From: Patescibacteria group bacterium
GTDB lineage: Bacteria > Patescibacteriota > Minisyncoccia > Phycocordibacterales > DATDWN01
Assembly: GCA_040389125.1 (NCBI GenBank)
Contig: JAZKAN010000006.1
Coordinates: 1 to 50,010 of the forward strand
Length of the DNA: 50,010 nucleotides
Reading direction: 5' to 3'
Shown here: positions 1 through 50,010 of the stretch, piece after piece
Layout: the number at the start of each line of letters is the position of its first letter
Numbering within the stretch: position 1 is the stretch's first letter
Translations under genes and position numbers: made by a program
Notes under the pieces: generated by a model
What the model saw: only the letters and a program-made list of their open reading frames with translations
Database searches by the model: none
Told to the model about the DNA's origin: nothing

Positions 1-3
1 TTT

Positions 4-76
4 GCCGTCTTAGCTCAGTTGGTAGAGCAATACTTTTGTAAAGTATGGGTCCTCGGTTCGAGCCCGAGAGACGGCT
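4..76 (+). tRNA. tRNA-Thr(TGT)
   Basis: Cloverleaf: GCCGTCT/AGACGGC acceptor stem, ATACT-TTTGTAA-AGTAT anticodon arm, TTCGA T-loop; CCA not encoded. Confidence 0.95.
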
Positions 77-81
77 CAATA

Positions 82-111
82 AAAATGAGACCTTGTCAAT
101 GGTCTCATTTT
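82..111. terminator. Intrinsic terminator after tRNA-Thr
   Basis: AAAATGAGACC/GGTCTCATTTT inverted repeat. Confidence 0.7.
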
Positions 112-136
112 GCTATCCACAGTTTGATATAGACAG

Positions 137-159
137 GTGAACGATTGTTCACTTATAAT
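137..159 (+). promoter_or_regulatory. Palindromic operator (GAAC-N4-GTTC) abutting the -10 box of the HNH gene
   Basis: GTGAAC-GATT-GTTCAC at 137-152, TATAAT at 154-159, ATG at 166. Confidence 0.45.
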
Positions 160-165
160 TAAGGA

Positions 166-834
166 ATGGAAAAGTTCTATAATGACAGAGATTATGTGCA
201 AAAACAAAGTCTTTTGACTAAATTGAGTTGGCAGAAAGGAGAGCGTGATCATTTGAGAAAAAGAGAAGTACGCACCTGTATTCGTCCAGGATGTAAAAAT
301 AATTTCACCACTATACATTGGAATCCTAAAAAATATTGCGGTCGGAGTTGTGCGGCAAAAGTTAACAATATTGGGCGAATCATGTCTCTTGAAACAAGAA
401 CGAAAATTGCAGGAGGAAAATTGAGAGAAAAGAAATTTTGTATGCGCTGCAATATTACTCTAGGTAGACAAAATAAATATTGTTCCCCTAAATGCCATTC
501 GGACTATAATTATTATCATTTTATAGAACTGTGGAAGAAAGGTGAGAAAGATGGAGGCATAGGAATAAATGTACGAAGTATTTCAGGATATTTGCGACGG
601 TATTTATTAGAAAAATATAATAACAGATGTGGTGAGTGTGGATGGAATAAAAAGCATCTGATTACTGGCACTGTGCCTCTAGAGATTGATCATATTGACG
701 GTAATTCAGAAAATAACGTGGAGACAAATCTAAAATTACTTTGTCCAAATTGTCATGCACTTACTCCATTTTTCAAGAATTTAAACAGGGGAAAGGGAAG
801 AGAATGGAGGATGAAAAAATATACCAAAAACTAA
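166..834 (+). CDS. HNH endonuclease with N-terminal Cys-rich zinc-finger repeats
   Basis: C-terminal CGECGW...LEIDHIDGNSENNVETNLKLLCPNCH HNH motif; KYCGRSC and KYCSPKC repeats; NUMOD3-like MSLETRTKI. Confidence 0.9.
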   Translation: MEKFYNDRDYVQKQSLLTKLSWQKGERDHLRKREVRTCIRPGCKNNFTTIHWNPKKYCGRSCAAKVNNIGRIMSLETRTKIAGGKLREKKFCMRCNITLGRQNKYCSPKCHSDYNYYHFIELWKKGEKDGGIGINVRSISGYLRRYLLEKYNNRCGECGWNKKHLITGTVPLEIDHIDGNSENNVETNLKLLCPNCHALTPFFKNLNRGKGREWRMKKYTKN

Positions 835-839
835 CTTTG

Positions 840-921
840 TGCCCAGAGTGGGAATCGAACCCACATCCCTTGCGAGACACGATTTTAAGTCGTGCGCGTA
901 TACCAGTTCCGCCATCCGGGC
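840..921 (-). tRNA. tRNA-Leu(TAA)
   Basis: Reverse complement GCCCGGATGGCGGAACTGGTATACGCGCACGA-CTTAAAA-TCGTG...GGTTCGATTCCCACTCTGGGCA; long variable arm. Confidence 0.95.
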
Positions 922-936
922 AAATTATTTAATTGT

Positions 937-1011
937 TGGAGGCCTGGGCGGGAATCGCACCCGCGCATATCTCTTTTGCAGAGAGACGCCTTTCTACTTG
1001 GCTACCAGGCC
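937..1011 (-). tRNA. tRNA-Cys(GCA)
   Basis: Reverse complement GGCCTGG...TCTCT-CTGCAAA-AGAGA...CCAGGCC-T-CCA; T-loop reads TGCGA. Confidence 0.93.
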
Positions 1012-1017
1012 GATATC

Positions 1018-1398
1018 TTACTCTTCTTTAGGTGCTTCTAAGTCTTCTGCACTATTCTCTGTAGTAGGAATTGCATCCTGTAACAGACTATCTATTTTCT
1101 GGCGGTTTTTCTCTCCAAGATCGATCGCAAAATCCATCTGGGGGATACGACCGAGCTTGGAATTGTCTTTTATAAACTCCTTGAACTCACTTCGTTTTCG
1201 CTTGGCGAACTCGAGAGCGGTTTTCTGGAGTTGCTCACTATCTGGAAAGACCGTGAATAAAATAGTAGCACGTTTTCCGTCATGTGACAGCTCTACACGA
1301 GTTACAGTGAGTAGTGCAGCTGGGCTCGCATTGAGGGACAGAAATCGTGCCCCAAGGCCGTGCAAAATATCAGAAATTCGTTCGTTGCGTATGCTCAT
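1018..1398 (-). CDS. rbfA: Ribosome-binding factor A
   Basis: TVTRVELSHDGKRATI...RIPQMDFAID KH-type motif; directly downstream of infB. Confidence 0.85.
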   Translation of the reverse strand: MSIRNERISDILHGLGARFLSLNASPAALLTVTRVELSHDGKRATILFTVFPDSEQLQKTALEFAKRKRSEFKEFIKDNSKLGRIPQMDFAIDLGEKNRQKIDSLLQDAIPTTENSAEDLEAPKEE

Positions 1399-1399
1399 G

Positions 1400-2923
1400 T
1401 TATTTTTCGATAATGATAAAGCTTTGTATATGATCTCCAGGAGCGATTTCCACTTTGGATTCGATCATAGCACCAAACTCCTTGCCCTCCAGGACCTCTG
1501 TAGTTTTGGATTTCTGTTGCTGTAATTCGCGGACCTTGCCTACGCCGATTTCTGCATCGCGACGCATGATGCGCACCTCGGCACCCTGCATGATACTACC
1601 ACTTTCGACACGTCCACCAAGGATTTGTTTGTCTTTTACTTTGCTAAAAATTTTGAGTATTTTGGCAACGCCTGTAGACTCCTCGACTTTCATTTTCGGT
1701 GTATTTTCAACGAGCGCCTCTCTGAGCCAGTCAGTCAGTTTGTAAATAATATCAAATGTATTGATTTTAATTTCATTTCGATCCGCGAGAGATTTTGCTG
1801 GCGCATCTATTTTAATATTAAATCCGATCACGAGTGCTTTTGTGTGACCATCCGCGAGACGAATATCACTTTCTGAGATTGTGCCAATACCTGAGCCGAT
1901 AACCTGAGCACTAATACGCTCTGTTCCAAGTTTTTGAATCTCGTGGAGTACTGCCTCGAGACTTCCGCCGGTATCAGCTTTTACAATCACAGGAATTTTG
2001 TGGGTTGATGTTATTGAGAAGTTTGATTGTGCACCGTTGCTATTGCTGTTGTGAGTATCTGTTCTCTTTTCTTTTTGTTTCTCAACAAATGCAACCGCCT
2101 CCTCACGAGTTTTGAATGCCTGGAAACTTTCTCCAACTTCTGGCAAAATATCCCAGCCAATAAGTTTTATCGGACTCGAAAATGTTGCAGATAACAGATG
2201 AACCCCCTGAAAGTTTTCCATAATACGTACCGGTGTTGAGGCGGAGCCAGATGCGATGTACATACCCTTTTCCACTGTACCGTTTTTTATGATACATGTT
2301 GCAGAAATGCCTTTTTTGATATCGCGATTACTCTCGATAACTATACCTGATCCGGGGAGTGATCTGTCCCCAGTGAGTGCTTCGAGTTCTGCAACAAGGA
2401 GGATCATGGTGAGAAGTTCAGGAACTCCATCACCGGTTTTTGCAGAAATTGGCACGAATGGAATATCTCCTCCGTATCCCTCTACATATATTTCGTTTTC
2501 AGCAAGACTTTGTTTTGTACGATCAATATCTGCGCCTGGTTTGTCGATTTTGTTTATTGCCACAATGAACGGAGTTTTACTATCACGAATGGATTTAAAG
2601 GCTTCGATGGTTTGTGGTTTGACACCGTCTTCTGCGGATACAACGAGTATCGCAATATCTGCGACACGTGCACCACGTTGTCTAATACCAGAAAACGCCT
2701 CGTGTCCAGGTGTGTCAATAAATGTAATGAGTTTTTTTATATTGTCAGTCGTAATGTGTTCTACCTCATATGCAGACACACTCTGAGTAATACCACCTGC
2801 TTCATTTAGAGGTTTAGTGCTTTTGCGTATGTAGGCAAGGAGTGTGGATTTGCCGTGGTCGATATGACCCATGATGGCAACAACTGGAGCTCGTTCCGTG
2901 ATGTGTGTGTTCTGTGTGTTCAT
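1400..2923 (-). CDS. infB: Translation initiation factor IF-2 (short form lacking the N-terminal domain)
   Basis: RAPVVAIMGHIDHGKST, EAGGITQ, DTPGHEAF, NKID motifs. Confidence 0.97.
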   Translation of the reverse strand: MNTQNTHITERAPVVAIMGHIDHGKSTLLAYIRKSTKPLNEAGGITQSVSAYEVEHITTDNIKKLITFIDTPGHEAFSGIRQRGARVADIAILVVSAEDGVKPQTIEAFKSIRDSKTPFIVAINKIDKPGADIDRTKQSLAENEIYVEGYGGDIPFVPISAKTGDGVPELLTMILLVAELEALTGDRSLPGSGIVIESNRDIKKGISATCIIKNGTVEKGMYIASGSASTPVRIMENFQGVHLLSATFSSPIKLIGWDILPEVGESFQAFKTREEAVAFVEKQKEKRTDTHNSNSNGAQSNFSITSTHKIPVIVKADTGGSLEAVLHEIQKLGTERISAQVIGSGIGTISESDIRLADGHTKALVIGFNIKIDAPAKSLADRNEIKINTFDIIYKLTDWLREALVENTPKMKVEESTGVAKILKIFSKVKDKQILGGRVESGSIMQGAEVRIMRRDAEIGVGKVRELQQQKSKTTEVLEGKEFGAMIESKVEIAPGDHIQSFIIIEK

Positions 2924-2955
2924 TGTGTTTTCTCGTTAGGATTATCATATGCAAA

Positions 2956-3423
2956 TTATGATAGATGTTTTTGAGCGTTTGTAACTACTTCATGTTCTTC
3001 CTCGGTAAGTTCAAAGTCACTTCCAAATTTCTTGAGTGGTTTTGAGAATACACTCACTCTCTCGCGAGAATAGAGACTGGAAATAACAACCCCGTCGCCC
3101 TTTTCGCTCACAAATGCGGTTGAAAAGCTCTGATTTCCGCCCTCGCCACTACCTTTGAATGGATTGAACCGCACAGTTTCCACTGCTTGCATACTACGTC
3201 CGAGACGCGTCTCGATTTGCTTGAAATATGTGATTGATTCGTCTTTAAATCGTGTCAGGTCCGCTACATTTTTGTGAGTGTGTGTCAATGTCTCTTCGAG
3301 AGATTTGGCACTACTTCCACCGAGGAGGCGTTTGAGTTTGATTTCTAACCTAACAATCCACAACACGAGCAATACGACAATACTAGAGGCTATGTAGATT
3401 GCTAGAATTGGGTCTAAAATCAT
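2956..3423 (-). CDS. DUF4446-like membrane-anchored protein
   Basis: Probable start MILDP at 3423 (TATAAT 7 nt upstream); TM helix then VRFNPFKGSGEGGNQSFS...GVVISSLYSRE motif. Confidence 0.8.
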   Translation of the reverse strand: MILDPILAIYIASSIVVLLVLWIVRLEIKLKRLLGGSSAKSLEETLTHTHKNVADLTRFKDESITYFKQIETRLGRSMQAVETVRFNPFKGSGEGGNQSFSTAFVSEKGDGVVISSLYSRERVSVFSKPLKKFGSDFELTEEEHEVVTNAQKHLS

Positions 3424-3589
3424 GACCAGAATTATACATGAAAAATTGTAATTTGCAAAATCTTTCACCAAAAGATTTTGTGTACCAAATACTTTTTTCC
3501 GTAGGAAGAAAAGTTTTGGGACCAAAATTTCGTCCTTAATATGATCTTTTTTTCTCAAAACCGAATTTTTATGGTACAAATTACATATA

Positions 3590-4753
3590 ATGAATAAGCA
3601 CAAAAGAATATTTTTGGATTATGCGTCGTGCACCCCTGTTGCTCCAGAGGTTGTAAGTGCAATGAAACCCTTTTTGGAAGGAAATTTTGCAAATCCATCC
3701 GCACTGTATGCAGAGGCAATGGTTGCAAAAGACGCTGTGCTAGATGCCCGAACTCGGATTGCAGGTGTGCTGAACTGTCAAAAGACTGAAATCGTGTTTA
3801 CGGCATCGGGAACAGAATCCAACAACCTGGCACTTCTGGGAGCTTTCCAGGCACATCGGAGGCCTGATTTTGTGCCACATATTGTGACAACTACTATAGA
3901 ACATCCTGCGATACTTGAAGTATGTGAGGAGATCAAGGTCTCCGGTGGAGAGGTGACTATAGTTCCTGTTTCGGAAGATGGGGTTGTTTCGGTAATAGAT
4001 ATTAAAAATGCAATACAAGAAAACACTGTGCTGGTTTCTGTGATGTATGCAAATAACGAGATTGGTACAGTGCAACCGATAAGGGAAATCGGAAAAATGA
4101 TTCGAGATGTGAGACAAAAAAATAATTCCTCACTTCCGTATTTCCACACCGACGCGTGCCAAGCGGGGTTGTATTTATCACTCGATACCTTGAAACTTGG
4201 TGTTGATATGATGACGCTTGATGGGATCAAAATGTACGGACCGCGAGGTATGGCGATGCTCTACGTGCGAAACGGAATTGAGTTACATCCACTCATGCAT
4301 GGTGGTGGACAGGAACGGGGACTGCGAAGTGGTACAGAAAATGTGCCGGGAATTGTGGGACTGGCAAAGGCAATCGAAATTGCAGATGAAATGCGAGAAA
4401 GTGAGTCGGCACGACTCATTCATATCCGTGATTACGCAATTTCGGAAATTTTAAAAACATTTCCAAATGCAACACTGAATGGATCTGGAACAGAGCGACT
4501 ACCGAACAACATCAATATTTGTTTTCCAGGACTCGATGCAGAGTTCGCTGTTATCTCGCTCGATGTGGCTCAGATTTCCACATCCTACTCCTCGTCATGT
4601 CGAACTCTTTCAGAAAATTCGTCTTCGTATGTGATTTCAGCTTTGAATAAGAAAAATTGTAGCGAATCCAGTCTGCGATTTACAATGGGTAGGGAAACAA
4701 CCCGAGAGAATATTAATGAACTTATTGTAGCTTTACAAAAAATTGTAAGGTAA
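3590..4753 (+). CDS. Cysteine desulfurase (IscS/NifS-type, class V PLP enzyme)
   Basis: FLDYASCTP, FANPS, FTASGTESNN, ANNEIGT, HTDACQ, KMYGPRG, GGGQERGLRSGTEN, catalytic Cys in SYSSSC. Confidence 0.93.
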   Translation: MNKHKRIFLDYASCTPVAPEVVSAMKPFLEGNFANPSALYAEAMVAKDAVLDARTRIAGVLNCQKTEIVFTASGTESNNLALLGAFQAHRRPDFVPHIVTTTIEHPAILEVCEEIKVSGGEVTIVPVSEDGVVSVIDIKNAIQENTVLVSVMYANNEIGTVQPIREIGKMIRDVRQKNNSSLPYFHTDACQAGLYLSLDTLKLGVDMMTLDGIKMYGPRGMAMLYVRNGIELHPLMHGGGQERGLRSGTENVPGIVGLAKAIEIADEMRESESARLIHIRDYAISEILKTFPNATLNGSGTERLPNNINICFPGLDAEFAVISLDVAQISTSYSSSCRTLSENSSSYVISALNKKNCSESSLRFTMGRETTRENINELIVALQKIVR

Positions 4754-4754
4754 A

Positions 4755-4779
4755 ACGGGTTGCCTTAGGGGCAACCCGT
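4755..4779. terminator. Terminator between convergent genes
   Basis: ACGGGTTGCC/GGCAACCCGT 10-bp stem. Confidence 0.75.
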
Positions 4780-4796
4780 GGATGAAGACGGGAAAG

Positions 4797-4973
4797 CTAG
4801 TCACTTTCCTGATTTGAAAGTTTTTGATCAAGTAATTTTTCAAATCGGCTTAGCTTTTCCTCGAGGAGGGTTTTTTTCAGTTCCTCCTCCATAACTGATT
4901 CTTCTGAGGGGATAGTGACATCAGTTAGTGGAATCAGGCCGGCAGGTACTTCGGGTACTTCATCTTTTGGCAT
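4797..4973 (-). CDS. Small acidic hypothetical protein
   Basis: ORF (probable start MPKDE); TTGACT upstream on the minus strand and hairpin downstream; no recognisable motif. Confidence 0.45.
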   Translation of the reverse strand: MPKDEVPEVPAGLIPLTDVTIPSEESVMEEELKKTLLEEKLSRFEKLLDQKLSNQESD

Positions 4974-5021
4974 AGTATTTTCCATTGATAATTCAATCAT
5001 ATTTTGTAAATAAGTCAAGTT

Positions 5022-6179
5022 TTATTGTATTTTAATTATTTTTCTTTTTGCTTTTTCTTCCGTATGAGTTACAAGAATTTCCTCGTGTACGATCTGTTTT
5101 CCAACAGCTGTAATTGATTTTATTGTATCGATATAGGAAAGATTTCGAGGTAATTTTGCTTTTGATCTTACTTTTTCCTCAAGTTCAGTAAGTTTTTCAA
5201 TTATTAAATCTGCATTTATTTGTTCAATTACACCATGTTCAACTGAATCATGTATTTTCTTTTTTAAAATTGTACCGTATTTTGCAAGTAACCACGCCTT
5301 ATGCTTGTTGGTCATTTTCTCCAGGTCTAGTCGCTCGATAAACCTATCCGGATTAAATCCGTTTGGATCAGTACATAAATCAAGTAGAAGTTCTTCAATA
5401 TCGTCTACATTTTCAGAAAGCATTTCAATCGTAAGTCCTGGCGGAATTCCATCAGAATATTCCTTTTCGAAACTTTGAAGGTCCATAACACTCGATTTTA
5501 TCCAATCTGTATGTGCTTTTGTAATATTATCCTGCTCTTCTTTTGTTGGTATGCTTGATTTGATTTGGATTAAGTTCATTATGGCAACATGTGTTTCTCC
5601 ATCCAATTCTTCAAAAATACATTCAATTAGATCAATTTTATTTTCTGCATCCAGGGAATGTTCGAAATAAAAGCCATATTGTTGGGACGGATTACTCTCC
5701 AAGAGATTTTTTCTAGAGCGAATGAAGTAGATTACATTTTTAATGGCATTTGAGTGTATATTTCCTCGTGCTTCTTTGTTGTTTTTTGCATCATTTTCAA
5801 ATATCTTTCTATGTAAATCAAGATCAATATCAAATTTTCCTGATTCTCGTGATACATATTCCTTAAAACCAATATTAAATTGCCGTATTACAGAGTCTAT
5901 TTCTATATCAGAAAGTTCTTGAAGTTTTGAAATAAATATATTTTCCACCTCAATAAATTTTCGAGTGTTATGATGAGAGCCAATCTGAATTATTGAATTT
6001 AAAAAGAATTCGTATAACTTGTCATTATGTAGTAAAGTTTCTTGTGCAAGTCGAAGACTCTCATTTCGATCTCTTTCTGATTGAGGAATATCTAGTCTCT
6101 CAAGCTTTCTTTCTCGATGTGCTTGGGGTGTATCTGTATTTTCTATAGTATGTAGCTGGGGAGTTCCTTCGGATTTCAT
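5022..6179 (-). CDS. Hypothetical protein, possible PD-(D/E)xK-like fold
   Basis: 385-aa ORF; LDAENKIDLI...LIQIKSS segment resembles nuclease motifs II/III. Confidence 0.7.
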   Translation of the reverse strand: MKSEGTPQLHTIENTDTPQAHRERKLERLDIPQSERDRNESLRLAQETLLHNDKLYEFFLNSIIQIGSHHNTRKFIEVENIFISKLQELSDIEIDSVIRQFNIGFKEYVSRESGKFDIDLDLHRKIFENDAKNNKEARGNIHSNAIKNVIYFIRSRKNLLESNPSQQYGFYFEHSLDAENKIDLIECIFEELDGETHVAIMNLIQIKSSIPTKEEQDNITKAHTDWIKSSVMDLQSFEKEYSDGIPPGLTIEMLSENVDDIEELLLDLCTDPNGFNPDRFIERLDLEKMTNKHKAWLLAKYGTILKKKIHDSVEHGVIEQINADLIIEKLTELEEKVRSKAKLPRNLSYIDTIKSITAVGKQIVHEEILVTHTEEKAKRKIIKIQ

Positions 6180-6246
6180 AATAATATTAGTCTACCAGAA
6201 TTTGAGCAGTTTACCACTTCGATAGGGAATGCTATCATATTTACAT

Positions 6247-7086
6247 ATGGAAGATCTCACCAAACATCAAACAATTCTCCTTGTGCTTCTTGTTAGTTTT
6301 GTGACATCTATTGCCACGGGCATTATGACGGTATCTCTACTTCAGCAAGCACCGGTTGAAATAACTCGGAATATAAACAGCATTGTTGAGAAAACAATTG
6401 AAACAGTCACGCCAGCCAGTATTTCGAATAGCATTTCCAAATCTTCTGGTAAGGACACCACAACCACAACCACAGTTGTAGTCAAAGAAGATGATTTAAT
6501 AGTTGCTTCAATAAATAAAAATATAAAAAGCGTTGCAAGAATTTCTGATATTGACCGACTGTCGGGCGAGAGCACGTTTTATGGGATCGGACTTGTGGTA
6601 AATAAAGATGGAACAATAATGGGGGTACGAAGATCGATTGATCTCGAACATATGTATACTGCAAAATTGAGTGATGGTACAGAAATTACGCTTGCTCCAC
6701 AGGGCCTCGATAAAAAATCAAACTTCATTTTGTTTAAAATCGTACAGCCAGAAAAAGCCAAGAAGACTGATTTTATACCAGTATCATTTGCTGCTTCTGA
6801 TGCACAGCTCGGACAGACACTCATTAGTCTCGGTGGTGACACGTCGAATGCAGTTTCCGTGGGTAGGGTATTGTCGCTCGTTACAAAGGATTCTACCGTT
6901 GCATCATCTACTGTAAAAAGTATTGTAGGTATCGACACGGATGTTTCGTCACGAGATATCGTCCTCGGCAGTCCACTCTTCAATCTATCTGGAGACGTAG
7001 TTGGTCTTAAATTATCGCTCGAAACTCAAAAACAATTCATTCCCGTATCACTGTTAAAAAGAGAGCTTGCCAATTTGACAGAATAG
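6247..7086 (+). CDS. Membrane-anchored trypsin-like (S1C/HtrA-type) domain protein, probably catalytically inactive
   Basis: N-terminal TM helix; GIGLVVNKDGTI and GSPLFNLSGDVVG match the HtrA fold, but TNxH and GNSGG are degenerate. Confidence 0.75.
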   Translation: MEDLTKHQTILLVLLVSFVTSIATGIMTVSLLQQAPVEITRNINSIVEKTIETVTPASISNSISKSSGKDTTTTTTVVVKEDDLIVASINKNIKSVARISDIDRLSGESTFYGIGLVVNKDGTIMGVRRSIDLEHMYTAKLSDGTEITLAPQGLDKKSNFILFKIVQPEKAKKTDFIPVSFAASDAQLGQTLISLGGDTSNAVSVGRVLSLVTKDSTVASSTVKSIVGIDTDVSSRDIVLGSPLFNLSGDVVGLKLSLETQKQFIPVSLLKRELANLTE

Positions 7087-7205
7087 CGGTATGGAGGCGG
7101 GGATTGATTGACTAGCACACAAAAAGTAGTATAATGTGGCTGGTTTTCCATTATTTCAGCATCTCACGGTACACGGTGGAATTCCATAATTTAACCTAAA
7201 ATACT

Positions 7206-9884
7206 ATGCCACCATTTAATCATTTTACAACAAAAGCCAAAGAGGCGATTCGCAAAGCTCATGAGCTTGCAATTGAACGTGGTCAAAACCATGTTAACCC
7301 ACTTCATCTTCTGACTGCTCTTATTTTACAAGAAGAGAGTATTGTTTCGTCTATTTTAGACAAACTAGAAGTTGATACGATATTGCTTACAGATTCACTT
7401 TTGGATGCTATTGAGGGTACAGAGGCGGGACAAACACTTTCTGCGTCGTACCAGATTTACCTTACGCCAGAATTGGCACAGGCAATTGAAACTTCGGGCA
7501 AAGAAGCGTCTGAACTTTCTGATGAATTTGTTTCGACAGAACATTTGTTTATGTCAGTAATAGAAGTACTAAGTCCAGCACGGGATTTACTCCTCAAATT
7601 CAAAATTGATAAAGATGCGGTACTCCGTGTAATTGATGAGATTAGAAGTACAAAAACTGTTGAGCATGATGCACCAAAGAAATTCAAATCACTTTCAAAA
7701 TATACTCGTAGTCTGACTAAACTTGCACAACAGAATAAACTTGATCCAGTTATTGGTCGTGATGACGAGATTTCTCGTATCATTCAGATACTGTCACGAC
7801 GCACAAAAAATAATCCAATTTTAATTGGAGAGGCTGGTGTCGGTAAAACTGCAATAGTAGAGGGACTTGCACAACGAATGTCTATGGGAGATGTGCCAGA
7901 GTCACTCAAAGACAAGGAACTTGTGTCACTTGACCTCGGACTTCTCATTGCTGGTACAAAATACCGCGGTGAGTTTGAGGAACGTCTCAAAAATATTTTA
8001 AAGGAAATTGAGAAATCAGATGGAAAAATAATCCTTTTTGTAGATGAAATTCATACGATTGTGGGAGCGGGATCTGCAGAAGGTTCGATGGACGCATCAA
8101 ACATGCTCAAACCTGCTCTTGCGCGTGGAGAATTACGTGCAATTGGTGCAACGACGCTCAAGGAATATCAGAAACATATTGAAAAGGACCCTGCGCTTTC
8201 ACGACGATTTCAGCCAGTGTACGTCAATGAACCAAGTGTTGATGATGCCATTACAATCCTCCGAGGACTGAAAGAAAAATATGAGTTATATCACGGCGTG
8301 CGTATTACTGATGAGGCTGTAAATGCCGCAGTGCATTTGAGTAGTCGATATATTACAGACCGATTTCTCCCGGACAAGGCAGTTGACCTGATTGATGAGT
8401 CCGCATCATTTTTGAAAATTGCGCTTGAAAATATGCCGCCGGTACTTCAGGAGGCACATTCAAAAATAGTGAAATTGGAAATCGAAAGAGAGGCTCTAAA
8501 AAAAGAAGCTGATCCAAAGACAAAAATTCGTATTAAAGAAATTGAGAAGAAGATTGCTGATCTAAAAGAAGAGACACGAGAGATTGATCTCAAATGGAAA
8601 AACGAAAAAGAAATTGTGTCGGATATTAAATTACTCAAGAAACAACTAGAGGAGCTTCGTCGTGAAGCGGAAACAGCAGAGGCCAAGGCAGATCTGTCGC
8701 GAGCAGCTGAAATTCGTTATGGCAAAATTCCTGCACACGAAAAGGATCTTGATACTAAATCAAAACGATTGAAAAAGCTTCAGAGTTCACGGAGAATCCT
8801 GAAAGAGGAAATTACAGAAAATGATATTGCAGGTATTGTGTCCAAATGGACAGGAGTGCCGGTAACACGCATGCTCGAGGAGGAGGCAGACAAACTGCAT
8901 CGAATGGAGGATGTGCTCACAGAGCGTATTGTGGGTCAAAAGGAGGCTGTTCAGAAAATTTCTGACACAATCAAACGTTCACGTGCGGGGATTTCAGACC
9001 CCAACCGCCCGATCGGTTCATTCCTATTTTTGGGTCCAACAGGTGTAGGAAAAACAGAATTGACCAAGGCTCTCGCACAGTTTATGTTTGACGATGATAA
9101 ATCACTCATACGTGTAGATATGTCAGAGTTTATGGAAAAACACAGCGTGTCAAAACTAATCGGCGCTCCTCCGGGATATGTTGGTCATGAGGAGGGTGGA
9201 AATATTACAGAAATGGTTCGTCACCGTCCATACTCGGTTGTACTTTTTGACGAAATTGAAAAGGCGCACCCAGAGGTGTTCAATATTCTGCTTCAAGTTT
9301 TAGATAACGGACGACTGACCGATGCCAAGGGTCGTGTGGTGAATTTCCGAAACACCGTTATTATTTTAACTTCAAACATTGGTGCACGATACATCGACAA
9401 AATGGAGAAAATTGGTTTTGCATCAGACAAAACTGACAAGGCAAACTACGAGGATGCAAAAGCAAAAGTAATGGAGGCACTCAAGGATCATTTCCGACCA
9501 GAGTTTCTAAACCGTCTCGATGATATTATTGTCTTTGATATATTGAGCAAAGAGGCAATAGAAGAGATTGTAAAAATCCAGGTAAAAATAGTCAGCGACC
9601 GTCTCGCAGAAAAGGAGATTAAGCTTGTACTTACGGAGAGTGTGTACGCACATCTAGCAAAAGAGGGGTACAGCCCTCAGTATGGTGCACGACCACTCAA
9701 ACGACTCATTCAAACCAAAATTCTCACACCGATTGCCTCTCTCATGGTGGGCAAGGGTGTAATGAGAGGAGGTGTTGTGAACGTAGATTTCAAGGGTGGA
9801 GAATTTGTATTCGAAGTAAAAAAAGGCAAAAAAGGTGCATTTGTGAGTGGGGGATTTGTGAATGAAAATGTAATGTCAAGGTAG
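7206..9884 (+). CDS. clpB: ATP-dependent chaperone ClpB
   Basis: Two AAA+ modules ([16 protein letters not shown]), [11 protein letters not shown] pore loop, coiled-coil M domain. Confidence 0.95.
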
Positions 9885-9892
9885 GGAGTTTC

Positions 9893-9930
9893 TAACAATA
9901 AAAGCTATGGAAACAGAGTTTTTATTGTTA
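9893..9930 (+). terminator. Terminator after clpB
   Basis: TAACAATAAAA/TTTTATTGTTA inverted repeat. Confidence 0.55.
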
Positions 9931-9984
9931 TTCATTGTAGAGTGGTCAATTGCAGAAAAGGTGGATTCCAAGTATAATAGTGAG

Positions 9985-10785
9985 ATGGCACATCGGTGGA
10001 CAAAAATTGAGGAAAACAAAATTCGTTCGGAATTAATAAATTTGTACGTTACTGAAAATAAAACACTGAACGAAGTTTCGGTAATATTGGGAATTTCGGA
10101 GTCAACTGTTTTTCAGAGGTTGAGCAGACTAGGCATAAAGTCTCAACCGTATCTGAAACCAAATTATTTAAGAAAACCGAAAGATGTTCAACTTCCAAAA
10201 AAATATTCCGAGGATTTGGCTGAGTTTTTTGGAATTATGCTTGGTGATGGACACGTTAGTCACTTTCAAGTTGTTGTAAGTCTGGGCAATAAAGAAGTGT
10301 CTTATGCTGAGTATGTACGTTTATTTGTGAGAAGTATTTTTCATACAAATGTAAGAATTGCTACCAGAAAAACCGGATATCGGGATGTGTATTTTGGTTC
10401 AACGATTGTTACTTCATGGTTACGAAAAGAAGGATTGGTTAATAATAAAGTTAAATCTCAAGTTGATATTCCTGAATGGATTTTTCAGAGTCAGGAATTT
10501 ATGGAACGGTTTTTAAGAGGGTTTTTTGATACGGATGGATCTGTATATAAGTTACGATTTGGGATTCAGATTTCTCTTACAAATCTATCCACTCCATTAC
10601 TTGTCTCTTTACGTAAACTTCTTTTTGCGTTAGGATATAATCCATCAGAGATAAGTGCTGATAGGGTTTATCTTACGAGGGTCGCGGATGTCGAGCGTTT
10701 CTTTGTTGAAATACAACCAAAGAACAAAAAACATCAGGAGAGGTATAATCAATTTATCTCTAAATTAAGTGGGCAAAATGCGTAG
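9985..10785 (+). CDS. Free-standing double-motif LAGLIDADG endonuclease with N-terminal HTH
   Basis: LAEFFGIMLGDG and FLRGFFDTDG motifs; HTH KTLNEVSVILGISESTVFQRL; start at 9985 supported by TATAAT 9973-9978; stop codon lies inside tRNA-Tyr. Confidence 0.9.
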   Translation: MAHRWTKIEENKIRSELINLYVTENKTLNEVSVILGISESTVFQRLSRLGIKSQPYLKPNYLRKPKDVQLPKKYSEDLAEFFGIMLGDGHVSHFQVVVSLGNKEVSYAEYVRLFVRSIFHTNVRIATRKTGYRDVYFGSTIVTSWLRKEGLVNNKVKSQVDIPEWIFQSQEFMERFLRGFFDTDGSVYKLRFGIQISLTNLSTPLLVSLRKLLFALGYNPSEISADRVYLTRVADVERFFVEIQPKNKKHQERYNQFISKLSGQNA

Positions 10786-10863
10786 ATCGGATAGTGGCTA
10801 TTCCAGGAGACTGTAAATCTCCCGCCTTCAATGGCATCGGGGGTTCGAGTCCCTCTCTACGCA
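10780..10863 (+). tRNA. tRNA-Tyr(GTA)
   Basis: GCGTAGA/TCTACGC acceptor stem, GGAGA-CTGTAAA-TCTCC anticodon arm, long variable arm, GGTTCGAGTCC. Confidence 0.95.
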
Positions 10864-10922
10864 CAATAGTTGCTTTTTTCCTGCATTTTAGGTATGCTAC
10901 AGAGTACTTAAATATAAACAAT

Positions 10923-11078
10923 ATGTCACAAGACCGATTAATTCCACTGCGAAACAAAGCCACTGGCGAAGTATACTGGACTTCAAAAAACAAGAAGAAA
11001 GTTGAGCGAAAAATAGAGCTCAAGAAGTACAGTAAAAAACTCCGAAAAAGAGTTACATTCAAGGAAGCAAAGAAATAA
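10923..11078 (+). CDS. rpmG: 50S ribosomal protein L33 (Cys-free type)
   Basis: YWTSKNKKKVERKIELKKYSKKLRKRVTFKE. Confidence 0.9.
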   Translation: MSQDRLIPLRNKATGEVYWTSKNKKKVERKIELKKYSKKLRKRVTFKEAKK

Positions 11079-11113
11079 AACAAAAACCACCGTATGGTGG
11101 TTTTTGTTTTATT
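11074..11113. terminator. Bidirectional terminator rpmG / tRNA-Trp
   Basis: 18-bp perfect IR AATAAAACAAAAACCACC/GGTGGTTTTTGTTTTATT. Confidence 0.85.
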
Positions 11114-11186
11114 GGCGGGAGATGGAGGAATCGAACCCCCGACAAGGCGTTTGGAGTGCCTCGTTATACCACTTAACTAATCTCCC
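11113..11186 (-). tRNA. tRNA-Trp(CCA)
   Basis: Reverse complement GGGAGAT...AGGCA-CTCCAAA-CGCCT...GGTTCGATTCC...ATCTCCC-G-CCA. Confidence 0.93.
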
Positions 11187-11247
11187 TTATTGAACTCATG
11201 CTATCACATATTTCTAACATTTAAAAACGACACGCCCGACTCCTTTT

Positions 11248-11451
11248 TCAGGAGGCGGGCGGTTGGTGTGGGGTGTGGATGACAAGTGTCACATCCCCAC
11301 GATTTACGTAAGTGACAGTGCATTGTTTAAAGTGCAAGTCGTAGACATCGTGGATTTCACAAAACCCATCCGAGTCAGTTGAAGGAACTCCACAAACACG
11401 ACAGGAACTGTTATCTATCGGATGGAGAGCAGGTTGTACATTGGTAGCCAT
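11248..11451 (-). CDS. Small Cys/His-rich hypothetical protein (putative zinc finger)
   Basis: GAAGGAGG SD 5 nt before ATG; CRVC...FCEIH; own TTGAGA-17-TTTAAT promoter; hairpin 11233-11261. Confidence 0.6.
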   Translation of the reverse strand: MATNVQPALHPIDNSSCRVCGVPSTDSDGFCEIHDVYDLHFKQCTVTYVNRGDVTLVIHTPHQPPAS

Positions 11452-11474
11452 AGCCACCTCCTTCGTACATTAAA

Positions 11475-12743
11475 TCACATACCCAAAATCTTCTCAACTT
11501 TAACACCACGTGAACCTTTTAGGAGGAATGTGTATCCGGTAAAGTTCTGACAATCAAACCACACTTTTGTAGAGTCAGAGTCGGGAAACCAATTATGCTG
11601 AAAGGATGTATTTTGTAGAGCAACCTCGAAATTTTTTCCGATAAAAATTATTGAATCAAGTTTTTGACTGGCAATGTAATCTACTATTTTTTTGTGTTCG
11701 ATTTCTGAGTATTTTCCAAGTTCTAACATGTCTCCAAGTACGACACCGCACGGATGTTGTGCAGATGATATAAAACTTTCAAGTGACAACATCATACTAG
11801 TTGGATTTGCATTGTAACAATCTACAATATAATTTATATTATTTTTGGTAACAAATTCAGATCGTTTTGAAGATGGCGTGTAATTGCAAATTGCAGTGAG
11901 CCCAGTATTAGTATCAATAGTAAAATAATTTCCGACTACAATCGCTAGATTTATATTAATTAGATTATAGTCTCCTGCAAGATGAGTTTTGTATATTTTA
12001 TTTTCAAATGTGATTGTAAGAGGTAAGGATTCAACAATTTCAAAACTTCCTGAGCCGTACCAATGAATTACATTTCCTTCGGAATCTTCCACTAAATCTG
12101 TCTGGTTTTTATCAACAAACACCTCACATTTATTTCCTCGTGCCCAGTCATATATCTCTTTATTAGCTTGTCGCGATCCTTCTGGTGATCCAAAACCTTC
12201 AAGGTGGTCCATACCATTGTTAGTAACCACCACATGTGTAGGTTGTAGAATCTGAAGTAAGTCTAGATGCTCGTGTGGATGATTTGCGCCAATTTCAAAT
12301 ACTGCGATTTCTGTGTCTCTCGGCATTGAGAGAATTGAAAGCGGTACACCTATATGGTTGTTCAAACTTCCGTGAGTTGCGTGCACATTGTATTTTGTTT
12401 TGAGAACATCACGAGTTAGTTCCTTGCTGGTTGTTTTGCCGTTTGAACCACCAATTGCAATGAGTGGAATGGTAAACAGTTTGCGATATTCCTGAGCGAC
12501 AGACTGTAGAGTTTTGACAACATCAGAAACAAGGATAACATTTTCGGTTGTGGCATATAGAGGATTTTGTGTTACTACTGCCAAAGCACCCTTTTCTAAT
12601 GCATTTATTGTAAATGCGCTCCCATCAAATGTCTCCCCAGGTATTGCAAAAAAAACCGTCTCAGCAATATTGCCACGAGTGTCTGTGGAGACACTATAAT
12701 TACACTTTTTCAAAATTGTAATAATCTGATCCAGTTTGCTCAT
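11475..12743 (-). CDS. murF: UDP-MurNAc-tripeptide:D-Ala-D-Ala ligase
   Basis: STDTR, GSNGKTTSKE, NNHIGVP, DCYNANPTSM, LGDMLELG, LKGSRG. Confidence 0.95.
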   Translation of the reverse strand: MSKLDQIITILKKCNYSVSTDTRGNIAETVFFAIPGETFDGSAFTINALEKGALAVVTQNPLYATTENVILVSDVVKTLQSVAQEYRKLFTIPLIAIGGSNGKTTSKELTRDVLKTKYNVHATHGSLNNHIGVPLSILSMPRDTEIAVFEIGANHPHEHLDLLQILQPTHVVVTNNGMDHLEGFGSPEGSRQANKEIYDWARGNKCEVFVDKNQTDLVEDSEGNVIHWYGSGSFEIVESLPLTITFENKIYKTHLAGDYNLININLAIVVGNYFTIDTNTGLTAICNYTPSSKRSEFVTKNNINYIVDCYNANPTSMMLSLESFISSAQHPCGVVLGDMLELGKYSEIEHKKIVDYIASQKLDSIIFIGKNFEVALQNTSFQHNWFPDSDSTKVWFDCQNFTGYTFLLKGSRGVKVEKILGM

Positions 12744-12755
12744 ATATTACACATA

Positions 12756-13649
12756 CTAATTCAAATTAAACCATTTCGCTACTGTCTTCTCAATTTTTTC
12801 CTTCTCACTTGGATTATACCAATTGATATTTTTATCCCTTTTGAACCATGTCATTTGGCGACGGGCATAGCTCCAGATCTCTGATTCGAGATGTTGGAAA
12901 AATTCTGTTTTTGATATTTTGTTTTGAGCCAGTTGTGCCAAGTAGCGATATTCGAGTCCAAGTTCCTGCATGCGTTTCCAGGATAGGCCAGAATCATGCA
13001 GTTTTTTAGATTCCTTAGCCATACCAACTTTCATGCGAGCCAATAAGCGATCGCGAATCCGCTTTTTAAGTTCTTCGTCTGGTTGCGTCAATCCGATTTG
13101 CAGAATGTTATACGAATTTTTTTGTTTGCGGAGTTTCGGTACAGTTCCAAGGGTCTTGGCGATTTCGAGAGCACGAATAAGACGTACAGGATTGTGTGCA
13201 TCAACAGTTCTAGCGCGCTCAGGATCAATTTTCTCTAGCATTTTGAAAAGTTCGACAACGCTTTTTCCACCAAGGTTTCTTCGCAGCAAGGTATTTGGTG
13301 GTACTTCTGGTAGTACAACATTGTCCACAATTGACTGAATATAGAATCCTGTTCCACCACAGATGATAGGGAGTTTGCCACGCGACAAAATGTCCCGAAT
13401 TGCAGTATCTGCCTGCTCACGCCACTCTGCAACACTGAACACTTTTTTCGGTGATACAACATCGAGGAGGTGATGCCTCACTCCGAACATTTCTTTTTTT
13501 GTTATTTTACCCGTTCCAATATCGAGCCCAATGTACACCTGACGTGAGTCAGCAGAAATTACCTCGCCATTGAATTTCTGTGCGAGCTGTACAGCGAGAT
13601 CGCTTTTGCCTGTGGCAGTCTGCCCGAGAATGACGAGGATTTTAGGCAT
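12756..13649 (-). CDS. miaA: tRNA dimethylallyltransferase
   Basis: GQTATGKS, SADSRQVY...DIGTGK, GGTGFYI, YARRQMTWF. Confidence 0.96.
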   Translation of the reverse strand: MPKILVILGQTATGKSDLAVQLAQKFNGEVISADSRQVYIGLDIGTGKITKKEMFGVRHHLLDVVSPKKVFSVAEWREQADTAIRDILSRGKLPIICGGTGFYIQSIVDNVVLPEVPPNTLLRRNLGGKSVVELFKMLEKIDPERARTVDAHNPVRLIRALEIAKTLGTVPKLRKQKNSYNILQIGLTQPDEELKKRIRDRLLARMKVGMAKESKKLHDSGLSWKRMQELGLEYRYLAQLAQNKISKTEFFQHLESEIWSYARRQMTWFKRDKNINWYNPSEKEKIEKTVAKWFNLN

Positions 13650-13665
13650 ATGTAATTACAGATAT

Positions 13666-13809
13666 TGTGCCGGAGGAGGGAATCTTGACTACATTTTTTG
13701 CTCGTCGTCACTCACAAAAAATCTAGTCGGCGGATTTTCGACATCGCGTGTTCGCGACGTAAACCGAAAATCCGTTCAAGCCCCTCCCACAAAGCTTCGC
13801 TTTGTTTCC
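13666..13809 (-). repeat. tRNA-3'-derived structured element (direct plus inverted copy of the tRNA-Leu 3' end)
   Basis: TGTGCCGGAGGAGGGA at 13666-13681 and 13810-13825; GTTCAAGCCCCTCC 13774-13787 is inverted (13/14) to 13819-13832; two internal hairpins. Confidence 0.85.
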
Positions 13810-13811
13810 TG

Positions 13812-13895
13812 TGCCGGAGGAGGGACTTGAACCCTCACGAGCTTGCGCCCACAGCATTTTGAGTGCTGCATGTTTACCAATTACATCACTCCGGC
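13812..13895 (-). tRNA. tRNA-Leu(CAA)
   Basis: Reverse complement GCCGGAG...CAGCA-CTCAAAA-TGCTG...GGTTCAAGTCCCTC-CTCCGGC-A. Confidence 0.95.
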
Positions 13896-13975
13896 AATTC
13901 ATCAAATCCTATCCTCTTTTTCCAAAAAAATCAATTTTGTGATAAAATTCGGTCATACTTTTTATATGATATTTT

Positions 13976-15040
13976 ATGTCTCAATTTTATAACGACTCTA
14001 TATTCTGGATTGATGTTGAAAAGATAAGCCCAAACCCGTTTCAACCGAGACGTGAGTTTGATGAGATGCAACTACAATCTCTCGCGGATTCTATACGTCA
14101 GTACGGAGTCCTACAGGCTCTTGTGGTGACTCGCAAGGAGGTTGAAAAAGACGACGGAGGACTCGCGGTGCAGTATGAGCTCATAGCAGGTGAGAGACGT
14201 TTGCGTGCGTCGAAACTGGCAGGACTGACACAGGTACCAGTTCTCATAAAAGTTGGTGACGAGGCAAACGACCTCATGAAACTCGAACTTGCAATTATCG
14301 AGAACATTCAGCGTGAGGATTTAAATCCGGTTGACCGTGCACGTGCGTTCGAGAGACTTTCAACAGAGTTTGGATTCAAACATATCGCCATTGCAGAAAA
14401 AGTGGGCAAAAGTCGTGAGTATGTTTCGAACACGCTTCGCCTCCTCATGCTTCCTCCAGAAATTCTCGATGCGCTCAGTCAGGGTAAAATATCCGAAGGA
14501 CATTCGAGGCCTCTCATGATGCTCAGCGATCGTCCTGACGAACAGAATACTGTGTTCAAGGAGATCATGTTCAAGAAACTTTCTGTACGCGAGACGGAAG
14601 CAATCGCGCGTCGTATTGCATATGACAAGATTCGCAAGAAGGGTGCAATTTTGGATCCGGAAACTCAGGAACTGGAGGAGAAACTAACAGAGACTCTTGG
14701 TACCCGTGTCTCTATTGAAAAACGTGAAAATGGTGGCAAGATTCTGATTGATTTCTTTTCTGCAGATGATCTTCGTGGAATTTTGGATCTTATTAAAACC
14801 AACAAAAAAGCATCATCTCCTACAGAAATGATGGATCGGCACATAGAGGCAAACCCGATTCCACCAGTCAACGGGTGGATACCCAACTATGCAGAGTCAA
14901 AACCGGAAATAGTCGAAATGAGTCTCGAAGATATTAAAAATGCAAATAAAAATGTGGACGATAGGTTGCCGGAGGAAATAAAAAAAGAGGAAAATACGGA
15001 TACGGATGAGATGTATTCGATCAAGAATTTCAGTATCTAA
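13976..15040 (+). CDS. parB: ParB/Spo0J partition protein with acidic C-terminal extension
   Basis: PNPFQPRREF, LIAGERRLRA, IIENIQREDLNP, GKSREYVSNTLRL. Confidence 0.93.
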   Translation: MSQFYNDSIFWIDVEKISPNPFQPRREFDEMQLQSLADSIRQYGVLQALVVTRKEVEKDDGGLAVQYELIAGERRLRASKLAGLTQVPVLIKVGDEANDLMKLELAIIENIQREDLNPVDRARAFERLSTEFGFKHIAIAEKVGKSREYVSNTLRLLMLPPEILDALSQGKISEGHSRPLMMLSDRPDEQNTVFKEIMFKKLSVRETEAIARRIAYDKIRKKGAILDPETQELEEKLTETLGTRVSIEKRENGGKILIDFFSADDLRGILDLIKTNKKASSPTEMMDRHIEANPIPPVNGWIPNYAESKPEIVEMSLEDIKNANKNVDDRLPEEIKKEENTDTDEMYSIKNFSI

Positions 15041-15178
15041 ATTTCAAATCTCGTTGAGTGCACTTGCTGTGTAGGCGCATCACGGAGTCCGTGTAGAGAC
15101 GAGTGCGAGGAAAATTTTCAGCAGAAAATTATTCCGGCGACTACACAGCAAGTGCCGAGAAAGAGATTTGAAATTTAG
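15037..15178 (+). repeat. Family-1 three-way-junction palindromic element, copy A
   Basis: 16-bp outer and 15-bp inner perfect stems around the 66-nt core 15075-15140. Confidence 0.9.
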
Positions 15179-16708
15179 TTACTTCTTCTCTTTCTCAAGA
15201 AAAGCACGAATGTGTCGTTTTGCCATTGTAGTTTTACAGTAGTCAATCCACTTGCGATTTGGCTTTGAGTTTTTCTTTGTATCAATCTCTACTCGATCAC
15301 CGTTTTTGAGTGTGGTGTAGATTGCCACAAACTTCCCATTAACTTTTGCTCCCACGACATGCAGCCCGATAACAGAGTGAACAGCAAATGCAAAATCAAT
15401 TACTGATGAATCAATGGGCAGATCGATCACATCACCTTTAGGAGTAAACACAAAAATTCTTTCTTCAAAAAAGTCTGTCTTTACCTCGTCGAGAAATTCA
15501 TCTTCCCCGATATCTTTTTGATATTCTACAAGTTCCTTGACCCATTTTGGCACATCGTCGAGGTTCAGAGTTGATTTAATTTTTCCAGCATTTTCGTTCC
15601 AATTTTCAGTAACGGGTAGAATTTTCTTTACCCACAGCAAACTCGGGTTTGTTATTTTTTGTTTTTTTGGATTTTGCTGATTTTGTTTATATGAAATATG
15701 TGATGCAATACCATACTCTGCTTCTTGGGACATCTCCGGAGTTTTTATTTGCACCTCGATTATTCCACCGTCACCAGTAAAAATCGTGGTATGCAGAGAC
15801 TGATAGCCGTTTGGTTTTGGAAAAGCAATATAGTCTTTGATGCGACCAGGTAGCGGTCGCCAGTTACTATGAATAATTCCAAGTACACGGTAGCAGTCAG
15901 CGACAGTTGGTACGATAACGCGGAGTGCAGATATGTCATGTACTTTGTCGATATCTTTTCTCTGTAGTTTTTTGTACAGACTATACAATCCCTTGAGGCG
16001 ATATTCTGTTTTAAAATTCGTCACCTCATTTTTTGCAAGTTCTTTTTTGAGAGTTTTTGTAAATTTTTCAAGAGCTTCTATTTCTGCACCTTGTCTCTGT
16101 TTTACCAGATTTGCCACTTCTGCATACTCTTTTGGAAGCACGAATTTGAACGCGAGATCCTCGAGCTCACGATTGAGTTTTCTGATTCCGAGGCGGTAGG
16201 CGATAGGTGCATAGATTTCGAGTGTCTCTGTCGCAATGCGCAGTTGCTTCTCGACCGGCACATACTCGAGCGTTTGCATATTGTGTAGACGATCACAGAG
16301 TTTGATAATGAGCACACGAATATCCTGCGACATTGCCACAAAAAGTTTACGGAGACTTTCCGTATGGTGTTTACCCGTACCACGATACTTTATTTTTCCA
16401 AGCTTGGTCACTCCCTCGACAAGAAACCGAATTTCCTTGCCAAACTCCTTTTCAATTTCCTCGGCAGAAACAGGCACATCTTCAATAGTGTCATGTAGGA
16501 ACCCTGCAGAAATAGTCGTCGCACCCATACCAAGATCCGCAAGATTTTTGGCAGTAGCAAAAAGATGATTGAAATACGGCTCGCCACTTTTTCTTTTTTG
16601 CTCCCCATGCGCCTTGGCAGCAAAATCATACGCCTTGCGTACTAATGCCATATCGCTATCCGTCGGATTGTGGAGTAATGAGATTATCTGTTGAATATCG
16701 TTTGCCAT
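15179..16708 (-). CDS. RelA/SpoT (p)ppGpp synthetase/hydrolase (HD-SYNTH-TGS)
   Basis: QKRKSGEPYFNH, LHDTIED, IKLCDRLHNM, KPNGYQSLHT, VFTPKGDV; probable start MANDI (TATAAT 6 nt upstream). Confidence 0.93.
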   Translation of the reverse strand: MANDIQQIISLLHNPTDSDMALVRKAYDFAAKAHGEQKRKSGEPYFNHLFATAKNLADLGMGATTISAGFLHDTIEDVPVSAEEIEKEFGKEIRFLVEGVTKLGKIKYRGTGKHHTESLRKLFVAMSQDIRVLIIKLCDRLHNMQTLEYVPVEKQLRIATETLEIYAPIAYRLGIRKLNRELEDLAFKFVLPKEYAEVANLVKQRQGAEIEALEKFTKTLKKELAKNEVTNFKTEYRLKGLYSLYKKLQRKDIDKVHDISALRVIVPTVADCYRVLGIIHSNWRPLPGRIKDYIAFPKPNGYQSLHTTIFTGDGGIIEVQIKTPEMSQEAEYGIASHISYKQNQQNPKKQKITNPSLLWVKKILPVTENWNENAGKIKSTLNLDDVPKWVKELVEYQKDIGEDEFLDEVKTDFFEERIFVFTPKGDVIDLPIDSSVIDFAFAVHSVIGLHVVGAKVNGKFVAIYTTLKNGDRVEIDTKKNSKPNRKWIDYCKTTMAKRHIRAFLEKEKK

Positions 16709-16748
16709 ATTCTGATTATACATACAAAGTGGTTGTTTGGAGAGGGGA

Positions 16749-16777
16749 TTGACAAACGACTCCAATGGGTGTATAAT
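16749..16777 (+). promoter_or_regulatory. Consensus sigma70 promoter of ORFan 16802
   Basis: TTGACA-17 nt-TATAAT, then AGGAG. Confidence 0.8.
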
Positions 16778-16801
16778 ACCATATAGGAGAGTACTCTACA
16801 C

Positions 16802-17134
16802 ATGACAAGCGAATCGAAAAGGATTTTTGTTATTTGTGCAGTTTTTGGTAGTCTTATCGGATTCTGTGCGACAAAAATGTTTGCGTATCAGCTGGAGATT
16901 TCCGGCTATCGCACACAAATTCAAGAAGTTTGTCGTACCTTCGAAGAAGTATCCGACTGGGTTCCTGCTGGAAAGCAGGAGGTCAAAATCTCATGCATTG
17001 ACAGTTCGTCCAGAAACGAGATTGTAATCCGTCTTTGGGGTGTAGATCACAACCAACCGATAATTGGGTATGTGATTGAAAGGGATGGGCGTAGGGAACC
17101 ATTCAAATCCCTGGACTTTCAATTGAAGAAGTAA
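16802..17134 (+). CDS. Hypothetical exported/membrane-anchored small protein
   Basis: N-terminal hydrophobic helix; own promoter, SD and hairpin terminator (~17138-17175). Confidence 0.65.
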   Translation: MTSESKRIFVICAVFGSLIGFCATKMFAYQLEISGYRTQIQEVCRTFEEVSDWVPAGKQEVKISCIDSSSRNEIVIRLWGVDHNQPIIGYVIERDGRREPFKSLDFQLKK

Positions 17135-17209
17135 TTTTCCCGCCAGCACGGCAGAAAGACTGTCGCTCGGCGGGATTTCTGTTTACAAATTTAAATAATA
17201 GAATCACCA

Positions 17210-17378
17210 CTAAACAAATTTCACTCATACATTTTCAGAGCATCCGCAGACCTTGAGCATGGTTTTGTCAAAGTCCCGAGTATTCTCGGGTTCATTGACA
17301 AATCAAGGTCGAGGACCGAAAAAACCTTTCGCAGGAAAGGTTTTTGTCTCTGAAAATGTATGAGTGAAATTTGTTTAG
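17210..17378 (+). repeat. Family-2 three-way-junction palindromic element, copy D
   Basis: 31-bp perfect terminal IR enclosing CATCCGCA-[stem]-GAGGACCGAA-[stem, GCAG loop]-TGT. Confidence 0.9.
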
Positions 17379-17381
17379 GAG

Positions 17382-19646
17382 TTACTCAGCTTTCTTTTTC
17401 TTTGCGAACCCTCGCTTCTTTTTCTCCTGTGCAAAAATCTCGAGAGCACGAGGAAGTTCGATCGTATACACATCATCATCCTTGAGTGATCGGAAATCCT
17501 TTTGATGTACAACATACGGACCAAACATTCCAATATTCGCAGTTATCTTTTCTCCCGTATCCGGATGAACACCCAGCACACGAGGCAAAGTCAAATACTT
17601 GAGCGCATCCTGTAGCGTAATCGTCTCCGGATCCTTGCCCTTTGGCACACTCGCCATTTTTGGCTTTGGTAGTTTTACTGCTTTTGGCTTTTTGATTTTC
17701 TTTCCGTTTTCATCAAACTCGGGTACAGCTTTTGCAGATGACTTTTTCGGCATTTCACCGAGCTGTACATACGGACCATATCTGCCGATGAGCACAAAAA
17801 TAGGCAGTCCCGTTTCCGGATCAATTCCGACTGGTTCATCTTTTTTAATTTCCTTGCCTTCCATGGTTAGTGCTCCCTCGCAGTCTGGATATCGAGCGCA
17901 TGATAGAAATTTACCACCACGAGAAAGCTTAATAATCATTTTGCCACCACACACAGGGCATTTGAATTTTGGATCAGCATCACCAAGGTTTGTGACCTTG
18001 TCCATTTTCTCTTTGCTTTTGACCTCGGCAAGAAATGGCTTGTAAAACGTCTTGAGCATTTTTGCATATTCCTCTTTGCCTTCTGCGATAAGGTCGAGAC
18101 GGTCTTCCATGTCGGCAGTAAAACTGTCACTGATATATCCGCCGAAATTGGCTTCGAGAAAACTAGACACAACATCTCCGGTGTCAGTAGGCACAAGTGC
18201 CTTGTTTATTTTCTCGACATATCCACGGTCCTCGATTGTTTTAATAATTGAGGCGTATGTCGATGGACGACCAATGCCACGTTTTTCGAGTTCCTTTACG
18301 AGACCTGCCTCAGAATATCGTGTCGGTGGTTCGGTATGTTTTTCCTCGGTTAAAACTTTTTGTAAATCCAAATCTTCTCCCACAGTAACTGGTGGGAGTT
18401 CAACATCCTCGCCACGCGATGGGGGATCTCCGAGAAGCCAGCCGGGAGAAGTGATGCGAGAACCTGTAATAGAAAAGTCAGGAATTTCTTCACCAGGTTT
18501 TGCGTCTTTAATGTTCGCAGTAATTTTCGTACGCAAGGTCTGTGCATCTTTCATCTGTGAACTGACCGCACGTCGCCAGATGAGTGTGTAGAGTTTCTGT
18601 TGCTCATCATTCAGTCCCGCCTTCTCCACATCAAAATGTGTTGGACGTATTGCCTCGTGTGCCTCCTGTGCATTTTTGCTTTTTGCTGAATACGTTCTGA
18701 TCTGCACGTATTCCTTTCCAAATTTCTTCTCGATGACTTGTGTGATCTGACTGAGCGCCATTTGACTGAGGTTCGTTGAGTCAGTACGCATGTATGTAAT
18801 ATGTCCTGCCTCGTATAGTCGCTGTGCAATACCCATCGTACGAGATGGCGCAAACCCGAGTCGTGATGAGGCTGACTGTTGTAGAGTAGAAGTAATAAAC
18901 GGTGCACGTGGAGTTTTCTTTACATCGGATTCTTTTACATCTTTGACTATCCAGGATCCCTTCTCGGCAATAGTCACAATTCGATCCACACTTTTCTGGT
19001 CGAGTGGCTCTTCCTCGCAGATCACTGTAAATGGTACTTTTTTGCTACTCTCTACCTCTGCAGAAATAACCCAAAATGAGTGTGAAATAAATGCACGAAT
19101 TTCTCTTTCGCGTTCCATGACAATGCGGAGTGCGGGTGATTGCACACGACCCGCAGAGAGTCCGTAACGAACTTTTTTCCAGATCAGTCCCGAGAGGTCG
19201 TATCCCACCAGTCTGTCGAGCACACGACGTGCTTCCTGTGCTTGTTTCAGGTTGTCATCAATGTCTCGCGGATGTTGTATTGCCTCTGTCACGGCTTCTT
19301 TTGTGATTTCATGAAATACAACACGCTGTGGGTGTTTGAGTCCGATTGCGTCCGCAATGTGCCACGCGATTGCCTCGCCCTCGCGGTCGGGGTCAGTTGC
19401 AAGTAATACCACACTTGATTCCTTTGCGAGTGATTTTATTTCTGCTACCACTTTTTCCTTGCCCTTGGATATTTCATAGTGAGGCACGAAACCTGCTTCA
19501 ATATCAATTGCTGCTTTGTTTGATTTTGGCAAATCACGAACATGACCCACAGATGCGACCACGGTGTATTCACCATTCAAATATTTTGAAATTGTTTTTG
19601 CTTTTGCGGGGGACTCGACGATGAGTAGTTTCATCTTTTTATTCAT
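17382..19646 (-). CDS. topA: DNA topoisomerase I
   Basis: LIVESPAKAKTI, ATDPDREGEAI, SAGRVQS, ITYMRTDS, GIGRPSTYA; zinc ribbon and Topo_C repeats; probable start MNKKMK. Confidence 0.96.
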   Translation of the reverse strand: MNKKMKLLIVESPAKAKTISKYLNGEYTVVASVGHVRDLPKSNKAAIDIEAGFVPHYEISKGKEKVVAEIKSLAKESSVVLLATDPDREGEAIAWHIADAIGLKHPQRVVFHEITKEAVTEAIQHPRDIDDNLKQAQEARRVLDRLVGYDLSGLIWKKVRYGLSAGRVQSPALRIVMEREREIRAFISHSFWVISAEVESSKKVPFTVICEEEPLDQKSVDRIVTIAEKGSWIVKDVKESDVKKTPRAPFITSTLQQSASSRLGFAPSRTMGIAQRLYEAGHITYMRTDSTNLSQMALSQITQVIEKKFGKEYVQIRTYSAKSKNAQEAHEAIRPTHFDVEKAGLNDEQQKLYTLIWRRAVSSQMKDAQTLRTKITANIKDAKPGEEIPDFSITGSRITSPGWLLGDPPSRGEDVELPPVTVGEDLDLQKVLTEEKHTEPPTRYSEAGLVKELEKRGIGRPSTYASIIKTIEDRGYVEKINKALVPTDTGDVVSSFLEANFGGYISDSFTADMEDRLDLIAEGKEEYAKMLKTFYKPFLAEVKSKEKMDKVTNLGDADPKFKCPVCGGKMIIKLSRGGKFLSCARYPDCEGALTMEGKEIKKDEPVGIDPETGLPIFVLIGRYGPYVQLGEMPKKSSAKAVPEFDENGKKIKKPKAVKLPKPKMASVPKGKDPETITLQDALKYLTLPRVLGVHPDTGEKITANIGMFGPYVVHQKDFRSLKDDDVYTIELPRALEIFAQEKKKRGFAKKKKAE

Positions 19647-19680
19647 GCTGTTGATTATTACTGTAAAAAATATTTTTTGC

Positions 19681-19817
19681 AAATCAAAAAAACTCTTTCT
19701 CGTCATATGTTTTCTGTCGCCGGAATAATTTTCTGCTGAAAATTTTCCTCGCACTCGCGTCTTCACGCGCTCCGTGATGCGCCAGAAAACATATGACTTC
19801 GACGAGTTTTTTGATTT
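19681..19817 (-). repeat. Family-1 element, copy B
   Basis: Same 66-nt core on the minus strand; different 15-bp inner stem GTCATATGTTTTCTG/CAGAAAACATATGAC. Confidence 0.9.
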
Positions 19818-19889
19818 CCACAGATGACGTCGGTTGGGGGATTTGACAAAAAGGGTAAATAGGAGTTCAATTAAATGAGGAGATGACAT

Positions 19890-20078
19890 ATGGCTACGGC
19901 CACAAAAACCGCATTACAAAACGGCAACACCAAGTATTGCACAACTCAGTGCAATACCTTCGTTACCGCCGGCGATCCTGACAAGATCGAGTACAATGGA
20001 TCCCGCTTTCATCGGGGATGCCTTGTCAAGACAAATGAGGGAAAGGAGATACTGGCTCTGGTGTGTAAGCGTAAATAG
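19890..20078 (+). CDS. Small Cys/His-containing hypothetical protein
   Basis: GAGGAG SD; TTGACA-17-TTCAAT promoter 19843-19871; CTTQC...FHRGC; hairpin 20099-20125. Confidence 0.6.
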   Translation: MATATKTALQNGNTKYCTTQCNTFVTAGDPDKIEYNGSRFHRGCLVKTNEGKEILALVCKRK

Positions 20079-20161
20079 GAGCCAATTTTGATTTGAAGAA
20101 GGCGCCCCCGATGTGGTGGCGCCTTTAGTGTTTACAAAATATTTTCAAAACTTTGGAAATA

Positions 20162-21028
20162 TTACTTTAAGTGGATTTCTCCCATGACTTCCTCAATCAG
20201 TCCCTTTATTTCCATGGTGGCGAGTATCGTCTGCGTTACATACACAGGCTTGCCGAGTTCGCGAATTATCGCATCACGGGAAAGGGGTTCTCGGAGAATG
20301 TTGATTACTTCGTGTTCATCAGTCGAGCAGTCACTGTAGTCTCGTGATTCAAACAAATCGTCATGTGGTCGTAGTCCGAGCGCGCTCACGATATCACTTG
20401 ACTGTGTGATCGGTGTTGCACCAAGTCGGAGTAGCATGTGAGGACCTTCGGATGTTTTAGAAAAAATAGAGTGGGGAACAGTGAACACATCGCGATTGTA
20501 TTCAATTGCGTATTTAGAAGTGATGAGTGTGCCAGATTTTAATTCTGCCTCGATCACAAGTGTCGCGTGTGACATGCCCGCAATGATGCGATTGCGTTGT
20601 GGAAAGTTTGAAGGATATGACGGTTCCTTATCAGGAAACTCAGATAGGAGTGTCCCGCCACTTTCCACTATTTCTTCGGCAAGTCCTCTATGTTGTGCGG
20701 GGTAGAGGAATTTAGGATCGAGACCAGATCCAGGAATCGCGACCGTACGTAACCCGGCATTTAGTGCCGCTCGGTGAGCTATGGAGTCGATTCCGAGTGC
20801 CAGTCCCGATACAATCACGATCGGGTATCCACGCAGACCCTCGATCAATTTTTCACATACTGCCTTGCCGTACTCACTGTATTTGCGCGCGCCGACGACA
20901 GCCAGGTATTTTATTTCGTCACTGTCCCGATCTGGCAACTCACCCACAATTCGCATTTCTTTTGGCGGATCATTTATTTCAAGGAGTAGTTTGGGAAAGT
21001 CCTTTTTATGCAGAGTCTCTATCTTCAT
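20162..21028 (-). CDS. dprA: DNA-processing protein DprA/Smf
   Basis: AVVGARK, VSGLALGIDSIAH, FPQRNRIIAG, KSGTLIT; upstream of topA. Confidence 0.95.
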   Translation of the reverse strand: MKIETLHKKDFPKLLLEINDPPKEMRIVGELPDRDSDEIKYLAVVGARKYSEYGKAVCEKLIEGLRGYPIVIVSGLALGIDSIAHRAALNAGLRTVAIPGSGLDPKFLYPAQHRGLAEEIVESGGTLLSEFPDKEPSYPSNFPQRNRIIAGMSHATLVIEAELKSGTLITSKYAIEYNRDVFTVPHSIFSKTSEGPHMLLRLGATPITQSSDIVSALGLRPHDDLFESRDYSDCSTDEHEVINILREPLSRDAIIRELGKPVYVTQTILATMEIKGLIEEVMGEIHLK

Positions 21029-21130
21029 ATATATAGTATAGCAGAGGATTCTGAAACAATTACAATATATTTAGACTAGATAAATCCCGCAGTTTTCATA
21101 TTTCCAACTTTGGTATACTATATACATACT

Positions 21131-22411
21131 ATGTTAGATATTAAATTCATTCGGGAAAACAAAGACTTGGTGGCACTTGGTGCAAAGAAAAAGCACATCG
21201 AGTTTGATGTAGACGCACTCATTACTACCGATGACAAACGTCGCGAGCTTCTTGCAAGTATCGAGAAAAAGCGTGCAGAACAAAATGAGGTTAGTGAGAA
21301 AATTGTACGCACACAGGAGCAATCCGAAAAATCAGATATGATTTCAAAAATGCAGACACTAAAAGTAGAACTGCAAAAAGAAGAGGAAGAACTCAAAACC
21401 GTCATGCACGACTGGCAGATGCGCATGGTAACGGTCCCAAACATTCCCGATATGTCAGTGCCAGAGGGCAAGGATGATAGCGAAAATAAGGAAGTGAAAG
21501 TCTGGGGCGAGATTCCTAAATTTGATTTTACTCCACGGGATCACATTGAACTCATGACAAATCTCGGTATGCTTGATCTCGAACGTGGTACAAAAGTTGC
21601 GGGGTTTCGTGGATATTTTCTAACCGGAGACGGAGCGCGACTTCAGTTTGCCCTGTGGAATTTTGTGCAAGATTTTTTTAATAAAAAAGAAGGATTTAGA
21701 CCGATGATCGTGCCATCTCTCGTACGACGTGAGCCGTTTATGGGCACAGGCTATCTGCCACAGAGCGAGGAGGATTTGTATAAAACGCAGGACGGTGAAT
21801 ATCTCTCGGGTACAGCAGAGGTTGCAACCATGGCTTTCTATATGGACGAGGTTTTAGAGAAAAAAGATTTACCAATAAAAATGCTCGCATTTTCAAATGC
21901 GTTTCGACGCGAGGCGGGTAGTCATGGCAAAGATACAAAAGGAATTTTGCGTGTGCACGAGTTTTATAAATACGAGCAGGTGGTGCTGTGCGAGGCGTCC
22001 CATACGGAGTCTGTAAAATACCACGAGGAAATCCAGATGAATACTGAGGAACTAACACAGGCCCTCGAACTCCCATACCATGTCGTAGTAAACTGTGGCG
22101 GCGATTTGGGTCTCGGTCAAGTTAAAAAATACGACATCGAAGTATGGCTTCCATCCGAAGGTAAATACCGTGAGACAGGCTCTGCGTCATACTTTCATGA
22201 TTTCCAAACACGACGACTCAACATCCGCTATCGCGATGACGATGGTAAAATGAAATTTGTGCACTCGCTCAATAACACCGCACTCTCTGGTAGGCCGCTC
22301 ATTATGATTATCGAAAACTTCCAAAATGCCGACGGCTCGATTCGTATCCCAACCGCCTTGCAACCCTACATGGGAGGGCAAACCATCATCACCAAGCCCC
22401 AGTCAAACTAA
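21131..22411 (+). CDS. serS: Seryl-tRNA synthetase
   Basis: MLDIKFIREN, GTAEV, FRREAGSHG, RVHEFYKYEQ, VHSLNNTA. Confidence 0.97.
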   Translation: MLDIKFIRENKDLVALGAKKKHIEFDVDALITTDDKRRELLASIEKKRAEQNEVSEKIVRTQEQSEKSDMISKMQTLKVELQKEEEELKTVMHDWQMRMVTVPNIPDMSVPEGKDDSENKEVKVWGEIPKFDFTPRDHIELMTNLGMLDLERGTKVAGFRGYFLTGDGARLQFALWNFVQDFFNKKEGFRPMIVPSLVRREPFMGTGYLPQSEEDLYKTQDGEYLSGTAEVATMAFYMDEVLEKKDLPIKMLAFSNAFRREAGSHGKDTKGILRVHEFYKYEQVVLCEASHTESVKYHEEIQMNTEELTQALELPYHVVVNCGGDLGLGQVKKYDIEVWLPSEGKYRETGSASYFHDFQTRRLNIRYRDDDGKMKFVHSLNNTALSGRPLIMIIENFQNADGSIRIPTALQPYMGGQTIITKPQSN

Positions 22412-22412
22412 T

Positions 22413-22543
22413 AATTTTAATCTCGTTGAACAAAAGATTTTCTGGCGCATCACAGAGCGCGTGAAGACGCGAGTGCGAGGAAAATTTCTAGCAAGAAATT
22501 ATTCCGGCGACAGAAAATCTTTTGAGAATAAGAGATTAAAATT
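22413..22543 (+). repeat. Family-1 element, copy C
   Basis: Same core with compensatory AATTTCT-AGCA-AGAAATT hairpin; 14-bp inner and 12-bp outer stems. Confidence 0.9.
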
Positions 22544-22553
22544 TTAACATTCA

Positions 22554-23393
22554 ATGCCCAAATACTCATCACATCGCCAAGAAGAGTATATAAAGAAAAA
22601 ACACAAAAGACGACGAATCAAAGTCATTATTTTCTTCGTATTATTTTTTCTTTCCATTGGTTTTCTCATTTGGATTGCACATCGCCCGTCACTGCGTATT
22701 TCTGAAGTTGAACTCTCGGGTGGAGTACTCGTGACACAACAGGAAGTTTCTACAGAAGTCATACAATTTATTTCTGGTTCCTACATCTGGGTGTTTCCAA
22801 AAAATAACGCACTGCTCTACCCACAGAAAAAACTTGAGAAATATTTGAAGGATCATTTCAAACGTATCGATACAATTCATGTGGATACAAAAAATCTCCA
22901 CACCATGAGCGTGGAAATTTCTGAACGCAAATCTGAGGCACTGTGGTGTGGCGGTGTTCCAGGAGAAACAGAGGGTGAACAGGGACAGTGCTATTTTATG
23001 GATGCAAACAGCACAATTTTTGCAGAAGCACCGCAGTTTTCGGGTGATGCATATTTTAAATACTACGGATTGGTAACGACTGACTCACCCATTGGTTTAG
23101 AGTACATGGCGACGAGTACGGATTTTGCTGAACTTTCAAATTTCGTACAAAACGCTCGGAGATTACAAATAAAACCAGAATATGTTGTTGCAAAAGATAC
23201 AGGAGAATTTACTCTTGTTCTCGCTGGTGGTGGCAAAATTTATTTTGATAATAAAGAACCTCTGACTAAAGTGGCAGACAACCTCGAGGCTCTTCTGCGC
23301 ACCCCCGCACTAGTCCCGTCTACAAACGCTGATTTGCCGATCGATTATATTGATCTCAGATTTGGTAATAAATTGTTTTATAAACTGAAATAA
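22554..23393 (+). CDS. FtsQ/DivIB-like cell division protein
   Basis: Basic N-terminus, single TM helix, POTRA-like segment, VEISERK, C-terminal YIDLRFGNKLFYK. Confidence 0.8.
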   Translation: MPKYSSHRQEEYIKKKHKRRRIKVIIFFVLFFLSIGFLIWIAHRPSLRISEVELSGGVLVTQQEVSTEVIQFISGSYIWVFPKNNALLYPQKKLEKYLKDHFKRIDTIHVDTKNLHTMSVEISERKSEALWCGGVPGETEGEQGQCYFMDANSTIFAEAPQFSGDAYFKYYGLVTTDSPIGLEYMATSTDFAELSNFVQNARRLQIKPEYVVAKDTGEFTLVLAGGGKIYFDNKEPLTKVADNLEALLRTPALVPSTNADLPIDYIDLRFGNKLFYKLK

Positions 23394-23449
23394 AAACGAA
23401 ACGTACCCAGCCAAGTGGCGGGGTACGTAATGAGAGAACTTGCGAGAAA

Positions 23450-23851
23450 TTAGATCAGACCAAGGATGCTCTCAAGTTCTGTCACGTGCAGTTTTCTCTT
23501 TCTTGGTCGCATGTATGTGAGGAAAAAATTAACCACGTTTCCGCACGAAAGGTCACTTACCGACTCGATGAAACCAATAACCTGACCGTCTGTTCTTTCT
23601 ACCAGAACGGAATAGTAGTGGATATTGATTTTCACGGGATGTCCTCCGATGCTACCAATACTCACTACAAGTGGTCTGTTTAGACATCTCACCGACACAT
23701 GCGAGTTTACTTCCAGTCGGTCAATGAAATATCTGTTTGTGACGATATCTCCTTTAAAGAGATAGATGCAGTCTGTGAGAAGTGTTTTTTCACTATCACT
23801 CAGATTTCTAAGAACATGTGCTGCTTCAAAAGCAACGATATCAGCTGGCAT
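23450..23851 (-). CDS. Hypothetical protein (ORFan cassette)
   Basis: GGGGAG SD before MPADI; TTGACA upstream; hairpin 23401-23428; similarity to known families not recognised. Confidence 0.55.
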   Translation of the reverse strand: MPADIVAFEAAHVLRNLSDSEKTLLTDCIYLFKGDIVTNRYFIDRLEVNSHVSVRCLNRPLVVSIGSIGGHPVKINIHYYSVLVERTDGQVIGFIESVSDLSCGNVVNFFLTYMRPRKRKLHVTELESILGLI

Positions 23852-23920
23852 TATCTTTTCTCCCCATTTCAAATTACGCCTTTTTGATGATTTGTCAATG
23901 TGTGGTACAGTACTTTCATT

Positions 23921-24952
23921 ATGAATTTTTGGCAGGAATTAAAAGCACAGAAAAATGGTGAGCCGATACTTGTCCTCGCACCGATGGCTGATGTTACCGA
24001 CCCGGCATTTCGACGTATCATCGCCAAATATGGTAAACCAGATGTCATGTGGACCGAGTTTGTTTCTGCAGATGGACTATTTCTCGGTGGACGAGAGGCA
24101 CTGATCAAGGACCTTGCATACGATGAATCTGAACGACCTATCGTGGCACAGTTTTTTACATCGTCGCCAGAACGCATGATGCAGGCGGGGATGCTCGCGG
24201 TGGAACTTGGGTTCGATGGACTCGACATTAACATGGGTTGTCCAGACAAAAGCATCGAGAAACAAGGAGCAGGTGCGGGACTTATAAAAAATCCAACTCT
24301 TGCCAAGGAACTGATTCGATCGGCAAAAGAAGGAATTCGTGTCGCAAGTTTGAAAAAAAATATTCCAGAGGACAAACATATTCCTGTGTCCGTCAAAACT
24401 CGGATTGGATACAACAAAAATGAACTCGAGACATGGCTACCTGCTCTTTTAGATAGCGAGCCTGCAGTTGTCACTATTCACGCACGTACCCGCAAAGAAA
24501 TGTCACTCGTGCCTGCACGGTGGGAGCATGTGGCACGTGCGGTTGAGATTCGCGATAGCTGGCGGGGTGCAGATGGGCAGAAAAGTCAGACACTTATTTT
24601 CGGAAATGGTGATGTATTAAATATTGCGGACGCAGAAAAGAAAGCCACGGAGACACACTGCGATGGTGTCATGCTCGGTCGTGCGATATTTGGAAACCCA
24701 TGGTGTTTCAGTAGGGAGGTTAGTCGCGACGACATTTCGATTCCTGATCGACTGCGCGTCATGGTAGAACACACCAAACTTTTTGAGGAGCTTTTGCCAC
24801 ACAAAAGTTTCGCAATCATGAAAAAGCACTACAAGGCATATGTGAATGGATGGGATGGTGCCAAGGAACTACGAATGAAATTGATGGAGGCAAAAGACGC
24901 CAGTGAAATAGAACTCATTATTTCTGAGTATTTTAAAAATGGCTCTGTATAG
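23921..24952 (+). CDS. tRNA-dihydrouridine synthase
   Basis: LAPMADVTD, DINMGCP, SVKTRIG, IHARTRKE, GNGDV, DGVMLGRA. Confidence 0.95.
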   Translation: MNFWQELKAQKNGEPILVLAPMADVTDPAFRRIIAKYGKPDVMWTEFVSADGLFLGGREALIKDLAYDESERPIVAQFFTSSPERMMQAGMLAVELGFDGLDINMGCPDKSIEKQGAGAGLIKNPTLAKELIRSAKEGIRVASLKKNIPEDKHIPVSVKTRIGYNKNELETWLPALLDSEPAVVTIHARTRKEMSLVPARWEHVARAVEIRDSWRGADGQKSQTLIFGNGDVLNIADAEKKATETHCDGVMLGRAIFGNPWCFSREVSRDDISIPDRLRVMVEHTKLFEELLPHKSFAIMKKHYKAYVNGWDGAKELRMKLMEAKDASEIELIISEYFKNGSV

Positions 24953-25035
24953 GCACAAAATAAAATAAGTAAAAAGAAAATGAAGAAAATGTGTAAAAGT
25001 AATTGACTTATTTTGTGGTTGTGCTATACTTATAG

Positions 25036-25226
25036 GGAATCAATTTTTGTACTTTCATGCTCAAGAACTCTGAGCCGGGTAGAGTTCACAGTGCAAAGCG
25101 GCCGCGATTCGGCCAAGGAGATAACAACTAGATACCCGCGAACAACCAGCGTGCAATGCACGCCGGCAAGTAACGGGCTGGTGCCCAACACAACAGCAAG
25201 AGCCGCCCTAATATGGCGGCTTCTTT
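25036..25226 (+). ncRNA. Candidate stand-alone structured ncRNA upstream of dnaX
   Basis: TTGACT-16-(TG)TATACT promoter 25003-25030, GC-rich multi-stem body, terminator AGCCGCC/GGCGGCT 25201-25221; family not recognised. Confidence 0.5.
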
Positions 25227-25272
25227 ATTACCCAATTTTTCAAAAATTAAAATCCTCTGCTATACTACAGAC

Positions 25273-26319
25273 ATGTCAGAAGCACTCTATCGAAAATATC
25301 GCCCTCATGTTTTTTCTGATGTCGTGGGTCAGGATCATGTCGTCAAAGTTTTGGAGGCACAGGCAAAATCCGGTGACATTTCGCACGCATACCTTTTTGC
25401 TGGCACACGTGGTACGGGCAAAACATCAGTCGCACGTATTTTTGCAGACGCGATTGGTACATCCAAAAATGATATTTACGAAATTGACGCTGCGTCAAAC
25501 ACATCGGTGGATGACATTCGCGCGCTAAACGAATCCGTGTTCACGCTTCCATTTGAATCCAAATACAAAGTCTACATTTTGGACGAGGTACACATGCTAT
25601 CGAAATCTGCATCAAACGCTCTACTCAAAACTCTCGAGGAACCACCATCGCATGTTGTGTTTATTCTCGCAACGACAGAGACGCACAAAATCCCAGAGAC
25701 TGTTTTGTCGCGATGCGAAGTGTATACATTTAAAAAGCCCAGTCAGGAGGTGCTCAGGAAAACTGTCGTAAGTATTACAAAAAAAGAGGGGTCCATGGTG
25801 GACGATGCATCGGCGGAACTCATCGCGCTTCTCGGAGACGGATCATTTCGCGATACGCAGGGAATACTTCAGAAAGTGCTTTCATATAGCAAAGACAAGA
25901 AAATAAGTGAAGATGAAGTGCGACTAGTGACTGGCGCTCCGGCAACTCACCTCGTGCATGATATTGCGACAAGTATTGCGACTCATGACATTGGACTTGC
26001 ACTCACTACGGTCAAAACTGCGACGGCACAGAATATAGACATGTCTGTGTTTCTGAAACTCATACTTCACACAGCGCGCGCGATTCTCCTCGTGCGGTTT
26101 GGCGCGGGGCAAATAGTAAAGGGTGACTTGTCCGAAAAGGAATTTGCATTTGTCGAAGGTTTGTCCAAACAGGATGGTGCATTTTCATCCGGTACACTCG
26201 TAGAACTCCTGACGGCATACGAACGCACAACGGGGAGCTACATCCCATCACTTCCACTCGAACTCGCCTTAGTCAATATCATAGGCGAGGGAAGTGGCAA
26301 GGAATCCAAAAAAGTGTAA
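25273..26319 (+). CDS. dnaX: DNA polymerase III subunit gamma/tau
   Basis: ALYRKYRP, GTRGTGKTS, EIDAASN, ILDEVHMLS, NALLKTLEEPP, SRC. Confidence 0.96.
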   Translation: MSEALYRKYRPHVFSDVVGQDHVVKVLEAQAKSGDISHAYLFAGTRGTGKTSVARIFADAIGTSKNDIYEIDAASNTSVDDIRALNESVFTLPFESKYKVYILDEVHMLSKSASNALLKTLEEPPSHVVFILATTETHKIPETVLSRCEVYTFKKPSQEVLRKTVVSITKKEGSMVDDASAELIALLGDGSFRDTQGILQKVLSYSKDKKISEDEVRLVTGAPATHLVHDIATSIATHDIGLALTTVKTATAQNIDMSVFLKLILHTARAILLVRFGAGQIVKGDLSEKEFAFVEGLSKQDGAFSSGTLVELLTAYERTTGSYIPSLPLELALVNIIGEGSGKESKKV

Positions 26320-26344
26320 GATGTAAGGTGTTTGATTATTACAT

Positions 26345-26415
26345 TGGGAGATCGTCTAACGGTAGGACAGAGGCCTTTGAAGCCTTTAATTGGGGTTCGA
26401 TTCCCTGTCTCCCAG
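26345..26415 (+). tRNA. tRNA-Gln(TTG)
   Basis: TGGGAGA/TCTCCCA acceptor stem, GAGGC-CTTTGAA-GCCTT anticodon arm, GGTTCGATTCC. Confidence 0.95.
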
Positions 26416-26543
26416 CAATCTCGGTAAATCAACTGCATGTCCAAAGGTGCTGATGATGAAGCTATCTCCTCTGTGCGAAGAGTGTCCTTCTCATTCAATG
26501 GTATTTTATTGATTTAGAAAATAAAAAGATATATACTGTCAAT

Positions 26544-26891
26544 ATGATTATCTTTTTTATTCTTGGTTTGTTGCTTGGAAGTGTTGCAGTTGTGTTCGCT
26601 TTGCAAAATGTTGAAATTGTTACAGTTACTTTTTTTCAGTGGCATGTGACAAGCTCGCTCGCGGTTATATTGATTTCGGCTATTCTGGCCGGAGTGGTGG
26701 TTGCCTCGCTCATTCTCATCCCTGGAAGTATTTCAAAATATTTTAAAAATAGAACTCTGAGGAAAGAGATCGGGAGATTGGAAGAGGAACTGCGAAAACA
26801 GAAAGAGCTGACTGTGTTTGGAAAAAACACTCCGCCCACAGTGGAAACCATATCTCATATAGAGCAGGGCGCGATTGAAGACAAAAAGTAA
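26544..26891 (+). CDS. LapA/DUF1049-family membrane protein
   Basis: FALQN...VTVTFFQW motif, two TM helices, coiled coil. Confidence 0.8.
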   Translation: MIIFFILGLLLGSVAVVFALQNVEIVTVTFFQWHVTSSLAVILISAILAGVVVASLILIPGSISKYFKNRTLRKEIGRLEEELRKQKELTVFGKNTPPTVETISHIEQGAIEDKK

Positions 26892-26970
26892 TTTGATATA
26901 TTGTTGAGTTATAATTATTTACTACTCGTTCGGATACTCTCCCTGATGCCCAGTAACTATTTTCAATCCC

Positions 26971-27336
26971 ATGCTGAAACAGAATCTCTACAAAACAAGT
27001 TTTGCAAAAGTCTATCCATATTATATTGCTAAAGCAGAGAGAAAAGGCCGTACGAAAGCGGAGGTGGATGAGATCATACGCTGGTTCACCGGGTACACAC
27101 AGAAAAGGTTTGAATCTGAGTTAAAAAAGCAGACAGATTTTGAGACTTTTTATACAAAAGCTCCCAAAATGAATCCTTCCAGACATCTCATTACTGGTGT
27201 GATTTGTGGTATACGATTGGAAGAGATCACTGACCCCCTGATGCGAGAAATTCGTTATTTGGATAAATTGATTGATGAGTTGGCAAAAGGAAGGGTGATG
27301 GAAAAAATTTTGCGGAAATCACCACGTATCAATTAA
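26971..27336 (+). CDS. DUF2200-family protein
   Basis: [23 protein letters not shown]...GVICG...[14 protein letters not shown]. Confidence 0.88.
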
Positions 27337-27394
27337 TTATGTGATAAGTCCAGTAAATTAGGCAATTATAATTTAAATTTGATATACTTTTTAC

Positions 27395-28294
27395 ATGTCA
27401 ACGGAAGATAAAAAAGATTCTGATTCGTACACGCACTTTTTTATTGGGGCATTACTCTTTTTTGCTTTTTCTTTATATGCATTTTTTGTCACAATGAAAA
27501 TTCATAATACTAATATGATAGTTCAGGCATCAGGACTAGAAGAAGGTATGAGTGATGAAAAAGTTGGGGCTACAACAGATCAGATGAGTGATGTATCGGT
27601 AGGTACCGACCTCCTGGGTAGGGCCGAAATTAGCTATTCAGGAGGTACAGAAGGGAGAAATAAAAATATTGAGTTGGGTGTGGATCGTATGAATGGTGTG
27701 ATAGTACAACCCAACAAAGAATTTTCGTTTACGCAAACGTTGGGTGCGGTTACACAGGAAGACGGGTTTAGTGAAGAAAAAGTTTTCCTGAATGGCGAAG
27801 TAACAAAAGGTATTGGAGGTGGACTGTGTCAGGTATCAACTGCACTGTTCCGAAGTGTGTTAAATGCTGGACTCCCAGTAACCGCGAGAACGAATCACAC
27901 ATATAGTGTGTCGTATTATGATGTCGGACTGGATGCTACATATTCTGATCCGGGACCAGATTTTCGATTTGTAAATGATACATCGTATCCCATTGCTCTC
28001 CATGCAACCACTGAAAACCAGAAAGTAGTATTTGAAATATACGGTACGAGTGACGGAAGAGTAGCGAGTACCACGGATGCCGAGATTTCTCAAATAGTTG
28101 ATTTTCCTCCTACAAAATATATTGAGGTGGCTGCAATCCCAAAAGACCAGACTGAATGTATAAATAAACCACAAATCGGATATACAACAAAAGTGTCATA
28201 CGATGTTCTGTATCCAACGGGAATAGAGAAACAACATATATTTACTTCTACATATAAACCACTCCAGCGTGTTTGTTATGTAATAAAAAGTTAA
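27395..28294 (+). CDS. VanW-family membrane-anchored protein
   Basis: RNKNI...FSF, GIGGGLCQVSTALF, RTNH, GLDAT. Confidence 0.88.
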   Translation: MSTEDKKDSDSYTHFFIGALLFFAFSLYAFFVTMKIHNTNMIVQASGLEEGMSDEKVGATTDQMSDVSVGTDLLGRAEISYSGGTEGRNKNIELGVDRMNGVIVQPNKEFSFTQTLGAVTQEDGFSEEKVFLNGEVTKGIGGGLCQVSTALFRSVLNAGLPVTARTNHTYSVSYYDVGLDATYSDPGPDFRFVNDTSYPIALHATTENQKVVFEIYGTSDGRVASTTDAEISQIVDFPPTKYIEVAAIPKDQTECINKPQIGYTTKVSYDVLYPTGIEKQHIFTSTYKPLQRVCYVIKS

Positions 28295-28333
28295 GAAATG
28301 AAAGTTTGGATTTGATAGTGTATGCTATATAGG

Positions 28334-29461
28334 ATGAAAAAGGGTGATTATAATGAAACAAAAGTTGCAAGTACACTACTCATTACAGGATTAGTTGTGT
28401 TGAGTTTAATTTTTATGTATGAGCAGATACGTTTTCGAATACAAAATAGTTCCAAACAAAAATCTGATGTCATTCAATTTTCACCATGGAGTGATGCGTA
28501 TGATGCTGGTGATGTCTTATACACTGGGCAAATCTACCACATTTTTTTTCATAGTTTGATCATCTATCCAGAGCTTGCAAATCGTGACAGGGCACATAAA
28601 AGTCTTTTTGAGGATTATATGATCACTCGAGATCAGTTCAAAAAGATTTTACCGGAATTGTATAAAAATAATTTTGTATTAATTGATATAGATTCTATAT
28701 ATAGTTCAAACTCTGATGGTACAGTACAGAAAAAACCTATATTTTTACCCAAGGGAAAAAAGCCACTTATCCTTTCCATAGATGATTTGTCCTACTATCG
28801 CTCGCAACAAGGTGATGGATTTGCAAATAAACTTGTCATTGATGAAACGGGAAAAGTAGCAACAGAAGTTATAACTCCCGAGGGCAAAAAAATTGTGACT
28901 CGTGACGGGGATCTTGTGCCGATACTCGATGATTTTGTCAGTAGTCATCCAGAGTTTTCTATACAAGGGGCAAAAGGCGTGATAGCGGTAACGGGTTTTG
29001 ACGGAGTTCTAGGATACAGAACAAATACGATTAGACCTCTACCGTATGTTGATGAAGCAACGTCTGCGAAACGGGTGATTGATGTACTCAAAAACACTGG
29101 TTGGCGGTTTGCAAACCATAGCTATTCTCATGACCCTTCATTTAGAAATGATACGATTGCGTTGGATGTGTTAAAAAAAGATACGGAGCAGTGGGATGCA
29201 CAAGTAAAGCCGCTCGTGGGGGATACACATATTTATATTGGTCCATTTGGACAGGTGTTTGGTCCATATGATTCACGTAGACAGTATTTAGTTTCTCATG
29301 GATATACACTGCTCTGTGGTGTTGGAATGGATCTCTATCTTCAATATTTTGATAAATATATTGTTATGGATCGGGCTGATATTGATGGCTACAGATTAAC
29401 GCATACACCAGAACTTCTGAAACTATATTTCGATCCAGAAGTTATTTTAGACCAAAATTAG
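28334..29461 (+). CDS. Polysaccharide deacetylase-family protein
   Basis: HIFFHSLI, LSIDD, FANHSYSH; N-terminal TM helix. Confidence 0.8.
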   Translation: MKKGDYNETKVASTLLITGLVVLSLIFMYEQIRFRIQNSSKQKSDVIQFSPWSDAYDAGDVLYTGQIYHIFFHSLIIYPELANRDRAHKSLFEDYMITRDQFKKILPELYKNNFVLIDIDSIYSSNSDGTVQKKPIFLPKGKKPLILSIDDLSYYRSQQGDGFANKLVIDETGKVATEVITPEGKKIVTRDGDLVPILDDFVSSHPEFSIQGAKGVIAVTGFDGVLGYRTNTIRPLPYVDEATSAKRVIDVLKNTGWRFANHSYSHDPSFRNDTIALDVLKKDTEQWDAQVKPLVGDTHIYIGPFGQVFGPYDSRRQYLVSHGYTLLCGVGMDLYLQYFDKYIVMDRADIDGYRLTHTPELLKLYFDPEVILDQN

Positions 29462-29535
29462 TAAATGTGAGTACCGCACTAGACAAGAGTAAATACGTTG
29501 CCATTTTTTGGGTAAAATTGTGATATGCTATGGAT

Positions 29536-30450
29536 ATGAAAAAAAGCACTTTTGTTGTTTCGTTAGTATTCCTAATTTTAATCATTGGGGTTATCTGGCT
29601 TGCATACTATCCAAAAAAGGCAGTAGCTCCGACTCCACAAACTGGAGAAAGTATAAAAAATGCTACATATAGTATAGATGGTCGGTCTGTGACACTCGTA
29701 AATGGTATTTCGGAAATACCCGCTGCTCCTCAATCTGCAACCAAAATAACAACACGGTATTTTGGCAATGAAGTAACAGGTGATTTTAACGCAGATGGGA
29801 GAGTGGATACAGCATTTATTCTTACACAAAACACTGGTGGTAGTGGTACGTTTTATTATGTTGTAGTTGCTCTCAATACAAAAGATGGCTATATCGGCTC
29901 ACAGGCACTACTTCTCGGAGATCGAATCGCACCACAGACAACAGAGATCGGAAACAATACTATACTCGTTGTAAACTATGCCGACAGAAAGCCGGGTGAA
30001 AGTTTTGCAACACCGCCGTCTGTGGGAAAAAGCATCTGGCTCAAATTTGATTCTAACACAATGCAGTTTGGCGAAGTGGTACAAAATTTTGAAGGCGAAT
30101 CTGATCCAGCCAGGATGACACTTAACATGCAACCCTGGACCTGGATTCGTACGGTGTATAGTAACGATACTACTCTGGTTGCACGTGATCCAAGTAAATT
30201 TAAAATTACATTTGAAAAAAATAAAAAATTCTCGATCATGACCGATTGTAATACCGGAGGTGGCACGTATACAGTGAGTGGAAATAAAATTGTATTTACA
30301 GAAATGGTTTCAACACTAATGTATTGTGAGGGTTCGCAGGAGCAGGATTTTGTAAAAATGTTAAATCAAGTGCAGAGTTATCATTTTACGACAAAAGGGG
30401 AGCTCGTATTTGATCTCAAGGCAGATAGTGGCTCAATGATTTTCAGATAA
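29536..30450 (+). CDS. Membrane-anchored META-domain protein
   Basis: GGSGTFYY segment; C-terminal TDCN...STLMYC META signature. Confidence 0.8.
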   Translation: MKKSTFVVSLVFLILIIGVIWLAYYPKKAVAPTPQTGESIKNATYSIDGRSVTLVNGISEIPAAPQSATKITTRYFGNEVTGDFNADGRVDTAFILTQNTGGSGTFYYVVVALNTKDGYIGSQALLLGDRIAPQTTEIGNNTILVVNYADRKPGESFATPPSVGKSIWLKFDSNTMQFGEVVQNFEGESDPARMTLNMQPWTWIRTVYSNDTTLVARDPSKFKITFEKNKKFSIMTDCNTGGGTYTVSGNKIVFTEMVSTLMYCEGSQEQDFVKMLNQVQSYHFTTKGELVFDLKADSGSMIFR

Positions 30451-30526
30451 TTTGATACTCTTTGAAAGAGTCGGAATCTTTTTCTCACTGTTTCTTTTAT
30501 CCAAAATTCGTGTATACTGTATATAT

Positions 30527-30661
30527 ATGGCAAAAAGAGCAGCAACAAATACAAAAAACAATACAACACGTTCTCACAAAACAAAAAAACGTTTGGAGAT
30601 AAAACGCCTTCGTCTTCTTGCAAAGAAAAAGGGCAACAATTCTCGAAACAAAAAGAAGTAA
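30527..30661 (+). CDS. 44-aa very basic small protein
   Basis: MAKRAATNTKNNTTRSHKTKKRLEIKRLRLLAKKKGNNSRNKKK; TATACT 8 nt upstream; own terminator. Confidence 0.65.
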   Translation: MAKRAATNTKNNTTRSHKTKKRLEIKRLRLLAKKKGNNSRNKKK

Positions 30662-30680
30662 TCAAGTTATACACGCTAAT

Positions 30681-30714
30681 ACAATAAAACTGACAGAAAT
30701 GTCAGTTTTATTGT
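30681..30714 (+). terminator. Intrinsic terminator
   Basis: ACAATAAAACTGACA-GAAA-TGTCAGTTTTATTGT 15-bp stem. Confidence 0.8.
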
Positions 30715-30866
30715 TCAAATATTTTCACTCTCTCAGTTGTAATTTCATTTAGAATTTAAAAATATTCTGAAAGAAATGCCGATTTCTCGAAGAAATCCTG
30801 GACGAGATGTGATGTACGCTAGTTAATTACTGGATTGCATAATTAAATATTGGTATAATGTATTTT

Positions 30867-32192
30867 ATGCCACAGATAAAGCTATATCTCCAGCATATCT
30901 TTTCCTCATTTGTTTTTTTGTTTATTCTCATTGCGGGTATATTTTTCTCTAGAAATTATCTTCGGGGAGTGTTAAGTGACCCCCAAACATATTTTGGAAG
31001 TACGATGTCAGTTTTTGATATTTACTACTCAATAATTGCAATTAGTCTTATTGTTATTTCAGTTCTTCTCTCGTATATACTTTATTTATTACTTACAAAC
31101 AAAACACGATTTGAACTCGAGATTTGGAATGCAACGAAATCAATGGCGTTGTCCAAAGAGCAGTTTAGGAGAATCTACGATAGTGCACCGGTACCGTATA
31201 TCATAGTTGATAAGGATGCATTAATTACTGACTCCAATAAAGCTACATTGCGATTTTTCGGCGTTTTGCCGGAAAACATTATGGGTAAAAATATTTTTTC
31301 TTTTATTGCACCTGAAAGTGTGGAGGAAGGTCAAAAATTATACCAATATTACAAATCAAAAATCACATTCAATCGCAAAGAGGTTCAAATGATAACAAAA
31401 AGTGGCGCGATCAGAATTGTACAACTCTCAATTTTTGAAATGCGTGATCCAACTACTTCTCATCCATCTGGCCTTGTCATGATTTTTGATATTACAGATG
31501 AAAAAAATCTCGATAAACAAAAAACAGAGTTTGTATCCCTCGCATCTCATCAGCTCCGAACACCTCTTGCAACTACAAAATGGTACACAGAAATGCTCAT
31601 GTCAGGAGATTTAGGTGAACTTGATCCAAAACAAAAAGAGTACCTAGTCCGATTGCACATGGCAAATAAAGAAATGATTGAATTGGTCGATACGTTACTA
31701 AATGTTTCTCGAATCGAAATGGGGGCACTCGCTATAGACAAACAAATGGTAAATGTCGAGGAGATTGTTGAGAGTGTGCTCGCAGAGCTGTCAGTAGAAA
31801 TTCAAAATAGAGGATTGCATATTGAAAAACAATATAATGCAGACTTAAAAAATATAGATAGTGATCCAAAATTGTTGCGTATCGTTATCCAAAACTTGAT
31901 TTCAAATTCAGTCAAATATACGCCAAATGATGGATCGATAGTGATCGGATTCGAGAACACCGGTCTGGGGAGGCAAATTAGTATATCAGATAATGGATGT
32001 GGAATCCCGGCAGAACAGCAGGAGAGAATTTTCACAAAATTGTTTCGTGCAGATAATGTCCGTAAACTAGAGAGTAGTCAGGGAACTGGTTTAGGATTAT
32101 ACTTAGTTAAGTCCATAATTGAAGGGTTGGGGGGAACTATCACCTTTCAGTCAGAGGAAAATAAGGGTAGTGTGTTTACGATTACACTTTAA
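30867..32192 (+). CDS. PAS-domain sensor histidine kinase
   Basis: Two TM helices, PAS, H-box SHQLRTPL, NLISNSVKYT, DNGCG, GTGLGL. Confidence 0.93.
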   Translation: MPQIKLYLQHIFSSFVFLFILIAGIFFSRNYLRGVLSDPQTYFGSTMSVFDIYYSIIAISLIVISVLLSYILYLLLTNKTRFELEIWNATKSMALSKEQFRRIYDSAPVPYIIVDKDALITDSNKATLRFFGVLPENIMGKNIFSFIAPESVEEGQKLYQYYKSKITFNRKEVQMITKSGAIRIVQLSIFEMRDPTTSHPSGLVMIFDITDEKNLDKQKTEFVSLASHQLRTPLATTKWYTEMLMSGDLGELDPKQKEYLVRLHMANKEMIELVDTLLNVSRIEMGALAIDKQMVNVEEIVESVLAELSVEIQNRGLHIEKQYNADLKNIDSDPKLLRIVIQNLISNSVKYTPNDGSIVIGFENTGLGRQISISDNGCGIPAEQQERIFTKLFRADNVRKLESSQGTGLGLYLVKSIIEGLGGTITFQSEENKGSVFTITL

Positions 32193-32210
32193 TATTAAAT
32201 TTTAATATAT

Positions 32211-32603
32211 ATGATGGCTGAAATAACAGACAAAAAGAAAATACTCATTATTGATGATAACAAAGATCTAAACACTGTTTTGGCTGACAAACTGTCTGTT
32301 TCAGGTTTTGAAACTTCGAGTGCATTTGATGGTGAGGAGGGACTCGCTAAAGCTTTTGAAACTCACCCAGATGTAATACTGTTGGATATGCTTATGCCAA
32401 AAATGGATGGCCTAACTACTCTCAAAAAACTTCGAGATGATGCGTGGGGAAAGACATGTAAAGTCATGATTCTGACTCTCATAGAGGAAACTGATTATAT
32501 GGCGAAAACCATGGAATTCAATGTTATCGGATATATTGTAAAAACAAATCAATCACTAGATGAAATAGTTCGAGAGATTGAGATGACGATCAAGAATTCA
32601 TAA
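32211..32603 (+). CDS. Single-domain response regulator (REC)
   Basis: ILIIDD, LLDMLMPKMDG, YIVK. Confidence 0.92.
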   Translation: MMAEITDKKKILIIDDNKDLNTVLADKLSVSGFETSSAFDGEEGLAKAFETHPDVILLDMLMPKMDGLTTLKKLRDDAWGKTCKVMILTLIEETDYMAKTMEFNVIGYIVKTNQSLDEIVREIEMTIKNS

Positions 32604-32648
32604 CGCGGCATCTGTGTAATCGTTGGTCTAGATATAAAAAGCAGAACA

Positions 32649-33737
32649 ATGTCACTTCTAGAACCATTTCGCAAAATATATGGCCGTTTCGAGCGACCAA
32701 TTTCATCACTCTCTCTGATTGCAGGGTTTTTGTTTGATGCACTCACACTCAAACGAGTTGATACACTGTGGGAAAATAGCTGGGTACTCGCACATATAGT
32801 GATTGTTGGTGTGTTTATTATTCTCATTCATGCACACGAAGGCAAGGCAGGTGATGAGCAGAATCCAGATACACGACATTTTTGGTATGTGAATATTTTA
32901 CAGTTTTTCTTTGGGGGGATTTTATCAACATACATTGTCTTTTATTTCCGAAGTGCAGATTTGTTTGTGACATGGCCATTTATTTTACTTCTTGCCATTG
33001 CGTTTATTGCCAATGAATCTCTCAAAAGACACTATGTTCGTATGAGTTTTCAGATTAGTTTATTTTTCCTCTCCATCTATTCATTTGCAATTTTCCTAGT
33101 ACCAGTTTTGTTTCATAGGATTGGGGTGTGGATGTTTATTCTCTCTGGCATAATCAGCCTCATAACCATACTTCTTTTTCTTTTAATTTTATATCGGGTT
33201 ACAAAACAGAAATATCTAAAAAGTCGAAAAGTTGTTGCACTCACGATTCTAAGTATTTGTGTAGTAATAAACATCCTTTATTTTACAAATCTCATTCCTC
33301 CTATTCCACTGTCTCTCAAGGATGGTGGTATGTATCATGTAATAATTAAAAATCCTGATGGGGATTATAGTGTGTACAACGAAGACTTGGGATGGCGTAA
33401 ATATTTTCAATTGTTTCCTCGATACACAGAAGTAATAGGGGAACCAGTATATGCATATACTGCAATATTTTCTCCATCGCGACTGAACTTGACTATTGTT
33501 CATAAATGGCAGAAATTTGATGAGGTGAGTAGGCGATGGGCTACGGAAAGTAGTGTAGAGTTGCCTGTGATTGGTGGCCGAGATGGCGGATTTAGAACAT
33601 ATTCTGTACAATACGATTTACCCCCAGGTACCTGGAGGGTAAATGTGGAAACAGAACAGGGACAACTCATAGGTCGTATACGATTTACGATTGTACAGGG
33701 AGATACTAAACCAGAACTTATAGCCGAAATAAAATAA
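32649..33737 (+). CDS. Multi-TM membrane protein with C-terminal DUF2914 domain
   Basis: About 7 TM helices; GGRDGGFRTYS...PGTWRVNVET motif. Confidence 0.8.
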   Translation: MSLLEPFRKIYGRFERPISSLSLIAGFLFDALTLKRVDTLWENSWVLAHIVIVGVFIILIHAHEGKAGDEQNPDTRHFWYVNILQFFFGGILSTYIVFYFRSADLFVTWPFILLLAIAFIANESLKRHYVRMSFQISLFFLSIYSFAIFLVPVLFHRIGVWMFILSGIISLITILLFLLILYRVTKQKYLKSRKVVALTILSICVVINILYFTNLIPPIPLSLKDGGMYHVIIKNPDGDYSVYNEDLGWRKYFQLFPRYTEVIGEPVYAYTAIFSPSRLNLTIVHKWQKFDEVSRRWATESSVELPVIGGRDGGFRTYSVQYDLPPGTWRVNVETEQGQLIGRIRFTIVQGDTKPELIAEIK

Positions 33738-33738
33738 T

Positions 33739-35559
33739 ATGAAAAAACAGCAAACAGCAAAGGAATATCTGAATTTTCTTAATAAAAAATATTTTAAACT
33801 TCATAAATCATATGAGGATTTGTTTTGGATTTCCTACATGGGAGATAACACTGTAGATGCAAGGAAAGATAAGGCACTCGCAGATAGGGATGCATTCCGA
33901 GCCGATAGGAAACACTCTGAAAAAATCCAAGAATATTTGAAAACGGCAAATACTCAGCTAAAAGATAGACTACTTGTGTGGGTTCGATTTTTTGACCAGT
34001 ATCAAACTCCCATTGAAGCAATTCCGTTAAAACAAAAAATTGATGCACTTGAGTCTGATATTCATAAAAAAAGAGTAGGGAGAAAGGATGGATATGTGGA
34101 TCCGCTTACAAAACAATTTATCTTGGCCTCTCGGAATAAAATGGGCACAATGGTACGTACCAATCCGGACGAGAAAATTCGAAAAGCATGTTTCGATGCC
34201 CTCCAAGAAATCGCAACTACACTGGTTTCTGAGTATATTGAAGTAGTAAATCTTCGAAACGAATATGCACGAATACTTGGATATGAAGATTTCTATGCAT
34301 ATAAAGTTGAACGAGAAGATGGGATGTCTAAAAAGGAATTATTTACTATTTTTGATGCAATATACGAAAAAACTAAATATGCAAACAAAAATATTATTGA
34401 ATTAGAAAAGACAATGCTGGGTTTGCGAAAACCGTGGAACTTTGGGTATATGATGATTGGAGATTTTACCAAAGAAGAAGATCCATATTTTCAATTTGAT
34501 GATGCACTGTTGCGTTGGGGTAAATCATTTTCTGCACTCGGTATTGATTTTAAAGGTGGAAAACTTACACTCGACCTTTTGGATCGAAAAGGAAAATATG
34601 ATAATGGATTTTGTCACTGGCCAGATTTAGTCAAATACGAAAATGGAAAACGATATACTGGTAGCTCAAATTTTACCTGCAATGTGGTCATGGATCAGGT
34701 GGGTTCAGGAGAGCAAGGGTATAATACGTTATTTCACGAAGGTGGCCATGCCGCTCATCTTTTGAATTCTGAAGAAAAAGAAGTATGTGTAAATCATGAG
34801 TACGCACCTATGTCTACGGCATGGGCCGAAACACAAAGTATGTTTCTTGATACTGTATTTAGTAGTGTCGAATGGATATCGAGATATGCAAGAAATAAAG
34901 ATGGCGAAGTGTATCCATTTGAGCTCTATGAAAAAATACTGAGGAAAGTTTATCCACTTAAACCACTTGGATTAAATGGAATTATATCGGTCTGCGCTTT
35001 CGAAAGAGATATCTATGAGACAAAAGATTTGAATTATGAAAAGGTGCTTGAAATTGCAAAGAAAAATTTCAGAAAATATTCTGAGAGATCAGAGGATTCT
35101 TTGGGGTTACTCAATGTTCCACATATTTATTCATGGGAAAGTTCTGCCTCGTATCATGGATACGGTTTGGCAACCCTTGCACTTAGTCAATGGAGAGAAT
35201 ATTTCTTTAAAAAGTATGGATATATAGTTGATAATCCCAATATTGGTAAGGAAATGAAAAAAGTGTGGAAGTTTGCAGGGTCAAAAACATTTAGTGATTT
35301 TGTAAAATTGGCTACTGGTAAGAAATTATCACCCAATGCATATCTTGCGGGGGCCACAGCATCTCTGTCTATTATTCTGAAAAAATCAAAAGAGAGAATT
35401 GTACGGTTATCAAAAGTTAAGATTTCAAATAAAAAAATTGAGCTGAATGCGACTGTTCGTATGGTTCATGGTAAAAAAGAGATAGCAAATAATAAAAAAA
35501 GTTTTGAAGATATGACAGAAAAGTACGCGAAATGGCTGACTACTCAAAAAAATAAATAA
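33739..35559 (+). CDS. M3-family metallopeptidase
   Basis: TLFHEGGHAAH zincin motif, downstream AETQSM, RKGKYDNGF. Confidence 0.85.
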   Translation: MKKQQTAKEYLNFLNKKYFKLHKSYEDLFWISYMGDNTVDARKDKALADRDAFRADRKHSEKIQEYLKTANTQLKDRLLVWVRFFDQYQTPIEAIPLKQKIDALESDIHKKRVGRKDGYVDPLTKQFILASRNKMGTMVRTNPDEKIRKACFDALQEIATTLVSEYIEVVNLRNEYARILGYEDFYAYKVEREDGMSKKELFTIFDAIYEKTKYANKNIIELEKTMLGLRKPWNFGYMMIGDFTKEEDPYFQFDDALLRWGKSFSALGIDFKGGKLTLDLLDRKGKYDNGFCHWPDLVKYENGKRYTGSSNFTCNVVMDQVGSGEQGYNTLFHEGGHAAHLLNSEEKEVCVNHEYAPMSTAWAETQSMFLDTVFSSVEWISRYARNKDGEVYPFELYEKILRKVYPLKPLGLNGIISVCAFERDIYETKDLNYEKVLEIAKKNFRKYSERSEDSLGLLNVPHIYSWESSASYHGYGLATLALSQWREYFFKKYGYIVDNPNIGKEMKKVWKFAGSKTFSDFVKLATGKKLSPNAYLAGATASLSIILKKSKERIVRLSKVKISNKKIELNATVRMVHGKKEIANNKKSFEDMTEKYAKWLTTQKNK

Positions 35560-35579
35560 AATCAGGTATACTTATATAC

Positions 35580-36473
35580 ATGCAAACCACAAGAAAAGAA
35601 GATGTATTTTGGATTTTGCTTCTGATTTGCCTTGCAGGCTGGTATTTCCTTATATTTAAAACTGTCCCGTGCAAAAATCCTATTGAATATAAAATTGGTA
35701 CATTTGATAAGCGGTTTGGGATTAGTAAGGTGGATTTCATACGGTCACTAGAAACAGCTGAATCTGTGTGGGAGAAACCGATGAATAAAGATTTGTTTGA
35801 ATACAATCCTGACGCAACTCTCACTGTAAATCTCATCTACGATGATCGTCAGCAAACGACTCAGCAAAATGCACTGCTCAAGGCTGATATAAATAAAACA
35901 AATAACTTGGCACAGACGATCAAACAACAATACATCGAGCTTGAGCAGGAGTATGAATCACGCAAGGTGGATTACGAAAAATCCCTAGTTATATTTCAGA
36001 AAGATCAAACCGCATACACAACTCAGGTAGAATACTGGAACAACCAAGGTGGAGCTCCCAAAAAAGAATATGATGCACTCAATACACAAAAGGATACACT
36101 GACTCGTGAATATGCAGCACTCGAAAACAAGAGACAACAGATGAACTCACTAGTAAATCAAATAAATGCGTTCATTAACAAATACAACCTGCTGGTAAAA
36201 GACGCGAACTCAACTATTGAAACTATAAACGAGTCGGCGGGGGAGCAGTTTCAGGAAGGTGAATACGATCCAAATACAAATTCTATAAACATCTACGAGT
36301 TTAGTACAAACAAAAAACTAATTCGCGTCCTCGCACACGAACTCGGTCACGCAATCGGCCTCGACCACAACGCAAATCCCGACTCGATCATGTACTCACT
36401 CAACAGTGCGGATAACACAACCGCAAGTGTGGATGATCTCCAGTCTCTCAAAACTGTTTGTGGAGTGAGGTAA
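35580..36473 (+). CDS. Matrixin (M10-like) metalloprotease with coiled-coil insert
   Basis: HELGHAIGLDH and Met-turn SIMY; N-terminal TM helix. Confidence 0.88.
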   Translation: MQTTRKEDVFWILLLICLAGWYFLIFKTVPCKNPIEYKIGTFDKRFGISKVDFIRSLETAESVWEKPMNKDLFEYNPDATLTVNLIYDDRQQTTQQNALLKADINKTNNLAQTIKQQYIELEQEYESRKVDYEKSLVIFQKDQTAYTTQVEYWNNQGGAPKKEYDALNTQKDTLTREYAALENKRQQMNSLVNQINAFINKYNLLVKDANSTIETINESAGEQFQEGEYDPNTNSINIYEFSTNKKLIRVLAHELGHAIGLDHNANPDSIMYSLNSADNTTASVDDLQSLKTVCGVR

Positions 36474-36527
36474 TAAAGTAACAGCCCATGAACGCAAAGC
36501 GCCATGGGCTGGAAAAACTGGAACGAA

Positions 36528-37202
36528 TCAGACCGATACGGGGGTTTCTAGAAGTGCGAGAAGCTCCTCAATTTCGTGAATTTTCTCGTTGAGTGCATTT
36601 TGAGGAAAGGATTCCTGTCCCCACGCAGTATGGAACTTAATCTGCTTTGTGAAGCCAAGCTGACCTTGAAGCACTTCCAGCGGGGATTTATTCCACTCCT
36701 TTGCGAGGCCAAAAACTACTTGCTGTATCCATGCCACCGACAGTGATTGCGACATGTCAGCATCACGGATGATCTGATACGGGAGAATCAGTTCTTCTGA
36801 TGGAACTGCGTAGGGAAACTCTGTAGCTTTAATCATGTTGCGGATGTTGTGGAGTTCCCCCCGATCCTCAAAAAGAATATGTTTCTCGAGTCCACGAACA
36901 GCTCGTGCGATATTGATATCGTCATCGCCCATCATCCCGCTGTGGTCGAAGTCATGGAACATGGCGGCGATGAGTAAGTTCCGCATCTCCCATGACATAA
37001 GCAGATCACGATAGTACTCGCAGGCCTGGTAACACATGACCATCACATGGAACATGTGACGGAAATTGTGGTACGGATGTTGCAGATTCTGTGCACGGTT
37101 GAAGATGATTTGGAAGTACTCGACCAAGTCACCTCTGTAGAGACCACCATCATTTCGGATGATCCCAGGAAGAGAACCTCGAATTGGTACGACTGGTGTC
37201 AT
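36528..37202 (-). CDS. HD-domain phosphohydrolase, class I PDE-like
   Basis: YHNFRH, AAMFHDFDHSG, DAD; start at 37202 supported by AGGAG SD and TTGACA-17-TATTTT. Confidence 0.8.
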   Translation of the reverse strand: MTPVVPIRGSLPGIIRNDGGLYRGDLVEYFQIIFNRAQNLQHPYHNFRHMFHVMVMCYQACEYYRDLLMSWEMRNLLIAAMFHDFDHSGMMGDDDINIARAVRGLEKHILFEDRGELHNIRNMIKATEFPYAVPSEELILPYQIIRDADMSQSLSVAWIQQVVFGLAKEWNKSPLEVLQGQLGFTKQIKFHTAWGQESFPQNALNEKIHEIEELLALLETPVSV

Positions 37203-37280
37203 TGATATGCTCCTGTTTGAACATGTGTCTGCGAGTAAAATATCATGAGGATATGATGGTGTCAATGAGCAAGGACTGGA

Positions 37281-37440
37281 GCCTAACCCCTCCTACATTT
37301 CGGCAACATCCGCAAACGCCGAGCTCGGTGTTGTCAACGACTCGAGTAATCTCGAGCTCATTGACAACGAGGCGTTGAGGACCGAATGAGGCTTCCGCAG
37401 GAGAAGCCGAGTGTTTGCCGAAATGTAGGAGGGGTTAGGC
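37281..37440 (+). repeat. Family-2 element, copy E
   Basis: 26-bp perfect terminal IR; same junction sequences as 17210-17378 with re-written stems. Confidence 0.9.
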
Positions 37441-37471
37441 GATTAACGAAGATCCTGTCTGTCAAACCCAC

Positions 37472-37491
37472 TGTGAATAGGATGTGGATAA
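37472..37491 (-). promoter_or_regulatory. Tandem DnaA boxes
   Basis: TGTGGATAA 37483-37491 (reverse complement TTATCCACA) and 1-mismatch TGTGAATAG 37472-37480. Confidence 0.5.
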
Positions 37492-37517
37492 CTTGCTTGC
37501 AATTGGTCTAAAAGTGC

Positions 37518-37547
37518 TTGACAGGTTTGGGTCGCTTGGCGTATACT
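37518..37547 (+). promoter_or_regulatory. sigma70 promoter upstream of rpoB
   Basis: TTGACA-18 nt-TATACT. Confidence 0.75.
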
Positions 37548-37553
37548 TCAGCA

Positions 37554-37727
37554 TAACTTCACCGATTGAGTTTTGTCAGAAGCGAAGAGCACACAGGTAG
37601 TATGGGGGCTAACACTGAGGTCTGTTGCACGCTAGCGCACAGTCACTCCACACACTATTTTGCGAAACAATCGCTAACAGAGGAATAATTACGAGAACCC
37701 TACTTACCTAGGTGTCTTTTTGTTTTT
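37554..37727 (+). ncRNA. Candidate 6S-like RNA or structured rpoB leader
   Basis: Rod with closing stem, central ~15-nt bubble and apical stem, followed by a T-tract. Confidence 0.45.
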
Positions 37728-37815
37728 ACTCCTGTTTTTGTTTTGGTATTTATGAGTGAAATTACTAGAGTTGAGAGGAAATTTTATAAGGCTAATTTTT
37801 ATTAACACTATATAT

Positions 37816-40800
37816 ATGTCTACAGCACACAACACAACACGACCACAAAAGTTCTTCGGCAGATTCAAGGAGCCACTCGTGCCTACTCCGAACTTTGTCG
37901 AGCCTCAGCTCGATTCATTTACATGGCTCATCGAAAAAGGACTCAAGGAAGTGTTTGAGGAGTTTTCATCTATAAAAGACTACTCAGAAAAGAAATTCCA
38001 GCTCGATTTCACTGGTTTTGAACTCGCCCAGCCAAAATACGATGAATACCACGCAAAGGACAACAAACTCTCATACGAGGCGCCTCTCAAAGTAAAAGTT
38101 CAACTCAAAAATCTCATTTTAGGTACAACAAAAGAGCAGGAGATTTTCATGGCGGATTTTCCTCTCATGACTTCTCACGGTACGTTCATTATTTCTGGTA
38201 TTGAGCGTGTTATCGTGCCGCAGCTCGCGCGTTCATATGGTGTATTTTTCACAGCATCTGAAGTAAAAGGACGCAAACTTTTTGGTGCAAAAATCATTCC
38301 ATCTCGTGGTGCGTGGGTTGAAATTGAGTCCGATGCAGATGGTATGCTCTATGTTCGTATTGACCGCAAGCGAAAGTTTGCAGGATCAACACTTCTCCGT
38401 GTGCTAGGTGCTGAAACAGATAGTGACATTTTGAAACTATTTGCAGGCGAACCGTTTGCAAAAGCATCTATGGAGAAAACTCTTGCAAAGGACCATAGTA
38501 AAACTGCTGACGATGCATTTGTGGAAATCCACAAACGACTGCGCGATGGCGACTTGGCAACTGTTGAAAATGCACGAGAATTCGTCAAATCTATTTTCGA
38601 TGCACAGCGATACGACCTTTCTCGCGTTGGACGATTTAGTTTCAACAAACGATTTGGCAAGAAGATGGATGAAAAGGAACTCAACCGAAAGACACTTTCG
38701 ATCGAGGATATCGTTCTCATTATGTCTCATATTGCAACACTCAACAACACTCCTCATGCAATCGAAGACGATATTGACCACCTCGGCAAACGACGTGTGC
38801 GATTTGTTGGAGAGCTATTTCAGCAGAATGTACGAAAAGGAATGGCGCAGATCAAACGAAACATTCAAAACAGAATGTCTACAATTGATACAGATGTAAC
38901 ACTTCCTGTGCAGTTTATTTCTCCAAAACCACTTCAGGCGCGAATCAAGGAATTTTTCACTACAAACCAGCTGTCGCAGTTCATGCTTCAGGAAAACCCA
39001 CTCGCTGAAATCGAGCATTTGCGAACACTTTCTGCACTCGGCCCCGGAGGATTGAACCGTGCACGAGCAGGATTCGAGGTGCGAGACGTGCACCCATCTC
39101 ACTACGGACGTATTTGTCCGATTCATACACCAGAAGGTCCAAACATCGGTCTCGTTCTTCGTCTTGCGGTTTACGCACGACTCAATGATTTTGGTATGAT
39201 CGAAACTCCATATGCAAAAGTAAAAAATGCAAAAGTAACAGATGAAATTGTATTTTTGAATGCATCTGAGGAGGAGGGATATGCTATTGCACATGCAGCA
39301 ACTCCAGTAGATAAAGACGGCAAGATTCTCGTTGACGAAGTCGAGGTTCGTATCGAGGGTAACCCAGCAACAGTTTCAAAAGAAAAAGTTGACTATATGG
39401 ATGTTGCTACAAACCAGGCATTTTCTATTGCAACATCAATGATTCCGTTTCTAAACCACGATGAGGCAAACCGAGCACTCATGGCATCAAACATGCAGAA
39501 ACAAGCAACCCCATGTATTGTTCCAGAGGCACCACTCGTTGCAACAGGTATGGAAAGTCTCGCGCTACGCGATACCGGACGACTCGTTGTTGCACCAGAA
39601 GACGGAGTAGTAACACATGCAGACGGTATCAAAGTTGCAATCAAAACTACAAAAAGTGGCAAGGATTTCTCATACAACCTTGTACGATTTTCACGAACAA
39701 ACGGATTTACAGCATTCCACCAGAGACCATCAGTCAATGTTGGTGACAAAGTAAAGAAAGGCGATGTGCTCGCAGATACATCTGCATCAGAAAATGGACA
39801 GACAGCTATTGGTCAGAACATGCTCGTTGCATTCATGTCATGGAGTGGTTCAAACTACGAAGACGCGATTATTCTCTCGGAGCGTGTTGTTAAAAATAGT
39901 AAGTTCACATCGATTCATATCGAGGATTTCGTAGTAAACGTGCGTGATACAAAACTTGGTCCCGAAGTAACTACATGTGATATTCCAAACGTGGGTGAAG
40001 CAAAACTAAAAAACCTTGCAGAAGACGGTATTATCCGTGTCGGTGCAGAGGTGCGATCTGGAGATATTCTCGTGGGTAAAGTAACACCAAAAGGCGAGAC
40101 GCAGCTCACTCCAGAAGAGAGACTCCTCCGATCACTATTTGGTGAGAAAGCAAAAGATGTAAAAGATACATCAAAGAGAATGGAGGGTGGCAAAAAAGGA
40201 CGTATTATTAAAGTTCAGATATTTTCTCGAGAAAAGGGTGACAAACTTGAGAGTGGAATCATCAAGCGAATTCACATCGAGGTTGCTCAGATTCGAAATG
40301 TATCAGTGGGCGACAAGCTTGCTGGACGACACGGAAACAAGGGTGTTATTTCTCGAATTCTTCCTGAGGAAGATATGCCATACATGGCAGACGGAACTCC
40401 GATTGATGTGATTTTGACACCACTCGGTGTGCCATCACGTATGAACCTCGGACAAATTCTCGAGCTTCACTTGGGTCTCGCGGCACACACTCTCGGCTAT
40501 CAGGCTATCGTGCCTCCATTTGCAGGTGCGACTGGAGATGAAATTAAATCAGAATTAAAATCTGCGGGATTCTCTGAAACGGGTAAAATGAAATTATTTG
40601 ACGGACGTACGGGTATTCCATTTGAGCAGGATATTGCCGTGGGATATATGTACATTTTGAAACTACATCACATGGTGGAAGACAAGATCCACATGCGAAG
40701 TATTGGTCCATACTCTCTTATTACACAGCAACCACTCGGAGGAAAGGCACAGAACGGAGGTCAGCGATTTGGAGAAATGGAAGTGTGGGCACTTCTCGGT

Positions 40801-41022
40801 CATGGTGCAGCGCATACATTGCAAGAGATTCTTACAATCAAATCCGATGATATTACAGGACGATCTGCTGCGTTTGATGCGATTGTAAAGGGTTTGCCAA
40901 TTACACAACTGAACACACCGGCATCATTCAATGTATTACTCAATAACCTTCGAGGTCTCGCTCTCGATGTACAGATCAAAAAAGGTTCGAAAGAATTATC
41001 AGCACCTGAGCCAAAAAACTAG
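37816..41022 (+). CDS. rpoB: RNA polymerase beta subunit
   Basis: HPSHYGRICP, TPEGPNIGL, GDKLAGRHGNKG, GGQRFGEMEVWAL; probable start MSTAH. Confidence 0.98.
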   Translation: MSTAHNTTRPQKFFGRFKEPLVPTPNFVEPQLDSFTWLIEKGLKEVFEEFSSIKDYSEKKFQLDFTGFELAQPKYDEYHAKDNKLSYEAPLKVKVQLKNLILGTTKEQEIFMADFPLMTSHGTFIISGIERVIVPQLARSYGVFFTASEVKGRKLFGAKIIPSRGAWVEIESDADGMLYVRIDRKRKFAGSTLLRVLGAETDSDILKLFAGEPFAKASMEKTLAKDHSKTADDAFVEIHKRLRDGDLATVENAREFVKSIFDAQRYDLSRVGRFSFNKRFGKKMDEKELNRKTLSIEDIVLIMSHIATLNNTPHAIEDDIDHLGKRRVRFVGELFQQNVRKGMAQIKRNIQNRMSTIDTDVTLPVQFISPKPLQARIKEFFTTNQLSQFMLQENPLAEIEHLRTLSALGPGGLNRARAGFEVRDVHPSHYGRICPIHTPEGPNIGLVLRLAVYARLNDFGMIETPYAKVKNAKVTDEIVFLNASEEEGYAIAHAATPVDKDGKILVDEVEVRIEGNPATVSKEKVDYMDVATNQAFSIATSMIPFLNHDEANRALMASNMQKQATPCIVPEAPLVATGMESLALRDTGRLVVAPEDGVVTHADGIKVAIKTTKSGKDFSYNLVRFSRTNGFTAFHQRPSVNVGDKVKKGDVLADTSASENGQTAIGQNMLVAFMSWSGSNYEDAIILSERVVKNSKFTSIHIEDFVVNVRDTKLGPEVTTCDIPNVGEAKLKNLAEDGIIRVGAEVRSGDILVGKVTPKGETQLTPEERLLRSLFGEKAKDVKDTSKRMEGGKKGRIIKVQIFSREKGDKLESGIIKRIHIEVAQIRNVSVGDKLAGRHGNKGVISRILPEEDMPYMADGTPIDVILTPLGVPSRMNLGQILELHLGLAAHTLGYQAIVPPFAGATGDEIKSELKSAGFSETGKMKLFDGRTGIPFEQDIAVGYMYILKLHHMVEDKIHMRSIGPYSLITQQPLGGKAQNGGQRFGEMEVWALLGHGAAHTLQEILTIKSDDITGRSAAFDAIVKGLPITQLNTPASFNVLLNNLRGLALDVQIKKGSKELSAPEPKN

Positions 41023-41042
41023 CTCTAATTAACTCAAATCAT

Positions 41043-44714
<3,672 letters not shown>

Positions 44715-44725
44715 TTCTTTCAAAT

Positions 44726-44946
44726 ACTAATTCTCTCACTAAGTTATTTTTGAGCACGCATAAAGTTTTGGTAAACTTTTGCTCTCGCTCGAAGATCAAG
44801 AAAACAATCAGCTCAATTCATAGCCTTCCCACAAACTCCTCGCTGAGTACAGCTTCGTCAAACAGTGCTCCAGGCTTATTTCATCTTCGTTGTTGTTTTC
44901 TAATCTTCTCCGCAGTCTCAAAAATAATTTAGATGAGAAAATTAGT
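44726..44946 (-). repeat. Divergent three-way-junction palindromic element, copy G
   Basis: ~29-bp imperfect terminal IR; long internal stem; minus-strand GCA-AAAGTTT-ACCA-AAACTTT-A-TGC hairpin mirrors the family-1 hairpin. Confidence 0.7.
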
Positions 44947-44986
44947 TAAGTTGTTCACTTATTCAAAGTTTTTTAATTAAAACAAT

Positions 44987-45631
44987 ATGAATCAAAAAGG
45001 TTTTGCAAAAATAATTTTGATTGGAGTAGTTGCTGTCCTTGTTGTTATTGGTGGATATTTATATTTTTTAAATAGTCTGCCGTGTGGTGATCCGCGCAGT
45101 CCATTTTCGCCATTAGTAAATTGTGCTGTGCCTCTAAATACTATCAAGACTTCCCAAACAGCTACAACGACAGATGCAGTCATAAATTGGAAAACCTATG
45201 CAAATGAAAAATATGGTTTTACATTCAAATATCCCGCTACTTACACAATAAAGGTATTTGAAAAACCTCAAGTTTTAGAAAATTTATTTAGTGTAAATGT
45301 TACGAGTTCAGTGCAGAATGAAGGCGATGTAGCTGCTGCAATTGCTAGCATACATGTATTTAGCAATCCAAAACACCTATCACTTGCAGATTGGGCAGTA
45401 CAAAATTCAAACTTTTCAAATTATATTAATGAGGGTTTGAATGTAAGGAGTGATGTAGTTTCTGGTCACAAATCCTTTAGTTATTTCTGGTATGGTATGA
45501 CTGGAGGAAAGACAGTTTTAATTGAAAATGGTACTACTGTTTTTATGTTGGATATGACTGTGGATGATAGAGATATTGAGCGTACGGGAGAGTTGGATAG
45601 TATACTATCTTCATTTGAGTTTTTGAAATAG
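44987..45631 (+). CDS. Membrane-anchored surface protein (pilin-like leader, PsbP-like domain)
   Basis: MNQKGF plus hydrophobic helix; WKTYANEKYGFTFKYP motif. Confidence 0.7.
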   Translation: MNQKGFAKIILIGVVAVLVVIGGYLYFLNSLPCGDPRSPFSPLVNCAVPLNTIKTSQTATTTDAVINWKTYANEKYGFTFKYPATYTIKVFEKPQVLENLFSVNVTSSVQNEGDVAAAIASIHVFSNPKHLSLADWAVQNSNFSNYINEGLNVRSDVVSGHKSFSYFWYGMTGGKTVLIENGTTVFMLDMTVDDRDIERTGELDSILSSFEFLK

Positions 45632-45668
45632 GGAATATATTTGGTGAGGTGATTAACAAAAATAAAAA

Positions 45669-47435
45669 ATGTCATCATCTGTTGATCAAATCAAAGCAAA
45701 AATAGATATTGTCACGCTGGTCGGGTCGTATATAAAACTCGACAAGGCTGGCACGAATTTCAAAGGCAAGTGTCCATTTCATAATGAAAAGACGCCGTCT
45801 TTTTTCGTGTCTCCGGATCGCGGAAGCTATTATTGTTTTGGTTGTCAGGCCAAGGGCGACATATTTACGTTTGTGCAGGAGTTTGAGGGGCTCGACTTTG
45901 TCGGAGCCCTCAAGGTTTTGGCCGAGAGGGCTGGAGTAACTCTTGAGAATAACGAAAGAGGTGATAAAACAGAAAAAGAGAGACTTCACGGAGTACTTGA
46001 ACAGGCGGTATTTTTCTATCAGAAAAAATTAACTGAAACTCCGAATGCAGTTGAATATCTGCACGGCAGATCTGTGACAGATAAAACAATCACAGATTTT
46101 CGAATTGGGTTTGCACCACAGGAGTGGCGAGACTTGTTCGAGTATTTACTGGCACGAGGTGTGACTGAATCTGACATGCTCGCGGTGGGACTCATCAAAC
46201 GCAAAGAGGGCACGACTTCATCATACTACGATACATTCCGTGGGCGTGTAATGTTTCCCATCAATGACTCGTCTGGTAGGGTAGTGGGATTTTCTGGTCG
46301 AATACTTGTGCCAGATGATAAATCTCCCAAATACCTCAACAGTCCAGAAACTACACTTTTCAATAAATCAGAAACTCTTTTTGGATTTGATAAGGCGAAA
46401 AAAGATATTCGGCTCAAGGACTATTCGATACTGGTAGAGGGACAAATGGATCTTATTATGCTTCACCAGGTTGGCATTACAAACACAGTTGCCTCATCGG
46501 GAACAGCACTGACCACAGAACACTTGACCAAGCTCAGACGACTGTCTGACAGAATCATTATGGCGTACGATGGTGACAGTGCTGGATTCAATGCATCAAA
46601 CAGGAGTGCTCAGCTCGCACTGTCTCTCGGGATGGAGCTCAAAGTTGCAGTCATGCCAGAAGGTAAAGACCCTGCTGATTTGGCACGAGAAAATGTAGAC
46701 GAACTTGTAGAGCGATTGAAAACAGCAAAACATATTATCGATTTCTACACAGAATCCCTTCTTGCACGAGGACTACCTGCGCGTGAGCTGGGACAGGAGA
46801 TTCAAAAACATGTCCTACCATATGTTGCGATTCTGACCAGCACAATAGAAAAATCACATTTTATAAAAAGTATTGCCCAAAGAGCGTTTATAAAAGAGGA
46901 TGCGCTGTGGGATGATTTGAAACGAATCGCAAGTCCACAACATACATATGTACCAATCAAAACAGATGGTCCACCGAAAACAGCGAGAGTGGATTCAATC
47001 GAAAGAAAGGTTGTGGGGGTAATCATGTGGCAGAAATCACAAAAAGCAAAAACAATGACACTAGCCCGCGCGGTGGGAGTGAATGAGGAAAATACCTCCG
47101 TCATTAATCCAGATGAAATAGAATCAAGAGCAAAAGAAATTTTTGGGGAGAGATGGGATGAGGTGTGGAATCAATTTGAAAAAGAGAAAGATCTATTGTT
47201 GTTTGAGACAGAAGCATATTATAATAATAAGGCAAATCTCGCACTGGACATACGCGAATTACTCATGGCTCTTGAGGAAGAACATTTAAAGAAAGAATTT
47301 CAAAAAACAATTGTATTACTCCAGAAGGCAGAACAACTCAGGGACAGTTCAGAGGTACTCAAATATTTAGAAGAATGCCAGCGAATCTCACAGAAAATTA
47401 ACATCCTCAAACAAATTCATGAAAAAAACAAATAA
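45669..47435 (+). CDS. dnaG: DNA primase
   Basis: [11 protein letters not shown]...YCFGC zinc finger, [36 protein letters not shown]. Confidence 0.97.
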
Positions 47436-48702
47436 AAAAAATAAAAAAGTACATACGAAATCTACTGTGAAGAAATCTTCTAAAAAAGTACAGAAGACTG
47501 TTAAGCCTGTGAAAAAAGTAAAAAAGGTGAAAAAAATCTCTGCACCAAAAGTGCGTAGTAAAAAGAAAAGCAAAACATCGATCGCAATCGGACTCGGTGG
47601 AAACGGACCTGTGAAAGTTTTAAAAAAGGCTGACAAACAGGATCAGGGTATGACACGACTCCTACACAAAGGAAAGGAACGAGGATATGTAACATATGAT
47701 GAAATTTTGAAGGAGTTTCCTACAGTTGAAGAAGATATTTTATTTCTCGACGAGTTGTATGACAAACTTTCTTCATCTGGTATTGATATTTTGGAGGGCG
47801 GAGGACTTCTCGAAAATCCAAGTGTCGATGATTTAGTTAATAAAAAATATACATATGGACGGGAATCATCTTACGATTCTATTCAAATGTATCTAAAGGA
47901 AATCGGACAGTACCAGCTCATTTCCGGTAGTATGGAAAAGGAGCTCGCAAAACGAATTGAAGCTGGAGACATTGAGGCCAAAAATCTTCTTGCTCGTGCG
48001 AACTTGCGTCTCGTGGTTTCGATTGCTAAAAAATATGTTGGGCGTTCTGCTGACCTCACACTTCTCGATCTTATTCAAGAGGGGAATCTAGGACTTTTTA
48101 AAGCGGTTGATAAATTTGATTGGACAAAGGGATACAAATTTTCAACATACGCAACATGGTGGATTCGCCAGGCGATAACCCGAGCCCTTGCGGACCAGTC
48201 ACGAACGATCCGCGTGCCAGTACACATGGTAGAGACTATCGCGAAATACAAACAGGTGGTTCGACGTTTGTCACAGGATTTGGGACGCGATCCACTTCCC
48301 GAAGAAATTGCAACAGAGATGAATATTCCTGTGGATAAAATCTATACGATTGAAAAAATTGATCAGAGCACAGTCTCTCTCGAGGCACCAATAGGTGAGG
48401 ATGATGACAGTAAATCAAAACTGGGGGACTTTCTTGCTGATGATAAAATCCTATCACCAGATCAGGAGTCGTCACGTCGTATTATTTCAGACCAAGTCAA
48501 AGAAATTCTAAACGATCTTCCAGAAAAGGAACGCAAGATTCTTGAATTGCGACATGGACTCGTAGATGGTGTCACACATACACTCGAGGAAGTGGGCAAG
48601 GAGTTCGGTGTCACTCGCGAACGTATCCGTCAGATCGAGGCCAAGGCGCATGAGAAGATTAGGCAACACGACAAGATAAATCGCCTGCGAAACTACTATT
48701 AA
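47419..48702 (+). CDS. rpoD: Primary sigma factor with Lys-rich N-terminal extension
   Basis: [46 protein letters not shown]...[10 protein letters not shown]; dnaG-rpoD order. Confidence 0.95.
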
Positions 48703-48720
48703 AATATCCAAAAATTAAAA

Positions 48721-48753
48721 CAAAATTTCCTACTTCTAAAGTGGGAAATTTTG
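48721..48753 (+). terminator. Terminator after rpoD
   Basis: CAAAATTTCCTACTT/AAGTGGGAAATTTTG. Confidence 0.7.
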
Positions 48754-48866
48754 TTATTCACATATTGGAGTTGCAATAGCTTTTATATAAAAATATTATG
48801 ATATATACTAAAATAGTCTCTTTTTTATTAATTTTAATATGTTTTTATAACATTTGCATGCATTTT

Positions 48867-50010
48867 ATGACTAAAATCCGAAAGAATTTTTTATCTGGAA
48901 AACTGAAAACTCTATCCTTTTTACTTCTTATGTCTATTGTGTGTATGGGGATATATATTCCAGCTCAAGTAGAAGCTGTTACTGTTCCCACCCTTTTAGC
49001 ACACAGCAAATGCGGCGGTTCAACCTGTGTTGCAGGTGCCATGAATACTACCGGTGCCACTCTCCTCATTGCAGTAGTTTCTGAATACGCCATTAGTCCA
49101 ACTGCGGTTGCACCGATTGATACATATGGAAATACTTGGCGAGCTTTGACACCTAAAAATGCTGAGATTAACGGCAATGCTGTAATATACTACTCATATG
49201 ATAAAGCTGGCGGTTCACTCGTAACAGGAGCTAGTGACGTCATACGAATCAACGGCGGTTCTCTCGCAGCCATGGAAGTCATGGCATTTTCTGGAACTGT
49301 TACCGGAAGTAACCCGTTAGATGTTCAAAATGGAACGGCGTGTGCAACTTGTGCCAATCCTCACCTTACTGGCAGTGTTACACCGACTCAGGACAACGCA
49401 CTCATCGTGAGTGGTTTTGGAGCCAACAACACCCTAAACCCTCCTTTAGTTAATTCCGGATTTACTCTCACCGATTCTGTTCCATACGGTTCCACTATTG
49501 GAGGAGGTGCTGCATATCTAGTTCAAACTACTGCGGCTGCGGTAAATCCTGCGTGGCAGTTTCAAGGCGGTTCAACCAACGGTGGTTATGTGATTGCGGC
49601 GTTCAAGTCTGCTGATAGTACACCTCCACCTGCTGATACTACTGCACCTATTATTTCTGCAGTTACTTCGTCATCCATTACTCAATCAGGCGCAAATATC
49701 ACATGGACCACTGATGAGAATTCCGATACTCAGGTGGAGTATGGTACAAGCATTTCCTACGGACAATCAAGTGCATTAAACTCTTCTCTTGCAACTTCCC
49801 ACGCTGTTTCTCTAGCTTCACTTTCACCAGCTACTCTTTACCACTACAGAGTAAAAAGCAAAGATGTGTCAGGAAATTTGGGTATCTCCACCGACCAAAC
49901 CTTCACCACTGCCTCAGCTCCTGCTCCAGACACCACCGCCCCCACCACTCCCGGAACACCATCTGTTTCCGTGGTCTCCTCCTCCCAACTCTCCCTCTCC
50001 TGGACAGCCT
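48867..50010 (+). CDS. Large secreted surface protein with fibronectin type III-like domains (5' part; runs off the window)
   Basis: Absent from the ORF track; read by hand from ATG 48867: MTKIRKN...signal peptide...AQVEA, later DTTAPIISAVTSSSITQSGANITWTTDENSDTQVEYG and YHYRVKSKDVSGN. Confidence 0.8.
   Translation, partial: MTKIRKNFLSGKLKTLSFLLLMSIVCMGIYIPAQVEAVTVPTLLAHSKCGGSTCVAGAMNTTGATLLIAVVSEYAISPTAVAPIDTYGNTWRALTPKNAEINGNAVIYYSYDKAGGSLVTGASDVIRINGGSLAAMEVMAFSGTVTGSNPLDVQNGTACATCANPHLTGSVTPTQDNALIVSGFGANNTLNPPLVNSGFTLTDSVPYGSTIGGGAAYLVQTTAAAVNPAWQFQGGSTNGGYVIAAFKSADSTPPPADTTAPIISAVTSSSITQSGANITWTTDENSDTQVEYGTSISYGQSSALNSSLATSHAVSLASLSPATLYHYRVKSKDVSGNLGISTDQTFTTASAPAPDTTAPTTPGTPSVSVVSSSQLSLSWTA

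Follow-up and report, generated by a model that had tools for sequence, protein, structure and literature searches.

Folded intergenic repeats with a conserved three-way junction dispersed in one lineage of CPR bacteria

What is the 66-nt core that recurs between different genes, on both strands, of a bacterial contig? The stretch analysed (50,010 nt, the window hereafter) comes from a CPR genome assembled to 526 kb and 71% complete; its relatives are MAGs labelled Zambryskibacteria or Parcubacteria. Three copies of the core had been predicted, and all three were found at the coordinates and on the strands listed below. An 18-mer of the core has three exact occurrences in the window versus 0.05 expected, a number reached in none of 100 shuffles. 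The three copies are members of a short (about 125–180 nt), non-coding, dispersed, intergenic and lineage-specific superfamily, a previously undescribed set of folded repeats of about 130 bases lying between the genes of one lineage of CPR bacteria, which have tiny genomes. The prediction was correct in placing three copies in the flagged range, but it missed a fourth, divergent member.

13976–15040, plus strand: parB (Pfam ParB_N, HTH_ParB, ParB_C), flanking copy 1
15037–15178, plus strand: copy 1, whole element (MFE −61.4 kcal/mol, z −8.5; model R1 120.2 bits)
15037–15052 / 15163–15178, plus strand: outer stem of copy 1
15053–15059 / 15156–15162, plus strand: internal loop of copy 1
15060–15074 / 15141–15155, plus strand: inner stem of copy 1
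15075–15140, plus strand: three-way-junction core of copy 1
15179–16765, minus strand: relA/spoT-like gene (Pfam HD_4, RelA_SpoT, TGS), convergent with parB across copy 1
17206–17378, plus strand: fourth, divergent member, a "large variant" (R1 48 bits, E 1.7e-9 at 17215–17373)
17206–17210, plus strand: ACCAC box of the fourth member
17210–17241 / 17347–17378, plus strand: uninterrupted 32-bp stem of the fourth member
17382–19646, minus strand: topA (Pfam Topoisom_bac, Toprim, Zn_ribbon_Top1); the listed ORF, 17382–19889, is over-extended
19681–19817, minus strand: copy 2, whole element (MFE −55.2, z −7.6; R1 127.3 bits)
19693–19806, minus strand: model unit of copy 2, with the core at 19717–19782
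20162–21028, minus strand: dprA (Pfam DNA_processg_A, DprA_WH), upstream neighbour of the copy 2 spacer
21110–22411, plus strand: serS (Pfam Seryl_tRNA_N, tRNA-synt_2b), upstream neighbour of copy 3
22413–22543, plus strand: copy 3, whole element (MFE −49.5, z −6.8; R1 129.1 bits)
22422–22534, plus strand: model unit of copy 3, with the core at 22445–22510

The gene contexts agree with those predicted. Copy 1 occupies the spacer of the convergent genes parB and relA/spoT, with the parB stop codon (15038–15040) falling within its 5′ arm and the relA/spoT stop (15179–15181, minus strand) adjoining its 3′ arm. Copy 2, in the dprA–topA spacer upstream of the topA promoter, has as neighbours a promoter-like site of topA (19683–19654) and a possible divergent 62-aa ORF (19890–20078) that has no match in Pfam, while the fourth member adjoins the topA stop codon. 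Copy 3 is located between the tandem serS and a hypothetical gene, starting 1 nt past the serS stop (22409–22411) and ending 10 nt before the ATG of ORF 22554–23393.

The unit is a long hairpin of 125–180 nt, with an AT-rich outer stem, a conserved 6 × 6 internal loop in which GUYGAR stands opposite GAGAAA, a 14–15-bp stem of free sequence and, as its cap, a conserved three-way junction. P1 closes on the junction with CGC/GCG pairs, and J1/2 is AU. P2a consists of CNC/GN′G and is followed by a GGA/GA internal loop and by P2b, with 3 bp, a bulged A, one further pair and a RUGWA pentaloop. J2/3 is CGA, P3 has 11 bp, a bulged A and an ANNA tetraloop, and J3/1 is G. In the fourth member the junction core is enlarged and the P2 arm is long (MFE −93.3 kcal/mol, z −13.1). 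Most of this architecture had been anticipated: the bulged A, the variable inner stem of 14–15 bp, the GTYGAR/GAGAAA internal loop and the variable outer stem were all verified, and the proposed compensatory pairs (GTC/GAC versus GCG/CGC, TTTTC/GAAAA versus TTTCT/AGAAA) are real and hold in the 21 close copies of the same genome. By contrast, the CACG/CGTG pairing implied by the notation of the original prediction was mis-assigned, since covariation pairs C-N-C with G-N′-G of GAGNGCG. In the 21 copies, the covarying position of P2a is A-U in 13, G-C in five and U-A in three, and no covariation links C-N-C to the GUG of the loop.

Covariation is strongly supported in larger alignments. When scored on a MAFFT alignment built before any structure was imposed, 97.0% of the 777 cells of the 21 own-genome copies are paired, with changes on both sides in 27 of the 37 pairs; none of 500 shuffles scored as high and slid controls were 39–55% paired. 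Among 73 distinct relatives, 95.6% of cells are paired and 34 of the 37 pairs have changed on both sides. The mutual-information ranking is led by pairs of the structure and also supplies the extra pair of P2b. The fold is far better conserved than the sequence, which points to a role for the folded single strand. What selection preserves would be the fold of one strand, the one originally given, most likely as RNA. Helix expansions at the tips with an unchanged junction, the tandem G-A-type loop, the bulged adenines and the excess of G-U over A-C (58 versus 22) argue for RNA, and this excess is seen in copies lying sense (16:4) as well as antisense (23:15) to neighbouring genes. The own genome alone has the opposite trend, A-C (9) exceeding G-U (5), which counts against an RNA strand. 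Recognition of the junction and the internal loop, held a fixed 14–15 bp apart, probably falls to a candidate protein, which would use both marks for propagation or transcript processing.

The claim of a three-copy family stands as regards repetition and underestimated the scale, the superfamily being genome-wide and lineage-wide. Both nhmmer and the covariance model recover 21 close copies in the own genome, besides at least seven divergent relatives (F2, F3 and large variants). As a search across CPR genomes, the covariance model revealed a family widespread among related genomes: 46 of the 61 carry a total of 456 matches (35 of 36 genomes of the same family, 10 of 24 in the other families of the order). 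It matched one of 150 other genomes of the phylum. Since the copies are related to one another, none of the counts given here represents independent events. No match was obtained in viral contigs by exact-pattern scan or in phage and plasmid collections by blastn. As predicted, no copy attains the gathering score of any Rfam 15 family, and copies 1–3 lack any match even at E ≤ 10. The only overlaps, for the fourth member and one relative, are with plant miRNA-hairpin models far below threshold (fourth member to MIR821, 32.5 bits with a gathering score of 249).

Elements are gained and lost at orthologous sites. Among orthologous dprA–topA spacers, 2 of 28 hold the element, and, G035 apart, none was seen here in the 23 congeners matching the query; empty sites were read directly in two congeners and inferred from coordinates in two more. 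No target-site duplication is visible at the single well-resolved comparison of a filled and an empty site. The parB|relA spacer measures 6–61 nt in 20 of 28 genomes and 141–178 nt in seven; in the own genome, G009 and G062, R1 scores members of distinct subfamilies in this spacer, and in G029 a member beside parB. This spacer is colonised repeatedly by family members, and its repeated occupation could reflect selection for a hairpin rather than an insertion preference. Mosaic pairs share a central 76–91 nt at 94–96% identity and have unrelated distal stems, one copy has mismatched 5′ and 3′ sides of P1 with halves from two subfamilies, and the termini past about 7 nt differ even between related copies. 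Given this gain and loss, the exchange of segments, the clustering, and the occurrence in either orientation and any spacer type, the units behave like non-autonomous DNA that is mobile or spread by recombination. Our best reading, held with about even confidence, is a non-autonomous, structure-dependent dispersed repeat, REPIN/ERIC-like in behaviour, with selection acting on the folded single strand, probably RNA. Against this reading stand the lack of a visible duplication, the differing termini, the large-variant copy shared in place by three species (see below) and the failure to find a mobilising enzyme: none of the seven transposase or reverse transcriptase families tested occurs in all five element-rich genomes. 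Y1_Tnp and RVT_1 are each present in three of the five, the own genome and G002 lacking both; rve is found in three, missing from the two richest, DDE_Tnp_1 in one, and DDE_3 and the TnpB domain in none, with only one or two Xer-like recombinases per genome.

Alternatively, the copies could be host cis-acting RNA modules, with the transcribed hairpin and junction as the target of a host RNA-binding protein or RNase that binds or cleaves it; they would punctuate, stabilise, insulate or terminate transcripts, each copy being kept as locally useful. We consider this unlikely, although several observations favour it. Distances are often 0–14 nt to the gene end and 12–45 nt to the next start, and with such tight packing against stop codons many copies must be co-transcribed. 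Decayed remnants are scarce in the own genome (three weak partial matches). Several genomes have either a plain hairpin or a member of the family in the convergent parB|relA spacer; however, of the 20 short spacers, three have a short plain hairpin and none a family member. A large-variant copy common to three species at one locus has compensatory changes in P1 and P3, suggesting selection in place and hence a host function, an effect that gene conversion from other copies could mimic. Placement argues the other way. By our reading, own-genome copies comprise 9 sense, 5 antisense, 3 convergent and 4 divergent, and the 73 relatives 12, 26, 12 and 6, respectively, with 17 unclassifiable. In a set of 96 copies, 22 are sense versus 29 antisense, so that both orientations are common, yet conservation of the unpaired core letters is confined to one strand. 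Divergent spacers hold 10 of 78 classified copies, about the background share, and the distribution over spacer types does not depart from the background of 361/71/71 (chi-square p 0.15). Copy 2 has a divergent promoter-like site on one side and the topA promoter on the other, and the terminator scan flagged none of the elements. The original view that these are neither simple terminators nor cis-leaders is borne out by the copies in both orientations and all spacer types.

A new small catalytic or ligand-binding RNA, such as a self-cleaving ribozyme whose products would be held together by the long closing stem and which would be multi-copy as are known small ribozymes in repeats, seems to us distinctly improbable. 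In its favour, conservation across genera is 83–99% at about 20 unpaired positions (U of J1/2, GGA/GA, GA of J2/3, both bulged A, G of J3/1, first and last A of the P3 loop), the junction of three helices is compact and its helices expand in modular fashion, and no known family matches. In its order of stem, internal loop, stem and multi-helix junction the unit may recall some small ribozymes, among them the twister-sister type, which has a similar element order and occurs in multiple copies, of unknown purpose, in bacterial genomes. The loop-to-junction stem of 14–15 bp, however, would put the internal loop beyond the range of the contacts with the junction arms on which such ribozymes rely, and no Rfam ribozyme model matches the family even at E ≤ 10. 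Moreover, mutual information yields no pseudoknot or long-range covariation outside the helices, the internal loop is missing in 3 of the 21 own F1 copies and in the fourth member, and half of the copies would yield only the complement when transcribed.

Sites such as attC and REP are recognised as structure-conserved, sequence-free hairpins with extrahelical bases. By analogy, the elements could be single-stranded DNA substrates of a structure-reading recombinase or HUH transposase (REPIN/RAYT-, IS200/IS605- or attC-like), the bulged bases and loops being the marks of the protein. Almost exclusively Watson–Crick pairs (G-U is 2.2% of cells in relatives), the lack of duplication at the filled/empty comparison and RAYT-like Y1 genes in some relatives are consistent with this. 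It is nevertheless highly unlikely. The own genome lacks Y1 genes, as does G002 with 26 matches at 95% completeness, and TnpB was found in none of the five element-rich genomes. An element lies within 3 kb of just 1 of 11 Y1 loci, and the RAYT-like Y1 locus read in one relative has on its flanks a 21-nt palindrome of its own, unlike the elements. Cassette arrays are lacking, and the own genome follows no replication-strand rule (local GC skew negative at 10 copies versus positive at 11), and a three-way junction with 3-bp helices and an 8-nt loop would be marginal as DNA. Integron attC sites (57–141 nt) have in common with the family a conserved structure of varying sequence, extrahelical bases and a terminal structure that varies and can be branched. 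They follow each cassette in one orientation, next to intI, and their R″/R′ and L″/L′ boxes pair, whereas the units here are scattered singletons in both orientations in which GUYGAR is unpaired with GAGAAA.

Hardly any credence can be given to a guide-RNA-like system in which the variable 14–15-bp stem would serve as a spacer targeting phage or other DNA. In its favour, the stem sequence is individual to each copy and lies between two conserved motifs spaced at a constant distance, and CPR genomes host unusual RNA-guided systems (PMC12045711). Against it, the stems are related by descent (shared forms, e.g. the TTTTCTG-proximal half, recur across genomes), the 21 own stems have no exact and five one-mismatch matches, at chance level, in the rest of the own genome, the units are dispersed singletons rather than arrays, and no associated effector gene is evident among the gene families searched. 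The TIGR stem-loop arrays of TIGR-Tas (PMC12045711) are short tandem units beside a Nop-domain tas gene, with box C/D motifs and two spacers in the loop; CPR hosts and variable yet consistently palindromic stems around conserved motifs are common to both, and the units described here differ in being dispersed, with a 66-nt conserved junction.

Considered as a non-autonomous dispersed repeat, the family resembles REPINs and REP sequences, associated with RAYT transposases (PMC3116915, PMC3337134), which are likewise short non-coding hairpin units, tens of copies per genome, only intergenic, in both orientations, lineage-restricted and persistent, with pairing kept. In REPINs it is the arms that are conserved and the spacer that is free, whereas here the centre is conserved and the arms are free. 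RAYT was found in neither the own genome nor G002, and the RAYT-like gene of the relative carries another palindrome. MITEs such as Correia or RUP elements (reviews PMC10969869, PMC3184786) are also small, dispersed, non-autonomous and presence/absence polymorphic, but have conserved long terminal inverted repeats shared with IS, which the family lacks. It also differs in having no visible target duplication (one comparison) and no transposase or reverse transcriptase common to the five element-rich genomes. ERIC/IRU of enterobacteria and bcr1-type repeats of the Bacillus cereus group are imperfect palindromes of about 125–155 nt in spacers, with internal-insertion variants at fixed points, reported compensatory changes and a function that is not established or only loosely tied to mRNA. 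The family matches them in size, spacer position, imperfect palindrome, insertion variants and compensatory changes. It belongs to another lineage, with no sequence relation found, and, compared with their usual descriptions, is set apart by its branched, sequence-conserved core and conserved internal loop.

The original prediction placed three copies of a 66-nt core in this window, and all three are present at the predicted positions. Pairwise alignment of the copies also confirms the compensatory changes, bulged A, variable inner stem, conserved internal loop and variable outer stem attributed to them. Together with a fourth, larger member, the elements are:

15037-15178, plus strand, copy 1
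17206-17378, plus strand, fourth member ('large variant'; 48 bits with R1, the covariance model of the family; fold -93.3 kcal/mol, z -13)
19681-19817, minus strand, copy 2
22413-22543, plus strand, copy 3

An 18-mer of the core occurs exactly three times in 50 kb, versus 0.05 expected. With their flanks, copies 1, 2 and 3 fold at -61.4, -55.2 and -49.5 kcal/mol (z of -8.5, -7.6 and -6.8 versus shuffles). Their complementary strands fold about equally well, as the complementary strand of any hairpin must. We interpret the elements as a non-autonomous, structure-dependent dispersed repeat in which the folded single strand is the object of selection, a reading to which we give about an even chance of being correct.

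The family is far larger than originally reported. In the source assembly (526 kb, eight contigs, 41% G+C, 71% complete), an nhmmer search with the three copies as query finds 21 copies at E<1e-8. R1 recovers the identical 21 copies at 98-131 bits, together with a third core type (66 bits) and a second core type (49 bits), which in a motif scan share the scaffold, with identical internal-loop letters and equal stem length. No 'empty scaffold' (loop motifs <100 nt apart) was found in this genome, and two additional matches to the 5' motif (C1 48769 and 50392) proved to be unremarkable coding or spacer DNA. Among 61 related genomes, 46 contain a total of 456 R1 matches (E<=0.001); positive genomes include 35 out of 36 from the same family and 10 out of 24 from other families of the order, and the highest tally, 43 matches, is found in a genome of 0.9 Mb. 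Elsewhere in the phylum, only one of 150 evenly sampled genomes is positive, with four matches, under stricter filters that weak relatives may escape; it belongs to the same class. The exact core pattern is found in 39 stretches among species-representative genomes, all from MAGs labelled Zambryskibacteria, Parcubacteria, Minisyncoccia or 'uncultured Candidatus Saccharibacteria', the last of which we take to be an automatic label. Viral contigs contain no match to the exact IUPAC core pattern, and blastn searches of phage and plasmid collections returned none. Genomes of CPR bacteria measure 0.5-0.9 Mb and have almost no spare DNA, and despite this compactness a 130-nt unit is present in tens of copies in this lineage. 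Elements are often paired or clustered, for example with a gap of 14 nt between inverted neighbours, with one of 18 nt between direct neighbours, or as three elements within 1.4 kb (G022:C83:31106-31346; L040 1501-1707; L026 1501-2176; own contig C3 29735-31143), an arrangement that may reflect hot spots for insertion or spacers that tolerate it.

A structure of 37 pairs was written on A2, a MAFFT alignment of the 21 own-genome copies that predates any structural constraint. Standard pairs occupy 97.0% of its 777 cells, versus 75.6 +/- 1.0% in shuffles and 39-55% with slid partners; 27 of the 37 pairs are changed on both sides, and the observed covariation was reached by none of 500 shuffles. 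The covariation persists in a larger alignment, built on the model and hence biased towards it, of 73 distinct copies from relatives, where 95.6% of 2645 cells are paired and 34 of the 37 pairs are changed on both sides. With hundreds of examples, the fold is thus among the best covariation-supported unnamed nucleic-acid structures, and it is preserved across genera with only about 75-85% protein identity. Structure pairs also rank top in APC-corrected mutual information, a ranking which adds one inner-stem pair and another that joins letters 1 and 7 of the P2b loop, and in which a pseudoknot signal is absent. Each element is a hairpin ending in a three-way junction:

P1, outer stem; 6x6 internal loop, GUYGAR opposite GAGAAA; free stem of 14-15 bp; G-A mismatch; CGC/GCG
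J1/2, AU
P2a, CNC/GN'G, the middle pair being A-U in 13, G-C in 5 and U-A in 3 of 21 copies; then a GGA/GA loop
P2b, 3 bp, bulged A, 1 bp, RUGWA loop
J2/3, CGA
P3, 4 bp, bulged A, 7 bp, ANNA loop
J3/1, G

Unpaired letters are 83-99% conserved across genera. The junction is kept in three types of variants: in the first, P2b is extended to a long helix (145-168 nt), in the second J1/2 carries a 22-nt insert (own copy C1:95308), and in the third the internal loop is dropped (3 of 21 own copies). By analogy, such tip expansions on a fixed junction, the tandem G-A-type loops and the bulged adenines would be the behaviour of a structured RNA. A repeat of ~180 nt lies beside the copy of the related genome G035 (L020 1654-1840), with dozens of matches in all congeners at 70-86% identity. 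This repeat, frequent across genus g7, shares the P3 hairpin and its bulged A and has the fold of a large variant of the superfamily.

None of the 4227 Rfam 15 models, small ribozymes included, reaches its gathering threshold on the elements, and copies 1-3 match nothing in Rfam 15 even at E<=10. The only window matches at gathering score are seven tRNA genes:

4-76, tRNA
840-921, tRNA
940-1011, tRNA
10780-10863, tRNA
11116-11186, tRNA
13812-13895, tRNA
26345-26415, tRNA

Rfam overlaps with elements are confined to miRNA-hairpin models of plants that score far below gathering, namely, MIR821 (32.5 bits versus 249) and MIR8562 (27.2 versus 211) on the fourth member and, among nine loci with diverse variants, MIR837 (26.5 versus 117) over one element. 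Full-text searches of openly accessible articles on CPR, Parcubacteria and Patescibacteria returned no account of such a repeat. Resemblances to HDV-like, hammerhead and hairpin ribozymes, K-turn, loop-E, Y-RNA, parS and SRP, tested through Rfam only, were set aside for a poor fit to the covarying pairs or the junction strands.

Elements are gained and lost at orthologous sites. The dprA-topA spacer contains one in only 2 of 28 orthologous spacers (own genome and G002), and the G002 copy is a mosaic, with the 5' half of one subfamily paired with the 3' half of another. This spacer ranges from 28 to 685 nt among 28 relatives (L088-L117) and holds assorted small ORFs in either orientation; a topA promoter-like motif is conserved across the variable spacers. 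The site of the G035 copy lacks a visible element in the other 23 congeners matching the query, with short spacers read in G065 (4 nt) and G064 (about 25 nt) and deduced from match coordinates in G030 (79 nt) and G016 (94 nt). G035, G067 and G074 have the neighbouring large-variant copy in common, and it displays compensatory changes in P1 and P3. Of 28 genomes, 20 have a convergent parB-relA spacer of 6-61 nt, seven have one of 141-178 nt and one has a spacer of 798 nt. R1 scores the inserts of the own genome (120 bits), G009 (104), G062 (41.5) and G029 (27.8, beside parB); these represent different subfamilies and occur in either orientation. Four further long spacers contain long hairpin inserts without an R1 score; by eye, the G032 insert carries the scaffold loop letters in reverse orientation. 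The own-genome insert sits exactly between both native stop codons, and comparison of filled and empty sites revealed no direct repeat, in AT-rich flanks and among genomes 72-83% alike, where a duplication of 1-2 nt could escape.

Own-copy pairs (for example, C1:4813/C3:3276 and C1:203855/C3:25867) are 94-96% identical over the central 76-91 nt and have unrelated distal stems; either gene conversion keeps the centres alike, or the arms differ from the centre in their history. AAATCTC...GAGATTT is common at the ends, outer stems otherwise differ among copies, and the similarity of close copies stops 4-7 nt past the model unit (17-24 nt on the 5' side in one subfamily). An origin of the outer stem by inverted target duplication, an idea derived from G062, in which the native end of relA serves as the 3' arm, was rejected since recent duplicates share 7-bp outer stems.

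The position of the elements relative to genes follows no evident logic. Based on crude longest-ORF calls, own-genome copies read by eye lie in 9 tandem-sense, 5 tandem-antisense, 3 convergent and 4 divergent contexts, and the 73 copies from relatives in 12, 26, 12 and 6, respectively, with 3 inside an ORF call and 14 at locus edges. In the pooled set, 51 spacers are tandem, 17 convergent and 10 divergent, a distribution that does not depart from that of all own-genome spacers (361/71/71; p 0.15). The proposal that the elements are not simple terminators stands: the region 14900-22700 has 12 terminator-like sites, none of which is an element, 10 of 78 copies occupy divergent spacers, and copies are also found upstream of promoters. 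Nor do they behave as cis-leaders, as had also been argued, or as riboswitches, given the unrelated neighbours (parB, relA, topA, dprA, serS), both orientations and non-conserved presence at orthologous sites. A replication-strand rule was rejected because local skew is negative for 10 and positive for 11 copies genome-wide, despite agreement for 7 of 8 copies on contig C1; among relatives, 40 negative versus 24 positive follows the antisense excess there. Between about 65 and 80 kb on C1, both the sign of the GC skew and the strand preference of the genes switch, which marks an origin or terminus of replication.

Copies abut stop codons, often with just 12-45 nt left before the next start, so many of them must be co-transcribed, in either sense. 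Copy 2 lies directly upstream of the topA promoter-like site and adjoins a divergent promoter-like TTGACA. That the elements are a host RNA module we consider unlikely, albeit worth keeping in view. If useful, the family would add to CPR gene expression a module of a new kind, either RNA-protein or catalytic. Rather doubtful is a more elaborate proposal, in which the junction core would be a new functional RNA fold (a self-processing ribozyme or RNP handle) defining a transposase-less, RNA-structure-driven mobile element of one CPR order, and the fixed 14-15-bp loop-junction spacing would act as the molecular ruler of a partner. That the core is simply a new ribozyme, whose transcript would be expected to cut itself at a specific site, or an aptamer seems improbable to us.

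Base-pair composition bears on the strand. In relatives, G-U cells outnumber A-C cells 58 to 22, with a single column supplying 16 of the former, whereas the own genome reverses the ratio (5 versus 9). The G-U:A-C ratio stands at 16:4 where copies are sense to both neighbours and at 23:15 where they are antisense, and the strand originally predicted is therefore favoured regardless of surrounding gene direction, by a modest margin among non-independent copies. The folded strand would be RNA rather than ssDNA, with a putative protein partner; a recombination substrate acting as ssDNA we regard as quite improbable. A guide-like system is hardly credible, as the variable stems have no targets in the own genome.

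Seven enzyme families were tested in five element-rich genomes (own genome, G009, G013, G002 and G022):

Y1_Tnp, 3 of 5 genomes, absent from the own genome and G002
RVT_1, 3 of 5, the same three as Y1_Tnp
TnpB domain, 0 of 5
DDE_3, 0 of 5
rve, 3 of 5, absent from G009 and G013, the richest in elements
DDE_Tnp_1, 1 of 5
Phage_integrase family, 5 of 5, 1-2 genes per genome

No single recognised enzyme family, of those tested, accompanies the elements, the own genome being incomplete at 71%, and no parent IS was found for them. RT, TnpB and DDE families were rejected as the mover since none of them is present in all five genomes. A RAYT was rejected as well: Y1_Tnp is absent from two genomes, an R1 match lies within 3 kb of only 1 of 11 Y1 loci, about 1.5 kb away, and the one Y1 locus read (L118, G009:C16) is flanked by a different, own 21-nt palindrome (2575-2640 and 3321-3345). 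The RAYT-like, IS200-type Y1 genes (11 matches in G009, G013 and G022, up to six copies per genome, frames of 181-243 aa) and this palindrome form a separate REP/RAYT-like system. Own contig C8 (1059 bp) consists of an rve-type (DDE integrase core) open frame and is probably a collapsed multi-copy IS.

In behaviour, the elements most resemble REPINs, ERIC-type and bcr1-type structured repeats and MITEs. Like MITEs, the elements are short, non-coding, multi-copy and dispersed, but no cognate transposase was found among the families tested in the five genomes. Unlike in REP/REPIN-RAYT systems, no RAYT gene flanked by the repeat was found, and the elements have a conserved centre and variable arms, whereas REPINs have conserved inverted arms and a variable spacer. 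Integron attC sites stand in arrays next to intI, one behind every cassette and all pointing the same way, whereas the elements are scattered singletons in both orientations, in genomes with 1-2 Phage_integrase-family genes each. TIGR-Tas was likewise rejected: TIGR units form tandem arrays beside a Nop-domain tas gene and carry box C/D motifs (PMC12045711), whereas the elements are dispersed. Their architecture sets the elements apart from these closest families: the branched centre is conserved and the arms are free, a conserved internal loop lies at a fixed distance, and neither a TSD nor a parent IS is visible. If selfish, the repeat would be a mobile element without a recognisable enzyme, pointing to an unknown mobility route in organisms not culturable alone. 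Its dispersal may reflect mobility itself rather than recombinational spread.

At every element, short-read unitigs from the probable source run break off (e.g., 15074/15141, 19544/19755, 22484/22488), and summed unitig depth at elements is 5-6 times that of the flanks (14835-15201, 19606-19972, 22175-22541). Thus, the family fragments assemblies of these genomes, short-read assemblies breaking at every copy, and R1 can be used to annotate it. Logan contigs from three DNA runs stop at the elements and none bridges an empty site, which says nothing on excision.

An ACCAC box is found 2-3 nt 5' of the hairpin base in 8 of 27 own-genome members, the eight spanning four core types (C4:7589, C2:10777, C3:1430, C3:25867, C1:102918, C1:194330, C1:36056, C1:4813), in the fourth window member (17206-17210) and in loci L025, L026, L080, L082 and L165; only about 4 of 73 copies from relatives have it. 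It is often preceded by a -10-like hexamer (TATACT, TAAAAT, TAGAAT), with a terminator-like hairpin 12-26 nt further up. By eye, hexamer and box resemble an own promoter in ~8 of 14 cases, a weak signal in AT-rich DNA; candidate roles of the box are a promoter, a transcription start or a subfamily's 5' end. In 3' flanks (e.g., C1:4813, C3:30171, C3:25867, C1:194330), just 7-13 nt or so separate TATAAT-like boxes from the downstream ATG, a distance that suggests leaderless or very short-leader mRNAs in this organism.

Follow-up and report, generated by a model that had tools for sequence, protein, structure and literature searches.

The three related hairpins in the 50,010-nt stretch of DNA analysed here (the window) belong to an undescribed element, Family 1, which forms one branch of a superfamily of small interspersed repeats that is specific to its lineage and occupies the spacers of Zambryskibacteria-like Parcubacteria (CPR). 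The reading that we put first, and to which we give about an even chance of being right, is that Family 1 is a non-autonomous mobile or selfish repeat of the REP/REPIN or MITE kind that spreads by way of a folded single strand. A first-pass annotation had leaned toward a discrete, ribozyme-like functional RNA. We favor a mobile repeat because of the copy number of the element, its orientation-free intergenic placement, the occurrence of filled and empty sites and the presence of different core families at a single site.

All three cores were located where the first-pass annotation had placed them, and each lies within a longer hairpin:

15032..15183, plus strand: copy 1, whole hairpin including the copy-specific outer stem (inverted repeat I1 and fold)
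15046..15169, plus strand: copy 1, conserved element (covariance model R1, 127.6 bits, E 6.7e-32)
15046-15052 / 15163-15169, plus strand: copy 1, P1a (RNAalifold consensus read onto the sequence)
15053-15058 / 15156-15162, plus strand: copy 1, internal loop (RNAalifold, likewise)
15059-15074 / 15141-15155, plus strand: copy 1, inner stem (RNAalifold, likewise)
15075..15140, plus strand: copy 1, core, a three-way junction (junction closure GCGC / GCG)
15081-15083 / 15103-15105, plus strand: copy 1, P2a, followed by a GGA/GA internal loop
15087-15090 / 15096 and 15098-15100, plus strand: copy 1, P2b, with loop GTGTA and bulged A15097
15109-15119 / 15124-15135, plus strand: copy 1, P3, with loop AGCA (15120-15123) and bulged A15131
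19678..19820, minus strand: copy 2, whole hairpin (inverted repeats I3 and I21 and fold)
19689..19810, minus strand: copy 2, conserved element with core 19717-19782 (R1, 135.3 bits, E 4.7e-34)
22400..22556, plus strand: copy 3, whole hairpin (inverted repeats I5 and I9 and fold)
22418..22538, plus strand: copy 3, conserved element with core 22445-22510 (R1, 131.6 bits, E 5.2e-33)

Copy 1, whose inverted repeat has 47-nt arms (15032-15078 and 15137-15183) that are 85% complementary, occupies the spacer of a convergent pair formed by a ParB-like gene (13976-15040, plus strand) and a RelA/SpoT-like gene (15179-16765, minus strand); the genes flanking all three copies were named from Pfam. Copy 2 lies between a DprA-like gene (20162-21028, minus strand) and the TopA gene, on the same strand, whose true start is 19646: a mechanical ORF at 17382-19889 traverses the copy, and the Toprim domain begins only past 19646 (Pfam on 17382-19646). 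Copy 3 occupies the spacer between the seryl-tRNA synthetase (SerRS) gene (21110-22411, plus strand) and the gene that follows it (22554-23393, plus strand). An 18-mer common to the copies, CGAGTGCGAGGAAAATTT, occurs three times in the window against 0.05 times in shuffles, and none of 100 shuffles reaches three. Three is the right count for the window and not for the family, since 21 copies were detected with nhmmer in the genome (526 kb) and confirmed with R1. Convergent, divergent and tandem contexts had all been claimed; the window holds one convergent copy (ParB / RelA-SpoT) and two tandem ones (DprA-TopA; SerRS-next gene), and the divergent context is found only elsewhere in the genome, at 5 of 26 elements.

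The conserved element is about 121 nt long, or about 140-160 nt with its outer stems. Its long stem is in two parts, on either side of a conserved internal loop, and leads to a three-way junction from which two hairpins branch: the short P2, and P3, which has 11 bp and a bulged A. P1a is A-rich on its 5' side and U-rich on its 3' side (AAAUCUC / GAGAUUU). The folding energies of copies 1, 2 and 3 are -66.8, -59.5 and -49.5 kcal/mol (z = -9.1, -9.2 and -7.8), and in each case 0 of 200 shuffles match the value. The compensatory pairs named in the first-pass annotation, GTC/GAC versus GCG/CGC and TTTTC/GAAAA versus TTTCT/AGAAA, are real on the sequences of the three copies, and compensatory variants are present in each helix of the copy 1 core (junction closure, P2a, P2b and P3). 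The sequences and the alignment of genome copies likewise bear out the bulged A, and the inner stem does differ from copy to copy, at 14-16 bp, followed by a conserved internal loop (GTYGA / GAGAAA) and a variable outer stem. The covariation first noted among three copies holds in larger alignments: 31 of 42 pairs show compensatory changes among 20 copies of this genome, as do 40 of 42 among 80 copies from other genomes, in an alignment whose fitting to the covariance model biases it in favor of structure and in which 95.9% of cells are paired, against 67.3% in shuffles and 40-53% with the partners slid.

The fold is specific to one strand. The helices contain 102 G-U against 16 A-C combinations, counts that are not independent because G-U pairs partly recur across related copies, and the bias is indifferent to the direction of the neighboring genes (26:5 in opposed copies, 30:3 in co-oriented ones). 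Folding favors the sense over the antisense strand in 75 of 83 copies when RNA parameters are used and in 82 of 83 when DNA parameters are used. Such strand specificity is as compatible with folded single-stranded DNA as with RNA.

Elements with other cores share the stem chassis of Family 1, and three of them lie in the window:

17201..17387, plus strand: Family 2 sister element (inverted repeat I2, 40-nt arms, 90% complementary)
37281..37440, plus strand: second Family 2 element of the window (inverted repeat I4, 100% complementary)
44739..44932, minus strand: Family 3 element (inverted repeat I17)

The first of these has the long stem and the 5' ACCACTAAAC motif in common with Family 1, around a different and larger core (CATCCGCAG .. 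TTGTCAA .. ATTGACAA .. GAGGACCGAA .. CGCAGGA), and R1 still matches it at 17214-17374 (E 4.5e-9) by way of the chassis. The copy-specific stem of the second is a perfect 26 bp. Family 3, which is related to weaker R1 matches and was aligned with the genome copies C1:262600-262900 and C7:26720-27080, combines the chassis with a core starting GAGACTGCGG, a long P2 insert and a P3-like hairpin. P2 is short in Family 1 and carries a 50-nt insert in 174-nt relatives; P3, complete with the bulged A and the AGCA loop, is maintained across core types. Modules are also shuffled between copies. The P2b alleles (CTG, ATG, GCG) and P3 alleles (TTTTC, TTTCT) occur in all six combinations among 20 copies, and the P2a signature is genome-specific, CAC/GUG in this genome and UGC/GCA in the relative G009. 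At C7:26757-27020 of G000 a Family 1 copy is nested in a degraded Family 3 element whose outer stem still closes around it.

The covariance model finds matches in all 24 genomes sampled from the same family (2-49 each, in genomes of 0.5-0.9 Mb) and in 8 of the 16 other families sampled in the order. Matches are present in 32 of 41 relatives; nine genomes of the order that are at least 95% complete have none. Across the class the spread is patchy, with matches in 10 of 150 genomes. An Rfam search, which had been suggested for the core, matched no known RNA family, either in the window as a whole with gathering scores or in 14500-23000 with E values up to 10.

Placement is strictly intergenic and independent of gene orientation. 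By the calls of a longest-ORF script rather than an annotation, all 83 elements of this genome and G009 with genes on both sides are intergenic, 54 of them tandem, 11 convergent and 18 divergent, compared with 846, 176 and 178 background spacers. In the tandem spacers 29 elements are co-oriented with the genes and 25 opposed, a distribution that agrees with the earlier view that this is not a simple terminator or cis-leader. The elements also run in either direction relative to replication (15 of 26 with the leading strand) and have no regular spacing. Sites filled in one species are empty in the next, and one site can hold different core families: this genome and G009 have 2 of 25 sites in common. 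The spacer downstream of SerRS is a gap of -8 to 16 nt in 6 of 11 relatives, contains a Family 2 core in the same chassis in G046 and contains other inserts of 107-216 nt in four. Of 28 relatives compared at the ParB/RelA junction, 14 have gaps of at most 11 nt and 6 have gaps of 19-42 nt, and inserts of at least 134 nt from other families are present in 7. Flanking genes are only 72-80% identical between species, even within a genus; no filled and empty alleles were seen within a species, and no target-site duplication was visible at the boundaries of two near-identical pairs.

We infer that the element is mobile and that it moves by way of a folded single strand, which may be single-stranded DNA, as in the IS200/REP systems, or RNA. 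One defined strand would form a long hairpin with a conserved asymmetric internal loop and the three-way junction as its cap, and the conserved unpaired bases (the junction, the GGA/GA, GUGWA and AGCA loops and the bulged A) would make up a recognition surface read by a putative trans-acting enzyme that copies or moves the element. Modules could be swapped among copies by recombination or gene conversion, and arm complementarity would be maintained by selection on the fold and perhaps also by hairpin-templated repair. No Y1_Tnp was detected in this genome, which is 71% complete, or in G002 and G016, which are 95% and 99% complete and have 27 and 12 matches, respectively, and the Y1-like genes of G009 are flanked by palindromes of their own, unrelated to the element. 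RVT_1, the TnpB zinc ribbon, IS110, DDE_Tnp_1 and rve are each absent from at least three of five element-rich genomes, G016 having none of them, and no copy was found with its arms parted around an ORF. These negative searches, for an enzyme, for split arms, for target duplications and for alleles within species, count against the mobile reading. So does the three-way junction with conserved unpaired bases, which is more like a functional RNA than known transposon ends, as are the variable-length P2 and the cUUCGg loops of Family 2 hairpins.

The main rival holds that Family 1 is a multi-copy family of small non-coding RNA genes, gained by duplication and lost by deletion and each transcribed on its own strand, in which a double-strand RNase, for instance, would process the long closing stem and the three-way-junction core would act in trans as a ribonucleoprotein part, a ribozyme or a decoy. 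We consider this possible but doubtful. The architecture is of the functional-RNA type, with a multi-helix junction, invariant unpaired bases, a variable peripheral P2 and a P3 kept across core types; the G-U excess falls on the element's own strand even where both neighbors are on the other; and no transposase tracks the element. The P2b loop (G-U-G-W-A) is compatible with a GNRNA-type pentaloop, and cUUCGg loops are found in two Family 2 hairpins of G009. However, the 5'-side gene points away in 43 of 84 elements, where read-through therefore cannot supply the transcript, no conserved promoter-like motif lies upstream of the elements, the region 14800-22800 holds 10 promoter-like sites, which is no enrichment over its shuffles (14.1 +/- 3.5), and the unit has no closing terminator. 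To our knowledge no bacterial trans-acting sRNA family has 20-50 genes per 0.5-0.9 Mb. The turnover of sites between species and the unrelated core families in the same spacers also argue against RNA genes, as do the occurrence of an L7Ae-type k-turn protein in 0 of 41 genomes and the subtraction of two element-free genomes, which gave no RNA-binding candidate.

A cis-acting mRNA module, whether a 3'-end stabilizer, a site of RNase processing or an elaborate terminator/insulator, that is under selection at each position for its effect on the flanking genes is in our view unlikely. Copies commonly fill the entire spacer, starting 1-30 nt after the stop codon, and both stop codons of the convergent genes are embedded in the stem of copy 1; P1a resembles the bases of the genome's many long bidirectional terminator-like hairpins (with stems of at least 13 bp there are 45 in G000 and 98 in G009); and effects on the stability and termination of mRNA are documented for REP, ERIC and Correia elements. 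Yet orientation relative to genes is random (29:25), 18 copies lie between divergent genes, the one-strand constraint persists in copies opposed to both neighbors (26:5) and the same junctions in most relatives have gaps of only 0-16 nt. At copy 2, moreover, terminator-like sites lie upstream (19908-19940) and a promoter-like site for topA lies downstream (19654-19683), so that the copy would belong to neither mRNA. Very unlikely, we think, is a non-mobile DNA site, a cruciform or folded strand bound by a nucleoid, replication, topoisomerase or recombination protein and kept for chromosome function. DNA parameters score the fold as well as RNA parameters do, the family is found in every sampled same-family genome, and REP/BIME sequences bind gyrase, IHF and Pol I. 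Against this stand the irregular spacing and lack of replication-strand bias, copy numbers that range from 2 to 49 between sister genomes, site positions that are not conserved and the nine nearly complete same-order genomes that lack a match; nor does chromosome function explain the need for a three-way junction.

The mobile-repeat reading invites comparison with bacterial MITEs and structured repeats such as Correia/NEMIS in Neisseria, ERIC/IRU in enterobacteria, RUP and BOX in pneumococci and RPE in Rickettsia, which are 100-160 bp long with inverted ends and tens to hundreds of intergenic copies, fold as RNA when co-transcribed and vary in presence among relatives. For several we know of no partner transposase. 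Family 1 is like them in all these respects. Conserved terminal inverted repeats and a target duplication are the usual hallmarks of such families, whereas in Family 1 no target duplication is visible, the terminal stems vary and it is the internal junction with its covarying helices that is conserved; the host, too, is a CPR lineage with genomes of 0.5-0.9 Mb. Integron attC sites are imperfect palindromes of 57-141 nt, conserved in structure rather than sequence and read as a folded single strand marked by extrahelical bases, features that Family 1 shares. However, attC sites are co-oriented at cassette ends in arrays beside an integrase gene, whereas Family 1 elements are single, occur in both orientations among housekeeping genes and have a conserved center with variable stems, the reverse of attC. 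TIGR arrays (TIGR-Tas) are reported in CPR bacteria (PMC12045711) as tandem units beside a Tas gene, with box C/D motifs and variable spacers in the loops. Both are structured hairpin repeat units with conserved short motifs in Parcubacteria-type genomes, but Family 1 consists of dispersed single copies and no array, with conserved loops and variable stems. REPINs, according to PMC3116915, form hairpins in single-stranded DNA or mRNA, are distributed randomly in extragenic space and commonly carry compensatory changes; the REP transposase, according to PMC8266576, recognizes REP strand-specifically as folded single-stranded DNA and requires a bulge. Family 1 is like the REP/BIME/REPIN elements, which are mobilized by RAYT / TnpA-REP tyrosine transposases, in being a high-copy extragenic hairpin of about 100 nt, with random spacer orientation, compensatory changes along the hairpin, intergenic mosaics of several repeat modules and a strand-specific, irregular single-strand fold. 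Unlike them, Family 1 has no conserved GTAG guide and flanks no Y1 transposase gene, none being detectable in several element-rich genomes; it is built as a single long hairpin capped by a 66-nt three-way junction rather than as a doublet of short palindromes, and its superfamily carries interchangeable cores on one stem chassis.

The three copies of Family 1 that the first-pass annotation reported in the window are present where it placed them, and an 18-mer that they share occurs three times there against 0.05 expected. Each copy is the centre of a long inverted repeat whose single-strand fold is 7.8-9.2 standard deviations better than its own shuffles. Two sister families with other cores, Family 2 and Family 3, also occur in the window.

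Structured repeats in the window
15046-15169 (+): Family 1, copy 1, between convergent ParB-like and RelA/SpoT-like genes, both stop codons embedded in its stem
17201-17387 (+): Family 2, same long-stem architecture, larger different core
19689-19810 (-): Family 1, copy 2, between dprA and topA
22418-22538 (+): Family 1, copy 3, between serS and the next gene
37281-37440 (+): Family 2, same long-stem architecture, larger different core
44739-44932 (-): Family 3, about 200 nt, core starting GAGACUGCGG; elsewhere in this genome at C1:262600-262900 and C7:26720-27080

An Rfam 15 covariance search of the whole window at gathering scores returned seven tRNAs only, and relaxing it to E values up to 10 over 14500-23000 gave four chance-level matches (three miRNA models, one snoRNA model), none on a Family 1 copy. 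No Rfam family, known self-cleaving ribozymes and small RNAs included, matches Family 1. We found no published description in full-text searches of literature outside subscription journals, judged from listings and abstracts. A coding reading was rejected on an in-frame stop in copy 1 where copy 2 is open.

The predicted fold is a long stem, the chassis, closed by a three-way-junction core.

Helices and loops of Family 1 (copy 1 unless stated)
15046-15052 / 15163-15169: P1a, AAAUCUC / GAGAUUU
Inside P1a: asymmetric, conserved internal loop, GUUGAG / CGAGAAA
Inner stem: 15-16 bp, sequence specific to each copy
Junction closure: short, GCGC / GCG
P2: 3-bp CAC / GUG, GGA/GA internal loop, 4-bp helix with a bulged A, G-U-G-W-A loop
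P3: 11 bp, bulged A, AGCA loop

Among 20 copies of this genome, 31 of the 42 predicted pairs show compensatory double changes. We extended the comparison to 80 model-aligned copies, drawn from the relative G009 and from 18 loci of other genomes, in which standard pairs fill 95.9% of cells (67.3% after column shuffles, 40-53% with slid partners) and 40 of the 42 pairs have changed on both sides; the copies are related to one another and their alignment follows the model to which it was fitted, which makes these trials non-independent. P2a is wholly different between genera, being CAC/GUG here and UGC/GCA or UCC/GGA in G009. This complete change and the pairing figures together mean that the covariation first proposed from three copies holds in the larger alignment. 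Across the helices G-U pairs number 102 and A-C mismatches 16. Copies that oppose both of their neighbouring genes show this bias (26:5), as do co-oriented ones (30:3). Folding energies favour the sense strand in 75 of 83 copies under RNA parameters and in 82 of 83 under DNA parameters. These data argue that one defined strand is under constraint to fold, irrespective of how its neighbours are transcribed. That strand could be RNA or DNA, as either would fit the modelled energies and the pairing bias.

The helix usually runs past P1a into copy-specific sequence: over the next 10 positions outside it, a mean of 5.1 are complementary in cis compared with 2.9 +/- 0.15 for flanks mixed between copies. 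Interiors are nearly identical despite these copy-specific outer stems, and three copies of this genome pair perfectly where the others have the internal loop. The outer stems may be fast-evolving subfamily termini and, more speculatively, could arise by hairpin-templated repair. We rejected an origin by insertion into pre-existing terminator loops, since empty orthologous sites have no palindrome and the stems lack the GC-rich tops that this genome's terminator-like hairpins have. P1a (AAATCTC / GAGATTT) behaves as a short inverted terminus. Roughly one copy in three, in this genome as in G009, opens with the 5' motif ACCACUAA(A/G)C, which is also found before other core families, and the ACCACUAAGC leader is preceded by an A/T-rich stretch.

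The source assembly (526,311 bp, 8 contigs, 41% G+C, 71% estimated completeness), in which the window is contig C6, holds 21 copies by nhmmer, dispersed singly across six contigs, and we saw no clusters or arrays. The covariance model R1 was built from 20 of them, C1:95304-95446 being excluded because of its 22-nt insert, and it recovers all 21 at E values of 5.6e-22 or better, together with four weaker relatives that have another core and one Family 2 element matched through its stem. The excluded copy represents a variant with the insert (UAAGGGUACACUUAUGCA..GC) 3' of GCGCAU that recurs at C7:16900-17042 of G009; it is common to both genera, yet the two sites are not orthologous. R1 matches 31 of 40 relatives, or 32 of 41 genomes counting this one. 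Within the same family every sampled genome has matches (24 of 24, with 2-49 each). For the other families of the order, each represented by one genome, 8 of 16 match, as do, at E values of 1e-6 or better, 10 of 150 genomes in an even sample of the class, spread over eight families. Scanning one genome per species for the exact pattern gave 39 loci, all in MAGs titled Parcubacteria, Zambryskibacteria or Minisyncoccia, with a few labelled Saccharibacteria. Viral contigs gave no exact pattern match, and phage and plasmid collections gave no blastn match.

The model-aligned set reveals that the same P1 chassis and P3 hairpin bear different cores.

Cores on the common chassis
Family 1: short P2
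174-nt form: 50-nt P2 insert
Type B: core GGAGACUCCGGACGC...
Family 2: core CAUCCGCAG...
Family 3: core starting GAGACUGCGG, long P2 insert

Family 2 has at least 8 copies in G009 and one in the relative G046, downstream of serS. The long P2 insert of Family 3 is homologous to that of the 174-nt Family 1 relatives, and a degraded Family 3 element on C7 of this genome encloses one Family 1 copy. Within Family 1 itself, the 20 copies carry three P2b alleles and two P3 alleles in all six combinations, a pattern that requires recombination and not repeated fourfold mutation.

Sites turn over rapidly between species. Only 2 of 25 are common to this genome and G009, the proteins of which are about 66% identical. 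On the 3' side of serS the spacer is entirely absent in 6 of 11 relatives, G046 has a Family 2 core on the same stem chassis and four others have different inserts. At the ParB/RelA junction, surveyed in 28 relatives, the gap is 11 nt or less in 14 and 19-42 nt in 6, some of these being simple hairpins, and 7 hold inserts of at least 134 nt from other families, only one of which R1 matches; one further locus was without a RelA match and one had inconsistent coordinates. In one genus (g7), species differ in whether a site of the genome G016 is filled or empty. The flanking genes of even congeneric species are only 72-80% identical, too divergent for filled and empty sites to show a target duplication; no direct repeat was seen at the ends of similarity in C7:35510 / C7:39390 and in C2:10773 / C3:1426 / C4:7585.

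Placement follows the spacers that are available. With genes called by our own longest-ORF script (ORFs of at least 100 aa), the 83 elements of this genome and G009 that have genes on both sides fall in 54 tandem, 11 convergent and 18 divergent spacers, near the background split of 846, 176 and 178. There was no replication-strand bias as judged by GC skew (15 of 26 elements are co-oriented with the leading strand). An intrinsic terminator or cis-regulatory leader was rejected for want of any fixed orientation or position: 29 of the tandem elements are co-oriented with their genes and 25 opposed, and 18 lie between divergent genes, in agreement with the first-pass annotation, which had held that the element is no simple terminator or cis-leader. 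Promoter-like sites are not enriched over 14800-22800. Copy 2 has terminator-like sites upstream and a promoter-like site downstream, and the latter, TTGCAA-17-AATAAT, has the end of its -10 element 7 nt upstream of the ATG of topA at 19646, an arrangement that, judging by sequence, would give a leaderless mRNA. The mechanically called topA ORF, 17382-19889 (-), extends 81 codons further upstream, through copy 2; the Toprim domain starts only past the ATG at 19646, and the extension is false.

The divergent dprA-serS spacer contains further inverted repeats (21027-21046 / 21108-21127 and 21034-21050 / 25251-25267), and its TAGTATAGCAGAGGATT arm recurs inverted 4.2 kb away. The window also has four nearly perfect hairpins of 15-18 bp that close on loops of 3-4 nt and are flanked by an A-tract and, opposite it, a T-tract.

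Terminator-like hairpins in the window
9893-9930
11074-11113
30681-30714
48719-48755

These are probably bidirectional terminators; such hairpins with stems of at least 13 bp number 45 in this genome and 98 in G009.

We searched for a protein that could mobilise or accompany the element. Y1_Tnp (PF01797) occurs in 24 of 41 genomes and is not found in this genome, in G002, in G016 or in six further genomes of the same family that carry the element. G009 has six Y1-like ORFs (212-235 aa) that match Y1_Tnp in part, none with a Family 1 copy within 3 kb; five are flanked by a short palindrome of their own, differing from gene to gene.

Y1-like ORFs of G009
C14:35-727
C16:58117-58809
C18:72803-73465
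C12:8893-9600
C20:24674-25312
C3:48949-49650

These genes and their palindromes are REP/RAYT-like and unrelated to Family 1, and some of the palindromes recur beside Family 1 copies. No autonomous parent with its arms split around an ORF was found in this genome or G009, nor any multi-copy transposase besides the Y1-like genes. Across five genomes tested, DDE_Tnp_1 and the TnpB ribbon were found in none, IS110 in none over cut-off and rve in two; of the six transposase or reverse-transcriptase families Y1_Tnp, RVT_1, TnpB ribbon, IS110, DDE_Tnp_1 and rve, none tracks the element, and all six are missing from G016 (99% complete, 12 R1 matches). The only rve match in this genome lies at 200-469 (-) of C8, a separate 1,059-bp contig. 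A k-turn/L7Ae explanation of the GA-rich internal loops is unsupported because L7Ae was found in none of the 41 genomes. Subtraction left 51 of 928 G009 ORFs that are also in this genome and absent from the element-free relatives G034 and G040. The 50 that were scanned, one spanning two loci having been dropped, are mostly metabolic and offered no convincing partner; the nucleic-acid-related ones are an ECF-type sigma factor, two HNH proteins, two C5 methylases, XseA and a DinB-type polymerase. The two HNH proteins were rejected as partners, occurring in 16 and 12 of 41 genomes against 32 for the element. At 166-831 (+) the window encodes an HNH-domain protein of about 220 aa; it is 58% identical to a G009 protein and patchily present, in 16 of 41 genomes. 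At C7:25753-27491 of G009, two inverted Family 1 copies enclose three ORFs; the first encodes an ECF-type sigma factor that has only a 30% identical counterpart in this genome and was not found in G034 or G040.

We read Family 1, with moderate confidence, as an interspersed mobile repeat, because it is present in high copy number, sits in any spacer and either orientation and turns over its sites rapidly, and because several families occupy the same spacers and their modules recombine. A true RNA family is a serious rival, possible and yet doubtful in our judgement, that we retain because the junction core is elaborate and no partner protein was found. Against an RNA gene, no conserved -35/-10 pair stands at a fixed distance upstream of the copies, where only an A/T-rich AAAAT(T/C) stretch precedes the ACCAC motif; this is weak evidence for a lineage whose promoters may not follow that pattern. 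We consider a cis-acting RNA module improbable, and a DNA-level binding site very improbable.

A broader proposal, unlikely though allowed by the data, would treat the superfamily as an RNA-level entity new so far: a modular small structured RNA with a common chassis and interchangeable three-way-junction cores, present in tens of copies in CPR genomes, that is either a catalytic or self-processing RNA driving its own spread through an RNA intermediate or a guide-less ribonucleoprotein RNA confined to these episymbionts. What allows it is that unpaired junction bases are invariant while helices covary or vary in length, that one strand tolerates G-U pairs irrespective of neighbours and that no transposase partner is recognisable.

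The genomes of CPR bacteria are among the smallest and most compact known, and a compact lineage that carries several structured repeat families in dozens of copies implies that something propagates or needs them. If Family 1 is mobile, its mobilising enzyme lies outside the standard transposase families or is only intermittently present, and either case would point to a new route of DNA or RNA mobility; if the copies are RNAs, the family is a new one, built on a junction core and unusual in its size and in how well it covaries. The repeats also have practical consequences. A search of sequencing runs returned three, all of DNA and from a single study. The repeats break short-read MAG assemblies of this organism: contigs of the probable source run break off within repeat cores at 15141, 17239/17349, 19544/19755 and 22484/22488, and over 5001-25000 of the window they provide no usable joint across an element. 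They inflate ORF calls, as at topA, and they are a lineage marker for Zambryskibacteria-like genomes.

To our knowledge, the junction core of Family 1 is more elaborate than any known transposon end. A MITE derived from a DDE-type insertion sequence has conserved terminal inverted repeats with a direct target-site duplication, P1a being the candidate terminus in Family 1; it also has a related autonomous element that shares its ends around a transposase gene, and none was found for Family 1 in this genome or G009. TIGR-Tas systems have another architecture: TIGR arrays, as described, are tandem, lie next to a Tas gene and contain box C/D motifs (PMC12045711), which sets them apart from singly dispersed copies. 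REP/REPIN elements, as described, are built of a short REP palindrome, as a doublet in inverted order, with a conserved 5' GTAG-type guide, and propagate with Y1 transposases through a folded single strand (PMC3116915, PMC8266576). Family 1 is a single long hairpin whose junction core measures 66 nt, its alignments have no invariant GTAG, it has no REP palindrome doublet and it flanks no cognate RAYT (Y1_Tnp) gene; with these defining features missing, we do not assign it to REP/REPIN. It is nevertheless like them in being extragenic, high-copy and hairpin-forming with compensatory changes, and because its fold is strand-specific, the analogy points to propagation through a folded single strand.

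Follow-up and report, generated by a model that had tools for sequence, protein, structure and literature searches.

Location and structure of the hairpin copies

The window, i.e., the whole stretch of DNA analysed (50,010 nucleotides of a Patescibacteria group bacterium), contains the genes parB (13976-15040, +), relA/spoT (15179-16765, -), topA, dprA (20162-21028, -), serS (21110-22411) and an FtsQ/DivIB-like gene (22554-23393). Three of the spacers between these genes hold copies of a hairpin of about 135 nt, and a larger related element lies at 17199-17389. The features are as follows:

15037..15178, + strand: copy 1, whole hairpin, model score 150.7 bits
15037-15052 / 15163-15178, + strand: copy 1, outer stem
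15053-15059 / 15156-15162, + strand: copy 1, internal loop GUUGAGU / CGAGAAA
15060-15074 / 15141-15155, + strand: copy 1, inner stem
15075..15140, + strand: copy 1, core with three-way junction; G15075 faces A15140
15076-78 / 15137-39: copy 1 core, P1, then J = AU
15081-83 / 15103-05: copy 1 core, P2a, then internal loop GGA / GA
15087-90 / 15096 + 15098-15100: copy 1 core, P2b, with loop GUGUA and bulged A15097, then J = CGA
15109-19 / 15124-30 + 15132-35: copy 1 core, P3, with loop AGCA and bulged A15131, then J = G15136
19681..19817, - strand: copy 2, whole hairpin, core 19717-19782, 151.1 bits
22413..22543, + strand: copy 3, whole hairpin, core 22445-22510, 158.4 bits
17199..17389, + strand: related element, larger and with a different core, -93.3 kcal/mol, 54.5 bits

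Copy 1 occupied the entire spacer between the stop codons of parB and relA/spoT. Copy 2 was located in the dprA/topA spacer, 35 nt upstream of the topA start, which Pfam analysis placed at 19646 (-); the ORF 17382-19889 covers this copy merely by a spurious 5' extension. Copy 3 was located between the serS stop and the start of the FtsQ/DivIB-like gene. The first-pass annotation had described convergent, divergent and tandem contexts for the three copies. Copy 2, however, has a tandem context unless a 62-aa ORF without support (19890-20078, +) proves to be a gene. Of the 21 full copies, 4 are in divergent contexts at other places in the genome.

The layout of each copy was an outer stem, an internal loop GUYGA / GAGAAA, an inner stem of 14-15 bp and a core with a three-way junction. 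The 66-nt cores first reported at 15075-15140 (+), 19717-19782 (-) and 22445-22510 (+) were exact to the base, and the limits then given, 15037 and 22543, were the outer-stem tips of copies 1 and 3. The other structural details of that report were also present in the copies: the inner stem differing from copy to copy, the variable outer stem, the internal loop CUC-GUYGA / GAGAAA-GAG (AGAAUAA in copy 3), and the compensatory changes GUC/GAC vs GCG/CGC and UUUUC/GAAAA vs UUUCU/AGAAA with a bulged A. The small hairpin of the core was found to be closed by a fourth pair plus a bulged A. The folding energies of copies 1, 2 and 3 were -66.1, -57.9 and -49.5 kcal/mol (z = -10.3, -7.5 and -7.2), and for each copy 0 of 200 shuffles folded as well. 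The related element at 17199-17389 had the same type of long hairpin scaffold and the 5' flank CACCACUAA of the family, and a twin of it was found in the same genome at C2:45027-45219.

Covariation analysis

In the MAFFT alignment of the 21 full copies of this genome, 91.8% of cells were paired (73.6% in shuffles and 37-52% in slid controls), and 172 double-change cells were counted against 56 in shuffles, with 0 of 500 shuffles as high. In an alignment of 58 copies from 30 genomes, 96.2% of cells were paired (67.0% shuffled) and both sides had changed in 42 of 44 pairs. The most conserved letters were the unpaired ones of the junction and loops; those of the junction, and two bulged A, were kept across the 30 genomes.

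G·U/U·G exceeded A·C/C·A by 43 to 19 overall and by 38 to 10 in the two long stems, which indicates that one defined strand folds. Many copies in genome G009 keep the same G·U, and the core was nearly without G·U pairs (5 of 1145). The outer stem also covaried, so that the whole unit lies inside the folded molecule.

Database, terminator and promoter searches

Rfam 15 at gathering scores returned only 7 tRNAs in the window, and at E values up to 10 none of the 6 matches in 14900-22700 overlapped a family copy; two microRNA models matched the related element at 17199-17389, and there solely its long hairpin. Since no Rfam family matched and the covariation held in both larger alignments, the family first proposed from 3 of the 21 copies stands. 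Hammerhead, hairpin ribozyme, k-turn, Y RNA, 6S, the SRP Alu domain, retron and bridge RNA appear not to match in junction strand lengths or in context, and were set aside on this ground together with the Rfam result. Literature on repeats and hairpins in Patescibacteria, Parcubacteria and CPR yielded just TIGR-Tas (tandem arrays, unrelated) and general repeat papers.

None of 13 terminator-like calls overlapped a copy. Together with the presence of copies in every type of intergenic context and in either orientation, this bears out the earlier remark that the copies are not a simple terminator or cis-leader. The promoter scan gave 12 sites, compared with 16.6 +/- 3.8 in shuffles; two weak promoter-like sites overlapping the 3' arms of copies 2 and 3 were counted as no evidence. 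There was no conserved upstream promoter, because the flanks of the copies are unrelated.

Distribution in the genome and among relatives

The genome (G000, 526 kb, 71% complete) contained 21 full copies and 6 elements with the same scaffold and other cores; core-less scaffolds were not found. The core word CGAGTGCGAGGAAAATTT, allowing up to 2 mismatches, occurred 13 times in the genome, and its reversed control word 0 times. Pairs of copies 95-96% identical were found at unrelated loci, and the distal outer stems were unlike between otherwise near-identical copies. A search of the genome for a split or "autonomous" version and for solo halves gave none, except for one truncated relic near C2:15483-15537.

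Of the other genomes of the family, 35 of 36 gave model matches, as did 9 of 24 in other families of the order and 10 of 150 more from the class; among 60 relatives, the number per genome ranged from 0 to 43. A pattern scan of viral contigs gave 0 matches.

Insertion sites and orientation

Orthologous spacers were filled in few genomes. The serS 3' spacer was filled in 2 of 30 genomes, the second being that of G030 with a longer copy (181 nt, 58.1 bits). The groES-groEL spacer was filled in 4 of 30 genomes; three of these copies were antisense and scored 36-68 bits, against 142 bits for the remaining one. The msrA-msrB spacer was filled in G028 and measured 5-29 nt in 7 congeners; the filled junction is not fixed to the base, because the congener flanks are 70-76% identical. 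A spacer adjoining trmD was filled in G022 and G032 in opposite orientations; the G022 site carries an extra insertion of about 470 nt. The comparisons gave no exact empty/filled pair at high identity by which the mobile unit could be delimited, and among the contigs of 3 DNA sequencing runs a joint across an empty site was absent.

In tandem contexts, 10 copies of this genome were sense and 4 antisense, while 9 were sense and 10 antisense among 31 copies of 29 relatives, where one further antisense call overlaps an ORF. By GC skew, 27 copies were divided almost evenly between the G-rich (13) and C-rich (14) strands, so that an orientation bias relative to replication, a trait of the IS200/IS605 type, was not found in this small sample with replication direction inferred from skew only. 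Target-site duplications were not detected in 47 copies, in which the best direct repeat at the tips averaged 2.28 nt vs 2.21 +/- 0.20 in mismatched-flank controls.

Search for a partner enzyme

No transposase or other mobilising enzyme for the element was found. Y1_Tnp (PF01797) had 0 matches in this genome and 0 in G002, G016, G028 and G029, which carry 12-28 element matches, compared with 3-4 matches in G046, G056 and G059, all without elements; over 61 genomes the Y1_Tnp count was unrelated to the element count. RVT_1 and TnpB-type domains were absent from this genome. The only IS found in it (rve, contig C8; genome 71% complete) shared no ends with the element, just chance words of 7-13 nt. 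Two Xer-like tyrosine recombinases are encoded, scoring 55-66 bits against the integron-integrase cut-off of 265 bits. No element was located beside a Y1, Xer-like or rve gene, including 4 Y1 loci.

Interpretation of the repeat family

The hairpin repeat is of a kind not yet catalogued. On balance, it appears to be a non-autonomous, structure-dependent, interspersed mobile repeat of intergenic spacers in a small-genome (CPR-type) lineage. The patchy filling of orthologous spacers, the random orientation and the 95-96% identical copies at unrelated loci argue for a mobile repeat rather than an RNA linked to particular genes. Hairpin "replicators" of about 135 nt would spread and keep turning over in spacers, with selection acting on the folding of a single defined strand into two long stems free in sequence, a conserved internal loop and, on top, a conserved three-way junction. 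The junction and loops may form a recognition module for a candidate enzyme acting in trans. The stems would need only pairing, and copy lineages would for that reason drift by paired changes. The folded molecule is slightly more likely to be single-stranded or extruded DNA than RNA, because the whole unit folds, yet nearly half of the tandem-context copies are antisense to the surrounding transcription.

Some observations sit less easily with a mobile repeat. A 66-nt core with about 25 fixed unpaired letters resembles a functional RNA, and presence in nearly every genome of the family also fits a host function. The differing distal outer stems of near-identical copies are not explained by simple copy-and-paste. 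The lack of target-site duplications, of an exact empty/filled pair, of a mobilising enzyme, of shared IS ends and of an autonomous version in this genome belongs here as well.

In the parts of the bcr1 account drawn on here, bcr1 of the Bacillus cereus group is a non-coding repeat of about 150 bp with a non-conserved distribution between related strains, whose long double-stranded fold is maintained by compensatory base-pair changes; it is flanked by 5-bp direct repeats and transcribed (PMC3184786). Compensatory changes preserving a long fold and a non-conserved distribution are both found in the present element. Unlike bcr1 as described in those parts (PMC3184786), it has no direct repeats at its ends, has a three-way junction core, and uses one scaffold common to several cores.

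In the portions of the REPIN literature compared here, REPs and REPINs are short intergenic hairpin repeats mobilised by RAYT transposases, and REPINs are doublets of short REP sequences that need a single-copy Y1 (RAYT) gene flanked by REPs (PMC3116915, PMC3337134). The element resembles REPINs as portrayed there in being non-autonomous, in its many copies, its persistence in a lineage and its sequence-population behaviour, and in having no classical target duplication (PMC3116915, PMC3337134). It differs in that Y1_Tnp was not found in this genome or in many element-rich relatives, in that elements do not flank Y1 genes and, as far as those portions describe REPINs, in its branched conserved core.

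Correia, ERIC and RUP are classical bacterial MITEs. The element is like MITEs in being shorter than 200 bp and without an ORF, in its long stem-loop, intergenic position and both orientations, and in its variable distribution between relatives. To our knowledge, helix-by-helix covariation, which the element has, is not normal for MITE interiors. The definition of MITEs requires terminal inverted repeats that match an IS, together with target-site duplications (PMC3184786); neither was found for the present element.

A real though minority possibility is that the copies are a multi-copy functional structured RNA family kept for host benefit, either as a cis mRNA module, such as a site for processing or stability recognised, for instance, by RNase III or some other structure-specific RNase, or as a trans-acting, protein-binding small RNA; the three-way junction would then bind a protein or ligand or be catalytic. 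The very strong covariation with conserved unpaired letters, the excess of G·U over A·C on the modelled strand and the near-universal presence in the family agree with an RNA, as do the sense orientation of 10 of 14 tandem-context copies in this genome and the copies within operons (groES-groEL, dprA-topA and ftsX-pyrG), which would be co-transcribed. Against it, the balanced orientation in relatives, the non-conserved orthologous sites, the missing upstream promoter, the near absence of G·U from the core and the lack of an Rfam family have to be set, and the covarying outer stem could not be produced from an internal promoter.

A speculative extension of the mobile-repeat reading, which we consider unlikely, is that the family represents a new type of mobile element coded by its structure, a hairpin whose three-way-junction head can be swapped on a common scaffold and which is copied or moved while folded as a single strand. 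Such an element would need no dedicated transposase gene in the genome, no duplex-bound terminal repeats and no target duplication, and might rely on a housekeeping enzyme that these reduced genomes encode, such as a Xer-like recombinase, or on their competence/ssDNA machinery. It is also conceivable that the junction is itself a novel nucleic-acid motif with catalytic or protein-recruiting activity.

It is very unlikely that the copies are folded single-stranded DNA sites for host enzymes and not selfish, i.e., attC-like sites for Xer-like recombinases or single-strand priming or initiation signals. In attC-like and priming systems, the structure and extrahelical bases are conserved and the stem sequence is free. 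The attC sites of integrons are recognised as a folded single strand, conserve an internal unpaired spacer as well, and stand in arrays behind gene cassettes beside the integron integrase. The element shares the conserved structure, free stems and fixed bulged bases, with a strand preference, an orientation independent of transcription and two Xer-like recombinases in the genome. Unlike attC, its copies are solitary between housekeeping genes, with neither arrays nor cassettes; the recombinases are far under the integron-integrase cut-offs and adjoined by no element, sites are not conserved between genomes, and the GC-skew bias that a lagging-strand priming site should have is absent.

Ordinary intrinsic terminators or chance palindromes, with compensatory changes from template-switch "hairpin correction" without selection, are largely refuted and scarcely credible: copy 1 exactly fills a convergent spacer and the near-perfect hairpins have few G·U, as template switching would yield, but none of the three copies has a terminator-like call, the stems are rich in A/U and show no U-tract following straight on a G+C-rich stem, divergent spacers hold 4 of the 21 copies, one copy separates groES from groEL, and template switching would erase the conserved unpaired positions of the junction and the two bulged A and does not fit the asymmetry of G·U vs A·C.

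Genomes of this lineage are of 0.5-0.9 Mb and tight, with empty-site spacers of 5-30 nt, yet carry 20-40 copies of a 135-nt element in which the fold and not the sequence is conserved. If the element is a replicator, very reduced, symbiont-type genomes would sustain a long-lived population of selfish hairpins without a recognisable transposase, and the copies would be a clean natural data set on the way sequence evolves under selection for structure alone. If the element is instead an RNA, it would constitute an abundant class of structured RNA, so far uncatalogued, in a major uncultured group. A covariance model of the element would improve the annotation of these genomes, in which it gives rise to spurious ORF extensions, such as that across copy 2. 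The element also accounts for assembly breaks: contigs from the 3 DNA sequencing runs break at copies, and those of the source run end at every copy.

Structure and covariation of the hairpin

The hairpin element of family 1 was strongly supported as a real, uncatalogued structured repeat family, and a mobile repeat dependent on its structure is the likeliest interpretation. No Rfam family matched it, and the literature, searched mostly without subscription journals, yielded no account of a repeat of this kind in the phylum.

Copies 1–3 [15037–15178 (+), 19681–19817 (−), and 22413–22543 (+)] each folded as a single long hairpin, with energies of −66.1, −57.9, and −49.5 kcal/mol (z −7.2 to −10.3; 0 of 200 shuffles as good). 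The complementary strands folded about equally well, as expected because the copies were near-perfect palindromes. The three 66-nt cores reported in the first-pass annotation were confirmed at their exact positions [15075–15140 (+), 19717–19782 (−), and 22445–22510 (+)], and its outermost start and end were the outer-stem tips of copies 1 and 3. The anatomy, in coordinates of copy 1, was checked against alignments of copies.

Anatomy of the hairpin
15037–52 / 15163–78, +: outer stem
GUUGAGU / CGAGAAA, +: internal loop
15060–74 / 15141–55, +: inner stem, 15 bp
15075 / 15140, +: G opposite A
P1 of the core: CGC/GCG
J1/2 of the three-way junction: AU
P2a: CNC/GNG, then internal loop GGA/GA
P2b: 4 pairs, five-letter loop RUGWA, bulged A
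J2/3: CGA
P3: 11 pairs, bulged A, loop AGCA
J3/1: G

Three of the P2b pairs had been noticed earlier and the fourth had been missed. When the 35 best copies, drawn from many genomes, were reduced to a consensus, unpaired letters were kept and stem letters were variable.

When the 21 copies of the source genome (G000) were aligned with MAFFT, standard pairs occupied 91.8% of cells vs. 73.6% in shuffled alignments, and 172 cells were changed on both sides vs. 56. None of 500 shuffles reached the observed pairing or double-change values, and sliding the partner by 1–3 columns lowered pairing to 37–52%. Double changes occurred in 31 of the 41 pairs found independently by RNAalifold. With 58 copies from 30 genomes, pairing was 96.2% vs. 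67.0% and double changes occurred at 42 of 44 pairs, in an alignment biased toward structure because it was fitted to the model. The compensatory changes first read from the window alone held up in both larger alignments. In the 58 copies, the four P2b pairs varied as GC/AU/CG; UA/CG/GC; GC/CG; and CG/AU/UA. Many combinations of P2b and P3 variants occurred among the 21 copies, which suggests exchange between copies.

Distribution and alternative cores

The source genome (526 kb, 8 contigs, 71% complete), whose contig C6 is the window, gave 34 matches to the covariance model.

Model matches in the source genome
21: full copies, 118–158 bits
6: elements with the same scaffold and other cores, 41–77 bits
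6: reverse-strand echoes
1: weak match, window 44716–44831

Model R1 had matches in 45 of 61 genomes, the source genome counted (0 to 43 per genome). Within the family, 35 of the 36 remaining genomes were positive; among the other families of the order, 9 of 24 were. Of another 150 genomes in the class, 10 were positive at E ≤ 1e-6. Genome size was about 0.4–1.2 Mb in all of these.

In the six other-core elements the heads differed, and all retained the outer stem, a long inner stem, and the loop CUCGUUGA...GAGAAAGAG. Relatives carried 180–200-nt versions with a larger branched domain instead of P2, and versions with other small hairpins at the P2b position. Since P3 and the flanking GCAG/CGAG-type letters recurred across all versions, the heads appear to have diverged from a single junction. 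A 191-nt element in the window [17199–17389 (+); −93.3 kcal/mol] had the same type of scaffold with a larger branched core and a twin in the source genome at C2:45027–45219 (−); plant microRNA models matched it at loose thresholds, for no other reason than its long hairpin form.

Element ends and turnover

Similarity between near-identical pairs ended at the hairpin tips. In one subfamily (8 of 27 copies in the source genome and 5 of 20 in the relative G009), a conserved, single-stranded-looking 5' extension, YACCACUNA, lay directly before the outer stem (e.g., window 17199–17215); it was common to elements with different cores and from different genera. The G009 copies (L129–L148) were nearly identical in their inner two thirds (core, inner stem, and loop), and their distal outer stems differed per copy, each still self-complementary. 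Simple copying of a fixed unit would not explain these outer stems.

In the orthologous spacers compared, no two genomes were found to share an orthologous copy. The serS 3' spacer was filled in 2 of 30 genomes, the copy in G030 being longer (181 nt; 58.1 bits vs. 158.4). The groES-groEL spacer was filled in 4 of 30 genomes of four genera, sense in the source genome (142 bits) and antisense in the other three (36–68 bits). The trmD-adjacent spacer contained copies of opposite orientation in G022 and in G032. The msrA-msrB spacer (genes by Pfam) was filled in G028, where the msrA frame entered the element and its stop codon lay inside the outer stem; it measured 5 to 29 nt in seven congeners (G072, G068, G064, G032, G065, G034, and G076). 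Two pairs of copies at unrelated loci of the source genome were 95–96% identical along the hairpin (median pair 67%). Between a Pif1-like helicase gene and trmD, next to its element, G022 also carried about 470 nt (L045 ~1030–1500) that were missing from congeners; in this stretch a small ORF preceded a terminator-like, G+C-rich hairpin.

The contigs of the probable source run broke off at every element (window 15074/15141, 17239/17349, 19544/19755, and 22484/22488); de Bruijn assembly of such genomes therefore breaks up at these repeats.

Genomic context

All 27 elements of the source genome were intergenic and filled their spacers almost completely. The neighbors were housekeeping genes (e.g., parB/relA, dprA-topA, serS, groES-groEL, L15-secY, dnaK, dnaB, uvrA, nusB, ftsX-pyrG, and RNase J).

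Gene context of the 21 family-1 copies in the source genome
Tandem, sense: 10
Tandem, antisense: 4
Convergent: 3
Divergent: 4

Tandem contexts in relatives were 9 sense and 10 antisense (31 copies, 29 genomes), one additional antisense call, which overlapped an ORF, standing outside this split. Local GC skew placed 13 of the 27 elements on the G-rich strand and the other 14 on the C-rich one.

The longest topA ORF [17382–19889 (−)] had a 243-nt upstream extension across copy 2, so the element may be swallowed by automatic gene calls; the Toprim domain began at residue 7 of the protein starting at 19646.

Nature of the folded molecule

G·U/U·G exceeded A·C/C·A over all pairs (43 vs. 19) and in the two long stems (38 vs. 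10), with 5 vs. 7 in the core, of 1145 pairs, and an identical inner-stem G·U was common to the G009 copies. The excess and this kept pair argue that folding belongs to the modeled strand and not simply to the duplex. Double changes were present at 9 of 9 outer-stem pairs (58 copies, 30 genomes), so the folded molecule must span the entire unit, and any RNA would therefore have to start outside it. Yet the flanks shared no similarity, and close to half the copies in tandem contexts were antisense to their neighbors. Because of the unit-wide fold, the unrelated flanks, and the antisense copies, we lean weakly toward single-stranded or extruded DNA.

Comparison with known repeats and search for a mobilizing partner

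The element behaves as do structured interspersed repeats in bacteria. Among these, bcr1 is described as a transcribed repeat of ~155 bp with non-conserved distribution, compensatory changes, and 5-bp direct repeats (PMC3184786), and REPINs as hairpin repeats dependent on a RAYT gene (PMC3116915, PMC3337134).

By the defining tests, the element did not qualify as a MITE: no target-site duplication was detectable in 47 copies (best direct repeat mean 2.28 nt vs. 2.21 ± 0.20 in the control), and no IS had matching ends, those of the one rve IS of the source genome, on a 1-kb contig, being unrelated to the element. Nor did it qualify as a REPIN-RAYT repeat, with no Y1 gene found in the source genome; Y1_Tnp was also not found in many element-rich relatives, and it was present in several element-free genomes. 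For an integron attC site it lacked arrays and an integrase, the two Xer-like tyrosine recombinases of the source genome scoring far under integron-integrase cut-offs. It did not qualify as a terminator either.

The source genome had no RVT_1 or TnpB-type domain and no split version with an internal gene. No element lay beside Y1, Xer-like, or rve genes. Multi-copy ORFs of ~220–250 aa, whose match to the Y1_Tnp profile was confined to its C-terminal two thirds, occurred in 34 of 61 genomes, the source genome counted (e.g., G009, G053, G046, and G056), with no relation to element counts. The contig of the rve IS, C8 (1059 bp), consisted wholly of that one IS, which had a transposase of the rve type and terminal inverted repeats that were imperfect; several copies were probably collapsed into it.

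Other features of the window

No function was assigned to the ~340 nt that separate dprA from copy 2 (19823–20161); they include a 62-aa ORF [19890–20078 (+)] preceded by a Shine-Dalgarno-like GGAGA, for which no family match was found. In copies 2 and 3, weak promoter-like hexamers (9/12) overlapped the 3' arm, pointing at topA [19683–19654 (−)] and at an FtsQ-like gene [22522–22550 (+)]; such sites were no commoner than in shuffles. A perfect consensus promoter [TTGACA-17 nt-TATAAT, 12/12; 16749–16777 (+)] lay 25 nt upstream of a 110-aa ORF (16802–17134) with no Pfam or NCBIfam family.

The protein at 22554–23393 (+) had no Pfam hit and is probably the cell-division protein FtsQ of the lineage, its nearest Atlas clusters carrying POTRA_1 and FtsQ/DivIB domains. 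The nearest Atlas clusters of an unexplained neighbor protein were in Minisyncoccota, a lead that agrees with the earlier label of CPR.

Follow-up and report, generated by a model that had tools for sequence, protein, structure and literature searches.

The window, by which we mean the whole analysed stretch of 50,010 nucleotides from contig JAZKAN010000006.1 of a Patescibacteria genome, carries two copies of a long inverted-repeat element, here called D and E. D adjoins an ORF (16802–17134) with no Pfam match and no relative among the loci compared, and on its other side lies topA. The neighbours of E are a phosphodiesterase-like gene and rpoB, so that the ORFan cassette described in the earlier note as adjoining both copies accompanies D only. 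Each copy consists of a closing stem (P1) around a three-way-junction core, laid out as follows.

17210..17378, + strand: copy D in full, closing stem and three-way-junction core; R1 match at 17227-17361, 145.4 bits
17210..17240, + strand: 5' arm of the D closing stem P1, 31 nt, perfect by arm pairing
17241..17248, + strand: D junction J1/2, CATCCGCA; its CCGCAG portion is near-invariant class-wide
17249..17310, + strand: D arm A (P2, bulge, P3, P4), from fold and covariation
within 17249..17310, + strand: D helix P2, GACCTT/AAGGTC
17255-17263, + strand: conserved bulge of D, GAGCATGGT, in arm A
17265-17271 with 17295-17301, + strand: D helix P3, TTGTCAA/TTGACAA, in arm A
17275-17280 with 17285-17290, + strand: D helix P4, CCCGAG/CTCGGG, in arm A
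17311..17320, + strand: D junction GAGGACCGAA; CGAGGAC is near-invariant
17321..17347, + strand: D hairpin P5 with loop CGCAGG, then GT, from the fold
17348..17378, + strand: 3' arm of D P1; 3 nt separate its end from the minus-strand topA stop codon at 17382-17384
37281..37440, + strand: copy E, whole element; R1 match at 37293-37428, 131.9 bits
37281-37306 and 37415-37440, + strand: arms of E P1, 26 nt, perfect (100% complementary)
37307-37414, + strand: E core

The perfect inverted repeats reported earlier, of 31 bp in D and 26 bp in E, were confirmed as strings at these coordinates. The two closing stems differ in sequence, both are perfect, and they surround one conserved core in the common order CATCCGCA, P2, further sequence, TTGTCAA, P4, TCATTGACAA, P2', GAGGACCGAA, a hairpin with CGCAGG, and TGT. 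Between the copies P2 differs at four of six pairs and P4 at one of six, and every change is compensated. Within the 5' P1 arm of D, the inner ~13 nt (TACATTTTCAGAG) form a semi-conserved proximal stem and the outer 18 nt occur nowhere else in the genome. The TACATTT to which attention had been drawn does stand in both arms in the same register, six bases before CATCCGCA; it is no special mark but part of this proximal stem (consensus AAAYCTTTTCAGAG). In J1/2 of D, the CC pairs with the GG of GAGGAC. Folding was compared with that of shuffled sequences, and none of 200 shuffles was as good for either copy (z = -13.6 for D, -10.6 for E).

A class-wide family with a covarying fold

What had been presented as a two-copy family proved far larger. 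D and E are two of seven full copies detected by covariance model in their own 526-kb genome, and they belong to a previously undescribed family of structured repeats with hundreds of copies in one Patescibacteria class (Parcubacteria/Paceibacteria-type MAGs). Among genomes of the same taxonomic family, 56 of 63 contain matches, about 427 in total (150 listed and 277 more). An order sample yielded 15 positive genomes of 151, equivalent to 13 of 149 outside the taxonomic family, and a class sample yielded 26 of 151, or 25 of 150 when G000 is set aside; copy number there reaches 21. Records containing the core pattern (71 stretches) derive from Parcubacteria, Paceibacterota or Zambryskibacteria MAGs. 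Density is high: genomes of 0.5–0.9 Mb hold up to 22 copies, and the element occupies up to ~0.5% of a 0.7-Mb genome.

The family corresponds neither to a known non-coding RNA nor to an IS end, the two identities that the earlier note had set against its own proposal. In Rfam 15 no family matches the element at the gathering threshold and none credibly at E up to 10, where only long-hairpin look-alikes appear (e.g., MIR821, which scores 38 bits where 249 is the gathering score); a scan of the window at gathering score returned only seven tRNAs. The ends are not common to copies, and the distal stems of the seven own-genome copies are each unique in that genome. A literature search found no description of the element. 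We also considered 6S RNA and rejected it, as Rfam gave no match and one or two copies per genome would be expected, versus the 7 to 22 seen here.

The fold, comprising a closing stem and a three-way junction, is strongly supported as conserved by covariation. The closing hairpin spans 20–35 bp across the family, with an inner ~13 bp that is semi-conserved and an outer part specific to each copy. In the three-way junction that caps it, ~35 bases, unpaired or at the junction, are near-invariant (CCGCAG, GCAUGG, CGAGGAC, and CGCNGG in the loop). The string CGCAG is present twice, in J1/2 and in the P5 loop, and the base of P5 carries tandem G.A pairs in most copies other than D, with an extra covarying pair at columns 142-177. 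The following counts overstate independent events, since A3 to A5 are model-fitted alignments of related copies: in 83 copies, 94.3% of cells are paired, compared with 72.9% after shuffling and 34-50% with partners slid (0 of 500 shuffles reach the observed value), and both sides change at 36 of 46 pairs; in 30 diverse class-wide copies, 93.2% of cells are paired versus 60.5% after shuffling, with both-side change at 44 of 46 pairs. The pairs of the model also come top in a mutual-information ranking. Compensatory changes therefore exceed those of the controls, as in conserved structured RNAs generally, and the covariance-model matches bear out the earlier claim of a family with compensatory helices whose junction sequences are kept in further homologues.

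Covariation bears equally on the proposal that P3 is a pair of outward-facing -35 hexamers binding sigma-70 RNA polymerase. TTGACA does occur on both strands in D and E, and the inner five pairs of P3, GUCAA/UUGAC, are nearly invariant within the family (77-83 of 83 copies). However, a promoter scan found no -10 partner at 16–18 nt from these hexamers in either direction in D or E. Across the 30 class-wide copies, all nine pairs of P3 covary and 99.6% of cells pair with quite different sequences; UUUUUUGG/CCAAAAAA, for example, replaces UUGUCAA/UUGACAA, and in the G132 copy the motif is absent altogether, with UUUGCCU/AGGCAAA instead. The hexamers stand as strings, but the promoter role proposed for them is contradicted by these results, and we find it barely credible.

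A three-way junction with many invariant bases that persists class-wide while every helix covaries, in an element that is dispersed and multi-copy, would also suit a new self-cleaving or otherwise catalytic RNA borne by a repeat. Hammerheads and twisters, often found within repeats, are precedents. Yet the Rfam ribozyme models give no match, even with E relaxed to 10, and visual comparison of the junction strings with the hammerhead core (CUGAUGA / GAAA) shows no fit. We consider this a very improbable account of the family.

Gene-end placement, folding strand and turnover

Copies are mostly placed tail to tail against a gene's stop codon. The next downstream gene lies on the opposite strand for 60 of 84 copies, and in 51 of those 60 it ends no more than 35 nt from the 3' end of the model. 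A hairpin directly after a stop codon, as in an intrinsic terminator, is therefore the usual arrangement, and D conforms to it. Scanning for promoters and terminators gave no U-tract of the terminator kind behind D or E; in canonical copies, the T's of the terminal GAGATTTT pair with a 5' A-run. Orientation tracks the neighbouring gene, flipping within 2 kb in one instance (C2:43036+ versus C2:45055-), and follows no replication-arm pattern. For 38 of 90 copies the element is antisense to both neighbours, and RNA of the folding strand would therefore require antisense or divergent transcription there.

Some features of the copies recall the attC-like recombination sites by which integrons delimit gene cassettes. 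D lies 3' of an ORFan in the same orientation, folding is strand-specific, and the outermost bases of E, GCCTAAC ... GTTAGGC, fit the attC R''/R' consensus, RYYYAAC / GTTRRRY. The ends are unconserved, however, with the D ends and ~90 other flanks departing from that consensus, and conservation resides inside the element. The stems, perfect or regular, have no extrahelical bases that are conserved, and copies are dispersed beside housekeeping genes rather than arrayed. We give this explanation almost no credence.

We assign the folding strand to the + strand of the window because G.U pairs outnumber A.C pairs 122 to 24 when the ambiguous junction helix is left out (216 to 48 over all pairs). 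The same direction is seen in distal stems outside the model (26 to 10), and the excess is strongest in the copies antisense to both neighbours (63 versus 12 in 37 copies). For 67 of 96 copies the flanks show negative GC skew when read on the model strand, and strand-biased C-to-T mutation would therefore predict the opposite bias. In D and E themselves the two strands give equally good folds (-92.9 and -92.0 for D; -93.8 and -97.4 for E), and no RNA run was listed for the window. The excess of G.U over A.C suggests that the element acts as RNA, although alone it is no proof, since single-stranded DNA hairpins also tolerate G.T.

Promoter-like signals occur beside both copies in the window.

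17195..17224, minus strand: promoter-like site directed out of the 5' arm of D, GTGAAA-18-TATTAT, 9 of 12 (consensus match only)
37217..37265, both strands: divergent promoter-like pair just left of E (consensus matches only)

The first overlaps a TTAGTGG motif that ends about one-fifth of copies. In the second, the consensus match on the + strand, TTGAAC-18-TATCAT (9 of 12), faces E, and that on the minus strand, TTGACA-17-TATTTT with a TG (10 of 12), faces the phosphodiesterase-like gene. Family-wide, we observed no positional TAnnnT peak on either side or strand of 96 copies and no conserved promoter upstream of 46 canonical copies, where sequences are heterogeneous.

Independent trans-acting small RNA genes, for instance protein-sequestering ones, could be transcribed from such local, often divergent promoters and end at their own hairpin. 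The E-facing site, back to back with the promoter of the neighbouring gene, agrees with this possibility, as do the peak of G.U excess in copies antisense to both neighbours, the GAGATTTT at the ends of canonical copies, and the doubled CGCAG, which could be a repeated protein site. On the other hand, the promoter is conserved in neither position nor sequence, up to 22 copies with differing stems would be unusual for a trans-acting small RNA, and D lies directly 3' of the terminator of ORF 16802-17134 without a good + strand promoter. We consider such genes a doubtful explanation.

Orthologous sites are occupied sporadically, a given site carrying a copy in some genomes and none in others. The site after topA holds a copy in 3 of 31 genomes, with ordinary terminator hairpins in the same spot in relatives, and the site before rpoB is occupied in 2 of 30. 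The sites compared gave no clean pair of empty and filled alleles showing defined ends or a target duplication, and no direct repeat is evident in the listed copy flanks, where the recurrent GA...GA belongs to an internal loop of the element. The genes found beside copies are housekeeping ones, with no mobilising enzyme among them. Nor do copies have common terminal inverted repeats, as MITEs do; their distal arms are unique and the inner ~13 bp alone is semi-conserved. Where copies are orthologous, pairing can be seen to be kept in place, with three of them (L057, L071 and L065) bearing T-A, C-G and G-C at one pair. Eight orthologous comparisons gave 10 pair-keeping double changes and 30 wobble-kept changes, versus 34 broken pairs.

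Variable site occupancy and copy number are also in keeping with a mobile hairpin at the DNA level, of the REPIN, BIME or IS200-derived kind, for which a Y1 (HUH) tyrosine transposase would recognize the conserved junction and mobilize the element in single-stranded DNA form. The absence of a conserved promoter agrees with this, and the strand-specific, G.T-tolerant fold fits single-stranded DNA as well as RNA. Y1_Tnp genes are common, occurring in four of five genomes checked (up to six per genome) and in 88 of 151 order-sample genomes, and they are RAYT-like, encoding 211–237 aa with an HxH motif and having flanking palindromes of their own. They show no association with the element, however: 9 of 15 element-positive order-sample genomes have them, compared with the 88 of 151 overall, and G043, at 99% completeness, has five element copies and no Y1_Tnp (G000 also lacks the gene but is only 71% complete). 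The Y1 flanking palindromes, inspected at 12 loci, are simple 20-30-nt hairpins unrelated to the element. Orientation is set by the neighbouring gene rather than the replication arm, outer stems are copy-unique, whereas a copied hairpin would bring its stem, and the ~35 near-invariant unpaired bases together with tandem G.A pairs would be more typical of folded RNA. We regard transposition of this type as unlikely.

Proposed explanation and comparison with known repeats

The best reading, to which we assign about an even chance, is a mobile structured element that operates at the RNA level at gene ends. Its long hairpin would act as a transcription stop or insulator, perhaps bidirectionally, and the conserved junction may be a docking or catalytic module for a factor that also underlies the spread of the element. 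The closing stem would be kept paired, and sometimes perfected as in D and E, by compensatory change or by in-place arm-to-arm correction. A bolder version, which we think fairly improbable, gives the junction core an activity of its own as RNA, be it that of a new ribozyme or of a new RNA on which a lineage-specific enzyme docks, and has it drive the spread of the element; the family would then be a bacterial SINE-like mobile element homing to the gene-end hairpins of ultra-small CPR genomes and doubling as transcription punctuation.

Almost nothing is known of non-coding RNA in the CPR (Patescibacteria), which are uncultured and have tiny genomes. Here an element with hundreds of copies class-wide offers covariation signals among the cleanest to be wished for. 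If it is a mobile cis-acting stop or insulator, it would explain transcription punctuation in streamlined genomes; if its core is catalytic, or binds a ligand or protein, it would constitute a new RNA class. It also lends itself to the study of how a long hairpin can retain or recover perfect pairing amid sequence turnover.

Among systems found in CPR bacteria, the element can be compared with TIGR-Tas, the stem-loop guide arrays of CPR bacteria and phages, the units of which are short, tandem and beside a Nop-domain Tas gene (PMC12045711). In both, hairpins combine variable stems with small motifs that are conserved, but our element is dispersed and far larger. We found no Nop domain (PF01798) in five genomes. 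Structured motifs of the Rfam type are likewise defined by a covarying fold with invariant junction bases, are lineage-restricted and have functions not known; the element stands apart from them in having no Rfam 15 match, an unusually high copy number and a 20-35-bp closing stem.

REP, BIME and REPIN sequences have a conserved stem and a free loop, and go with RAYT transposases. They resemble the element as many-copy extragenic palindromes just after genes, forming long hairpins that may stop or stabilise transcripts, in strand-specific G.T-tolerant folding, and in the presence of RAYT-like genes in these genomes. The element instead conserves its apical three-way junction and leaves the outer stem free; unlike REP/REPIN-RAYT systems, it has no Y1_Tnp association, and the palindromes of the RAYT genes are different ones.

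Correia elements of Neisseria (CREE) and the pneumococcal BOX and RUP repeats are, like our element, short non-coding dispersed repeats near gene ends that form hairpins in transcripts. They have conserved terminal inverted repeats, with a TA target duplication for Correia, whereas the distal arms here are unique and no duplication is seen in the flanks. They can carry outward promoters and terminator activity, and none is known to possess a junction core that covariation shows to be conserved throughout a class. BOX is modular, and in this it resembles the element, as three related elements in the window ("Family 1", with D and E as "Family 2") illustrate.

15032..15183, + strand: Family 1 element with the outer scaffold of Family 2 (AAATCTC GTTGA ... 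GAGAAA GAGATTT) and a smaller junction core
19687..19812, minus strand (the model strand): related Family 1 element
22400..22556, + strand: related Family 1 element

The cores of Family 1 and Family 2 are thus alternatives on one outer scaffold.

An undescribed, class-wide, multi-copy element

The sequences of two hairpin elements, D and E, match the description in an earlier note, which had reported them as a pair with common junction strings and rewritten helices. An inverted-repeat scan delimits their closing stems (P1) as follows.

17210-17378, + strand: D, perfect closing-stem arms of 31 nt each
37281-37440, + strand: E, perfect closing-stem arms of 26 nt each

Inside these arms both copies carry the same order of strings, namely CATCCGCA, helix P2, a 9-nt bulge (GAGCATGGT or GAGCTCGGT), helix P3 (TTGTCAA/TTGACAA) and helix P4, followed by GAGGACCGAA, a hairpin with CGCAGG, and TGT. 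P2 differs between D and E at 4 pairs and P4 at 1, every change being compensated; the closing stems have only TACATTT and scattered bases in common, and overall column identity is 79%. Each copy folds as one long stem over a three-way junction, far below shuffled sequences (z = -13.6 for D and -10.6 for E; 0 of 200 shuffles as good in either case).

Within the window's genome (526 kb, 8 contigs, 71% complete), a strict junction pattern retrieves D and E only, and 401 genomes of the order yield 3 further copies, in 2 genomes of the same family. The covariance model built from these five copies finds homologues that keep the junction strings, the outcome by which the note had proposed to judge its claim, and places 7 full copies in the window's genome. 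The earlier finding is real and larger than first stated, two copies having been too few. Among same-family genomes, 56 of 63 contain model matches (150 listed and 277 more; maximum 22 per genome), as do 15 of 151 genomes in a sample of the order, 13 of these outside the family, and 26 of 151 in a sample of the class (maximum 21 copies in one genome). Records with the core pattern in a genome collection (71 stretches) come from Parcubacteria, Paceibacterota, 'Minisyncoccia' and Candidatus Zambryskibacteria MAGs; some were labelled Saccharibacteria automatically, and two contigs sit in a bin named Nitrospira. The strict core pattern has 0 matches in viral contigs. No Rfam 15 family matches the element, at the gathering threshold or at E up to 10, and a full-text literature search, judged at abstract level, found no description of such an element.

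Most copies extend outwards beyond the core, with AAAATCTC, an internal loop GTYGA and a middle stem on the 5' side and, on the 3' side, the middle stem, GAGAAA and GAGATTTT. In place of the internal loop, D now has perfect pairing (ACTCA/TGAGT), and the outer stem is lost from E; stretches of perfect pairing 25 bp or longer are present in 12 of 96 copies. We considered a k-turn for the conserved loop GUYGA/GAGAAA of copies with the full outer scaffold and rejected it as not standard, because the non-bulged strand has four extra bases. A second group of elements, Family 1, is represented in the window's genome by the following, the first three from the inverted-repeat scan.

15032-15183, + strand: Family 1 element
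19687-19812, - strand: Family 1 element
22400-22556, + strand: Family 1 element
Contig C1, 113911-113998: Family 1 element, weak model match (40.9 bits)

Another weak match, at 36 bits, falls on a Family 1-like element in a relative (locus L131). Family 1 elements wrap a long variable stem around a core of ~58-66 nt (GCGCATCACGGAG..GAGGAAAA..CCGGCGAC); they have the outer scaffold (AAATCTC GTTGA ... GAGAAA GAGATTT) in common with the element studied here and the same junction layout, with a smaller core. By sequence they look like its minimal sister family; a single scaffold thus bears alternative cores. The long topA ORF (17382-19889, -) extends across the Family 1 element at 19687-19812. Because its Toprim domain begins as late as residue 88, topA probably starts near 19650, which places the element upstream of the gene.

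Covariation and the folding strand

The three-way-junction fold covaries in alignments of copies from the family and the class. In 83 copies, related by descent and aligned by fitting to the model, standard pairs occupy 94.3% of cells, against 72.9% when shuffled and 34-50% with slid partners, and both sides have changed at 36 of 46 pairs; the corresponding values for 30 class-spanning copies, subject to the same fitting and descent, are 93.2% against 60.5% shuffled, with both sides changed at 44 of 46 pairs. The model's pairs also come top in a mutual-information ranking, and a pseudoknot search by this measure adds one extra pair only, extending the second hairpin, P5, through tandem G.A pairs. 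A GGU/ACC contact picked by eye is unsupported, since no matching change accompanies the variants GGACA and GGACU of GGACC. Across the class the helices are all rewritten, yet the unpaired strings are nearly fixed: CCGCAG, GC(A/U)UGG, CGAGGAC, the CGCNGG loop and a closing GU. For a structured intergenic repeat, the unusual feature is that the core is the conserved part and the closing stem varies freely.

The note had also read the P3 helix as a pair of outward-facing -35 hexamers. This reading fails, as D and E are without a -10 partner and 9 of 9 P3 pairs covary across the class. D could also be read as coding, with a frame of 35 codons from the ATG in GAGCATGG; this was rejected because the site is CTCGG in E and CTTGG or CAAGG in other copies.

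Stems at orthologous filled sites change yet stay paired; at one pair, loci L057, L071 and L065 have T-A, C-G and G-C, with G.U intermediates. Eight orthologous comparisons at 6 sites give 10 pair-keeping double changes and 30 single changes kept as wobble, against 490 unchanged pairs, 15 A.C pairs and 19 other breaks, the breaks being inflated since the structure is taken from one partner.

D and E cannot tell which strand folds, because both of their strands fold equally well. Family-wide, G.U exceeds A.C by 216 to 48 over all pairs, by 122 to 24 once the ambiguously aligned junction helix is set aside, and by 26 to 10 in stem parts beyond the model. For 67 of 96 copies the flanking DNA has negative GC skew when read along the model strand, and the usual strand-biased C-to-T change therefore predicts the opposite of the observed bias. 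On these counts, the strand under selection to pair is the + strand of the window. Such strand-specific pairing fits RNA; a look-up of RNA sequencing runs for 14001-24000 yielded none. The pairing is also compatible with the main rival explanation, that the element is a single-stranded-DNA mobile hairpin, given that single-stranded DNA likewise tolerates G.T pairs. Arguing against this rival, Y1 transposases (Y1_Tnp, RAYT-like) occur in 9 of 15 element-positive genomes, no greater a share than the 88 of 151 in the whole order sample, and the palindromes that flank them are their own and different from the element.

Genomic placement and surroundings

Copies sit at gene ends. A simple calling of ORFs of at least 100 aa around 90 copies shows that 60 of 84 downstream genes, as read along the model strand, are encoded on its complement, and 51 of these 60 end no more than 35 nt from the model's 3' end. 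RNA from the folding strand would be antisense to both neighbours in 38 of the 90 and sense to both in 13; 13 copies have convergent neighbours and 8 divergent ones. The genes around D converge: the topA stop is 3 nt away, and on its other side D follows the terminator of a small ORFan (16802-17134). E is separated by 16 nt from the TTG start (37265) listed for an oppositely oriented phosphodiesterase-like ORF and precedes rpoB by 328 nt, with a back-to-back promoter-like pair on its left. Two copies within 2 kb of each other in the window's genome have opposite orientations (contig C2, 43036 + versus 45055 -); orientation therefore follows genes, not the replication arm. These two (43036-43172 and 45055-45191) face each other across 1.9 kb, and each abuts the stop codon of a different member of a divergent gene pair. 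Neighbours of copies are housekeeping genes, pheT, lysS, thrS, greA, trmD, rpsI and rplM among them, and no enzyme or other gene recurs among the neighbours examined.

Sites are filled sporadically. The element follows topA in 3 of 31 genomes (the window's genome, G424 and G426), the others having Family 1-like elements, plain terminators or nothing there, and it precedes rpoB in 2 of 30, with side and orientation alike in both. In the window's genome each of the 7 copies has distal stems that recur nowhere else in that genome, and insertion into a repeated palindrome (REP) target is ruled out by this uniqueness. Alternatively, a unique terminator palindrome that was already in place may have received the element in its loop; the idea is attractive because perfect AT-rich palindromes of 17-18 bp do occur after genes, though no orthologous hairpin was found that has the same stem and lacks the element.

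About a fifth of copies (21 of 99) end in CCACTAA on the 5' side, which on the other strand reads TCRACG-16 nt-TGGTAnnnT. This string also stands alone before the relA homologue in two genomes without the element, so an outward promoter is conceivable; in these copies the GTYGA loop strand may supply a -35 (TCRACG-16-TAnnnT) for the next gene. Scans of promoter position give no signal of a conserved promoter before the element.

The surroundings of D and E have features of their own. ORF 16802-17134 encodes 110 aa with a hydrophobic N-terminal stretch behind a promoter (16749-16777) that matches 12 of 12 consensus positions; it has no Pfam match and no relative among the loci compared. In relatives the relA/spoT homologue directly follows topA; in the window the two are separated by this ORF, which runs on the opposite strand, by its terminator and by D. 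In many genomes 6 nt separate a -10-like hexamer ((C/G)ACTACAAT or TGGTAATAT) from the ATG of the relA/spoT homologue (topA-relA spacers of relatives, L113, L116, L120, L125, L133, L134, L136 and L138), a spacing that suggests leaderless mRNAs in this family. A third repeat type, at 17137-17185, reads CAGAAAT CCCGCC ... TTTCTG ... GGCGGG in an A-B...A'-B' arrangement, and downstream of topA in relatives (L019, L110, L119, L124, L126, L130) it reads AGAAAAGG CCTCAAC ... CTTTTCT GTTGAGG. It often adjoins the TTAGTGG end of hairpin elements and has no Rfam match; the arrangement may represent a pseudoknot, or else a terminator whose tracts have changed places. The region before rpoB (37483-37756; L156-L185) is conserved in 30 genomes of the family and comprises a DnaA-box-like TGTGGATAA (37483-37491), a near-consensus promoter TTGACA-18-TATACT (37518-37547) and a conserved leader of ~200 nt (AACTTCA..GATTGAGT..ACTATTTTGCGAAACAATCGCTAA); relatives have a hairpin and T-run just before rpoB. 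The region may represent an rpoB leader or a small RNA not described so far. Seven tRNA genes are scattered on both strands of the window (1-14000 and 26345-26415).

Possible function, candidate enzymes and related systems

Jointly, we infer that the element works as RNA, its hairpin serving as a gene-end stop or insulator and its junction as a binding or catalytic module, and that it is or was mobile, a combined reading that we consider about equally likely to hold or to fail. Likeness to attC was entertained, as the ends of E fit the consensus for attC core sites, and rejected, as the ends of other copies do not. Reverse transcriptase (RVT_1) occurs in 3 of 5 genomes, is absent from G383 though that genome has 17 element copies at 99% completeness, and coincides with no element position among the matches listed; neither its occurrence nor its placement supports a link. 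The TnpB zinc-ribbon domain was found in 0 of 5 genomes, as was Nop/Tas of the TIGR-Tas system (PMC12045711). RAYT-like Y1 genes at L144-L155 (genomes G383, G233, G409 and G439; up to 6 per genome) encode 211-237 aa with an LMPNHFHL motif, each flanked on both sides by its own simple 20-30-nt palindrome, and together these genes and palindromes look like a classical REP/RAYT set-up, here in CPR genomes.
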